A stretch of DNA of 64,000 bases from Antedon mediterranea (taxonomy: Eukaryota > Animalia > Echinodermata), in assembly GCF_964355755.1 (NCBI RefSeq), contig NC_092676.1:28290871-28354870 (forward strand). Reading direction: 5' to 3'. This document shows positions 1 through 64,000 of the stretch, one piece after another. How positions within the stretch are numbered: the stretch's first letter is position 1; every line of letters begins with the position of its first letter. Made by a program: the position numbers and the translations under genes. The notes beneath the pieces are model-generated. The model did not search any database. It saw only the letters and a list, made by a program, of their open reading frames with translations, and was not told the DNA's origin.

Positions 1-343
1 ATTTTATTTGTAAACAGTTCGTTTCTGTACACAATTTAAAGTTCCATGCTTCATCTGGCCAATTATGTTATTATATTTCCTATTATCAATTTGTTCTCAT
101 TCAAGGCAACAGGGAAATAAAAGAAACTTAGTGTCTCTGAACTCTGCAAAATCATTTTTGTATTTTTATATACACCGACATTTTAGTTTTGTTATAAAAT
201 AATAAATGCAAGTTAGATATTCTTTTTTCGTTTTTAATTAAACAAACACACGAATACTTCATTTAAAAAAAATGCCATTCAATGTATGATAATCCATGTG
301 ATCCATTTATTTTATTAGTTCGAATTAGAAATACATCATGTTT

Positions 344-663
344 TATTTATTTTTTTTTTATTTTTTTTAAATTTTATTTTATGTCTTTAGGCAATGTGGC
401 CAAGGATTACCAATAGTGAATTAATCACTGTCCTATCAGATATGTGGTAATACCCCTGATACAGGGGCTATTGTGTGAACCAGTTCACCGGGGTAACCCC
501 CTACTCTTTTTCGAATAATGAACTGGGTTATTTAAAGTACACACAGGTTATAACTGTGTACACTGGACTTACGGTTTATAGTCCTTATCCGAGAAGACTT
601 GTTCCACCACCAGAACTAGGAGCGAGTCGGCCTCGAACCCTTGCCGATGTTGTTGTTGGCTCT
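344..663 (-). mobile_element. 5'-truncated Nin/Deu-domain SINE
   Basis: Minus strand has a B-box-like GGTTCGAGGCC, GTCTTCTCGGATAAGGAC..AAACCG and TTCGAAAAAGAGTAGGGG, and an A-rich tail. Absent at the paralogous site near 8865. Confidence 0.7.
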
Positions 664-1076
664 TTAATACAGTTCTATATAATCATGGAAGTTAAATTAT
701 TTCTCCATGGTATAATCTATTCTCTTATTTGTTGATCAGATATGCTCATACATTTTACTTGATCAGAAGTTATAATGATCTTATTTATAGGCGCAGGCTC
801 AGCCGTATTAATTTGACCAATGACAAGCGATGGATTTGTTTTCGAGCCGTGAAAAGAATCAACACGTAACACTAATACACGAGTCATCACTTGTCATTGG
901 TCAAATTACTAAGTTTCGTAATAATATCTATACGGTTTACTTATTGATCCTGCATAAGTATTCATTATTATTCATACAACAAGTAAAATATGAATAGATA
1001 TTTGTATTCACTTCAACTAACGAGAGCAAGCAATCGATGAAGCAAAAGCAATTAGTCTACCTGGCTACATCACAAA

Positions 1077-1151
1077 ATGGCACCTCATAATCCTGTTACT
1101 GCTACTTATTATATGTCTGGTGAGGAAAATTACAAGCTTACAACTTACAAT
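1077..1151 (+). pseudogene. EEP subtype A 5' fragment (25 codons) truncated by a repeat element
   Basis: Encodes MAPHNPVTATYYMSGEENYKLTTYN, then switches abruptly to the ~365-bp tandem array. Confidence 0.8.
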
Positions 1152-2872
1152 AACAACAAACCACATAAATCTATTGGTAATAACATTTTGATAATTTTTT
1201 AATATATAGCAATTAAACAGTTTATATACTACTTATTGGTTCCTAGAAATGCAAAATATGTTGACTAAATTCAAAGTTATTAGCAAAAATGTTACCCCTT
1301 ACCCCATAATTTTTAATAATTACAAATTACTATTACGGTCACAATTCCTAATATTATTACACAGGTTTATTTGTTTTTAATCTTTAACTTCAATTTCTTG
1401 TCCATTGTCTTTATAGGTTTAAAAGAAAAGTTAGATTTGGTGTATTTTTGCGTTAAATATTGAAACTTTATTAATGTTACATTTGGACGAAATTGCATTT
1501 CTTTAAATGTTCAATGACCTTTTGACCTACAATGAAGTCAATATATGTTACGTTTTATTTTTTCATAATGAATATAACAATTAGGCAACCTACGCAGTAC
1601 ATATTAATACCAAAAATATGCAAATGTGATCACTAAATCCAAAGTTATTAGGAAAAATGTAACCCCTTACCCTATAATTGTTAATAATACATTACTATTA
1701 ACAGACAGAATGTCCTCATAAATTCACAGAATATTTGTTTGTTAAATTCAATTTTCTTATTTATTGTGTCTATAGGTTTAAGTTTGCATAAGATATCTTG
1801 TATTTTTGTGTTTAAAATTGAAATGTATAAGCTAATTTAGAAGAAATTGCATTTTTTATTAAAGGTCATTGACCTTTGACCTCTAAAAGACATCAATAGA
1901 TGTTCGATTCATTTTTAAAAGCATATTACAATAAAGAAATCCATACACTACATACTGATAACAAGAAAATGTAAATCTGTTCACGAAATCTTAAGTTATT
2001 TGCAAAAACGTTACCCCCTACCCCATTATTGTCAAAGATTACTAATGACGAAAAAATTCTTTACAATGCACAGCATATTCAATTTTGAAAAAATGTTAAC
2101 TTCAATTTTCTTATTTATTGTGTCTATAGGTTTAAGAAAACATTAGTTTGCATAAGATATCTTGTATTTTTGTGTTTAAAATTTAAATTTATAAGCTAAT
2201 TTAGAAGAAATTGCATTTTTTATTAAAGGTCAGTGACCTTTTGACCTCTAAAGATGTCAATAAATGCGGGATTCAATTTTAAAAAGTATATTACAATTAG
2301 GAAATCTATACACTACATACTGATAGCAAGAAAATGCAAATCTGTTAACTAAATTGTAAGTTATTCGCAAAAATGTTACCCCCTACCCCATAATTGTAAC
2401 TGATTACAAATTACTAAAAACAACAAATTTCTTCATAATACACAGCATATTCATATTTTGTTAATCTTTAACTTCAATTTTCTTGTTTATTGGGTCTATA
2501 TGTTCATGAAAACATCAGTTTGCATAACATCTATTGTATTTTTTTTGTTAAAAACTGAAAGTTATAAGTTAATATTAGACAAAAAATCATTTTTTACTAA
2601 AGTTCAATGACCTTCTGACCTCTAATGGCGTCAATAATTGTTGGATTTACTTAGAAAAATATATTACACTTAAGCAGTCTATACACTACATATTGATACC
2701 AAGAAAATGCAAATCTGTTCATTAAATCCCGAGTTATTAGCAAAAGTGTTACCCCCTACCCCAAAATTTTGTGATGCATATTTTCCGTAGGCGGTGTTAT
2801 ATAATCCTAAAAAATGACTATTAAGCTGTACAATTGGCATTGCTATCATGGATTTCTGAAAAGTATACATAT
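1152..2872. repeat. Array of ~365-bp diverged tandem units
   Basis: GTTACCCC(C/T)TACCC recurs near 1291, 1660, 2010, 2375 and 2748, with TGACCTTTGACCT and ATGCAAAT-like motifs in the units. Confidence 0.85.
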
Positions 2873-2979
2873 AGGCTAGTCAATCTAGCAAAAAAAACAG
2901 CCCAAAGTGAAACAAATTGCAAACAGAGATTTTCCTTTTTTAAATGGTCATATATGATGAGGAGATCAAAATTTGAGCA

Positions 2980-3900
2980 TCACACCTCTGTCACTCATCC
3001 CGATGATATGCAAATTAGCTTAAATATGCAAATTAGGGTGAAATTACAAGGTTACCATATCTCAAAAACTACTAGTCCGAGAGAGTTGATTTTTTCACTG
3101 ATCTATTGAAAATGTATATATTTATATTTACTCTAATGAAACATTTTACGAAAAAATGACCGGAAGTATAACATTTGACCTTCGACCCCATTTCTCAATG
3201 TTTGCATATACAATGTGACTAAAATGTCTGTAGAGACTTTATTTTGCCCTCAAATGACCCAGACATAGGTTCCTAATAGCCAGCATAGGATCACTTTGTA
3301 ATTCCCAAAATCACACCTTTGTCACACACCTCGAAAGTATGCAAATTAGTAGTACAATTTAAATAAAATATGCAAATAAGGGGAAAAAATTACAGTTGTC
3401 CTATATCTCGAAAACCACTAATGCTAGAGAGCTGATTTTTTCACAGCCGTATTCAAAGTGTACATATTTCTATTTGCTCCAATGAAACATTTTACAAAAA
3501 ATTGACCGGAAGTATGACATTTGACCCTCGACCCCATTTCTCAATATTGCATATATAAATGAAACTAAAATGTCTGTAGAGACTTTGTTTTGCCCTCAAA
3601 TGACTCCGATACAGGTTTCTAATAGCCAACATAGGACTGTTTAGTAGATCTCAAAATCACACCTGTATCACTCACCTCCAAAGTATGCAAATTATTAGTA
3701 CAAGTTACATGAAATATGCAAATTAGAGGATGAAATTAAAGGTTCCTATATATCGAAAACCACTAAGGCTAGAGAGTTGATTTTTTCAATAACTTTGTTC
3801 AGAATCTACATATTTATATTTACTCTAATGAAACATTTTACGAAAAAATGACCGGAAATACAACAATTGACCCTCGACCCCATTTATTAATGTTTGCATA
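2980..3900. repeat. ~346-bp tandem repeats within a unit-1-specific insertion (~2873-4830)
   Basis: GACCGGAA(G/A)TA at ~3158, 3504 and 3851; recurrent TATGCAAATTA. Confidence 0.75.
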
Positions 3901-6900
3901 CATAACTTTTAATTATACCAATTTCAAAATATGCAGAAAATAAATAATTTTTAACCAGGTTTGAGCTCCAGATACAAAATTAACAGTGATCTTGTGAGAA
4001 GTAAGGGAGAAGATGACATTGCATTTTATTGGGGGCTCATTTAATTTACCTGTATAATCACATACTGTGCTAAGAGTATTTTACAAAGAATGAAACACAA
4101 ATTTTGTATAGACATCTATTGCAATTTAATGATGGAAATATAAAAACGTTTAACAAGTATTCACTGGCTTGTGGTGTACAATGTAATGAAAAGCATCGTA
4201 GACTTTGCTTTTCCCACCTCTTGATATTTATGGTAATTTTTATATATATCTGAACACATCCAGATCATCTGCAAAAACAGTAAATGCACTTAAAGTTACA
4301 GTAATTGCTTATTTCTGTGTTTTCGCATTTTGTAAACCATCTAAAATGATTAATTAAAAAACACATTACAAAACAATCATAATCATTTCTACAATACACG
4401 GTAACAACAACTACATTTTAAATGTAAATTTACCATTAAATATCCTGATTAAATGTTGATCTTGTTCACCAAATATCTGGTGAAAAAATTCCTCCATCTC
4501 GTTGGGGAATGCGGCGGGAGAAAGAGAGAGAGAAAAACAGTCAATCGGCGGCGGCCGGCAGGCCCGGGCGCGCGCGATGACGATAAAAATTATGAAATGC
4601 TTGCATTTGATTGGCTGCCTCGATCAAAAGTTTTCACTCCCGGAGTCGAGTGGCGAGTGTTTACAGTTCGAGCGGGAATACATTCACACTCGTTGAAGGA
4701 TTGGTACGTTTTATGCTTAATAATTATGGCAGTCGCTCAAATTGGAGTGGATTACCACTCATTTAAGAGTGAACATCAGTTCACTCTAAATTTGGAGTGG
4801 AAATATCACTCGTTTACATTAAGAGAGTATATATTATTATTTATTAGCTGATTTTGCATCTACATATTTCGTTGTGTCATTCATGTGGTTGGTACATTTA
4901 AAGAATTGTGCCTGTGCCTCTGGAATAAATATTATATGTATACATTCACATACTAATCGTATACACAATTGCTTATTATTGACTGTCTAAGCAAATAAGC
5001 AAAGTAAAAATATTTCAAACAAATTACTATAACGCACTCAGTCAATCTTAAATGGCGGGTACCTCAATCTGACGATAAGAGAATTTACTCTTCCCTGGTT
5101 AAGCCTAAGTTTTGTTGAGTAATTAGTAGATTTAAACTCTTATTATTCAACCATGTAGAATACCTGATTTTTAATGTTGTATAGGTTTTGAGTAACAAGC
5201 AGATTTACACTTTTCAACACTGGCGGCTTACAGACTTTTTTCGTTTTCTTTCATTGTGAATTTAATTCTTTGCAATAGGCACTTAGGCCTACATATTTCA
5301 ATGTTTTGTAAAATTTAGGTGGTTGGTAATTGCATTTTAATATAGCTACGTAAAAACTAATGGTGACGTGTCTGTTGTCTTGGTAGAGTAAATAAAATGT
5401 ATTTGTGGATGTTCGTATGTTTCTTTTTTAATTCGTCCGGTACCCATGATTAATGTTGCAAAGCTGCACTATACTAGCCAACGAAGCTGCACTTGCCAAT
5501 CTATCTATATGGAATATTGATAGCCCAAGTAACACCGAAATTGATCATTTAAGGAAGAGCAATTAGTTATGTAAATGAATACATGATAAAAAGTTTAAAT
5601 TGTACAACACATGCTGTAATGGTACCTAACATACTTATAGCCTATACTTTGTCCTTTTTCTTTTACTATAACACATGATAAAATGTCAAAACACAATTTA
5701 TCACAATAAAAAAAGAAAGATCAAGATATTGATTGAAAAGAAATATAAATACCGGTAACCAACATAGAGATACTAAAGCTACTAGTCACATCTATTCCGT
5801 TTAACAAACAGAAGACGGTGCAGTCTGAACAAATAGTAATTCAAAGCAAAAAATTAAATTGGCTGTCAGACAATGGTTTTGGTTAAAATTAGACGTTTCT
5901 TTTCTCTGTTTATAAGTGAAATAATAATTTTTTTTTTTTTTTTACAGAAGTGAATAGCTTTATTAAAACTGCAAAATTACCTATTTAAAGACAATACATC
6001 TTTAATTATTGTTCTTTCTTCAGAAATAGTTATTTTTGTTTAACAATCAGTAGTAAACATTTTGTTTGACGTGAATATATAGTCCGGCGTACTGTACAGA
6101 ACAAAAATATAATCATAAACTAAACTATAGTAGTGTACTGCGAGTTTATTGAACAAGATTTTACAGATTACATGCATCTCTGTATTAGCAAATGTTTTCA
6201 TAGACTCTCCTCTCCCAGACTTTGGGATTTGTAATTTGAGCATGACCCGTCCGAGTTTACAAAATCCCAAAACTGTCAGCCTTAGAACTCTAGCTTCCCC
6301 TTGAAATAGCCTCTGAATGAGATGGGAATATTAGCTGACAAAGCCGCGGCGAAAAAAAAAGATTTAACGGCAGATTTATATCCTCGTCCGATCTATTTAA
6401 TTGATACATTTAGCCCTAGTAAAATGTAATATCGAACTATGTATTTCTATTAATTATACGCTGACTATAACATTCAACGCAATATGTTCTTAAGCTTTCA
6501 GTAAACAGAGAGAGCCTACTCTCTGTGTGAATGTGTCTTAGCAGGAGTACATTTTTAAGTCATCATGAACAAGTACATTAATTGTTTAATAATGTTGGGC
6601 TAGTAGTCTATATAAAAACCATACTGTTGTCTTGCCATTTCCAAGAAATTATGTTTAAAAACAATTTATTAGAAAAACTGTTTACAACTGTGTTACTGTA
6701 TATAACAGAACAGAATGTTTGGAGAGAGAGAGACTCGTTCATTATTATAATGTAGCGTCTTTGGTCATCATTTTGTATATAAAGTATTTGTATGATAACC
6801 AAGAATAAATAGAATAAAATAAGTTATATATAGTTGATAGATATCATAGCAATTTGGTTGTATATTTCTGGTAAAAGTATTATTTTTAGCAATGTGATAA

Positions 6901-8376
6901 CAAATCTACTAGCTTCAACATCTATTATTAAAAATAGCTTATCATTTTCTTAAGCAAAATGCCAGATCATTGTAATTTGTATAATAAGTGAAAATATCCA
7001 GTTGTGAAAAACATTCCACCACAGAATGGTACCAGCATGACAAATCTATGAACTTCACAAATAATATTATTTTATATGATAACAATTTCTCCATGGTTAC
7101 ATATGGTCCAGAATTTGCTTTACTGGGTTATTAATGGGTGATGGTTCAGCGTTTGCTACTACGGTATATTTCAAAAATATAAACACATTGATCCGGTCTT
7201 TTCGGTCGTGAAATTAGAATAACATTACTAAACACGCAATATCTATAAATATAGATATATCCATATATAGTTACTTTTATCATAGAATAATTGCTATAGT
7301 TGTTTGTAGAAGTTGATACAATGATATCAGGCTGGGACCATCCTGTTCTTCACAACTGGAATACTTTCTTTGTAAACAGTTCGTCTCTGCACACAAATAA
7401 AATTCTCCATGCTTAATCTGACCTATTGTGTTTATTATATTTACTTATAATATCAATTCGTTTTCTTCCAGCAATCCACAGAAAATACTAGCTATCGCAT
7501 TATGTCTCTGAAATCTGCAACATCATGTTGGTTGTTATACACGTCCCAGTATTGCCATTGCATTAGCGTTATTTTATTAAGTTTTGTTATAAAACGCAAT
7601 GTTCTTGAGACACACACAAACACGTACCTTATTTTAAATTTACTACCAAAGATCGTATAGCGCCACGTAGTTTCTTTGCTAATAACCTATTTGCCATAAT
7701 ATCGGATTTGTTTATATAAATTCCAGAAGCACAATTATGATCATTGTATTTTAAGTATATGACGATTGTATTATTCCAAAAAACATGATATTATTGCATT
7801 CAGTTCTTTTTAATTTATAAAGGTATTACACCAAAAGTATATTGTACTGTCTTAATTGTCGTTCGTGTTTCTCAACGCAATTTTATTATATAAATGCTTG
7901 TTTTCACTCTCGATGTATTGTATGAGCTCAGCCCAATATAAGCCTAATAGTAAACGAACTCCTATAGCTACTGTCAATGTTACTGTCTACAAATTGAGTA
8001 GGATCCACTTTGCCTGTAAAAATTAGAGATTTTTTTTATCGGCAAATAAGTACAAATGCTTTTCAAAGCCCCATTTTGACATGCAGGCATATATTTACGG
8101 CAAACATATGCTAAGCCAATTTATACACGACAAAACAGACATAAGCTATTTCTTAACACGAATGGAATTTATTATTAGTTTATAAAGATCGAAGTTTCGA
8201 TAAGTTTAGAGTGTTAATTCATTTTAATACGGTAGGTAGGTCTATACATTTTGAAGAAAAGAAATTTGCTAACCAGTGATAATATTTATGTAAACCTGGG
8301 GATACTGCGCTGAGACGATGATAATAAGCTGATATTATTCTCGACCCAGACATTCTAAACGCATTGTTGCTGTCTT

Positions 8377-8860
8377 TTCTATCGTGAAATTAGAATAACA
8401 TTACTAAACACGCAATATCTAACAATATATGATCTTTTATCATATAGAATAATTGATGATTTTTAGTTCGTAAATTCCATGTTGGTACTGTCCTCGTTGG
8501 AATTTTATTTCACAACTGGAATATTTTATTTGTAAACAGTTCGTTTCTGTACACAATTTAAAGTTTCATGCTTCATCTGACCAATTATGTTATTATATTT
8601 CCTATTATCAACTTGTTCTCATTCAAGACAACAGGCAAATTAAAGAAACTATAGTGTCTTTGAAATCTGCAAAATCATGTTTGTATTTTTATAGACACCG
8701 ACATTTTAGTTTTGTTATAAAATAATAAATGCAAGTTAGATATTCTTTTTTCGTTTTGAATTAAACAAACACACGAATACTTCATTAAAAAAAAATGTCA
8801 TTCAATGCATGATAATCCATGTGACCCATTTATTTTATTAGTTCGAATTAGAAATACATC
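8377..8860 (+). repeat. Locus-specific upstream module (~0.4-0.5 kb), about 12 direct copies
   Basis: TCGTGAAATTAGAATAACA...CACGCAATATCT...TTGTAAACAGTT near 7205, 8377, 13540, 17635, 28470, 29670, 34988, 39047, 40845, 56938, 58084 and (partial) 1-340. Confidence 0.8.
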
Positions 8861-9288
8861 ATGTTTTAATACGGTTCTATATAATCATGGAAGTTAAATT
8901 ATTTCTCCATGGTATAATCTATTCTCTTATTTTTAATCAGATATGCTCATACATTTTACTAGATCAGTTATAAGAAGTAATAATGACCTTATTTATAGGC
9001 GCAGGATCAGTCGTATTAATTTAACCAATGACAAGCGACGGTTGTTTTCGAGCCGTGAAAAGAATCAACACGTAACACTAATACACGAGTCATCACTTGT
9101 CATTGGTCAAATTACTAAGTTCCGTAATATCTATACGGTTTGCTTATTGATCCTGTATAAGTATTCATTATTATTCATACAACAAGTAAAATATGAATAG
9201 TTAAAACAGATATTCGTATTCACTTCAACTGACGAAAGCAAGAAATCGATAAAGCAAAAGCAATTAATATACCTGGCTACATCACAAA

Positions 9289-10074
9289 ATGGCACCTCAT
9301 AATCCTGTTACTGCTACTTATTATATGTCTGGTGAGGAAAATTACAAGCTTACAACTTACAATTGTGGCGACACAGATCCAGAAAGGGATCGAAAGATAG
9401 AAGAATGTAAACAATCTGATGTCATTTTTTGTCAAGAAATTAATAAAATGACTATTGAATCTTTTAAAAATTACACACCTTTTAAAAATCAGACAGGACA
9501 ATGCTTCACAGCAGTATTAATCTAGAAACCAATAGGGCAGCTTCAAGGCGAAAACAAAATAAATAAGGACAGAAGGTTTCTGGATAGACCCGATGTTCGT
9601 CAATGTACAGTAAAATTGAATGATATGGTTTTAATTTCGTGGCATGGCGACAAAAACATAAATAGAAGGGGACTAAATAGAATTTCACCAAATTATGTTA
9701 AAGAAAGAAAAAAAGAAATGTTGCAAGCTCTTCAAGGATACGCATCTGGTCTAGCAACTGAATACAATTTACTAGTTATCATTGGCGGAAATTTCAACTT
9801 ACCTTCAAAGGATACAAGAAAAGTTATAGACAAGCTGACACCACCATCGAAATATGAACAGTACATTATAAATCCTGCTGATATCCATAACCGTAAAAGT
9901 AATATTGACTACTTTTTCGTTGTGTTCCCAAAATACGGAGTCAGAGATGCAATCGCACTACCGCCACAAAGGGACCACGACGGTGAAGACGCTGTTGATG
10001 AGCTAGCCGAATCTGTGGACGATTGCGTTAAACTAATCTTTATAGCCTATATTGAAATGATTGAATTTGGGTGA
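9289..10074 (+). pseudogene. EEP subtype A pseudogene
   Basis: ORFs 9289-9525 and 9616-10074 share one frame, split by a single TAG (9523-9525; AAG in the intact copy). Catalytic GDFN reads GNFN. Confidence 0.85.
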
Positions 10075-10487
10075 ACTTCAATTAGAGGTAGAAAGGGGCC
10101 GATAGAAAAAATATCAGTAATAGATTTAATTTAAATCAAGTTGAAGATGAATATCATTTTATTATTTGCTCTCGTTATCAAGATATCATAAATTAATGTA
10201 TACTGTACCTACTTTATTTATTGAAAATCTTAATACTTTTTAATGTTTCCGTTTAATGGCATCACATGATTCAAGAACCAATAATAATTTATCAAAATAT
10301 ATTTATCATGCTTATAATATCACAGAACGACATTGATTAATTTTGTTGTGATCATAATTTCTTAAGTTTACAAAATTATATTCAATACTTACCAAAAAAA
10401 ATAGGGGCCAGAGGCCTAAAGTTAATCAAGTCAAGCAAGACACCTGAATGAATGAATGAATGTTGATACAAACTTATAGCACAAACA

Positions 10488-10584
10488 CTTTCTTTTCGAT
10501 GTAAAAGAATAATGAAATAATACAATTATAAATTGAGAATTTATAAATGTATTATTTCATTATTCTTTTACATCGAAAAGAAAG
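10488..10584. repeat. 97-bp near-perfect palindrome
   Basis: 47-bp arms, one mismatch, GAG loop. Confidence 0.9.
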
Positions 10585-10949
10585 CTTTTATAATTTAGTA
10601 AACTTAAAAATATAGTACTATACTGTCAATAAGTAATTTGTAAAAGTTATATATAAATTGCAAATAATACAATAATTCTGTAAATAAAAACTAAGACAAT
10701 TGTGATGTACATTAAATGTTGTATTTATTTGTGAAAATAAAATATATCTATGCCTATGTCTAACTATCGGTAGTGATACAAACATATTAAATTGTTTTTT
10801 CTTGCATTTTAATAACTTGACTTAATTACACATGGAAAAAATAAATAAAATATGGCAATGAAGCCATTAAATTTTATGTTCACGATTTTGAAAATGTTAT
10901 TATTTTGTGAAGCCATTTATTTAATGTTTGTATGTAGGTGAACAACGAT

Positions 10950-11127
10950 CGATAGGGCATTTATTTGGAATGCATGGGACCTCTATAGAATACTATCAAT
11001 GGCTCACAACCCAGGCATTGTCGTAATTTTGTCCTTAGAAAAAAATCCTGACATGTGACAGGACTTGAACCCAGGATCCTTGGAGTGGTAGCCAAGCATC
11101 ATAATCACCAAGCCACAACTCCACTCC
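10950..11127 (-). mobile_element. tRNA-derived SINE
   Basis: A box TGGCTTGGTG and B box GGTTCAAGTCC on the minus strand; 3' boundary approximate. Confidence 0.65.
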
Positions 11128-11204
11128 TATATCCTTGTTTATCGCAAGAATTTCATTTTCGCTGAGGCTAATATGATTATTAGGTGAAACGCTTATAATA
11201 TATA

Positions 11205-11781
11205 TGGATGGATATTTTCTAATGTGTTCAAAAGTATATTACACGTAAGATTTGAGTCATGCTGGAACTGTTTAACATCAATGAAACAGTGGGCAAATCT
11301 ACCATGTACCAGCACACCAGTAACATGAGTTCCCAGCTTCCACATTTTTTAAGTTTCCTTTGACTGACTGAGTGGGAAAAGAAGGCAAGTCTGTCTTACT
11401 TTGGTCCATACCATCAATTATAACCGATAGATAATGTTCCAGGGTCTTGCTTGGCTTTATGAATGTGTTTGTAGTATTTATTTCGTTCTATGCTAAAAAT
11501 TAAAAAAAAAAACAATTTCATAGTACTACAATAACTATGTTTTAATGCAATGTACAAATCAAAATCTGAAATGAATGAAAATGATATATTGATATATCTT
11601 GGTAAATGAAATACACTGTTTTTTTATTATAAAGTGGAAATGGTAAGTATTTTACTCACTGTTGCTTTTGTAAATGGTTCTCTCTCTTGAATAATAACTG
11701 CTCACGTCTTTGTTTTTGATGTGTTTTCTGAAGTTCAACCTTAATATGTGTACACTTGCTACACTTAGCAAAGCGATTTTC
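11205..11781 (-). mobile_element. Decayed Sola-like DDE transposase fragment (two exons)
   Basis: Manual translation gives ENRFAKCSKC...HLQKQ / ERNKYYKH...IIDGMDQSKTDLPSF...THVTGVLVHGRFAHCF...HDSNLTCNILL, with frameshifts. Family assignment is from motif recall only. Confidence 0.65.
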
Positions 11782-14656
11782 CTGTAAAGTATATAATCAT
11801 GTCAAAATACTGTTATCAGAAAATGAATGTAATTCGATCTTCCTCTAAAATATATAATTATATTTAAACAATTTTTAAGGCTCCTACATTAAGTAAAAAT
11901 CTTGAATAATGGCTATACATGCTTTTTATCTCTTACGGTATTGATGCATATTTATTATCAATTATCAATCAGTTTTTGTATGAAATCCGTATTATTATTA
12001 GGTGGTCATTTAGAATAAAATGTAATAACTATCTATCATAAGCTAGGGATACAATATTAGGTACCCCGTGAAAGATTACACCCACTTAAGGAATACAATA
12101 TTTTACGGCTGTCTGGAACATTAGGACACCATGTCTCTGATAAAGAGTAACGACATTCCATTGACATATTTTAGAAAGGCACGTAGTACAACTATTCCTA
12201 TGTAGAGTATGAAGTTGCTATTTTTATAACAAATGTATTTTAAAAGGCTTTGACTATCGAATTTAATATAAAAGCAATCCATTTGTTAAAGGTTTTTGTT
12301 AAAATAATAACGAACTTATTAACTTTTAAACAACAAAATGTAAAAATATTGCTTTAACTGTATGGCCCTCTATCGGCCTATTACCGCAATTCAAAAGTTC
12401 TTTGGTGATTTTGTTTCTCACCCATTGTTTGTCATCGATTTGTATTCCAATAATAACATCTAATATTTGATGATATAATAGCAATCTGGATGTATTATTT
12501 CTGGTAAAGGAATAAAGCATTCATTTGCACTGCACTCAATAAAGACAGATGTAGCCTACTTTCATTGACTGAGAACCGATATCAATACACAAAAACAATG
12601 ACGACGACGATGATAAAAACTTTGCTTTAGACCTAACTATACTGTCTTCAATTCACAGAAGAAATTACATTTTCAATGTGGTTATAAACAGTTTCAAATT
12701 ATTAAAAGACGCAGAAGAAGATTTTATAAAACTAGAAGATTATTATATTTTATAACATAGAGAATGGGTGTGTTTGTATACCACCAGTACGATGTGCGTG
12801 TGTAATGCTGTTTATCTACGTCTGGAATAATTGTAAGCGAAAATATTTGTATAGTTTTTATGTGAGTTGCAGAATATTCTTGTTTCCTGTGTTTTAAATA
12901 ATGTTCCTTGACTCTATAGAATGTACTTTAGGTGGAGAAATATTTATATACTTAACTTATTAGAGTTCTATAAGTGATACAATATAAATATAAAAGCGCA
13001 ATAAAAGAAATTGAATTGAATATACACTATTATACACTTAATCGCATTTGATTTAACCAAAATATTATGTGGTTTTATGAAACTCAATATCAAAGGTCTT
13101 AAATATAGGTAGGCCTATACCTCATCATTAAGTCTATTTTCGTTTAAAAGAAAATAATTACTTCGAATGAATTATACTTTATAGCCTTTTAATTTTATGC
13201 CGTAATGTTATACCGATATGCTTATAAACTTTAAACTGCAGAATGTAAGCATTAGTTATTTTAAAATTTTAAATTCCATTTGAAATTGAAACAAATGTAC
13301 TGTATATATAGCCTATGTTATCAGAAGTACATATTGATATGATTATTGTATCATACATATTTGTTTCAAACCATGTTGGTATTATTTATAAGTCTATATA
13401 CATTTCGAAGGAAGGCAATTTTCTGTCCAGAGATAATATTATGCCAAAACCCGTGGATAATGCTCCGCGATTAATAAACAATAACTTATAGGCCTATGTA
13501 TGCTTGATCCAGAATTCTAAACGCAAAAAGCTCGAATCTTTTCTATCGTGAAATTAGAATAACATCACCAAACACGCAATATCTAAAAATACTATTTCTT
13601 TTTATTATATAAAAGAATTGATATTTGTTGGTTTGACAGGTTTATAATTGTCATGCCGGTACTGTCCTCGTTGGAATGTTTTTCACAACTGAATATTTTA
13701 TTTGTAAACAGTTTGTTTCTGTACACAATTTAAAGTTTCATGTGTCACCTGACCTATTATGTTATCATATTTCCTTATTATCAATTTGTTCTCATAAAAG
13801 AATCTATGTGTCTATAAAATCTGCAAAATCATGTTTGTATTGTTAAGGCATATACACTGACATAGTAATATTTTTAAAAATAATAAATGCAAGTTAGATA
13901 TTCATGTTTTTATTTCACACTAAAGGAAAATCATTATTTCGGTTCTACTGAGCCTATTTATATTCTACAGCCAATGATTCTTTCCACATGAGTACTTGAG
14001 TAGCTGCATATTATAAATAATAATAGTTTTTAGTAAACAAACACGTAGGCCTACCTCATTTTACACATTTGCCATTTATTATTTGGATTACGATAATTCA
14101 CAGTTCTTAATTTTTACTGTCAACAATAGGAGTAAACATTATTATAATTAGGAGCCTATTGTGTCATAAGTGGGATTTTTTCAGAGCCACATTGAAATTC
14201 GGTTATAATTACTGTAAACAGATGCTGACTCGAATGCTCGGTCAAGTTATACACCAAAACACACATTAGGCTACTATTAGTTACAATGTTACTCATATTT
14301 ATTTTTCATACGTTCATAAAATGGAATAAAATCAATATCACAAGCTAGCGACGGCTTTTTTAAGATGAAAAGAATCATTACGTAAAATCATTCATCCGTA
14401 CTATCGATTGTCATTGGCTAAAATTGTGCTCGTGCCTAGATCTGTAATAAATATCATAATTTAAGCAAAGTATAATAGTTCAAACAAACAAATATCGCAC
14501 TCAGTCTTGATTAAACGTAGCGGATACACACTTACAACTGAAGATAACAAATATTATCAACAAAAACAACCAGCAATACCTGACATAACGTAAAAGACGA
14601 ATTGTATTGAGACAAACTATTCTGTAATCAATAAGAACATTCAAACAGGCATTAAA

Positions 14657-15451
14657 ATGGGACCGCATAATCCTGTTTCTGCTACTTGTACGTTGGGCAA
14701 GAACAAATACACACTTACAACTTACAATGCTGGTCAAGACAAAGACGATTACAGAGAGGAGAAAATAAGCGAATGTAAAAAATCTGATATTGTTTTCTTT
14801 CAAGAAGTTAATCAAAATACTATCACATCTTTCAACGACGAGTTTGAATCTTTTAAAAATAAACTGGGAAATGCATACACAGCAGTATTGATTAAAAAAC
14901 ACATTATTGGAGAAAAACAGAAAAGAGATGAGAACAAAAAAATTCCAGCTGTTTGCGAAGATGTTCGTCATTGTACAGTGGAAATGACAAATATGATCGT
15001 TATTTCATGGCACGGTAACCAGATAATAAATAAAAAAGGTACACTAAAAGACCAAAAAAAGGTTCCAAAAGATGCAAAGAAGGTCATATTTAAAGCTCTT
15101 CAGCGTCACGCATTTGACCTCGTAAAGGAATCCAGTTTACCGGTTATCATTGGTGGAGATTTTAATATACCAGTAGACGAACTAACTCAATTAGAGACAT
15201 TACCAGAAGAGTGCGATCATCATTACTTTAAAACTCCACGTAAACTAAATGTCGACGACAATGGGACAATTAGAAGTGATATTGATTTCTTCTATGTAGT
15301 ACTCCCTAATTTACTCGGTATAGCAACCCCATTTCTACCGCATTTTAAAGAGGGAGCGAGTGCATCGCCAAAACAAGATGAAAACGACGATGATGGAATT
15401 ACACGTGGTATGGCAGATGTGAAGCTAGGCGAAGACGAAGCTACCAAATAA
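14657..15451 (+). CDS. Single-ORF EEP-superfamily protein, subtype B (264 aa), apparently circularly permuted
   Basis: Open 264-aa ORF starting at aaaATGG with an in-frame stop upstream (14591). Motifs TTYN, DIVFFQE, ISWHG, PVIIGGDFN, IDFFYV. N-terminal PHNPVSAT; no C-terminal SDH; acidic tail. Confidence 0.85.
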   Translation: MGPHNPVSATCTLGKNKYTLTTYNAGQDKDDYREEKISECKKSDIVFFQEVNQNTITSFNDEFESFKNKLGNAYTAVLIKKHIIGEKQKRDENKKIPAVCEDVRHCTVEMTNMIVISWHGNQIINKKGTLKDQKKVPKDAKKVIFKALQRHAFDLVKESSLPVIIGGDFNIPVDELTQLETLPEECDHHYFKTPRKLNVDDNGTIRSDIDFFYVVLPNLLGIATPFLPHFKEGASASPKQDENDDDGITRGMADVKLGEDEATK

Positions 15452-16416
15452 TTGTTAGATGTATAATACATTCTGTCGTTTTCTCTTGAATGGATGTTGA
15501 ATTAAATGTAAAAGACTTTGTGTAGTACATGGTGTTTTTAGTTCTGTAGGCCTAACAGGTCTGATTAAACATTTCTATAGGTCTGAAATACTAGTGTATA
15601 TTAGTAGTTCTAAATAGTACACAGATAACAATATATTATATCGACAAACAAAATGTATGTTTTTATTCACAGTTATTTTATTATAAAGTTATTTTTGTTG
15701 CCATTTTTTAATGATGCATATCCCGTGTAATATATTTTACGTGTTTTCCTATACATGATACACATTTTAATGTTTATATATACGAACAATTATATATGTA
15801 GGTAAATCTATTGAAAAAATATAAGAAAATAATTAAATAAAGTAGATTAGATAACAATGGATTAAACAAAATATTAAATGTTGTATTATAAAAAATATTA
15901 ATGATATGAATTAATGAATAAAAGTGGTGGTTCACGCCACAGACGAGAGTTACATTCTTATTTGCTGCTTTATGATTGTTAATTCAGCTGAAGGTGATCC
16001 AGGGTTTATTCCAACAGAGGCTATAGTTCTTATAATTCAGAGGGTAGTAAAGCCGGCCAACAATGCTCAGTATAAAACATGACAAAATACAACCTCATGG
16101 TACTGTTATTATCGTGAACGACAATGTGAATTAGTCTTAAATTAATCTGAATGATGGATAAAAATAAGTCTGGACTGTTTAAAGCACCTTTGGCTGGTCC
16201 CATCAACCAAAGGCTTCTCTCGTCCAGTGCCCACTGCATAATGCCTTATAACTCTTTTATGCAAGATTTTAAATGACCGCACATCAAAACTTTTTCAGAG
16301 ATATATAGGGCAGTACTATATATTAATTTTTATACATAATACATAGGATCGCAATTAAATAAAGTCTTTATGTTGAATTGTATTTTGAATTCATGAGGAT
16401 CATTAATAATGGTGGT

Positions 16417-16570
16417 CACTGTAATCGTCAATATCAGTTTCCGTTTGGTATGAAAACACCAATAATAAAATAACACTGTAATCGTCAATATCGTATGGAT
16501 ACACCGATAATAAAATAACACTGTAATTGTCAATATCGTGTGGAAACACCGATAATAAAATAACGGTGTC
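16417..16570. repeat. ~40-bp minisatellite, about 3 copies
   Basis: CACTGTAAT(C/T)GTCAATATC...ACACC(G/A)ATAATAAAATAA repeated; one copy at the paralogous site near 37890. Confidence 0.75.
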
Positions 16571-16658
16571 TAAAATAATAAGGAAATAATAACATGAAAA
16601 CAATATTTAAAATATAGGCTTACCCAAAAAGGAAAACAGAATCAACATACAATTCGAA

Positions 16659-16990
16659 ATGGAAGGACGTTTTGTAACACTGTTATTTGCTGTTTTAAGA
16701 TTTCTTATTATTAATTCAGCTAAAGATGACCTAGGATTTAGTGCAAAGACAGGCACTATAGTTCTGAGTGAAGGATCAAGAGGCCAACTAGAATGCTCAG
16801 TATCAGACATGACAAAATATACAATCTCATGGTATAGAGAAACAAGAAATGGTGACAGAACAATCATTTACAGAGATGGAATGTTGATACTGAACAACTT
16901 GAGAAGAGAACAAGCATACAGCAACCATATATATTACATGATGTTCAAATAAGACAAGCACGTGGACGAGATCTTGGTTATTTTCTTAAT
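16659..16990 (+). pseudogene. Signal peptide plus Ig-like (V/I-set) domain exon, frameshifted
   Basis: Hydrophobic leader, then VLSEGSRGQLECSV...ISWYR. A shifted frame continues QIRQARGRDLGYF (DxGxY/F motif); the second Cys is lost. Confidence 0.65.
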
Positions 16991-18116
16991 CGTAATAATT
17001 ACACATGATTTAACAGTTAACACTGTGCTTCATCAGCTCTATTACTTTTATTGATACATTTAAGAACTATATAGAATATAATATCGAATTGAATTCTTAT
17101 TATATGCTGACTATAATTGAAATTTTGTTACCGACATTTGAATTTTCGCTTAAAAGATAAAATAGTAGGCCTAATTAAAATGTATTTTTATATAACCCAT
17201 TTCTGCAATTCATTTTTTATAAACCGATGCTTATAATATTTATTGCGATAGCAAAAGTGCATCTTAATATAATTATTGCATTAAATATTGTTTATTTCAG
17301 AGCCTCAATTTGACATGCACTTAAGCCTACTTTTCCTGCAGACAGATAGGCCTACTCTCGAATGCTCGTTTTAAGCCAAAATTTCTTAATAGGAAATTGG
17401 AATGTATAGTGTTAGTTTATTAGAAAGATCGTCAATTTCGTATGAGTGTAAGTTTTGTATAAGTTTAAAGTGTTAATTCATTTTAATACGGTAGGTAGGT
17501 CTATACATTTTGAAGAAAGGGAATTTAGCTACCCAGTGATAATATTTATGTGGATACTGCGCTGAGATTATTAGGTAATGATAATAAGCTGATATTATTC
17601 TCGACCCAGAATTCTAAACGCATTGCTATTGTCTTTTCTATCGTGAAATTAGAATAACATGCGAATAACACGCAATATCTATAAATATATGATCTTTTAA
17701 CATATAGAATAATTGATGATTTTTAGTTCGTAAATTTCATGCTGGTACTGTCCTCGTTAAAATGTTATTTCACAACTGGAATAATAATATTTGTAAACAG
17801 TTCGTTTCTGTACACAATTTAAAGTTTCATGCTTCATCTGACTTATTATGTTATATTTCCTATTATCAATTTGTTCTCAAGACAACAGGGAAATAAAAGA
17901 AACTATAATAGTGTCTCTGAAATCTGCAAATTCATGTTTGTGTTTTTATATACACCGACATTTTAGTTTTGTTATAAAATAAAAAATGCAAGTTAAGTAT
18001 TCTTTTTTCGTTTTTCATTACACAAACACACGTACCTAATTTTAAAAATTTGCCATTCAATGCATGATAATTCATGTGACACATATTATTATTTGGATCA
18101 CAATAACAGAGGCACA

Positions 18117-19474
18117 TCTATATATAAATTATGGTTAATTCTGACATAGGCGAGCACAATGCAAAAACTTCGGTACAAATCTCCGCCTTGGATACCTACC
18201 TTATCTATCCGAGATGTACCGCGAAACGTAGATTTTATAACATTAGTGTTCACGCCGACGCTATTGTTCCATATTTATATCTTAGGAAGATATTATAACG
18301 AGTTTTTTAACAACATTTATGATTTCAACATTAGATTTTCCTCTCAATTTCAATTCTTCCCGGTCAAAGTAATTTCCGGGTTTAAGATAAGTTCACCTTG
18401 CAACAACCTTAGTTTCAAATATTTTCTCTCTTTTAAACACAAGGGAGCAGTTAAAATAATAGATTTGACCCTAAAGGTGACTGGAAACGTAACCGGCTCT
18501 TTCCATCAATCAATACAGTGTCCCTTTGGAAGACGAAAACAAAATCAGATAGTAGGAGTGGTTGGCCATTAGTCATAGCCATTTCAGTTTTTTGTTTATT
18601 TTAAAACATACCACGCGTGTGTGAAGGTACAGTAGTTAAATTATACTGGAAATTAATAAAGATCAAATTAAATATACGTCATAAAGAATCAGAATATATT
18701 GTGGGGAATAGTATTATAAAATTACATAGGAAGATTTGATGATAAGATATTTTTCGAGTGAAATCCCGATAGCTGAGTTTTATTGAGTAAGCTTGCAGGA
18801 ATAACTGTAGGCTATCTTCCTGTGTCCCGTTAGGACCGAGATGTCTGCCCATGTTGCAAGCCGTAATGTCTTCTTTCTTGGGCCCACTCAGTTACGGCAG
18901 TTTCAAAAGATGATTAAATTAAATAATGTATTAATAATTATTAGGATGGTATTCATTTGAATAAACGCCTCTCCAATAAAACATCACTTTGAATAATAAC
19001 CCCCACCCCCCCCCCCCCCCCCCACCCAACCCAACTATCTAATAAACGTCCATCCACATATTTATAATAACAAAATTATACTATTTGTAGTAGAATTCAC
19101 CGCACTGTTATCTACAATTTACCAAGCATTTGTTATTCTTTTTTAGCACTTTTCATATCTATTAGAGGATTTCATTTGATTATAAATGTTACCATATTAT
19201 TAAAACTAAAAAATTTAACATATATCCCTCGAATAAGCACCTCCCTCAAATGACCTCCGCCTCCCCAAAGGGCCCTACCAAACAATAAAAACTATACTTT
19301 AAAATGTTATTAATCATCTAAAACACTGTGAAACAAAGTAGTTTAGTTTTACGAATGTCAAGCATTTTCAATAATGGTAACCGACAGAAAACGTATAAGG
19401 AGAACATTATCATTCCGAGAACCATCGTCTACACATCCTAGAGGGGGAGCGAGCGAAGCGAGCTCACCCTCTAG
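18117..19474 (+). mobile_element. Non-autonomous Helitron
   Basis: 5'-TC start, 3'-CTAG end, terminal hairpin CTAGAGGGGGAGC...GCTCACCCTCTAG, A|T insertion site without TSD. Empty site gcaca|ttatta near 39537 and 58574. Confidence 0.85.
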
Positions 19475-19953
19475 TTATTATAATTATTGTAATATACCGG
19501 TAAGTGTCTGCATTTAGAGTTCTAATTAGAAATACAATATGTTTTAAAACGGTTCTATATAATCATGGAAGTTAAATTATTTCTCCATGGTATAATATTT
19601 TCTCTTATTTGTTAACCAGATATGCTCATACATTTTACTAGATCAGAAGTTATAATGATTTTATTTATAGGCGCAGGCTCAGCCGTATTAATTTAACCAA
19701 TGACAAGCGACGGATTTGTTTTCGAGCCGTGAAAAGAATCAATACGTAACACTAATACACGAGTCATCACTTGTCATTGGTCAAATTACTAAGTTCCATA
19801 ATATCTATACGGTTTACTTATTGATCCTGCATAAGTATTCATTATTATTCATACAACAAGTAAAATATGAATAGATATTCGTATTCACTTCAACTAACGA
19901 AAGCAAGAAATCGATAAAGCAAAAGCAATTAGTCTACCTGGCTACATCACAAA

Positions 19954-20028
19954 ATGGCACCTCATAATCCTGTTACTGCTACTTATTATATGTCTGGTGA
20001 GGAAAATTACAAGCTTACAACTTACAAT
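19954..20028 (+). pseudogene. EEP subtype A 5' fragment (25 codons)
   Basis: Same sequence and same breakpoint as 1077-1151. Confidence 0.8.
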
Positions 20029-21728
20029 AACAACAAACCACATAAATCTATTGGTAATAACATTTTGATAATTTTTTAATATATAGCAATTATTATTACG
20101 GTCACAATTCCTAATATTATTACACAGGTTTATTTGTTTTTAATCTTTAACTTCAATTTCTTGTCCATTGTCTTTATAGGTTTAAAAGAAAAGTTAGTTT
20201 TGGTGTATTTTTGCGTTAAATATTGAAACTTTATTAATGTTACATTTGGACGAAATTGCATTTCTTTAAATGTTCAATGACCATTTGACCTACAATGATG
20301 TCAATATATGTTACGTTTTATTTTTTCACAATGAATATAACAATTAGGCAACCTATGCAGTACATATTAATACCAAAAATATGCAAATGTGATCACTAAA
20401 TCCAAAGTTATTAGGAAAATGTAACCCCTTACCCTATAATTGTTAATAATACATTACTATCAACAGACAGAATGTCCTCATAAATTCACAGAATATTTGT
20501 TTGTTAAATTCAATTTTCTTATTTATTGTGTCTATAGGTTTAAGAAAACATTAGTTTGCATAAGATATCTTGTATTTTGTGTTTAAAATTGAAATGTATA
20601 AGCTAATTTAGAAGAAATTGCATTTTTTATTAAAGGTCATTGACCTTTGACCTCTAAAAGACATCAATAGATGTTCGATTCATTTTTTAAAAGCATATTA
20701 CAATAAAAAAATCCATACACTACATACTGATAACAAGAAAATGTAAATCTGTTCACGAAATCTTAAGTTATTTGCAAAAACGTTACCCCCTACCCCATTA
20801 TTGTCAAAGATTACTAATGACGAAAAAATGTCTTTACAATGCACAGCATATTCAATTTTGAAAAAATGTTAACTTCAATTTTCTTATTTATTGTGTCTAT
20901 AGGTTTAAGAAAACATTAGTTTGCATAAGATATCTTGTATTTTTGTGTTTAAAATTGAAATTTATAAGCTAATTTAGAAGAAATTGCATTTTTTATTAAA
21001 GGTCAGTGACCTTTTGACCTCTAAAGATGTCAATAAATGCGGGATTCAATTTTAAAAAGTATATTACAATTAGGAAATCTATACACTACATACTGATAGC
21101 AAGAAAATGCAAATCTGTTAACTAAATTGTAAGTTATTCGCAAAAATGTTACCCCCTACCCCATAATTGTAACTGATTACAAATTACTAAAAACAACAAA
21201 TTTCTTCATAATACACAGCATATTCATATTTTGTTAATCTTTAACTTCAATTTTCTTGTTTATTGGGTCTATATGTTCATGAAAACATCAGTTTGCATAA
21301 CATCTATTGTATTTTTTTTGTTAAAAACTGAAAGTTATAAGTTAATATTAGACAAAAAATCATTTTTTACTAAAGTTCAATGACCTTCTGACCTCTAATG
21401 GCGTCAATAATTGTTGGATTTACTTAGAAAAATATATTACACTTAAGCAGTCTATACACTACATATTGATACCAAGAAAATGCAAATCTGTTCATTAAAT
21501 CCCGAGTTATTAGCAAAAGTGTTACCCCCTACCCCAAAATTTTGTGATGCATATTTTCCGTAGGTGGTGTTATATAATCCTAAAAAAATGACTATTAAGC
21601 TGTACAATTGGCATTGCTATCATGGATTTCTGAAAAGTATACATATTAAGCTTTCCAAAAATGTATTGTAGCATTTGCCACCAATTTGATACTGCTTTCG
21701 CAAAAAACTGGACCTGGCCCATGGACTA
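20029..21728. repeat. ~365-bp tandem-unit element ending CCCATGGACTA (possible non-autonomous DNA transposon)
   Basis: Copy of the 1152 array. The right end CCATGGACTA resembles TAGTCCATGG termini I recall from Academ-like elements; no matching left end is seen. Confidence 0.65.
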
Positions 21729-21731
21729 TAT

Positions 21732-22139
21732 ATGTTGTATACACCACCTTTAACCGAGGCGATACCTGAGCTGATTTTTCGAGACGGCAGCTATCGTATT
21801 TGGCCTGTAAAGCTTAATAATGAAATCATCATTATCTCATGGAATGGCGGATTAGATCAAGTAGGCTCACAACCAGAAAATTTCAGATGTATCCAGACGT
21901 GTGCACTTAACCTTGCAAAGATATGTAATTTGCCAGTTATCATTGGTGGAGACTACAACTTAGAAGCAGACGAAGCCAGAATTAACATGTCGGATCCACC
22001 AGCAGGCTTTGATCGGTACATTCGAAGTCTAGTGAACATCTTTGGCCGTAGAGATAATCATGATTACTTTTATTGTGTGGTCCCAGCGGCTGTGAGAATG
22101 GAATTCAAATGCGAAGGAGCAAGTGCACATCAGAAGTAG
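21732..22139 (+). pseudogene. EEP subtype C, 3' half only
   Basis: RIWPVKL...IISWNG...PVIIGGDYN...HDYFYCV aligns to the second half of subtypes A/B; the 5' part is replaced by a repeat element. Confidence 0.7.
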
Positions 22140-22810
22140 GAGCAGCACCGTAGAAATGAGACAGGTGAATCAGAGACAGAACCAAAACACAACGATGAAT
22201 AGAAGGACAATAGTTTTTGATTAATTGTTAGTATTTTTAAAATTTCTTATATTTCAAATGTTGTACAACTTAACATAAACATGATGAATTTGATTACCTT
22301 TTGACTATAACATGTTTTATTTGTTTTTCCATTGTTTTATATTTAATATTTTTAGATATTAGTACTACAGTCAATGGACTATAAAGTCATAACTGTTGAA
22401 TAAGTATTGAGTGTTTAGTATAGCTTCGTGCATAGCACCATGATTATAGCAAGCAATTTTTGTTTGCACTTTTAGTAAGCTTAGGTCAAATATTACCGTA
22501 TTTATATAACAAAATTGTTTGTATCTAAAACTTTAAAACGTCTAATAGATATCATGAGTAACATTGAAATCACCATTGGTTTATTCTTTACAAGTGTTAA
22601 ATTATAACCTTAAGTTTTTTGGGGGGGCCTAATATGATTATTGATAAGTTCAAACGCTTAATATTTTAAGTTTATTTTATTTATTTTTATTTTCAATCTT
22701 TCTACATAACTAAAAACATATTTTATTTTATTATTTATTTTTATTTTATTTCATACTCATCCAACAGCGAGTAACCCGCCAATTACAGGATGGATAAACT
22801 ATTTAATAAT

Positions 22811-22988
22811 TTCACAAGACAAACATATACACAAGATGCTCTACATAAACAAAGACTTATTATTAAGTCTTTGGGAGTGGAGTTGTAAATTGTCATAAGA
22901 AAAAAACTCTGAGATATGACAGGGCTTGAACCCAGGCCCCTTAGATTGGTAGCCAAGCATCATAACCACCAAGCCACAGCTCCACTCC
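22811..22988 (-). mobile_element. tRNA-derived SINE
   Basis: A/B boxes; body matches 63410-63571 in the opposite orientation. Confidence 0.7.
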
Positions 22989-25300
22989 AATATATATAAG
23001 TATAACAGGGGAGTACCGGAAAAGCAAAAGTAATAAAACTGTCATCTTGTGATGTGCTTGACCAGCCCCTGTCAACTAGGACGATGCAATAAAACTGAGA
23101 TTATAACAACAAATTTATGTTTTTTATTTTTAATTCGTCCGATTACCGGTACCCATTAATGTTATACAGAGCAAAGCTGCACTAACGAAGCTGCATTATC
23201 CAATAAGCTGCACTAGCCAACAAAGCTGCATTATCCAATGAAGCTATGCACTAGCTAACGAAGCTGCATTACCCGAGTCTACTACGGACAATAGCTCCAC
23301 TCCACCGACATTGATCATTTAGCTGTACATTATCATTTAAGGAATACAACAATGAGCAACATGACAATACTTTATAGTGCCTTAACATCTACACTACACT
23401 TTAATAAGTTTTACTATTAAACATGATAATATAAAACCACAAATTATCACAAAAAAAGAAAGGTCAAGAATTGATTGAAAAAAAGTATAAAATAACCAAC
23501 ATAGAGAGACTAAAGCTACTAGTCACATCTGATCCGTTTTACAAACAGGAGACGGTGCAGTATTGTTAAACCATGGAGTAAAGAAAACCAAGGAAGAGGG
23601 AAATTCCATTACATCTATTACAAAACGTCTTCTGTTGTGGAAGAGTGTGGATGTAGCTTTAGAAAAATTGTGTTAGTGCCCTCTATCGTATGAGTACTGC
23701 AATCCAACACTATGCTGTCTAACCTGCACCATTATTCTGTCGTCGATTTTTATTCCAATACATACATAATAGACATGGTATAATAAAAACAGTGGTTGTA
23801 TCCAGAGCTATTATGATTCTACTCTGTCTTGCTTAACTTGTATTATTGTTTTCATATTAAATTCAGTATTATGTCTGAAGTATTACAATACTACTAATAA
23901 TTCGAAATGCTGAAATAAATAAATGAAAAGATAAAGATAAGAACATCTGATTAATTAGCAATTAGAAAAAAGTAAAATTGGAAAGGGTTTAAATTCACAC
24001 CTGTCCGTATGTTTCTCCTCTTTGTTCACAAACCCAATGGTTCCAATCATTACATTACATTACGGTACGTTACATAGCCCATGGAAATAAATTCATTAAT
24101 CCATGCATATTCTTTCCAGTCTTTATTGGAATACAATATCTATAAGTATGGATATACCAGCGCTGTTATTGTAAAACAATTGATATTTCAATTGTTTTGT
24201 AGAAAATGTTCAATACTTGGCCACCTGTGGTTTAAATGTTTTCATTTTCTCATACATGCTTTTTATCAGGCTATTATGTTATTGATGCATTGATGTATGA
24301 AATCCTAAAATGCAATAACTATCTACTATTATATAAGAAATACAATATTTTACGGGCTGTATAGAATATTTATCCCCGTGACAGATTGCACCCTATAATA
24401 TAACAGTAATAACTATATCTATTATAAGGGATACAATCTTTTACGGGCAGTCTATAATATAGGTATCCCCGTCACAGATTGCACCCCCTATAATATAACA
24501 GTATATTTATTGAATATTATTCAAAATAACATGGAATGATTTATGATGTCCATTCTAATTTATCTTGCATACTACAATACAAGTATAATGTTTTAAAAGT
24601 ACAAAAATAAATATAAGTAAAAATTACTAGAAATAAAGCAAGGAAATCTATTGTAGGCTACAGCTAAACAATTTTTTCTATATTTCTCGGCCAAAAACGC
24701 CCTCTATGAGACTGTTCCACAGTTTGCAGAGGTTCGTCTGCAATCATATTTTTCACTATCATCAAATCTACAAATAAACCGTAAGTCTTCATTACTCCTT
24801 GCATTCAACACAAAATGCTCCTGATTTTGAACCCTAGTAAGGTAAGGTAATCAACACAGATGGACATTTACACATGTACATGTTTTTTGTATCTTTTACA
24901 CTTAAATTCTTAAGTCATCATGAGCAAGTACATTTTCCCAAGAAATTATGTTTAAAAACAATTTTATAAGAAAAACTCTTTACAATTGTATTGTATTACT
25001 GTATATATGCAGAACAGAATGTCTGACAGAGAGACTCGTACATTATTATAATGTAGCATCTTTGATCATTTTGTATAATAAAGTATGCGTACGATAAGGA
25101 AGATGAAATAGAATAAAATTAAGTTGATAATGTAATAGCAATTTCGTTGTATATTTCTGGTAAAAGTATTATCTTTAACAATGTTTAACAAATCTACAAA
25201 TCATTCAAGAACTAAAAGACATGTTTCTATTGCAATAGGCAATTGAAAATTTGACTAGAGACCCCCTTACTCCTTCACAACAGAAAGATTTACACCACCA

Positions 25301-25414
25301 CCGCCACTGCTACAACAAGGACGTGATGACGACAATGACGAATTCAAACCGCCACCACCCGATTCTGACAAAACCGAAATTCTAAGAGAACAATTCAAAC
25401 AAATGAAACCTTAA
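25301..25414 (+). pseudogene. EEP subtype D 3'-terminal remnant
   Basis: PPLLQQGRDDDNDEFKPPPPDSDKTEILREQFKQMKP* matches the end of 52996-53847, with a shared 3' flank. Confidence 0.75.
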
Positions 25415-28400
25415 TCAAACCATTGCACAGGTCTGTGGTCCATAACATTTTGTTTCTTATGAGAAATAGCATAATTATTTCTATTTGAATCTGTAATTTT
25501 ATTTTTGGCATTTGAATAGCATGTAACCTACTTGATAAAACAGACGTTGCTGAAGTAGGCCTAATCAAGTTTCAAGAGTAACGGTGATTTTACTTTTCGA
25601 TTATGCTTTAGGTATATATTTTTGTTAAAATCAAATCTAAGCTTATTTTTAGTCAGATATCGGATGACAGAATGTTATATAAACATATTGTTAATTTACA
25701 GCTTTTAATAGTTTAATTAATCTATCACTAGGATAGAAAATGGACTCGTTTTTACTTTAGTAACTTGTAGTGTGTTTACATTCATTTTGGCATTACACCA
25801 AATTACTTGATATTTAATATTAACATTTTTAATGAAATTTATATCAATACATTCACCAAGCATGAATATAGACGTTGGGAATGACTCAACAAAAATCTTG
25901 CAAATGCAAATTAATTTTCTCAAAAATGTTAAAATATTAAATATCAATTAACAATGACAAATTATTTTTAAGGTTATAATACACCCATATAACGTGCAAT
26001 TAAACCTTCAATTAAGCGTACAAATTATTTAGATAAAGTATTAATAAAATGTCATAATTATGCTGTCAGTTAATTGTCATTACCGGTACTTTAAAATAAG
26101 ACTTAGCTTAAAAATAATAATCGGTAGAAGGCAACCAATGTTATTAGCTGATTTTGCATCTACATATTTCGTTGTGTCATTCATGTGGTTGGTACATTTA
26201 AAGAATTGTGCCTGTGCCTCTGAAATAAATATTATATGTATACGTACATTCACATACTAATCGTATACACAATTGCTTATTATTGACTGTCTAAGCAAAT
26301 AAGCAAAGTAAAAATATTTCAAACAAATTACTATAACGCACTCAGTCAATCTTAAATGGCGGGTACCTCAATCTGACGATAAGAGAATTTACTCTTCCCT
26401 GGTTAAGCCTAAGTTTTTGTTGTTTTTTTAATGTTGTATAGGTTTTGAGTAACAAGCAGATTTACACTTTTCAACACTGGCGGCTTACAGACTTTTTTCG
26501 TTTCCTTTCATTGTGAATTTAATTCTTTGCAATAGGCACTTAGGCCTACATATTTCAATGTTTTGTAAAATTTAGGTGGTTGGTAATTGCATTTTAATAT
26601 AGCTACGTAAAAACTAATGGTGACGTGTCTGTTGTCTTGGTAGAGTAAATAAAATGTATTTGTGGATGTTCGTATGTTTCTTTTTTAATTCGTCCGGTAC
26701 CCATGATTAATGTTGCAAAGCTGCACTATACTAGCCAACGAAGCTGCACTTGCCAATCTATCTATATGGAATATTGATAGCCCAAGTAACACCGAAATTG
26801 ATCATTTAAGGAAGAGCAATTAGTTATGTAAATGAATACATGATAAAAAGTTTAAATTGTACAACACATGCTGTAATGGTACCTAACATACTTATAGCCT
26901 ATACTTTGTCCTTTTTCTTTTACTATAACACATGATAAAATGTCAAAACACAATTTATCACAATAAAAAAAGAAAGATCAAGATATTGATTGAAAAGAAA
27001 TATAAATACCGGTAACCAACATAGAGATACTAAAGCTACTAGTCACATCTGTTCCGTTTAACAAACAGAAGACGGTGCAGTCTGAACAAAATGTAATTCA
27101 AAGCAAAAAATTAAATTGGCTGTCAGACAATGGTTTTGGTTAAAATTAGACGTTTCTTTTCTCTGTTTATAAGTGAAATAATAATTTTTATTTTTTTTTT
27201 ACAGAAGTGAATAGCTTTATTAAAACTGCAAAATTACCTATTTAAAGACAATACATCTTTAATTATTGTTCTTTCTTAATAAATAGTTATTTTTGTTTAA
27301 CAATCAGTAGTAAACATTTTGTTTGACGTGAATATATAGTCCGGCGTACTGTACAGAACAAAAATATAATCATAAACTAAACTATAGTAGTGTACTGCGA
27401 GTTTATTGAACAAGATTTTACAGATTACATGCATCTCTGTATTAGCAAATGTTTTCATAGACTCTCCTCTCCCAGACGTGCTTTGGGATTTGTAATTTGA
27501 GCATGACCCGTCCGAGTTTACAAAATCCCAAAACTGTCAGCCTTAGAACTCTAGTTTCCCCTTGAAATAGCGTCTGAATGAGATGGGAATATTAGCTGAC
27601 AAAGCCACGGCGAAAAAAAAAAGATTTAACGGCAGATTTATATCCTCGTCCGATCTATTTAATTGATACATTTAGGCCTAGTAAAATGTAATATCGAACT
27701 ATGTATTTCTATTAATTATACGCTGACTATTACATTCAACGCAATATGTTCTTAAGCTTTTAGTAAACAGAGAGAGCCTACTCTCTGTGTGAATGTGTCT
27801 TAGCAGGAGTACATTTTTAAGTCATCATGAACAAGTACATTAATTGTTCAATAATGTTGGGCTAGTAGTCTATATAAAAACCATACTGTTTTCTTGCCAT
27901 TTCCAAGAAATTATGTTTAAAAACAATTTTTTAGAAAAACTGTTTACAACTGTGTTACTGTATATAACAGAACAGAATGTTTGGAGAGAGAGAGACTCGT
28001 TCATTATTATAATGTAGCGTCTTTGGTCATCATTTTGTATATAAAGTATTTGTATGATAACCAAGAATAAATAGAATAAAATTAAGTTATATATAGTTGA
28101 TAGATATCATAGAAATTTTGTTGTATATTTCTGGTAAAAGTATTATTTTTAGCAATGTGATAACAAATCTACTAGCTTCAACATCTATTATTAAAAATAG
28201 CTTATCATTTTCTTAAGCAAAATGCCAGATCATTGTAATTTGTATAATAAGTAAAAATATCCAGTTGTGAAAAACATTCCACCACAGAATGGTACCAGCA
28301 TGACAAATCTATGAACTTCACAAATAATATTATTTTATATGATAACAATTTCTCCATGGTTACATATGGTCCAGAATTTGCTTTACTGGGTTATTAATGG

Positions 28401-30569
28401 GTGATGGTTCAGCGTTTGCTACTACGGTATATTTCAAAGATATAAACGCATTGTTGCTCCGGTCTTTTCGGTCGTGAAATTAGAATAACATTACTAAACA
28501 CGCAATATCTAAAAATATAGATATATCCATATATAGTTACTTTTATCATAGAATAATTGCTATAGTTGTTTGTAGAAGTTGATACAATGATATCAGGCTG
28601 GGACCATCCTGTTCTTCACAACTGGAATACTTTCTTTGTAAACAGTTCGTCTCTGCACACAAATAAAATTCTCCATGCTTAATCTGACCTATTGTGTTTA
28701 TTATATTTACTTATATCAATTCGTTTTCTTCCAGCAATCCACAGAAAATACTAGCTATCGCATTATGTCTCTGAAATCTGCAACATCATGTTGGTTGTAT
28801 ACACGTCCCAGTATTGCCATTGCATTAGCGTTATTTTATTAAGTTTTGTTATAAAACGCAATGTTCTTGAGACCATGGAGGTATAATGTTGAGACACACA
28901 CACAAACACGTACCTTATTTTAAATTTACTAATAACCAAAGATCGTATAGCGCCACGTAGTTTCTTTGCTAATAACCTATTTGCCATAATATCGGATTTG
29001 TTTATATAAATTCCAGAAGCACAATTATGATCATTGAATTTTAAGTATATGACGATTGTATTATTCCAAAAAACATTTGACTGATTATGATATTATTGCA
29101 TTCAGTCATTCTTAATTTCTAAAGGCCCATTACACCAAAAGTATATTGTCTTAATTGTCGTTCGTGTTTCAACACGCAATTTTATTATATAAATGCTTGT
29201 TTTCACTCTCGATGTATTGTATGAGCTCAATATAAGCCTAATAGTAAACGAACTCCTATAGCTACTGTCAATTTTACTGTCTACAAATTGAGTAGGATCC
29301 ACTTTGCCTGTAAAAATTAGAGATTTTTTTTATCGTCAAATAAGTACAAATGCTTTTCAAAGCCCCATTTTGACATGCAGGCATATATTTACTGCAAACA
29401 TATGCTAAGTCAATTTATACACGACAAAACAGACATAAGCTATTTCTTAACACGAATGGAATTTATTATTAGTTTATAAAGATCGAAGTTTCGATAAGTG
29501 TAGAGTGTTAATTCATTTTAATACGGTAGGTAGGTCTATACATTTTGAAGAAAAGAAATTTGCTACCAGTGATAATATTTATGTAAACCTGGGGATACTG
29601 CGCTGAGACGATGATAATAAGCTGATATTATTTTCGACCCAGAATTCTAAACGCATTGTTGCTGTCTTTTCTATCGTGAAATTAGAATAACATTACTAAA
29701 CACGCAATATCTAAAATATATGTTCTTTTATCATATAAAATAATTGATGATTTTTAGTTCGTAAATTCCATGCTGGTACTGTCCTCGTTGGAATTTTATT
29801 TCACAACTGGAATATTTTATTTGTAAACAGTTCGTTTCTGTACACAATTTAAAGTTTCATGCTTCATCTGACCAATTATGTTATTATATTTCCTATTATC
29901 AACTTGTTCTCATTCAAGACAACAGGCAAATTAAAGAAACTATAGTGTCTTTGAAATCTGCAAAATCATGTTTGTATTTTTATAGACACCGACATTTTAG
30001 TTTTGTTATAAAATAATAAATGCAAGTTAGATATTCTTTTTTTGTTTTGAATTAAACAAACACACGAATACTTCATTTAAAAAAAATGTCATTCAATGCA
30101 TGATAATCCATGTGACCCATTTATTTTATTAGTTCGAATTAGAAATACATCATGTTTTAATACGGTTCTATATAATCATGGAAGTTAAATTATTTCTCCA
30201 TGGTATAATCTATTCTCTTATTTTTAATCAGATATGCTCATACATTTTACTAGATCAGTTATAAGAAGTAATAATGACCTTATTTATAGGCGCAGGCTAA
30301 GCCGTATTAATTTAACCAATGACAAGCGACGGTTGTTTTCGAGCCGTGAAAATAATCAACACGTACCACTAATACACGAGTCATCACTTGTCATTGGTCA
30401 AATTAGTTCCGTAATATTATCTATACGGTTTGCTTATTGATCCTGTATAAGTATTCATTATTATTCATACAATAAGTAAAATATGAATAGATATTCGTAT
30501 TCACTTCAACTAACGAGAGCAAGAAATCGATGAAGCAAAAGCAATTAGTCTACCTGACTACATCACAAA

Positions 30570-31614
30570 ATGGCACCTCATAATCCTGTTACTGCTACTT
30601 ATTATATGTCTGGTGAGGAAAATTACAAGCTTACAACTTACAATTGTGGCGACACAGATCCAGAAAGGGATCGAAAGATAGAAGAATGTAAACAATCTGA
30701 TGTCATTTTTTGTCAAGAAATTAATAAAATGACTATTGAATCTTTTAAAAATTACACACCTTTTAAAATTCAGACAGGACAATGCTTCACAGCAGTATTA
30801 ATCTAGAAACCAATAGGGCAGCTTCAAGGCGAAAAAAAAATAAATAAGGACAGAAAGTTTCTGGATAGACCCGATGTTCGTCAATGTACAGTAAAATTGA
30901 ATGATATGGTTTTAATTTCGTGGCATGGCGACAAAAACATAAATAGAAGGGGACTAAATAGAATTTCACCAAATTATGTTAAAGAAAGAAAAAAAGAAAT
31001 TGTTCAAGCTCTTCAAGTATACGCATCTGGTCTAGCAACTGAATACAATTTACTAGATTACAATTATAAGAGGAAATGTTTGTTATCGCTAAATTGTAGT
31101 ATTTTGATAATATTGAAATCGATAAAAATCAAAATATGCATATTTTACGATTTTGTATACATTTTAGCTATGAATGGCCAAAATTAAAGTAAATGTCGAT
31201 TTTGTTGAATCTACACAGACGTATAATGTTTGTACTGAAAATAAAACGTGTTTAGTTATCATTGGCGGAAATTTCAACTTACCTTCAAAGGATACAAGAA
31301 AAGTTATAGACAAGCTGACACCACCATCGCAATATGAACAGTACATTATAAATCCTGCTGATATCCATAACCGTAAAAGTAATATTGACTACTTTTTCGC
31401 TGTGTTCCCAAAATACGGAGTCAGAGATGCAATCGCACTACCGCCACAAAGGGACCACGACGGTGAAGACGCTGTTGATGAGCTAGCCGAATCTGTGGAC
31501 GATTGCGTTAAACTAATCTTTATAGCCTATATTGAAATGATTGAATTTGGGTACACTTCAATTAGAGGTAGAAAGGGGCCGATAGAAAAAATATCAGTAA
31601 TATATTTAATTTAA
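30570..31614 (+). pseudogene. EEP subtype A pseudogene with an additional 199-bp insertion
   Basis: Same TAG and GNFN lesions as the 9289 copy, plus a frameshifting insertion at 31057-31255 absent from that copy. Confidence 0.85.
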
Positions 31615-31962
31615 ATCAAGTTGAAGATGAATATCATTTTATTATTTGCTCTCGTTACCAAGATATCATAAATTAATGTATACCTACTTTATTTATTGAA
31701 AATCTTAATACTTTTTAATGTTTCCGTTTAATGGCATCACATGATTCAAGAACCAATAATAATTTATCAAAATATATTTATCATGCTTATAATATCACAG
31801 AACGACATTGATTAATTTTGTTGTGATCATAATTTCTTAAGTTTACAAAATTATATTCAATGCTTACCAAAAAAAATAGGGGCCAGAGGCCTAAAGTTAA
31901 TCAAGTCAAGCAAGACACCTGAATGAATGAATGAATGTTGATACAAACTTATAGCACAAACA

Positions 31963-32059
31963 CTTTCTTTTCGATGTAAAAGAATAATGAAATAATACAA
32001 TTATAAATTGAGAATTTATAAATGTATTATTTCATTATTCTTTTACATCGAAAAGAAAG
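31963..32059. repeat. 97-bp near-perfect palindrome (duplicate)
   Basis: Same sequence as 10488-10584. Confidence 0.9.
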
Positions 32060-32429
32060 CTTTTATAATTTAGTAAACTTAAAAATATAGTACTATACTG
32101 TCAATAAGTAATTTGTAAAAGTTATATATAAATTGCAAATAATACAATAATTCTGTAAATAGAAACTAAGACAATTGTGATGTACATTAAATGTTGTATT
32201 TATTTGTGAAAATAAAATATATCTATGCCTATGTCTAACTATCGGTAGTGATACAAACATATTAAATTGTTTTTTCTTGCATTTTAATAACTTGACTTAA
32301 TTACACATGGAAAAAATAAATAAAATATGGCAATGAAGCCATTAAATTTTATGTTCACGATTTTGAAAATGTTATTATTTTGTGAAGCCATTTATTTAAT
32401 GTTTGTATGTAGGTGAACAACGATCGATA

Positions 32430-32610
32430 GGGCATTTATTTGTTCGACAGGAATGCATGGGACCTCTATAGAATACTATCAATGGCTCACAACCCAGGCA
32501 TTGTCGTAATTTTGTCCTTAGAAAAAAATCCTGACATGTGACAGGACTTGAACCCAGGATCCTTGGAGTGGTAGCCAAGCATCATAATCACCAAGCCACA
32601 ACTCCACTCC
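32430..32610 (-). mobile_element. tRNA-derived SINE (duplicate of 10950-11127)
   Basis: Same A/B boxes and same context. Confidence 0.65.
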
Positions 32611-32686
32611 TATATCCTTGTTTATCGCAAGAATTTCATTTTCGCTGAGGCAAATATGATTATTAGGTGAAACGCTTATAATATAT

Positions 32687-33259
32687 ATGGATGGATATTT
32701 TCTAATGTGTTCAAAAGTATATTACACGTAAGATTTGAGTCATGCTGGAACTGTTTAACATCAATGAAACAGTGGGCAAATCTACCATGTACCAGCATAC
32801 CAGTAACATGAGTTCCCAGCTTCCACATTTTTTAAGTTTCCTTTGACTCAGTGGGAAAAGAAGGCAAGTCTGTCTTACTTTGGTCCATACCATCAATTAT
32901 AACCGATAGATAATGTTCCAGGGTCTTGCTTGGCTTTATGAATGTGTTTGTAGTATTTATTTCGTTCTATGCTAAAAATTAAAAAAAAAACAATTTCATA
33001 GTACTACAATAACTATGTTTTAATGCAATGTACAAATCAAAATCTGAAATGAATGAAAATGATATATTGATATATCTTGGTAAATGAAATACACTGTTTT
33101 TTTATTATAAACTGAAAATGGTAAGTATTTTACTCACTGTTGCTTTTGTAAATGGTTCTCTCTCTTGAATAATAACTGCTCACGTCTTTGTTTTTGATGT
33201 GTTTTCTGAAGTTCAACCTTAATATGTGTACACTTGCTACACTTAGCAAAGCGATTTTC
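32687..33259 (-). mobile_element. Decayed Sola-like DDE transposase fragment (duplicate)
   Basis: Near-identical copy of 11205-11781. Confidence 0.65.
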
Positions 33260-36102
33260 CTGTAAAGTATATAATCATGTCAAAATACTGTTATCAGAAA
33301 ATGAATGTAATTCGATCTTCCTCTAAAATATATAATTATATTTAAACAATTTTTAAGGCTCCTACATTAAGTAAAAATCTTGAATAATGGCTATACATGC
33401 TTTTTATCTCTTACGGTATTGATGCATATTTATTATCAATTATCAATCAGTTTTTGTATGAAATCCGTATTATTATTAGGTGGTCATTTAGAATAAAATG
33501 TAATAACTATCTATCATAAGCTAGGGATACAATATTAGGTACCCCGTGAAAGATTACACCCACTTAAGGAATACAATATTTTACGGCTGTCTGGAACATT
33601 AGGACACCATGTCTCTGATAAAGAGTAACGACATTCCATTGACGTATTTTAGAAAGGCACGTAGTACAACTATTCTTATGTAGAGTATGGAGTTGCTATT
33701 TTTATAACAAATGTATTTTAAAAGGCTTTGACTATCGAATTTAATATAAAAGCAATCCATTTGATAAAGGTTTTTGTTAAAATAATAACGAACTTATTAA
33801 CTTTTAAACAACAAAATATAAAAATATTGCTTTAACTGTATGGCCCTCTATCGGCCTATTACCGCAATTCAAAAGTTCTTTGGTGATTTTGTTTCTCACC
33901 CATTGTTTGTCATCGATTTGTATTCCAATAATAACATCTAATATTTGATGATATAATAGCAATCTGGTTGTATTATTTCTGGTAAAGGAATAAAGCATTC
34001 ATTTGCACTGCACTCAATAAAGACAGATGTAGCCTACTTTCATTGACTGAGAACCGATATCAATACACAAAAACCTAGACCTAACTATACTGTCTTCAAT
34101 TCACAGAAGAAATTACATTTTCAATGTGGTTATAAACAATTTCAAATTATTAAAAGACGCAGAAGAAGATTTTATAAAACTAGAAGAATATTATATTTTA
34201 TAACATAGAGAATGGGTGTGTTTGTATACCACCAGTACGATGTGCGTGTGTAATGCTGTTTATCTACGTCTGGAATAATTGTAAGCGAAAATATTTGTAT
34301 AGTTTTTATGTGAGTTGCAGAATATTCTTGTTTCCTGTGTTTTAAATAATGTTCCTTGACTCTATAGAATGTACTTTAGGTGGAGAAATATTTATATACT
34401 TAACTTATTAGAGTTCTATAAGTGATACAATATAAATATAAAAGCGCAATAAAAGAAATTGAATTGAATATACACTATTATACACTTAATCGCATTTGAT
34501 TTAACCAAAATATTATGTGGTTTTATGAAACTCAATATCAAAGGTCTTAAATATAGGTAGGCCTATACCTCATCATTAAGTCTATTTTCGTTTAAAAAAA
34601 AAAAATTACTTCGAATGAATTATACTTTATAGCCTTTTAATTTTATGCCGTAATGTTATACCGATATGCTTATAAACTTTAAACTGCGGAATGTAAGCAT
34701 TAGTTATTTTAAAATTTTAAATTCCATTTGAAATTGAAACAAATGTACTGTATACATAGCCTATGTTATCAGAAGTACATATTGATATGATTATTGTATC
34801 ATACATATTTGTTTCAAACCATGTTGGTATTATTTATAAGTCTATATACATTTCGAAGGAAGGCAATTTTCTGTCCAGAGATAATATTATGCCAAAACCC
34901 GTGGATAATGCTCCGCGATTAATAAACAATAACTTATAGGCCTATGTATGCTTGATCCAGAATTCTAAACGCAAAAAGCTCGAATCTTTTCTATCGTGAA
35001 ATTAGAATAACATCACCAAACACGCAATATCTAAAAATACTATTTCTTTTTATTATATAAAAGAATTGATATTTGTTGGTTTGACAGGTTTATAATTGTC
35101 AAGCCGGTACTGTCCTCGTTGGAATGTTTTTCACAACTGAATATTTTATTTGTAAACAGTTTGTTTCTGTACACAATTTAAAGTTTCATGTGTCACCTGA
35201 CCTATTATGTTATCATATTTCCTTATTATCAATTTGTTCTCATAAAAGAATCTATGTGTCTGTGAAATCTGCAAAATCATGTTTGTATTGTTAAGGCATA
35301 TACACTGACATAGTAGTATTTTTAAAAATAATAAATGCAAGTTAGATATTCATGTTTTTATTTCACACTAAAGGAAAATCATTATTTCGGTTCTACTGAG
35401 CCTATTTATATTCTACAGCCAATGATTCTTTCCACATGAGTACTTGAGTAGCTGCATATTATAAATAATAATAGTTTTTAGTAAACAAACACGTAGGCCT
35501 ACCTCATTTTACACATTTGCCATTTATTATTTGGATTACGATAATTCACAGTTCTTAATTTTTACTGTCAACAATAGGAGTAAACATTATTATAATTAGG
35601 AGCCTATTGTGTCATAAGTGGGATTTTTTCAGAGCCACATTGAAATTCGGTTATAATTACTGTAAACAGATGCTGACTCGAATGCTCGGTCAAGTTATAC
35701 ACCAAAACACACATTAGGCTACTATTAGTTACAATGTTACTCATATTTAATTTTCATACGTTCATAAAATGGAATAAAATCAATATCACAAGCTAGCGAC
35801 GGCTTTTTTTAGATGAAAAGAATCATTACGTAAAATCATTCATCCGTACTATCGATTGTCATTGGCTAAAATTGTGCTCGTGCCTAGATCTGTAATAAAT
35901 ATCATAATTTAAGCAAAGTATAATAGTTCAAACAAACAAATATCGCACTCAGTCTTGATTAAACGTAGCGGATACACTTACAACTGAAGATAACAAATAT
36001 TATCAACAAAAACAACCAGCAATACCTGACATAACGTAAAAGACGAATTGTATTGAGACAAACTATTCTGTAATCAATAAGAACATTCAAACAGGCATTA
36101 AA

Positions 36103-36957
36103 ATGGGACCGCATAATCCTGTTTCTGCTACTTGTACGTTGGGCAAGAACAAATACACACTTACAACTTACAATGCTGGTCAAGACAAAGACGATTACAG
36201 AGAGGAGAAAATAAGCGAATGTAAAAAATCTGATATTGTTTTCTTTCAAGAAGTTAATCAAAATACTATCAAATCTTTCAACGACGAGTTTGACTCCTTT
36301 GAAAATAAACTTGGAAATGCATACACAGCAGTATCGATAAAAAAAAACACCTTTAACGACGGAAAAAACAAGAAAATATGTGATGATAAACAAATTGCAG
36401 ATGTTTGCAAAGATGTTCGTCATTGTACAGTGAAAATGACAAATATGATCGTTATTTCATGGCACGGTAACCAGATAATAAATAAAAAAGGTACACCAAA
36501 AAACCAAAAAAAGGTTCCAAAAGATGCAAAGAAGGTCATATTTAAAGCTCTTCAGCGTCACGCATTTGACCTCGTAAAGGATTACAGTTTACCGGTTATC
36601 ATTGGTGGAGATTTTAATATACCAGTAGACGAACTAACTCAATTAGAGACATTACCAGAAGAGTGCGATCATCATTACTTTAAAAGTCCAAGTGGACTAA
36701 ACGTCGACGAAGATGAGAACATTAGTGATATTGATTTCTTTTATGTAGTACTCCCTAATTTACTCGGTAGAGCAACCCCATTTCTACCACATTTTGCACA
36801 ATCACAAACAAATGAGAACACAGAGGGAGCGAGTGAATCGCCACAACAAGATGAAACCTCCGTTGATGAAATTACACCTGGTATGGAAAATGTGAATCTA
36901 GACGAAGACAAAGCTACCACATCGTCAGATGTAACACATTCTGACGTTTTCTCTTGA
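36103..36957 (+). CDS. Single-ORF EEP-superfamily protein, subtype B (284 aa)
   Basis: Duplicate of 14657-15451 with the same motif set; differs in the central loop and has a longer acidic tail. Confidence 0.85.
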   Translation: MGPHNPVSATCTLGKNKYTLTTYNAGQDKDDYREEKISECKKSDIVFFQEVNQNTIKSFNDEFDSFENKLGNAYTAVSIKKNTFNDGKNKKICDDKQIADVCKDVRHCTVKMTNMIVISWHGNQIINKKGTPKNQKKVPKDAKKVIFKALQRHAFDLVKDYSLPVIIGGDFNIPVDELTQLETLPEECDHHYFKSPSGLNVDEDENISDIDFFYVVLPNLLGRATPFLPHFAQSQTNENTEGASESPQQDETSVDEITPGMENVNLDEDKATTSSDVTHSDVFS

Positions 36958-38038
36958 ATGGATGTTGAATTAAATGTAAAATACTTTGTGTAGTACATGG
37001 TGTTTTTAGTTCTGTAGGCCTAACAGGTCTGATTAAACATTTCTATAGGTCTGAAATACTAGTGTATATTAGTAGTTCTAAATAGTACACAGATAACAAT
37101 ATATTATATCGACAAACAAAATGTATGTTTTTATTCACAGTTATTTTATTATAAAGTTATTTTTGTTGCCATTTTTTAATGATGCATATCCCGTGTAATA
37201 TATTTTACGTGTTTTCCTATACATGATACACATTTTAATGTTTATATATACGAACAATTATATATGTAGGTAAATCTATTGAAAAAATATAAGAAAATAA
37301 TTAAATAAAGTAGATTAGATAACAATGGATTAAACAAAATATTAAATGTTGTATTATAAAAAATATTAATGATATGAATTAATGAATAAAAGTGGTGGTT
37401 CACACCACAGACGAGAGTTACATTCTTATTTGCTGCTTTATGATTGTTAATTCAGCTGAGGATGACCTAGGATTTATTCCAACAGAGGCTATATATAGTT
37501 CTTATAATTCAGAGGGTAGTAAAGCCGGCCAACATTAATGCTCAGTATAAAACATGACAGAATACAACCTCATGGTATTGTTATTATCGTGAACGACAAT
37601 GTGAATTAGTCTTAAATTCATCTGAATGATGGATAAAATAAGTCTGGACTGTTTAAAGCACCTTTGGCTGGTCCCATCAACCAAGGGCTTCTCTCGTCCA
37701 GTGCCCACTGCATAATGCCTTATAACTCTTTTATGCAAGATTTTAAATGACCGCACATCAAAACTTTTTCAGAGATATATAGGGCAGTACTATATATTAA
37801 TATTTATACATAATACATAGGATCGCAATTAAATAAAGTCTTTATGTTGAATTGTATTTTGAATTCATGAGGATCATTAATAATGGTGGTCACTGTAATT
37901 GTCAATATCAGTTTCCGTTTCGTGTGGATACACCAATAATAAAATAACGGTGTCTGAAATAATAAGGAAATAATAACATGAAAACAATATTTAAAATATA
38001 GGCTTACCCAAAAAGGGAAAACAGAATCAACATTCGAA

Positions 38039-38365
38039 ATGGAAAGACGTTTTGTAACACTGTTATTTGCTGTTTAAAGATTTCTTATTGTTAATTCAGT
38101 TGAAGATGACCTAGAATTTAGTGCAAAGACAGGCACTATAGTTCTGAGTGAAGGATCAAGAGGCCAACTAGAATGCTCAGTATCAGACATGACAAAATAT
38201 ACAATCTCATGGTATAGAGAAACAAGAAATGGTGACAGAACAATCATTTACAGAGATGGAATGTTGATACTGAACAACTTAAGAAGAGAACAAGCATACA
38301 GCAACCATATATATTACATGATGTTCAAATAAGACAAGCACGTGGACGATATCTTGGTTATTTTC
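38039..38365 (+). pseudogene. Ig-like exon duplicate with an early stop
   Basis: Copy of 16659-16990 with TAA in the leader. Confidence 0.6.
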
Positions 38366-39825
38366 TTAATGGTAATAATTACACATGATTTAACAGTTGA
38401 CACTGTGCTTCATCAGCTCTATTACTTTTATTGATACATTTAAGAACTATATAGAATATAATATCGAATTGAATTCTTATTATATGCTGACTATAATTGA
38501 ATTTTTTTTACCGACATTTGAATTTTCGCTTAAAAGATAAAATAGTAGGCCTAATTAAAATTTATTTTTATATAACCCATTTCTGCAATTCATTTTTTAT
38601 AAACCGATGCTTATAGCATTTATTGCGATAGCAAAAGTGCATCTTAATATAATTATTGTACAGTATTAAATATTGTTTATTTCAGAGTCCCAATTTGACA
38701 TGCACTTAAGCCTACTTTTCCTGCAGACAGATATGCCTACTAACCCGAATGCTCGACCAAGTTATACACGCCAAAATAGACATAAGCTATTTCTTAATAG
38801 GAAATTGGAATGTAGTGTTAGTTTATTAGAAAGATCGTCAATTTCGTATGAGTATGATTGTAAGTTTTGTATAAGTTTAAAGTGTTAATTCATTTTAATA
38901 CGGTAGGTAGGTCTATACATTTTTAAGAAAGGGAATTTAGCTACCCAGTGATAATATTTATGTGGATACTGCGCTGAGATTATTAGGTAATGATAATAAG
39001 CTGATATTATTCTTGACCCAGAATTCTAAACGCATAGCTCCTGTCTTTTCTATCGTGAAAATAGAATAACATTACTAAACACGCAATATCTATAAATATA
39101 TGATCTTTTATCATATTGAATAATTGATGATTTTTAGTTCGTAAATTTCATGCTGGTACTGTCCTCGTTGGAATTTTATTTCACAACTGGAATATTTAAT
39201 TTGTAAACAGTTCGTTTCTGTACACAATTTAAAGTTCCATGCGTCATATGACCTATTATGTTATTATATTTCCTATTATCAATTTGTTCTCATTCAAGAC
39301 AACAGGGAAATAAAAGAAACTTAGTGTCTCTGAAATCTGCAAAATCATGTTTGTGTTTTTATAGACACCGACATTTTAGTTTTGTTATAAAATAATAAAT
39401 GCAAGTTAGATATTCTTGAGTCTTTCTTAAACAAACACAGCCTGTCAGGTATCTCATTTTACAAATTTGCCATTCAATGCATGATAATCCATGTGACCCA
39501 TTTATTTTATTATTTGGATTACGGTAACAGAAGCACATTATTATGATGATTGTAATATAAATGTCTGTATTTAGAGTTCGAATTAGAAATACATCATGTT
39601 TTAATACGGTTCTATATAATCATGGAAGTTAAATTATTTCTTCATGATATAATCTATTCTCTTATTTTTTTAATCAGATATGCTCATACATTTTACTAGA
39701 TGAATATGATGTATTTTCAAATTGCCAAAGCGTCCTCTGGATGTCGGGATGTCTGGCATTTGAATAATAAGAAAACGGACAAAAATAGGCCACACAGAAT
39801 CAGCATATAACATAAATAATTTGAA

Positions 39826-40070
39826 ATGGAGGGACGTTTTGTAACACTGTTATTTGCTGTTTTAAGACTTTTAGTTGTTAGTTCAATTGAAGATGACTTA
39901 GGATTTAATGCAAACATTGGTACTATAGCTCTTAGTGAGGGTTCAGCAACAGGCCAGCTAAAATGCTCAGTATCAGAGATGACCAAATATACAATCTCAT
40001 GGTATAGAGAAACAAGAAATGGTGACAGAACAATAATTTTCAGAGATGGAATGCTGATAATGAACAACTT
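39826..40070 (+). pseudogene. Diverged Ig-like exon, 3'-truncated
   Basis: MEGRFVTLLFAVLRLLVVSS...LSEGSATGQLKCSV...ISWYR; deletion after LIMNNL. Confidence 0.6.
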
Positions 40071-41280
40071 GGGATTTTTATTGATACATTTAGTGACTAA
40101 TATAGATATAATATCGAATTGATTTTTATTATATTCTGTATTTTAATTGTATTTTTTTACCGACATTTTATGAGTGCTATAAAATAATAAACACAGTTAT
40201 TGATGTTTTTAAAAATTTAGTAAAACAAACAAAAGACTCACCTCATCTGTGAAAATTGCATTTTCGTTTTAAAGAATTTAAGTACTTCAAACGTACTACT
40301 TTATAACCATTTATGCCATAATGTTATACCGACATGTTTATAAACTAATTACGATGCTAGAAGTACATACTATGATTATTGTATCGTATAGACCTAAAAT
40401 TTGAATTTTCGCTGAAAAGATAAAATAGTACTTCAAATTTATTTTTATATAACCAATTTCTGCAATTTATTTTGAATTAATTTTAATTTATTATACGATA
40501 GCAAAAGTGCATATTAATATAATTATTGTATTAAATATTGTTTATTTCAGAGCCCCAATTTGACATGCATTTAGGCCTACTTTTCCTGCAGACAGATATG
40601 CCTACTAACTCGAATGCTCGACCAAGTTATACACGCCAAAATAGACATAGGCCTAAGCTATTTCTTCACAAAATGGAATGTATTGTTAGTTTATTAGAAA
40701 GATCGTAAGTTTGGTATAATTTGAATAAAGGGATTTACTACTCAGTGATAATATTTATGTCAAACCTGTGGATACTGCGCTGAGATTATTAGGTAATGAT
40801 AATAAGGTGGTCGACCCAGAAATCTAAACGCATAGCTCATGTCTTTTCTATCGTGAAATTAGAATAACATGCGAATAACACGCAATATCTAACAATATAT
40901 GTTCTTTTATCATATAAAATAATTGATGATTTTTAGTTCGTAAATTTCATGCTGGTACTGTCCTCGTTGGAATTTAAAGTTCCATGCTTCATCTTGCCAA
41001 GTATGTTATTATATTTCCTATTATCAATTTGTTCTCATTCAAGGCAACAGGGAAATAAAAGAAACTTAGTGTCTCTGCACTCTGCAAAATCATGTTTGTA
41101 TTTTTATATACACCGACATTTTAGTTTTGTTATAAAATAATGAATGCAAGTTAGATATTCTTTTTTCGTTTTTAATTAAACAAACACACGAATACTTCAT
41201 TTAAAAAAAATGCCATTCAATGTATGATAATCCATGTGATCCATTTATTTTATTAGTTCGAATTAGAAATACATCATGTT

Positions 41281-41600
41281 TTATTTATTTTTTTTATATT
41301 TTTTTTTATTTTATTTTATGTCTTTAGGCAATGTGGCCAAGGATTACCAATAGTAAATTAATCACTGTCCTATCAGATATGTGGTAATCCCCCTGATACA
41401 GGGGCTATTGTGTGAACCAGTTCACCGGGGTAACCCCCTACTCTTTTTCGAATAATGAACTGGGTTATTTAAAGTACACACAGGTTATAACTGTGTACAC
41501 TGGACTTAGGGTTTATAGTCCTTATCCGAGAAGACTTGTTCCACCACCAGAACTGGGAGCGAGTCGGCCTCGAACCCTTGCCGATGTTGTTGTTGGCTCT
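41281..41600 (-). mobile_element. 5'-truncated Nin/Deu-domain SINE (duplicate)
   Basis: Same element at the same paralogous position as 344-663. Confidence 0.7.
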
Positions 41601-42008
41601 TTAATACGGTTCTATATAATCATGGAAGTTAAATTATTTCCCCATGGTATAATCTATTCTCTTATTTGTTGATCAGATATGCTCATACATTTTACTAGAT
41701 CAGAACTTATAATGATTTTATTTATAGGCACAGGCTCAGCCGTATTAATTTAACCAATGACAAGCGACGGTTGTTTTCGAGTCGTGAAAAGAATCAACAC
41801 GTAACACTAATACACGAGTCATCACTTGTCATTGGTCAAATTACTAAGTTCCGTAATATCTATACGGTTTGCTTATTGATCCTGTATAAGTATTCATTAT
41901 TATTCATACAACAAGTAAAATATGAATAGATATTCGTATTCACTTCAACTAACGAGAGCAAGCAATCGATAAAGCAAAAGCAATTAGTCTACCTGGCTAC
42001 ATCACAAA

Positions 42009-42083
42009 ATGGCACCTCATAATCCTGTTACTGCTACTTATTATATGTCTGGTGAGGAAAATTACAAGCTTACAACTTACAAT
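42009..42083 (+). pseudogene. EEP subtype A 5' fragment (25 codons)
   Basis: Same sequence and same breakpoint as 1077-1151. Confidence 0.8.
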
Positions 42084-43761
42084 AACAACAAACCACATAA
42101 ATCTATTGGTAATAACATTTTGATAATTTTTTAATATATAGCAATTAAACAGTTTATATACTACTTATTGGTTCCTAGAAATGCAAAATATGTTGACTAA
42201 ATTCAAAGTTATTAGCAAAAATGTTACCCCTTACCCCATAATTTTTAATAATTACAAATTATTATTACGGTCACAATTCCTAATATTATTACACAGGTTT
42301 ATTTGTTTTTAATCTTTAACTTCAATTTCTTGTCCATTGTCTTTATAGGTTTAAAAGAAAAGTTAGATTTGGTGTATTTTTGCGTTAAATATTGAAACTT
42401 TATTAATGTTACATTTGGACGAAATTGCATTTCTTTAAATGTTCAATGACCATTTGACCTACAATGATGTCAATATATGTTACGTTTTATTTTTTCACAA
42501 TGAATATAACAATTAGGCAACCTACGCAGTACATATTAATACCAAAAATATGCAAATGTGATCACTAAATCCAAAGTTATTAGGAAAAATGTAACCCCTT
42601 ACCCTATAATTGTTAATAATACATTACTATCAACAGACAGAATGTCCTCATAAATTCACAGAATATTTGTTTGTTAAATTCAATTTTCTTATTTATTGTG
42701 TCTATAGGTTTAAGAAAACATTAGTTTGCATAAGATATCTTGTATTTTTGTGTTTAAAATTGAAATGTATAAGCTAATTTAGAAGAAATTGCATTTTTTA
42801 TTAAAGGTCATTGACCTTTGACCTCTAAAAGACATCAATAGATGTTCGATTCATTTTTTAAAAGCATATTACAATAAAGAAATCCATACACTACATACTG
42901 ATAACAAGAAAATGTAAATCTGTTCACGAAATCTTAAAGTTATTTGCAAAAACGTTACCCCCTACCCCATTATTGTCAAAGATTACTAATGACGAAAAAA
43001 TGTCTTTACAATGCACAGCATATTCAATTTTGAAAAAATGTTAACTTCAATTTTCTTATTTATTGTGTCTATAGGTTTAAGAAAACATTAGTTTGCATAA
43101 GATATCTTGTATTTTTGTGTTTAAAATTGAAATTTATAAGCTAATTTAGAAGAAATTTTTTTATTAAAGGTCAGTGACCTTTTGACCTCTAAAGATGTCA
43201 ATAAATGCGGGATTCAATTTTAAAAAGTATATTACAATTAGGAAATCTATACACTACATACTGATAGCAAGAAAATGCAAATCTGTTAACTAAATTGTAA
43301 GTTATTCGCAAAAATGTTACCCCCTACCCCATAATTGTAACTGATTACAAATTACTAAAAACAACAAATTTCTTCATAATACACAGCATATTCATATTTT
43401 GTTAATCTTTAACTTCAATTTTCTTGTTTATTGGGTCTATATGTTCATGAAAACATCAGTTTGCATAACATCTATTGTATTTTTTTTGTTAAAAACTGAA
43501 AGTTATAAGTTAATATTAGACAAAAAATCATTTTTTACTAAAGTTCAATGACCTTCTGACCTCTAATGGCGTCAATAATTGTTGGATTTACTTAGAAAAA
43601 TATATTACACTTAAGCAGTCTATACACTACATATTGATACCAAGAAAATGCAAATCTGTTCATTAAATCCCGAGTTATTAGCAAAAGTGTTACCCCCTAC
43701 CCCAAAATTTTGTGATGCATATTTTCCGTAGGCGGTGTTATATAATCCTAAAAAATGACTA
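42084..43761. repeat. ~365-bp tandem-unit element, interrupted by Sola3 (resumes 50528-50657)
   Basis: Colinear with 1152-2872 and 20029-21728. Confidence 0.8.
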
Positions 43762-43765
43762 TTAA

Positions 43766-46700
43766 GAGTCATTGTCCATAAAAATCAAAGATTTGTTGGC
43801 AGATTGAAAAAAATGGATTTCTCTCAAATTTTCACCATTAATAGGCACTTCAATAAAAAGCATATCTATAACATTCATTTTAATTTTTAGCCTTCGTTGC
43901 CATGACAACAGCTCATTATCCAAATTTTGATGTTTTTGCCATTTTTCAAAGAATTCCTAAAGTGAAAAAGAACAAACTTCGATGACAAATTTGAAGCAAA
44001 CAAACATGCATTATACATTTTCTGTGTTTATTAGTGTAAACAACAAGGTATTTAGTTCCATTTAATACAGAAAAAAAAAAATTCAAATATGTAGTTTGGT
44101 TGATACCATTATTTGAAAAAGGGGTGTTTTTCACAAATATATATTTGTTAAAAGTATACCTCATAAACCTACCTATAACTTCCAAAGTGGTGCTTTTTTA
44201 TCAATGAGGTTTTGCATTTTTATAGTCAAGGGTCGTTGCAATAATAATCAAGAATAAAAAACTGGGGTAAATTTAAGACATGGGTTTTGTGTTGCCAGAA
44301 AAATACGAAAAATAAAAAAAAATACAATAAAAAAAAAACAAAAGCAACATTTAAACATGGCTAATCAAATATAAAAGTTATACATTTGGCATAATATAAT
44401 GCTTCTATAGTCACATGAATAGTTTGAAAAAAATTAAGAATGTGTTGCCAGGTTTATTTCAATTAATTGCCAGAAAAACAGTATTTATATCGAAATATTC
44501 TTGTTTTAAAACTATATACAACGCATAATTTAGAGTAATCAGTTAATTTCGAGGTAAAATGTGTTTCGTATCCGAATCTGATCATCATTTTCATTTACGT
44601 ACCCTGCGCAGTGCATGCGCAATATGTGCGCATCATAGGAATGTGCTCAAATAGTCTAAAATATTTAGATTTCGTCAGAAATTAATTTTATCCATTTTAA
44701 AAATTGTAAATCCGTTGAGTAGTTTTGACAAACACAGACAAATAAACCAAGTTGAATGCATAACGTCCTTGGCGAAAGTAATAAAGAAATGTGTACATTT
44801 AGGCTTATGAATAGGCAAGAAAAACGACTTCAAATAAAAAATATGCGTTGATTGTTAAATAAAAAATAAATTAAAGAAGGTTATGAGCCGATTCCATTAC
44901 GATAACTACATTTCAAACACTACTCTGACAATAGCAGTCCATGACAAATTCCTCTATTCTCTTAATAAAGGGTCTTTTTCGTCGACGATTTATGTCATCT
45001 GTGCTTATATCAAGAAACAAGCAAATCTCTTTCAGTTTAGATAAACTTAATTCAATCAGGTTGTGGGATTTTACCAAATGACACAGGTTAATTGTATCAT
45101 ATACAATTGGATGTTGAAGATTAACTTTTTCTTGAACAAGTCGGTGGAGGTTGTCTATTGTTGATTCTTCCTCTGCAGCTTGAAGACAATCTTCATCTGA
45201 TTCGTCACATGCTTCGGTTTGGTAGAATTTCTTCTTCCGTCTTGATGCTTCTCTAGAAAAGAAGCTTGAAATCTGTACCTCGGTCAAATACTCTGATGGT
45301 TTAAAAAGCTTTTCACCCTTATCATCCTTGGATCTTTTCATATCTTTTTGTACGTCGCCTGCTTCAATCTTTTGTCCGGAATCTTCACCTATTTTGAATT
45401 TCTTTTGAAGGTAAACTTTTTGTTTCTCTGTGAATCTTGTGTTTCTCTTTGTTTTTTTCAAAGCCCAACCCATTGAAAGATGCTTTGATTGTCCCACATT
45501 GGAAGGTATAACAAGCTGTGGAACTGTGCGAGTCTCAGTTGTAAGGTTTTTAGAATAGCCTAATTTTGCTTTGTCAAAAAGTGTTTGGTTCTCTGACCTG
45601 TATTCGTGCTTTCCTGTAACTATGTGTTTTTCTAGCCTACAGAGACTGGCGTAGGACTTAATGCACCCTTGTTCAGGGCAGAAAAACAAGTGATCATTCA
45701 GCAACTCATCATTTGTCTGTATTTGGTCTTGTGCACCAGGTTGAAGACTTTGCTGGATAGTTTCAGAGGATACGTTTGAAGTTGTCATTCTTTTGAAAAC
45801 TCCATCGCTTTTCGGAAGTTCTATACACTCTAACAGTGGGCATTCTTGTATTTTTGTAAAAGTTTCCCACTTTCTGAATTTACCATGTCCGATACCGTAT
45901 GCCCTCCAAACTTTAACTCCCTCACTTGAAAATTCAAAATTATTTAGTAAGCTTATGCCTTCCCACTTGCAAGGTTTCATATTAGTTGACACATTTGAGA
46001 GAGTAGTTACAACGTTCATGTTCTGTCCTTCAGACTCTAATGCATTCTTCATTTGAACACCATCTTCTATGTCATGACCTTCGTTTGAATAAATTCGCAT
46101 TTTGCCTTTAAGTGATGCTGCCTTTCTATCACATGCACCTTTTCCTCCTTGTGGGTCACAAAAGTCTACACCTTTCACAACTACTCCTGTACTTTTAAAA
46201 ATGTCATTTGTTGTAAGTAGAGTGGCCGCACAGTGGTAGCAGCCAGCATTATCTTGCCTAAAATATACAGATGCAAGCTGTGGATTCATGTGTTTTAGAC
46301 GTGAAACAACATCTTTCATTATTGCAGTTACTGCATTGCTGTCCTGAGCGTGTGTTTGGAACACATGAACAAACGTAATCGTTTCAAAATTATTTTGATA
46401 GCGTCGAATTGCAACAGAAATGTGCCAAGAAATTCCTCTTCTTCCGAACCAGTCTGCTTGTGATTCTCGGAATTTTCTCGGCAAAAACTTCATTGCCCAA
46501 TCCTGAATTATCAAAACGTTATTTTCGTCAATCAGTTGCAGGACGTGTTGTTGTCTTTCATCCTGATTGATACATCTCAACTGATGTGATTTCCACAACA
46601 AAACATCGTTGTATGCCTTGTCTATAATTAGTTTTGTTTCTTCAAATTCATCACCATTCATATCTTTGCACTCATGCAACTTGGACTTTAGTTCTTCTAC

Positions 46701-49700
46701 AACATCTTCTAGAATGTCGCAATTCTCACACCTGGCATCATGATTGTGATCACAAGGTTCCGTAAATGCTGTTTCACTTTCATCACTTAGCGCATACTGT
46801 CGACAGTGGTCAGGAACTGTTGACGATTTAGAAATGTGTACCTGGAATTAAATGTATGTATTCATTAATTATTTTCATTCTGAATAAAAAAAGAGAATAG
46901 AAAAGAATAGATATTAATTTTACCTTGTAATCTCCTTTCATGTATCGTTTTGATATTCTGAGAGCATCCTTTTGTTGCCGTGCCCATCTGTTGGACTGAT
47001 CATTTTCAACCAGTGTATTAACGATAGACTCTAGCTCCTCATAGGCTTTGGTACCTGGCAAAAAATATTATAGTATATGACATTTATTTCAGTTAATACA
47101 ATGAACTAAATTATCTTGAAAAAACCAATGTTTTCAAAACCTACCTGCAGCAGTGAAATTATCCAGTCCCTGGAGACTTTTTCGAACTGAAGCACTGCAA
47201 GTATCTAATATTCGGTACAATGTTCTTTCTGAAAGTGGACTAAAATCTAGTTGTTCGCAATATGTACGATATTGCATAATAATGCGCTGAGGAATCATAT
47301 TGCGAATAACATTTGGAACAGTTATACTTTCTCCTGTTGTAAGCTTCAGTTGCTTTTCTCCAAAAGGCATATCTTGAATCAGATGGGCACTTGTAATAAA
47401 AGAAAGAAAATGATCAACTTGTGATAAGTCAACTTCCATTCTACGATAGGTGACTTTTGGAACGACAGCCCCAATACCATGAAGCAGTTGATGGTGGCGC
47501 GCAATATTGTACCTGTATGAAGTAAGGTCAGGTATAAACTCTACAAGATCTTTATAAGAAACCTTGGCTGCCATGATTGAAAGAATTTGACGTCTTGTTG
47601 ACCAATGTGCACTGTTCAAGTAGCATTCAGTGAGTGCTTCCAACATCTCACTGTCACTGGTAGAAATATGCTCCATTGATTTCAAAGTAGTCTGGGCAAG
47701 AATTCCCCATAGTTTCTCAACTTCATGTGGGGCAATAACTTCAAGAATTGCAGAAATTGCAGACTTTGCCTGACGCAAGTGTTCGCGTTGTGTTCGTTCA
47801 GTGGATAATTCCCAGGATCTCTGCATTGTACTAACTTGTTCAGTATGACAGAAGCGAAGAAAGTTATTGAGAAGTTTCTGTGCTGATTTTCTGTTGATGT
47901 GCTGGTTTTCATCCTCTTCACTAACTGCACTAGTAAAATTAGAATTACTTGAACTATCCTCTAAGGAACAGGCACCATTTAGCTCTGATACATCGTCAAT
48001 CTGTATAGAATTTATAACAAATAGAACATTACAAAGGTATTGTAAGTAAAACCAATAATGCTTTTTGATCAGTTCTGTTATTACCCTACAGTACTTACCA
48101 GGGTCAAATCTTTAATACACACTGCCAAAGTGTCAAGTACATCTTCTTCTTTTTCCTCAACTATATCGTCAGATTGTCCATTTTCTTCCGTCTAAAAAAA
48201 TATTGTGTGGTATTTATTATTGCAAATATTACGCATACATTAATTTTATGTTTGTCTCGTAATAATTGTTAGGATGTTTTTTTGTATAGTATCGTTACTT
48301 ACCAGTACCATTGCACTAAAACTTTCAGTCAAGCTGTTGATAGTTGATATTTCTGTTTCTAATTGTTTTCGACAAGCTGTACAAATTCCTAGTAGTAGAA
48401 TAAAATAAACCTGTTGAAAATTAAGGATATGAATCATTCACATTCATCATTCAGACATTTTATAAGAATCTCAATTAAATGTATCTAAATTATTTACTAA
48501 CCTGACCCAACTTCCAGAAAAATGCTTTTGACATTCCATATATGCTGGGATATCTTCTTGTCTATTCCACGTTGTGCCCCTCTTTTTTTTTTATGAGCAG
48601 CCATAGATGCTGGAACAACACATTTAAGCGAATTTCTGCGCCAGCCTATTCCAAAACGATGACGATGAATAGGACAGATGGTCATGGAATTAATATCAGC
48701 ACGATTAGAAAGCTTAACACGTGACAGTATAAGATCGATTTCATCATGTACATCATAGATTTTTAAAAATAAACAATGTGAATGTATATCTTTGCAGCAT
48801 GAGTTTAAGTTGACAATCGTAGATCCTTCCTTAGATGTTGTTGGATTTGGGCCACAGGGAACATCAGAATATTCTTTAAAAGAGCATTCCATTTTATCAA
48901 TGTGACAGTTCTATTAACAAAAATCAAAAAAGTATTTAAATAAATAGATTAATGAGCTTGTCTATATTATTAGATTATACACTAATAATGTTATTGGATA
49001 AAACACTAGGCCTATCTGCTATTTCAAATGGGAATCAGTTTACACTTGTGTTCCTTGATAGCTGGCCATGGCGTAGAGTAGGCCTACTCCATAGTAGGGC
49101 CATCATACATTAGGTCTACTAGCGGATTGATCTAATTATGTGCCTCTGTTTTAGGCTAGGCCTGGAAAAACCCATGAATTCACATGAAGTAATACATTAG
49201 AAAACACCATACATGCATATTCTGACATTTCTTAAATTTGTCCTCAAAATACCTTAATGTAATTTTGGTAACAATGAAAAGACTGTGAACCTTACCTCAG
49301 TAATTATTGAACATCAAGGTATCAAGAAAACATGAGTAAAAATACAGCCTCCTACTTGGAATCAATGCGTCATACTCAAAACATTCATTCAGTTTTAGAA
49401 AAAATTAAGTTCATTTACTACTGTATATTCATTTATATCATCAGTTGAGATGTGTACCTCATCTTAGGTGGCTTTGTGTGTCTTTGACCACAATCTGACA
49501 AGGTCTTAACTTACTTAGGAAAGATGTCCTTCAAGGAAGGTCAAAAACCTCCATGATGACATTTAGTACATAAACAATGTGTGACCTTTCATGATTTGTG
49601 ATTTTTTTGGATGTTTTTTTGTGGTTTATTTTTGGGGGGGGGGAAGAGGGCGGGAGGTGAGGGGAAAGTGGGTGGAGATGGATAGGATCTGGCTAGAGAT

Positions 49701-50523
49701 GGACATATATGAAAGAGGGCTTCAAAATAGAAAAGAGAGATTACAATTTTAAATGCTTTCCAATCCAAATTCTAAAATATATAACATTGAAAATCATAAG
49801 ATAACTGGGAATTACAGAAACTAAAATTACCAATAATGTGTTTTTCTATCACAACGCAACCTAGTGTATATAAATATTAAGTATTGCCATAAGCAATGGG
49901 TTTATAATCAGGTCACCAAAGAAAATAATCATTTTTTCAATTATTACAATTTGTTTTTTTTTAAATAAAAATGCCTATTTTTCTGGCAATACTGCTTGTA
50001 GATATTAAAAATACCCCAGTATTTTATTTTATAAATCACTTATTTAACATTAGAACTACCTATTAGTACGAAATCAGCTTAAAAAAAACACCACTTTGGG
50101 TGTTATAGCATGGTAAAGTAAAGATGTTTTTGACAAATTAAGAAATTCAAAAAACACCCCTTTTTAAATAAATGGTATCTTCCAAAGTATGAAATAAAAA
50201 AAAATAAAAAAATGTGAAATAGACACACAATGCATTGTTATTATACATACATTAATTATTTTTTATAATTAAATGAAAGAAACAATACATATCGTTCATC
50301 AAAACACTACCAATACCCATTTTAAAAAACCTCAAAAAATGACAAAATTTGTCAAAAACACAAATTTGCCCGTTGCCATGGAAATATACGCATGAAATAA
50401 AAAATACTTCATATTTGATTTCTCTCAACACATATATAGCCATGTGCAAAATTTGAAAGAAATCCATTTTTTTGAGTCTGCCACTATTTTTGATATTTCT
50501 TTGATTCTTACAGACAATGGCTC
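43766..50523 (-). mobile_element. Sola3-type DNA transposon, apparently autonomous (6.76 kb)
   Basis: TTAA duplicated at 43762-43765 and 50524-50527 (empty sites near 2821 and 21595). Termini 5'-GAG...CTC-3'. Imperfect TIRs traceable for at least ~540 bp (e.g. GATACCATT..AAAAAGGGGTGTTTT, CCAAAGTGGTG, TTGCCAGAAAAATA and their reverse complements). GAG ends, TTAA target and long TIRs are the described Sola3 hallmarks. Confidence 0.85.
44913..48892 (-). CDS. Sola3 transposase, 6 exons, ~1161 aa
   Basis: Exons 48892-48502, 48388-48303, 48191-48099, 48000-47145, 47054-46924 and 46841-44913, all GT-AG and phase-compatible (3486 nt). Core motifs QDWAMKFLP, QDNAGCYH, GGKGACDR; C2H2-like CPEQGC...H...H; Cys-rich N-terminus. 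Confidence 0.85.
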
Positions 50524-50659
50524 TTAAGCTCCACAATTGGCATTGCTATCATGGATTTCTGAAAAGTATACATATTAAGCTTTCCAAAAATGTATTGTAG
50601 CATTTGCCACCAATTTGATACTGCTTTTGCAAAAAACTGGACCTGGCCCATGGACTATA

Positions 50660-51066
50660 TGTTGTATACATCACCTTTAACCGAGGCGATACCTGAGCTG
50701 ATTTTTCGAGACGGCAGCTATCGTATTTGGCCTGTAAAGCTTAATAATGAAATCATCATTATCTCATGGAATGGCGGATTAGATCAAGTAGGCTCACAAC
50801 CAGAAAATTTCAGATGTATCCAGACGTGTGCACTTAACCTTGCAAAGATATGTAATTTGCCAGTTATCATTGGTGGAGACTACAACTTAGAAGCAGACGA
50901 AGCCAGAATTAACATGTCGGATCCACCAGCAGGCTTTGATTGGTACATTCGAAGTCCAGTGAACATCTTTGGCCGTAGAGATAATCATGATTACTTTTAT
51001 TGTGTGGTCCCAGCGGCTGTGAGAATGGAATTCAAATGCGAAGGAGCAAGTGCACATCAGAAGTAG
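50660..51066 (+). pseudogene. EEP subtype C, 3' half only (duplicate)
   Basis: Near-identical to 21732-22139; the ORF-track start at 50590 lies within repeat sequence. Confidence 0.7.
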
Positions 51067-52448
51067 GAGCAGCACCGTAGAAATGAGACAGGTGAATCAG
51101 AGACACAACCAAAACACAACGATGAATAGAAGGACAATAAATTTTGATTAATTGTTAGTATTTTTAAAATTTCTTATATTTCAAATGTTGTACAACTTAA
51201 CATAAACATGATGAATTTGATTACCTTTTTACTATAACATGTTTTATTTGTTTTTCCATTGTTTTATATTTAATATTTTTAGATATTAGTACTACAGTCA
51301 ATGGACTATAAAGTCATAACTGTTGAATAAGTATTGAGTGTTTAGTATAGCTTCGTGCATAGCACCATGATTATAGCAAGCAATTTTTGTTTGCACTTTT
51401 AGTAAGCTTAGGTCAAATATTACCGTATTTGCGTAAAACAATTGATATTTCAATTGTTTTGTAGAAAATGTTCAATACTTGGCCACCTGTGGTTTACATG
51501 TTTTCATTTTCTCATACATGCTTTTTATCAGGCTATTATGTTATTGATGCATTGATGTATGAAATCCTAAAATGCAATAACTATCTATTATTATATAAGA
51601 AATACAATATTTTACGGGCTGTATAGAATATTTATCCCCGTGACAGATTGCACCCTATAATATAACAGTAATAACTATATCTATTATAAGGGATACAATC
51701 TTTTACGGGCAGTCTATAATATAGGTATCCCCGTCACAGATTGCACCCCCTATAATATAACAGTATATTTATTGAATATTATTCAAAATAACATGGAATG
51801 ATTTATGATGTCCATTCTAATTTATCTTGCATACTACAATACAAGTATAATGTTTTAAAAGTACAATAATAAATATAAGTAAAAATTACTAGAAATAAAG
51901 CAAGGAAATCTATTGTAGGCTACAGCTAAACAATTTTTTCTATATTTCTCGGCCAAAAACGCCCTCTATGAGACTGTCCCACAGTTTGCAGAGGTTCGTC
52001 TGCAATCATTCACTATCATCAAATCTACAAATAAACCGTAAGTCTTCATTACTCCTTGCATTCAACACAAAATGCTCCTGATTTTGAAGGTAAGGTAATC
52101 AACACAGACGGACATTTACACATGTACATGTTTTTTTTATCTTTTACACTTAAATTCTTAAGTCATCATGAGCAAGTACATTTTTTAACTGTTAAGCTAT
52201 AATGTATATTATTTCCAAGAAATTATGTTTAAAAACAATTTTATAAGAAAAACTCTTTACAATTGTATTGTATTACTGTATATATGCAGAACAGAATGTC
52301 TGACAGAGAGACTCGTACATTATTATAATGTAGCATCTTTGATCATTTTGTATAATAAAGTATGCGTACGATAAGGAAGATGAAATAGAATAAAATTAAG
52401 TTGATAATGTAATAGCAATTTCGTTGTATATTTCTGGTAACAGTATTA

Positions 52449-52660
52449 CTGAAGTAAACTTCCGGGGTCCGGCCCGTGGACCCCGACCGGTAGCTTTTGC
52501 GGACCACCTTCACCAACCAATCACCCTCACCCCCAACATTCGCAAAATATTCAATATTCGTTTTGAGTCCTCCCCCTCTTAAAGTATATTCATTTTTTTC
52601 AAATTCTTTCTGTGATTTCGCGCCGTTTTCAGCAAAAAAAATCACCCGGGATTTTTTAGA
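52449..52660 (-). mobile_element. Short Helitron-like insertion
   Basis: On the minus strand it starts TC, has a subterminal GGGGTCC...GGACCCC hairpin and ends TCAG. Flanks rejoin as tatta|tct, seen uninterrupted near 25171. The 3' end deviates from CTRR. Confidence 0.5.
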
Positions 52661-52995
52661 TCTACATAAAACAAATTGTATTATGACTCTAGCTCAATAT
52701 ATAGGCGTGACTATTACCCAATGGCAAGCGACGGATCATCTGAGTCGTGGAGAAACATCACCCTGGTTGTCGCTTGTGTCATCATCATTGGTCTGATTTT
52801 AATGATGCAATGCTACGTAGGCCTATACGGTTTTTTTTCTCTATCACTGTTTATTATTTTGTTTGGTATCTTTGAAATGTATAAATGATTTTAAAATATA
52901 CCATAATGCATTCAATCCTGACGATTGACGAAAACACGCCGTGAATATCAATAAGCAATTCTTGTGTAAACGTAACGAATAGTAAACACCACGCC

Positions 52996-53847
52996 ATGTC
53001 TCCCCCACACAATCCTGTTACTGTTACTTGCAAGGTGAACGGTAAACCATACAATCTTACAACTTACAATGCCGGTGTAAAGAACGACAATGAATCAGCT
53101 GAGTCTAGGTCATGGAAGATAGATGAATGTAAAAAATCAGATATTGTATTTTGTCAAGAATTTACTAAAGATCTGTTGGAAGCTTTTCATGGGTTCAACA
53201 AGTACTATGGCTATATTAATGGATACGTAGCAGTATTGGTAAAGCGTAATCGTCGTAAAAAAATACCAGAACAAGTACCGGCAAATTGGATGGATAAACA
53301 TCTAACAGATCACTTTGGTCGTCATTGTACAGTAAAACTGGATGATATCATTGCTATTTCATAGCACGGTAAACATAAAGTAAATGAACCAAATAGCCCG
53401 CCAGAAGATGTCAACGATTTAAGGATAACGTTTTTTAACAAACTTAGATCATACGCAATTTACTTGGCAAAGAAACACAATTTGCCAGTTATCGTTGGAG
53501 GAGATTTTAACTTCGAAGCAAATGAAGCAATACAACAGTTAAACCAAGATAATCAGGATACCTGTATTCAGTACATCAAGAAACCAAATCAGTTTAGTGG
53601 TCTACATAATTTTGATTATTTTCATGTTGTCGTTCCTACATTCGATGTTGATGGTGAAGCAAAAGAACAACTTATGCCAGAGGAGGAAGAGGAAGAGGAG
53701 GAGGAGGAAGAAAACAATGTACCAGGAATTTTGCCGCCACTGCTACAACAAGGACGTGGTGACGAAAATGACGAATTCAAACCGCCACCACCCGATTCTG
53801 ACAAAACCGAAATTCTAAGAGAACAATTCAAACAAATGAAACCTTAA
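52996..53847 (+). pseudogene. EEP subtype D, single in-frame TAG at the conserved Trp of ISWHG
   Basis: ORFs 52996-53364 and 53464-53847 are in the same frame. Read-through gives MSPPHNPVTVT...TTYN...DIVFCQE...IS*HG...PVIVGGDFN...FDYF, with a poly-E and Pro-rich tail. Confidence 0.8.
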
Positions 53848-56800
53848 TCAAACCATTGCACAGGTCTGTGGTCCATAACATTTTGTTTCATATGAGAAAT
53901 AGCATAATTATTTCTATTTGAATCTGTAATTTTATTTTTGGCATTTGAATAGCATGTAACCTACTTGATAAAACAGACGTTGCTGAAGTAGGCCTAATCA
54001 AGTTTCAAGAGTAACGGTGATTTTACTTTTCGATTATGCTTTAGGTATATATTTTTGTTAAAATCAAATCTAAGCTTATTTTTAGTCAGATATCGGATGA
54101 CAGAATGTTATATAAACATATTGTTAATTTACAGTATTTAATAGTTTAATTAATCTATCACTAGGATAGAAAATGGACTCGTTTTTACTTTAGTAACTTG
54201 TAGTGTGTTTACATTCATTTTGGCATTACACCAAATTACTTGATATTTAATATTAACATTTTTAATGAAATTTATATCAATACATTCACCAAGCATGAAT
54301 ATAGACGTTGGGAATGACTCAACAAAAATCTTGCAAATGCAAATTAATTTTCTCAAAAATGTTAAAATATTAAATATCAATTAACAATGACAAATTATTT
54401 TTAAGGTTATAATACACCCATATAACGTGCAATTAAACCTTCAATTAAGCGTACAAATTATTTAGATAAAGTATTAATAAAATGTCATAATTATGCTGTC
54501 AGTTAATTGTCATTACCGGTACTTTAAAATAAGACTTAGCTTAAAAATAATAATCGGTAGAAGGCAACCAATGTTATTAGCTGATTTTGCATCTACATAT
54601 TTCGTTGTGTCATTCATGTGGTTGGTACATTTAAAGAATTGTGCCTGTGCCTCTGAAATAAATATTATATGTATACATTCACATACTAATCGTATACACA
54701 ATTGCTTATTATTGACTGTCTAAGCAAATAAGCAAAGTAAAAATATTTCAAACAAATTACTATAACGCACTCAGTCAATCTTAAATGGCGGGTACCTCAA
54801 TCTGACGATAAGAGAATTTACTCTTCCCTGGTTAAGCCTAAGTTTTTGTTGAGTAATTAGTAGATTTAAACTCTTATTATTCAACCATGTAGAATACCTG
54901 ATTTTTAATGTTGTATAGGTTTTGAGTAACAAGCAGATTTACACTTTTCAACACTGGCGGCTTACAGACTTTTTTCGTTTCCTTTCATTGTGAATTTAAT
55001 TCTTTGCAATAGGCACTTAGGCCTACATATTTCAATGTTTTGTAAAATTTAGGTGGTTGGTAATTGCATTTTAATATAGCTACGTAAAAACTAATGGTGA
55101 CGTGTCTGTTGTCTTGGTAGAGTAAATAAAATGTATTTGTGGATGTTCGTATGTTTCTTTTTTAATTCGTCCGGTACCCATGATTAATGTTGCAAAGCTG
55201 CACTATACTAGCCAACGAAGCTGCACTTGCCAATCTATCTATATGGAATATTGATAGCCCAAGTAACACCGAAATTGATCATTTAAGGAAGAGCAATTAG
55301 TTATGTAAATGAATACATGATAAAAAGTTTAAATTGTGCAACACATGCTGTAATGGTACCTAACATACTTATAGCCTATACTTTGTCCTTTTTCTTTTAC
55401 TATAACACATGATAAAATGTCAAAACACAATTTATCACAATAAAAAAAGAAAGATCAAGATATTGATTGAAAAGAAATATAAATACCGGTAACCAACATA
55501 GAGATACTAAAGCTACTAGTCACATCTGTTCCGTTTAACAAACAGAAGACGGTGCAGTCTGAACAAAATGTAATTCAAAGCAAAAAATTAAATTGGCTGT
55601 CAGACAATGGTTTTGGTTAAAATTAGACGTTTCTTTTCTCTGTTTATAAGTGAAATAATAATTTTTTTTTTTTTACAGAAGTGAATAGCTTTATTAAAAC
55701 TGCAAAATTACATATTTAAAGACAATACATCTTTAATTATTGTTCTTTCTTCAGAAATAGTTATTTTTGTTTAACAATCAGTAGTAAACATTTTGTTTGA
55801 CGTGAATATATAGTCCGGCGTACTGTACAGAACAAAAATATAATCATAAACTAAACTATAGTAGTGTACTGCGAGTTTATTGAACAAGATTTTACAGATT
55901 ACATGCATCTCTGTATTAGCAAACGTTTTCATAGACTCTCCTCTCCCAGACGTGCTTTGGGATTTGTAATTTGAGCATGACCCGTCCGAGTTTACAAAAT
56001 CCCAAAACTGTCAGCCTTAGAACTCTAGCTTCCCCTTGAAATAGCCTCTGAATGAGATGGGAATATTAGCTGACAAAGCCACGGCGAAAAAAAAAAGATT
56101 TAACGGAAGATTTATATCCTCGTCCGATCTATTTAATTGATACATTTAGCCCTAGTAAAATGTAATTTTGAACTATGTATTTCTATTAATTATACGCTGA
56201 CTATAACATTCAACGCAATATGTTCTTAAGCTTTTAGTAAACAGAGAGAGCCTACTCTCTGTGTGAATGTGTCTTAGCAGGAGTACATTTTTAAGTCATC
56301 ATGAACAAGTACATTAATTGTTCAATAATGTTGGGCTAGTAGTCTATATAAAAACCATACTGTTTTCTTGCCATTTCCAAGAAATTATGTTTAAAAACAA
56401 TTTTTTAGAAAAACTGTTTACAACTGTGTTACTGTATATAACAGAACAGAATGTTTGGAGAGAGAGAGACTCGTTCATTATTATAATGTAGCGTCTTTGG
56501 TCATCATTTTGTATATAAAGTATTTGTATGATAACCAAGAATAAATAGAATAAAATTAAGTTATATATAGTTGATAGATATCATAGCAATTTGGTTGTAT
56601 ATTTCTGGTAAAAGTATTATTTTTAGCAATGTGATAACAAATCTACTAGCTTCAACATCTATTATTAAAAATAGCTTATCATTTTCTTAAGCAAAATGCC
56701 AGATCATTGTAATTTGTATAATAAGTGAAAATATCCAGTTGTGAAAAACATTCCACCACAGAATGGTACCAGCATGACAAATCTATGAACTTCACAAATA

Positions 56801-58796
56801 ATATTATTTTATATGATAACAATTTCTCCATGGTTACATATGGTCCAGAATTTGCTTTACTGGGTTATTAATGGGTGATGGTTCAGCGTTTGCTACTACG
56901 GTATATTTCAAAAATATAAACACATTGCTCCGGTCTTTTCGGTCGTGAAATTAGAATAACATTACTAAACACGCAATATCTAAAAATATAGATATATCCA
57001 TATATAGTTACTTTTATCATAGAATAATTGCTATAGTTGTTTGTAGAAGTTGATACAATGATATCATGCTGGGACCATCCTGTTCTTCACAACTGGAATA
57101 CTTTCTTTGTAAACAGTTCGTCTCTGCACACAAATAAAATTCTCAATGCTTAATCTGACCTATTGTGTTATTATATTTACTTATAATATCAATTCGTTTT
57201 CTTCCAGCAATCCACAGAAAATACTGGCTATCGCATCATTTCTCTGAAATCTGCAACATCATGTTGGTTGTATACACATCCCAGTATTGCCATTGCATTA
57301 GCGTTATTTTATTAAGTTTTGTTATAAAACGCAATGTTCTTGAGACACACACAAATACGTACCTTATTTTAAATTTACTAATAACCAAAGATCGTATAGC
57401 GCCACGTAGTATCTTTGCTAATAACCCATTTGCCATAATATCGGATTTGTTTATATAAATTCCAGAAGCACAATTATGATCATTGAATTTTAAGTCTATG
57501 ACGATTGTATTTTTCCAAAAAACATGTGACTGATTATGATATTATTGCATTCAGTCATTCTTAATTTCTAAAAGTATTACACCAAAAGTATATTGTATAC
57601 TGTCTTAATTGTCGTTCGTGTTTATCAACGCAATTATTTATTATATAATGCTTGTTTTCACTCTCGATGTATTGTATGAGCTCAGCCCAAAAACGTACTC
57701 CTATAGCTACTGTCAATTTTACTGTCTAAAAATTGAGTAGGATCCACTTTGCCTGTATAAATTAGATTTTTTTATCGGCAAATAAGTACAAATGCTTTTC
57801 AAAGCCCCATTTTGACATGCACAGGCATAATTTACTGCAAACTTATGCTAAGCCAAAACGAAATTGGAATTTATTAGTAGTTTTTAAAGATCGTAAGTTT
57901 CATATAAGTGTAGAGTGGTAATTCATTTTAATACGGAGTAGGTCTGTTTCAAAAAAGGGGATTTACTACCCAGTGATAATATTTATGTCAAACCTGTGGA
58001 TACTGCGCTGATATTATTAGGTAATGATAATAAGCTGATATTATTCTCGACCCAGAATTCAAAACACATTGTTGCTCCTGTCTTTTCTATCGTGAAATTA
58101 GAATAACATGCGAATAACACGCAATATCTAAAAATATATGTTCTTTTATCATATAGAATAATTGATGATTTTTAGTTCGTAAATTTCATGCTGGTACTGT
58201 CCTCGTTGGAATTTTATTTCAAAACTGGAATATTTAATTTGTAAACAGTTCGTTTCTGTACACAATTTAAAGTTTCATGCTTCATCTGGCCAATTATGTT
58301 ATTATATTTCCTATTATCAATTTGTTCTCATTCAAGACAACAGGGAAAAAAAGAAACTTAGTGTCTCTGAAATCTGCAAAATCATGTTTGTGTTTTTATA
58401 GACACCGACATTTTAGTTTTGTTATAAAATAATAAATGCAAGTTAGATATTCTTGAGTCTTTCTTAAACAAACACAGCCTGTCAGGTATCTCATTTTACG
58501 AATTTGCCATTCAATGCATGATAATCCATGTGACCCATTTATTTTATTATTTGGATTACGGTAACAGAAGCACATTATTATGATGATTGTAATATAAATG
58601 TCTGTATTTAGAGTTCGAATTAGAAATACATCATGTTTTAATACGGTTCTATATAATCATAGAAGTTAAATTATTTCTTCATGATATAATCTATTCTCTT
58701 ATTTTTAATCAGATATGCTCATACATTTTACTAGATCAGTTATAAGAAGTAATAATGACTTTATTTATAGGCGCAGACTTAGCCGTATTAATTTAA

Positions 58797-58878
58797 CCAA
58801 TGACAAGCGACGGTTGTTTTCGAGCCGTGAAAAGAATCAACACGTAACACTAATACACGAGTCATCACTTGTCATTGG
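58797..58878 (+). promoter_or_regulatory. Inverted CCAAT-box pair upstream of EEP genes
   Basis: CCAATGACAAG...CTTGTCATTGG ending ~175 bp before the ATG; also at 809-908, 9025-9106, ~19697, ~30316, ~41754, and in diverged form at 52718-52791. Confidence 0.5.
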
Positions 58879-59053
58879 TCAAATAGCTAAGTTCCGTAAT
58901 ATCTATACGGTTTGCTTATTGATCCTGCATAAGTATTCATTATTATTCATACAATAAGTAAAATATGAATAGATATTCGTATTCACTTCAACTAACGAGA
59001 GCAAGCAATCGATGAAGGAAAAGCAATAATAGTCTACCTGGCTACATCACAAA

Positions 59054-59800
59054 ATGGCACCTCATAATCCTGTTACTGCTACTTATTATATGTCTGGTGA
59101 GGAAAATTACAAGCTTACAACTTACAATTGTGGCGACACAGATCCAGAAAGAAATCGAAAGATAGAAGAATGTAAAAAATCTAATATTATATTCTGTCAA
59201 GAAATTACAAATAATATGATTGATTTTTTTGAGAATTACACAGCTTTTAAAAATTCTCTGACAGGACAATTCTTTACAGCAATATTAATCAAGAAAACAA
59301 TAGAGCAGTTTCGCGACGGAAAAAAAATAAATGAAGAAAAAAAGTTTCTGGATAGACCCGATGTTCGTCAATGTACTGTAAAACTGAAGGATATGATTTT
59401 AATTTCGTGGCATGGCGACCAGAAAATAAATAGAGAGGGTATAAATAAAATTGTACCAAAATATGTTAAAGACAGAAAGAAAGACATTGTTAAAGCTCTT
59501 CAAGAATACGCATTTGATCTAGCAACTAAAAACAGTTTACCAGTTATCATTGGCGGAGATTTCAACTTAACAGCAAAGGATACCAGAAAAGCTATAGACA
59601 AGCTGACACCACCACAGAACTATGAACAGTTCATTATAAATCCTGCTGATACCCATAAACGACGTGATATTGATTACTTTGTTATTGTGTTCCCAAAATA
59701 CGGAGTCAGAGATGCAATCGCACTACCGCCATTACATCAATCCAGTGAAGACGCCATTGATGAACTAGCCAAATCTGTGGCAGCTACTTCGGTAAAATAA
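59054..59800 (+). CDS. Single-ORF EEP-superfamily protein, subtype A (248 aa), intact
   Basis: MAPHNPVTAT...TTYN...NIIFCQE...ISWHG...PVIIGGDFN...IDYFVIV; uninterrupted ORF. Confidence 0.85.
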   Translation: MAPHNPVTATYYMSGEENYKLTTYNCGDTDPERNRKIEECKKSNIIFCQEITNNMIDFFENYTAFKNSLTGQFFTAILIKKTIEQFRDGKKINEEKKFLDRPDVRQCTVKLKDMILISWHGDQKINREGINKIVPKYVKDRKKDIVKALQEYAFDLATKNSLPVIIGGDFNLTAKDTRKAIDKLTPPQNYEQFIINPADTHKRRDIDYFVIVFPKYGVRDAIALPPLHQSSEDAIDELAKSVAATSVK

Positions 59801-62681
59801 TCTTTATAGGCTATCTTGAAATGATTGAAATTGGTTACACTTCAATTAGAGGTAGAAAGGGCCGATGGAAAAAATATCAGTAATAGATTTAATTTAAATG
59901 AAGTTGAAGATGAATATTATTATTATTATTTGCTCTCGTTACCAAGATATCAGAAATTAATGTATACCTACTTTATTTATTGAAAATCCTAATACTTTTT
60001 AATGTTGCCGTTTAATGGCATCACATGATTCAAGGACCATTAATAATTTATCCGAATATATTTATCATGCTTATAATTCCAGATTTATTTTTTGCTTTGA
60101 AACGACATTAATTTTTGTTTTTTTAAATCATGATTGCTTAATTTAGGGATAATCATTACTTTTATTTTTTTGGTCCCAAAGAGAATAAAATTCAAATGCG
60201 AAGGAGCAAGTACATACCCTTAGTAGATGAGATGGGTGAATTATATTAGTATTATAATGAAGAGACTATGGAGTATGGTCAGAACTATTAATTTAAAGTA
60301 TTAAAGTGTTTTCTTGTCTAGTCTTGTATTTTTATATTTAATGTTTCTCTTTTTATTTCATTTGCATTATACTTTTTTATTTATGTGTACTGTATTTGGA
60401 AAGCAATAAATATTACTTACTTACAGTGTAAGGTTGACTATCGGAATTATCACAAGCAATTAGTATTTGCACTTTTAGTAAACTTAGGTAAAATATTATA
60501 TTTTACAAAAGTGTTTGTATAAAACTTTGAAACTATAATATACTATAGATATCATGAGTATAATGAAATCATTAGTTAATTTGTTTCTAAATTTGTCTAA
60601 GTTTTCGCTGGGGCTAATATGATTATTAGTAAGTTGAAACGCGTATAATTTAATCCTGTTATAGATAGATCTTTGACTTTTATATTAGTTGGTGATGAGT
60701 AATTTTAATGTAGAATGAAACAAAAATAATGCAGCCATGTAGTCTAATTGATAGAGGGCGTCTGCATAACAAATAGATTTGTCATTTACACATTTACTTA
60801 ATTTATTGCTGGCGGAGAGTTTCCTTTCAAATGTGTGAAAGTATTTGTGGCAGTAGGCACTCAATGTATTAATAGCATACAACACATTTCAGTCGTCATT
60901 GTTTTAATGTGATTATATTCAATGTAGCTACGAATACGAACTATTTAAATTGTGTTTCCATTTGTGTTTTTTTTTTTAATTCGTCCGATACCGGTGCCCA
61001 TTATTGTTACAGAGCAAGTGCATACTAGCCAATGAAGCTAACGATAGATACACTAGGCTGCACTAGTCAACGAAGCTGCGCTACCCAAGTTTATCTTTAC
61101 TACTAGCCCTGCACCGAAATTGATCATTTAGCAGTATCATTTAAAGAAGACAGATGAGCAACATGGAAAGTTATATGAATGTAAATAAAACGTTTAAAAT
61201 AGTTTGTACATCACATGCTGTAGGCCTAGTGTCTAACACCTATATTAGGCTATCAGTTTATCACAATAAAAATAGATACAGATCAAAATATTGAACACAA
61301 GAAGTATAAAATAATCAAAATAGAGAGACTAAATTATATCGATATAAAATCGATATTTCACGAACAGAACGGTGGCGCTGTTTTGTTAAAATAATAACTT
61401 TCCATTATTTCAGAGGCAATGGCTCTGCATTTATTTTAAAAAAACTACGGCGCCCTCTGTGGTTGTGTATTTCCGGTAAAAGTACTATTCTTAGAAATTT
61501 ACTTCTGATTTAAGTCGAACATTTAAAACAAATTTGGATTAGGCCTATCGTTTTCAACCCGATCCAAATGCAATAACCTATATATATTATTAACAGAAAA
61601 GGTGAATTTACTACTGAACTAGTATGTTACATTATTGCTAACAGTTAACAGAGATAAAAATGTTTTTTCTTAATTATTCACAAACTTCTATATTATAAGC
61701 CATGTTTGTAAATTGTTCTATATGTTCTATAACACCAACTCGAATGATGATATAAATAATGTGAAATGATAAAGATGAGAAAAAAAAGTAATGCCTGGGT
61801 GTTCCTGCTTTGTAGAATAATTGATGTTTCAATTATTTTGCATAAATTGTTCTATAACACCAATGGTTTAAACATTTTTCACAATTCAAAAATGTCTGTA
61901 TTTTAATCGGAGTTTTAAATGACACTCTGCATAAAAGTCTCATACATGCTTCATCAGACCTATTCATATGTTATTGATGCATTTACTTGTTATTAATCCG
62001 TTTTCATCAGGCAATTCACAGAATATAGAATGTCACTACCCCATAATGCTGCACCTAGAACAATTGATGTTTAGTTTTCATTATTTTTCAATAATATTGA
62101 TACTGGCCATATGGTTTGATGTTTTCACAACTCAAATATTTCGATGAGAACTCATTATAGGCCTATGTAATAAAAGGTCGTAATTCAGCTTTTATTTAGT
62201 TTACTGAACGTAAATAATTAAGCATAAATGAAATTAATGGAATCAAAAGGACGTACGTTCACAAAAATAACATTAAAAAAAACACAAGTTTTAACAGTAA
62301 ACATTGTGCTTCATCAGATTTATTATTTGTATTGATACATTTAGGGACTATATAAAATATAATATCGAATTGAATTTATATTTTACGCTGGCTATAATTG
62401 TAGGCCTATCTTCTTGACCGGCATTTTATAAACGTTGCTATAAAATAATAAACGCAATTATTGATGTTTTTAAGAATTTAGTAAACAAACAAAAGACCCA
62501 CACCTCATCCGAACATAGATAATATTTGTATTTTTGGTTTTAAGTGCTTCAAATGTATTATTTTAACCTTTAATTTTATACATAATTATTATAAACTATT
62601 ATATTAATATATTTACTAGAATCCTATAAACACAAAATTAATGTAGTAGTTAATGTGTTTTATTATTCCGTACTTCTTTAG

Positions 62682-62840
62682 CTGAGTTCATTAGCCACGG
62701 CAGTATGGTGTTCATATCTAATAATGAGTCTGGTGAGCTATCAATGTCAACACTTCATCTCATCATCATGTACCCGCTAGCTAGGACAGTGTACAATGAA
62801 TTCAACAAGGATCTTATATTTCTGCCATACAATACGCAAG
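62682..62840 (+). CDS. Candidate internal exon (phase 1-1) of a membrane protein
   Basis: tacttctttag| acceptor and AAG|gtaaca donor; open frame compatible with the exon at 63803. Confidence 0.4.
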
Positions 62841-62887
62841 GTAACATTTTTGCAAAAACATATTTATTCTTTCTGACATTTGATCCA

Positions 62888-63390
62888 GTATTGATTTTAT
62901 TCCAAGTAATAAGGAATGATTTGATGTGCACACTAGGTCTTTTGAAGTTATCTGTTATAACATTACACCAGAAGTACATTATAATGTTTTATATTGACAT
63001 GGCAACGCTGATGACTCGTACTAGACACAGCTGTTTGTTGCTTCTCATTTATTAAATATTGATTTTATTTCAAGTAATAAGGAATAATTATGATATGCAC
63101 ACTACCTCCTTTGAATTTATCGGTTATAACAATACACCAGAAGTGCATTATACATGTTTTATGTATCTGTTGCCACAGCAACGCTGATGACCCACGCTAC
63201 ACATTGTTTGTTTTTTTGTCTCTTCTCATTTATCAAATTACATTCAATATTATTTTGCGGGTTAATGCTCCTGCAACATTGATCCATTATTGATTGTATT
63301 CAAAATGATATAGAGTGACTTTGATGACTAATAAACCTGAAGTACATTGTACATGATGTATATAGTCGTTGCCACAGCAACGTTCATTAT
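62888..63390. repeat. Diverged ~170-230-bp tandem repeats (3 copies)
   Basis: TATTGATTTTATT.CAAGTAATAAGGAAT...CAGAAGT.CATT...GCAACG repeated. Confidence 0.6.
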
Positions 63391-63409
63391 TTATTTTTAT
63401 TATAACAGT

Positions 63410-63571
63410 AGTAGAGTTGTGGCTTGGTGGCTACTAATTCGAGGGTCCTGGGTTCAAGTCCTGTCATATGTCAGGATTTTTTCTAATGACAATTTACAAC
63501 TCCACTCCCAAAGACTTGTAATAAGACTTTGTTTATGTAAGGCATCTTGTGTAGATGTTTGTCTTGTGAAC
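63410..63571 (+). mobile_element. tRNA-derived SINE
   Basis: GTGGCTTGGTGG ... GGGTTCAAGTCC head; body shared with 22811-22988. Confidence 0.7.
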
Positions 63572-63802
63572 AAGATTGTCACCTTTAAGAAGGATAGTGA
63601 ATGAATTCGCTTATGGTTATCGTTGGCAATTTGCCTAAATATATAAAAGAAAGAAATAAGGAATAAATGTTATCAAAAGAACTGAGTATGTCCTAGAGTC
63701 CAATATAATTTCATATTTTTTTTAACGTAATTCTACAAAAACATCAAACTGTAGACCTATAATTCACAGACATAATTATTTACTATTTTTTGTGTATTTC
63801 AG

Positions 63803-64000
63803 ATATCATCATAATTGTGGTATGGGTGGTGCTCATATTTGCAGGATTAACCACACAACACTTTCTCACACGAAAAGACCGACGCGACTTTCCCGAATGC
63901 CCGGCCAAGTTATACGCAAAAACAAATGAATTTTTAAACACAGAAGAACAACAAATTCCACCAATAGTTGACGTTACAGAACGAACACCACTTTTACAAA
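63803..64000 (+). CDS. Candidate transmembrane plus cytoplasmic-tail exon (runs off the window)
   Basis: gtatttcag| acceptor; IIIIVVWVVLIFAGL, then basic RKDRR, then ERTPLL ([DE]xxxLL); no stop. Confidence 0.5.

Follow-up and report, generated by a model that had tools for sequence, protein, structure and literature searches.

The window, a 64,000-nucleotide stretch of the Antedon mediterranea genome, contains a tandem array of 12 pieces of EEP (DNase I/ExoIII-fold) genes, all on the + strand, as located by tblastn and by profile search in six frames across its whole length. These comprise three intact open reading frames (ORFs), three stop-interrupted copies, three 5' stubs and three 3' pieces, arranged in three units of ~21 kb (Table 1). 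Each 5' stub forms one interrupted locus with the C piece that follows it, the two being separated by an insertion of ~365-bp repeats, so that the 12 pieces correspond to about 10 loci. The initial annotation had described at least 12 copies or fragments in the repeating order stub/C–D–A–B; the pieces, their positions and their strand were confirmed, whereas the number of loci is lower and the order is incomplete, with unit 1 lacking the C body and D, and unit 3 lacking B inside the window. Three intact loci stand beside seven broken ones carrying distinct lesions, a birth-and-death pattern that supports the rapid turnover originally proposed.

Table 1 Features of the EEP array and associated elements in the window
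Feature	Position	Strand	Remarks
A-type 5' stub 1 (codons 1–25)	1077..1151	+	followed by ~365-bp-repeat insertion, 1152–~2812
C relic, ~60 bp	~2813–2872	+	behind the stub 1 insertion
Conserved non-coding element	8356..8700	+	upstream of A, B and stubs; 12 forward copies across the window
A-type pseudogene A9289	9289..10074	+	TAG at 9523 (codon 79); motif iv Asn replaces Asp
B1, intact permuted EEP (putative), 264 aa	14657..15451	+	H4, N24, E50, H119, D168-x-N170, D210
A-type 5' stub 2	19954..20028	+	followed by repeat insertion, 20029–~21587
C1, degenerate body	21588..22139	+	frameshifts; motif iii His to Asn
D copy, 3' tail	25301..25414	+	upstream part deleted
A-type pseudogene A30570	30570..31614	+	TAG at 30804, the same as in the A9289 copy; 199-bp insertion
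B2, intact permuted EEP (putative), 284 aa	36103..36957	+	
A-type 5' stub 3	42009..42083	+	followed by repeat insertion
DNA transposon, 6758 bp	43766..50523	-	inside the stub 3/C2 locus; flanked by TTAA; inverted ends GAG...CTC
C2, degenerate body	50528..51066	+	~98% identity to C1
D, full-length	52996..53847	+	one TAG at 53362 (codon 123); other catalytic motif residues present
A3, intact permuted EEP (putative), 248 aa	59054..59800	+	H4, N25, E50, H120, D169-x-N171, D207
Likely permuted segment of A3, residues 3–13	59060..59092	+	Pro-His-Asn-Pro-Val and strand

All three internal stops are TAG; recoding of this codon was rejected, as C also terminates in TAG and the A copies hold a second lesion. 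The conserved upstream element, ruled out as coding sequence by stops and frame-breaking gaps, was not found upstream of D. The transposon in the third interrupted locus is one that we take to be Sola3-like. The accessible portion of PMC5199201 gives no target site for Sola3.

The intact ORFs contain the full motif set without an intron, whereas the transposon gene of the window has GT–AG introns. The maximal hydropathy over nine residues within the first 40 amino acids is 0.3–0.9 in the intact EEPs and 2.94 in a neighbouring Ig fragment. The intronless coding regions and the lack of a signal peptide reported in the initial annotation are thereby borne out; secreted DNase I-type nucleases, in contrast, carry a signal peptide.

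Part of the array could be an assembly artefact, with two haplotypes placed end to end, so that B1/B2, as well as two A copies, would be alleles, a reading that we consider rather unlikely. The flanks of the units differ by only 0.6–1.3%, which is within the allelic range of many invertebrates, no contig spans the array, and the depth unit (~140–150 in X1) could be haploid. Against this, the spacer, the stubs and full A copies are present three times each, a number that a single locus with two haplotypes cannot supply, and there is a third B variant (142 of 431) outside the window. Contig depth also rises in steps, the longest-contig depths in X1 being 138–150, 252–314 and 347–402 at window copy numbers 1, 2 and 3, and X2 and X3 show comparable steps; these data derive from a single sample, which may be the one that was assembled, and depth, by the tool's own warning, is no copy number. 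Contig depth follows the copy number of the window in its steps, although part of the units may nonetheless be alleles. Higher depth over B in X5 was rejected as a sign of expression, X5 being RNA only by guess, its contigs covering intergenic DNA and depth being unable to rank genes.

Fold and order of the catalytic motifs

Pfam PF03372 matches B1 at E = 7.8e-7, above its cut-off, which misses two of the three intact copies (B2 and A3). A PDB sequence search returned no significant match (C. elegans TDP2 at E = 0.06), and Foldseek matched TDP2 at E = 2e-7. Structural comparison yielded 38 EEP-fold chains at Z ≥ 8 among 48,161, with a best Z of 16.2 and best values of 15–16 for both models. 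As judged from predicted structures and sequence, membership of the EEP fold, a four-layer α/β sandwich, is confirmed well beyond chance. The best structural match, TDP2 (4fpv, 4fva, 4gew and 4gyz; Z 16.2, r.m.s.d. 3.2, 194 aligned), has His at motif iii, and its TWN, LQE and GDXN motifs have counterparts in the window proteins; identity is nevertheless 13–20%, and the window proteins have neither the C-terminal SDH nor the UBA domain. Because several other EEPs lie within about 1–2 Z units, this match is not evidence of orthology or substrate. ExoIII/APE1 and LINE APE endonucleases share the fold and the metal-binding motifs (Z 11–13) but follow the canonical motif order, unlike the putatively permuted window EEPs. 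At motif iii APE1/ExoIII have a Tyr, tied to AP-site cleavage in the available text of PMC12988330, where the window EEPs have His.

Six EEP motifs, i–vi, are defined in that part of PMC12988330. In the window proteins motifs i–v are in the normal order and in register with 12 prokaryotic or viral EEPs and a domain from the ribbon worm Lineus longissimus. The motif i Asn on strand 1 (N24/25) and the motif ii Gln-Glu (E50/55) are both present in register, and A3, B1, B2 and D retain the motif iii His, the motif iv Asp-x-Asn and the motif v Asp; motif iv is Asn-x-Asn in both A pseudogenes, and motif iii is Asn in C. The proteins end after the penultimate strand, the terminal Asp-His strand being absent behind motif v, and no SDH-type exon was found within ~4 kb downstream of the seven stops examined. 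The chain starts with Pro-His-Asn-Pro-Val and a strand, such that Pro-His stands at the N terminus as the motif vi equivalent, with Pro replacing the motif vi Asp. The pattern H-[DN]-P-[VI] occurs nine times on the + strand of the window, in all nine cases at a gene start.

The N-terminal segment was modelled as a strand adjoining strand 1 in two AlphaFold models. In that of B1 (pLDDT 78.9, with 80 for residues 1–10 and 90 for residues 11–20; pTM 0.82), the strand spans residues 7–13, though canonical rows cover none of those columns; the A3 model, for which only window rows were used, also shows this strand, though less confidently. In all 38 chains at Z ≥ 8 the alignment begins only at model residue 11–18, and the aligned range of the matched solved EEPs ends before their own His strand (ExoIII 1–244, with His259 outside; EEPD1 258–505, with His531 outside). 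Both the modelled strand and these alignment ranges would fit a position of His4 in the active site.

Scored with a terminal-strand matrix from 18 canonical EEPs, the N-terminal segment ranked first in all four proteins, which are not independent of one another. Its score was equalled by 17–41 of 2,000 shuffles with the matrix from His onward and, the motif being short, by 46–264 of 2,000 when the matrix covered the full S-D-H; 237–1,361 of 3,000 shuffles reached it with only the Lineus motif, and the reverse test gave 66 of 1,000. Moving the segment to the chain end by script gained just 0.3–3.9 bits, and only A3 then reached the end of the profile. A Ser-Ala-His near the end of the C copies was dropped as a candidate relic of the ancestral motif vi, the homologous stretch of B having no His and C being degenerate.

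Motif order, the terminal-strand match, the modelled strand and the fold alignments support the hint at circular permutation in the initial annotation and constitute our strongest result: the EEP is likely, with considerable confidence, to be permuted, its terminal catalytic His strand having moved to the chain start. Quite unlikely, in our estimate, is that these are truncated EEPs without motif vi, their N-terminal His a chance resemblance, acting as inactive nucleic-acid binders in the manner of EEPD1. The short motif with its modest statistics and the missing motif vi Asp would agree with truncation, for which an inactive DNA-binding EEP, reported in the accessible part of PMC12988330, provides a precedent. 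However, His-Asn-Pro-Val is invariant across A, B and D at only 37–46% identity, motif iv, which is lost in EEPD1, is intact in A3, B1, B2 and D, the segment forms an ordered strand in both models, and the His-to-Asn(i) spacing of 20–21 matches that of a permuted viral EEP (20). The intact copies of the putatively permuted enzyme are probably catalytically active, although the motif vi Asp is Pro.

Relatives and origin of the family

The only sequence relative found, which sets a lower bound, is the uncharacterized tandem EEP–EEP protein LOC135486889 (XP_064626103.1) of Lineus longissimus, matched at E = 4e-6 with 76% of the query covered and 26% identity (hhalign 97%). It has Q-E, S-W-H-G, L-P-V-I-x-G-G-D-F-N and I-D in common with the window EEPs, as well as an H-D-P-I strand without Asp before the His, its first domain ending in S-H-D-P-I. 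In contrast to the window proteins, it has the normal order, with the His strand 34 residues after motif v, and two domains in one 641-residue chain. Permutation could have arisen from such a tandem EEP–EEP ancestor if a new start formed just before the His strand of the first copy and the His strand of the second copy was lost, a route that we favour with moderate confidence. The tandem form of the Lineus protein would also agree with a single multi-domain protein whose exons are the neighbouring copies, such that the His strand of one copy completes the domain before it and no ORF is permuted. We hold this to be extremely unlikely: every ORF starts with an ATG of its own immediately ahead of the N-terminal segment and has a separate stop with AATAAA/ATTAAA sites downstream, the DNA preceding the ATGs is rich in A and shows no conserved acceptor, and broken copies stand between intact ones.

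Among 241 loci, one viral example of a permuted EEP was found, L093 of a giant virus. Its His strand forms a hairpin placed 20 residues ahead of Asn(i), but Asp-His is kept, motif v also stands in front, and hhalign to the window EEPs gives 0.3%; its permutation is, on sequence comparison, likely to be independent. In a sparse 28-row tree without TDP2, the window genes join Lineus (95/92), apart from the viral protein.

Word-index protein searches matched none of 278 candidates for A3 and none of 254 for B1, and an exact-sequence look-up in a protein collection found none of the three intact proteins. Locus scans returned, among the candidates listed, distant normal-order EEPs only (metagenomes, 2 of 541; viruses, 1 of 84 and 1 of 80; genomes, 5 of 600). 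A pattern specific to the family had no viral match, phages and plasmids gave no match, and in one bacterial phylum, searched without a positive control, none of 401 genomes matched at E ≤ 1e-6. NCBIfam, PHROGs and PADLOC rows were weak or unrelated, and those for AbiEi and Cas8b, with one member each, were dismissed. To judge from titles and abstract openings in the open-access literature, neither a permuted EEP nor this family is the subject of any paper listed; circular permutation in another enzyme is described in the available part of PMC2876114.

The horizontal or retroelement origin raised in the initial annotation found no support in the collections searched, and transfer from a virus or bacterium, or descent from a LINE endonuclease, now appears very unlikely. 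The intronless coding regions, the occurrence of a permuted EEP in a giant virus, and ESM Atlas feature neighbours that are bacterial EEP clusters (by the tool's caution, no sign of transfer) would be in keeping with such an origin. Against it, the sole relative found is a stand-alone animal EEP with which the window genes group, nothing close was found in the prokaryote, phage, plasmid and viral collections searched, and LINE endonucleases reach only Z 11–12.4, below TDP2. The LINE APE domain is, moreover, fused to a reverse transcriptase in one ORF, whereas the window ORFs stop after 248–284 codons; no reverse transcriptase ORF was identified in the window, none of 13 ORFs scanned matching that family. 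Retroposition of an intronless ancestor is possible.

Coding divergence and possible role

Between units, the coding regions diverge by 7–15% and the flanks by ~1% (0.6–1.3%), a 7- to 16-fold difference. B1 and B2 have 58 mismatches in 792 coding positions versus 24 in 2,891 flanking positions (p = 6e-22), and at synonymous sites only the excess over the flanks is still significant (p = 5e-5); for A3/A9289, dS is 0.16, whereas the spacer differs by 1.0%. Six A-type copies show no variation in their first 75 coding bases, as opposed to 40 variable columns among 390 upstream (p = 0.001). Coding divergence above that of the flanks, synonymous sites included, therefore points to patchwork exchange. 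Quite probably, the ~21-kb units were recently duplicated whole, and gene bodies were swapped in patches with older paralogues or alleles behind a constant 5' end.

The dN/dS ratio is 0.52–0.78 among A, B and D, and 0.94–1.13 for A3/A9289, A3/A30570 and B1/B2; as whole-gene values, these would fit relaxed and diversifying selection equally. The family could be decaying under relaxed selection, with the array a side effect of segmental duplication in DNA rich in transposons and without a defence role, and within-subtype dN/dS near 1, seven of ~10 loci broken and several insertions in the array are consistent with this. We nonetheless regard decay as fairly improbable: catalytic residues are retained between subtypes at dS 0.7–0.9, the excess of coding over flank divergence is more than neutral duplication alone gives, and a second sample has an A9289-type contig with intact motif iv and further B variants.

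Such an excess of coding over flank divergence would be expected in a defence gene family. The sea urchin SpTransformer and TLR clusters are fast-evolving invertebrate immune arrays with tandem copies, pseudogenes and patchwork sequence exchange, as in the window; the likeness is in array form only, the window product having an intracellular enzyme fold. Our overall reading, given slightly better than even chances, is that the tandem intronless genes would encode a permuted EEP with its catalytic His strand first, a Mg2+-dependent phosphodiesterase that would act within the cell on nucleotides or nucleic acids and probably serve defence. That conflict with viruses or mobile DNA drives the array is tentative, somewhat short of even. 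More speculative, and unlikely as a whole, is a DNase I/TDP2 fold permuted independently in an animal lineage and serving as an intracellular defence enzyme: the fixed 75-base 5' anchor would encode the moved catalytic strand, the substrate-facing body would be diversified in cassettes by gene conversion from pseudogene neighbours, and the enzyme would cut either a nucleotide signal or invading nucleic acid at ends that are linked to protein or marked in some other way.

In descriptions of the EEP fold, which includes DNase I, APE1, TDP2, CCR4 and the LINE endonuclease, the motif order is fixed and ends in Asp-His; a natural animal family with the His strand in front would go undetected or be taken for truncated. 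If true, the permuted family would show where the fold can be opened, and the normal-order tandem relative in Lineus would serve as a model for the intermediate. With coding divergence so far out of step with that of the flanks, this as yet unstudied EEP family is a candidate for invertebrate cell-autonomous defence, and its small intronless genes would make it easy to test.

Motif order and predicted fold of the array proteins

Proteins of the EEP fold (that of DNase I, ExoIII and TDP2) carry six motifs, given in PMC12988330 as WN on strand 1, QE, H, DXN, D and, before the last strand, DH. Motifs i–v are all present in A3, B1, B2 and D, in the normal order and in register with those of 12 prokaryotic or viral EEPs and a Lineus longissimus domain; in this alignment no DH follows the penultimate strand of the window proteins, only an unconserved tail. 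No SDH-type exon was found within about 4 kb downstream of the seven stops checked. Every gene starts with M-x-P-H-N-P-V, followed by a strand, and H-[DN]-P-[VI] occurs nine times on the + strand of the window, always at a gene start. The initial annotation had hinted at circular permutation; motif order and the model alignments described below make it likely that these are circularly permuted EEPs, the motif vi strand having gone from the C terminus and a His strand lying at the N terminus.

A terminal-strand matrix, built from 18 distinct canonical EEPs drawn from the 23 of 28 loci passing a motif filter, ranked the N-terminal segment first in four of four proteins. Its score was matched by 17–41 of 2000 shuffles from the His onward and by 46–264 of 2000 with the full S-D-H, counts that amount to one moderate test because the four proteins are kin. 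The Lineus motif alone was a weaker reference (237–1361 of 3000; reverse test, 66 of 1000), and transferring the segment to the chain end gained just 0.3–3.9 bits.

The A3 model, from six window rows, reached pLDDT 66.9 and pTM 0.74, with strands at residues 7–13 and 17–25 (remaining four models, 39–56). The B1 model, from 19 rows of which the canonical members leave the first ~15 residues uncovered, reached pLDDT 78.9 and pTM 0.82 (five models, 76–79), with residues 1–10 at 80, a strand at 7–13 and low confidence at 221–227. TDP2 was the top Foldseek match for both. VIA-align gave Z ≥ 8 for 38 of 48,161 chains, every one an EEP fold and the best zebrafish TDP2 (Z 16.2, rmsd 3.2, 194 residues aligned). 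All 38 matches begin at model residue 11–18 (11–19 for A3); the ExoIII alignment (1–244) stops ahead of His259 and that of EEPD1 (258–505) ahead of His531, positions taken from PMC4750427 and PMC12988330, respectively. An ordered N-terminal strand and a His strand of known EEPs, both unmatched, are expected of a permutation in a sequential aligner. The His of the N-terminal P-H-N-P-V (His4) is predicted to lie in the active site.

By fold and five motifs, the proteins are assigned to the EEP superfamily. Identity with TDP2 was rejected (motif list from bioRxiv 10.64898/2026.05.29.728668), as were APE1/ExoIII, DNase I and LINE domain identities.

Relatives in animals and viruses

A search with the window proteins found no relative among proteins of near length. 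Among longer proteins, one of 6665 candidates was recovered, Lineus longissimus LOC135486889 (E 4e-6; hhalign 97%), which is an undescribed animal EEP type. It is a tandem EEP–EEP protein of normal order, whereas the window proteins are single-domain and apparently permuted; its first domain ends S-H-D-P-I and, as in the window proteins, no Asp precedes the His. The first Lineus domain retains the catalytic motifs and the second lacks several; the protein falls below the Pfam cut-off.

In a shared-core tree of 28 rows, five window rows group with the two Lineus domains (95/92), in a sparse sampling with unsettled bootstrap, no TDP2 or LINE rows, C and A30570 excluded and Lineus itself found with the window profile. 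The suggestion of a horizontal origin in the initial annotation was not borne out: the one relative recovered is an animal protein, and no close one was found in prokaryote, phage, plasmid and viral collections.

A viral pattern scan of 241 loci returned a permuted EEP in one, on a giant-virus contig (L093:856-1983); this protein, of a different subfamily, has both motif v and Asp-His ahead of strand 1. Its His-to-Asn spacing (20) is like that of the window proteins (20–21) but, unlike them, it retains Asp-His and has motif v likewise in front, and by profile it is not related to the window family (0.3%). The animal permutation is likely to be independent of the viral one. A search of open-access literature listings and abstract openings yielded no publication dealing with permuted EEPs or with this gene family, and 'permut' occurs 0 times in the main text of PMC12988330.

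Composition, reality and divergence of the array

The window is AT-rich (GC 0.27–0.38 per 2 kb); this, a gene with GT–AG introns and the fragments encoding signal peptides and Ig domains make an animal source likely. Self-comparison shows three related units of ~21 kb. The 12 + strand pieces and the intact and broken classes of the initial annotation were confirmed; the count of copies was lowered. Every stub (3 of 3) bears one and the same ~365-bp-repeat insertion followed by C sequence, reduced in unit 1 to a ~60-bp relic and parted in unit 3 by a 6758-bp transposon, so stub and C are one interrupted locus and there are about 10 loci, 3 of them intact. A9289 and A30570 have in common a TAG and a motif iv Asp-to-Asn change, and were therefore broken before their unit was duplicated; a 199-bp insertion in A30570 is later than these lesions.

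Features of the window
Feature	Position	Strand	Remarks
Intact EEP genes B1, B2, A3	14657–15451, 36103–36957, 59054–59800	+	tblastn and six-frame profile
Stop-interrupted EEP genes A9289, A30570, D	from 9289, from 30570, at 52996	+	tblastn and six-frame profile
Three 5' stubs, 25 codons each	1077, 19954, 42009	+	tblastn and six-frame profile
Partial pieces C1, C2, D tail	~21.6–22.1 kb, ~50.5–51.1 kb, 25301–25414	+	tblastn and six-frame profile
Insertions of 346–373-bp tandem repeats	1152–2812, 20029–21587, 42084–43761		All three derive from a single stub–C insertion
Another such insertion	2979–3905
Gene-less copies of upstream element	7180–7542, 17615–17957, 39027–39370 and similar
DNA transposon, 6758 bp	43766–50523	-	TTAA target duplication, GAG...CTC ends
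Signal peptide and first half of Ig domain	16611–16952, 38033–38329, 39820–40122		Relics near 16037, 37437
Open frame	63763–64000	+	Transmembrane-like stretch; tail ending in acidic dileucine-like motif

Four runs of one sample, possibly the assembly source, contain window sequence, and contigs of three were compared. The longest contigs of run X1 had depths of 138–150 at one window copy, 252–314 at two and 347–402 at three, and X2 and X3 showed comparable steps, although the tool itself warns that contig depth is not copy number. The spacer, the stub and the full A gene are all present in triplicate, more than two haplotypes of one locus can yield. The depth unit could be haploid or diploid, so some units may be alleles, though this is unlikely. 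At 14704–14705, identical in B1 and B2, a variant at depth 142 of 431 in same-sample reads points to a third B gene beyond the window. In a second sample (X5), its kind only guessed, a 935-base contig spanning the entire A9289 gene retains motif iv (22 of 26 differences displayed, the stop-codon position not among them), and two or more B variants occur.

Between B1 and B2, mismatches number 12 in 1998 upstream positions, 12 in 893 downstream and 58 in 792 coding (p 6e-22). The coding mismatches are patchy and spare the first 55 codons, which are identical; synonymous sites alone are elevated as well (p 5e-5). For A3/A9289, dS is 0.16 and dN 0.15, against a spacer difference of 1.0%. With silent sites raised too, amino-acid selection alone is insufficient as an explanation; exchange with older paralogs or alleles would account for the raised coding divergence. 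By simple counting, dN/dS is 0.52–0.78 among A, B and D, and 0.94–1.13 for A3/A9289, A3/A30570 and B1/B2, which is not proof of positive selection. All six A-type copies, stubs included, share the same first 75 coding bases, against 40 variable of 390 upstream columns (p 0.001; stubs alone, p 0.03). A ~350-bp non-coding element, in 12 forward copies, is conserved 5' of A, B and the stubs; its gene-less copies are possibly promoters of lost genes.

The transposon, presumably Sola3-like, looks intact and recent and carries a spliced transposase-like gene with GT–AG introns (ORFs 44913–48910; no clear Pfam match). Ig fragments recur behind each B gene, one with a stop; the second half of the Ig domain was not found. 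Because DNA at 62274–62565 resembles that 3' of the Ig fragments, the end of the window may hold part of a membrane-receptor gene.

Proposed mechanism and role

The proteins are putative phosphodiesterases that would work like other EEPs. The His strand would open the chain and pair with strand 1; by analogy with established EEP chemistry, Glu of motif ii would bind Mg2+, Asp-x-Asn of motif iv would position the water, as PMC12988330 has it, and His4 with Asp of motif v would complete the site. The His at motif iii, as treated in PMC12988330, argues against AP-endonuclease activity, and the lack of a signal peptide would place the site of action in the cytosol or nucleus. A Lineus-like tandem pair may have given rise to the permutation, having gained a new start ahead of the first His strand and lost the second one. 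Units would duplicate and decay, gene bodies being exchanged behind a constant 5' end. The EEP fold and the birth-and-death pattern are already known; from the pattern of duplication, decay and swapping, a tentative best guess is that the family may act against viruses or mobile DNA.
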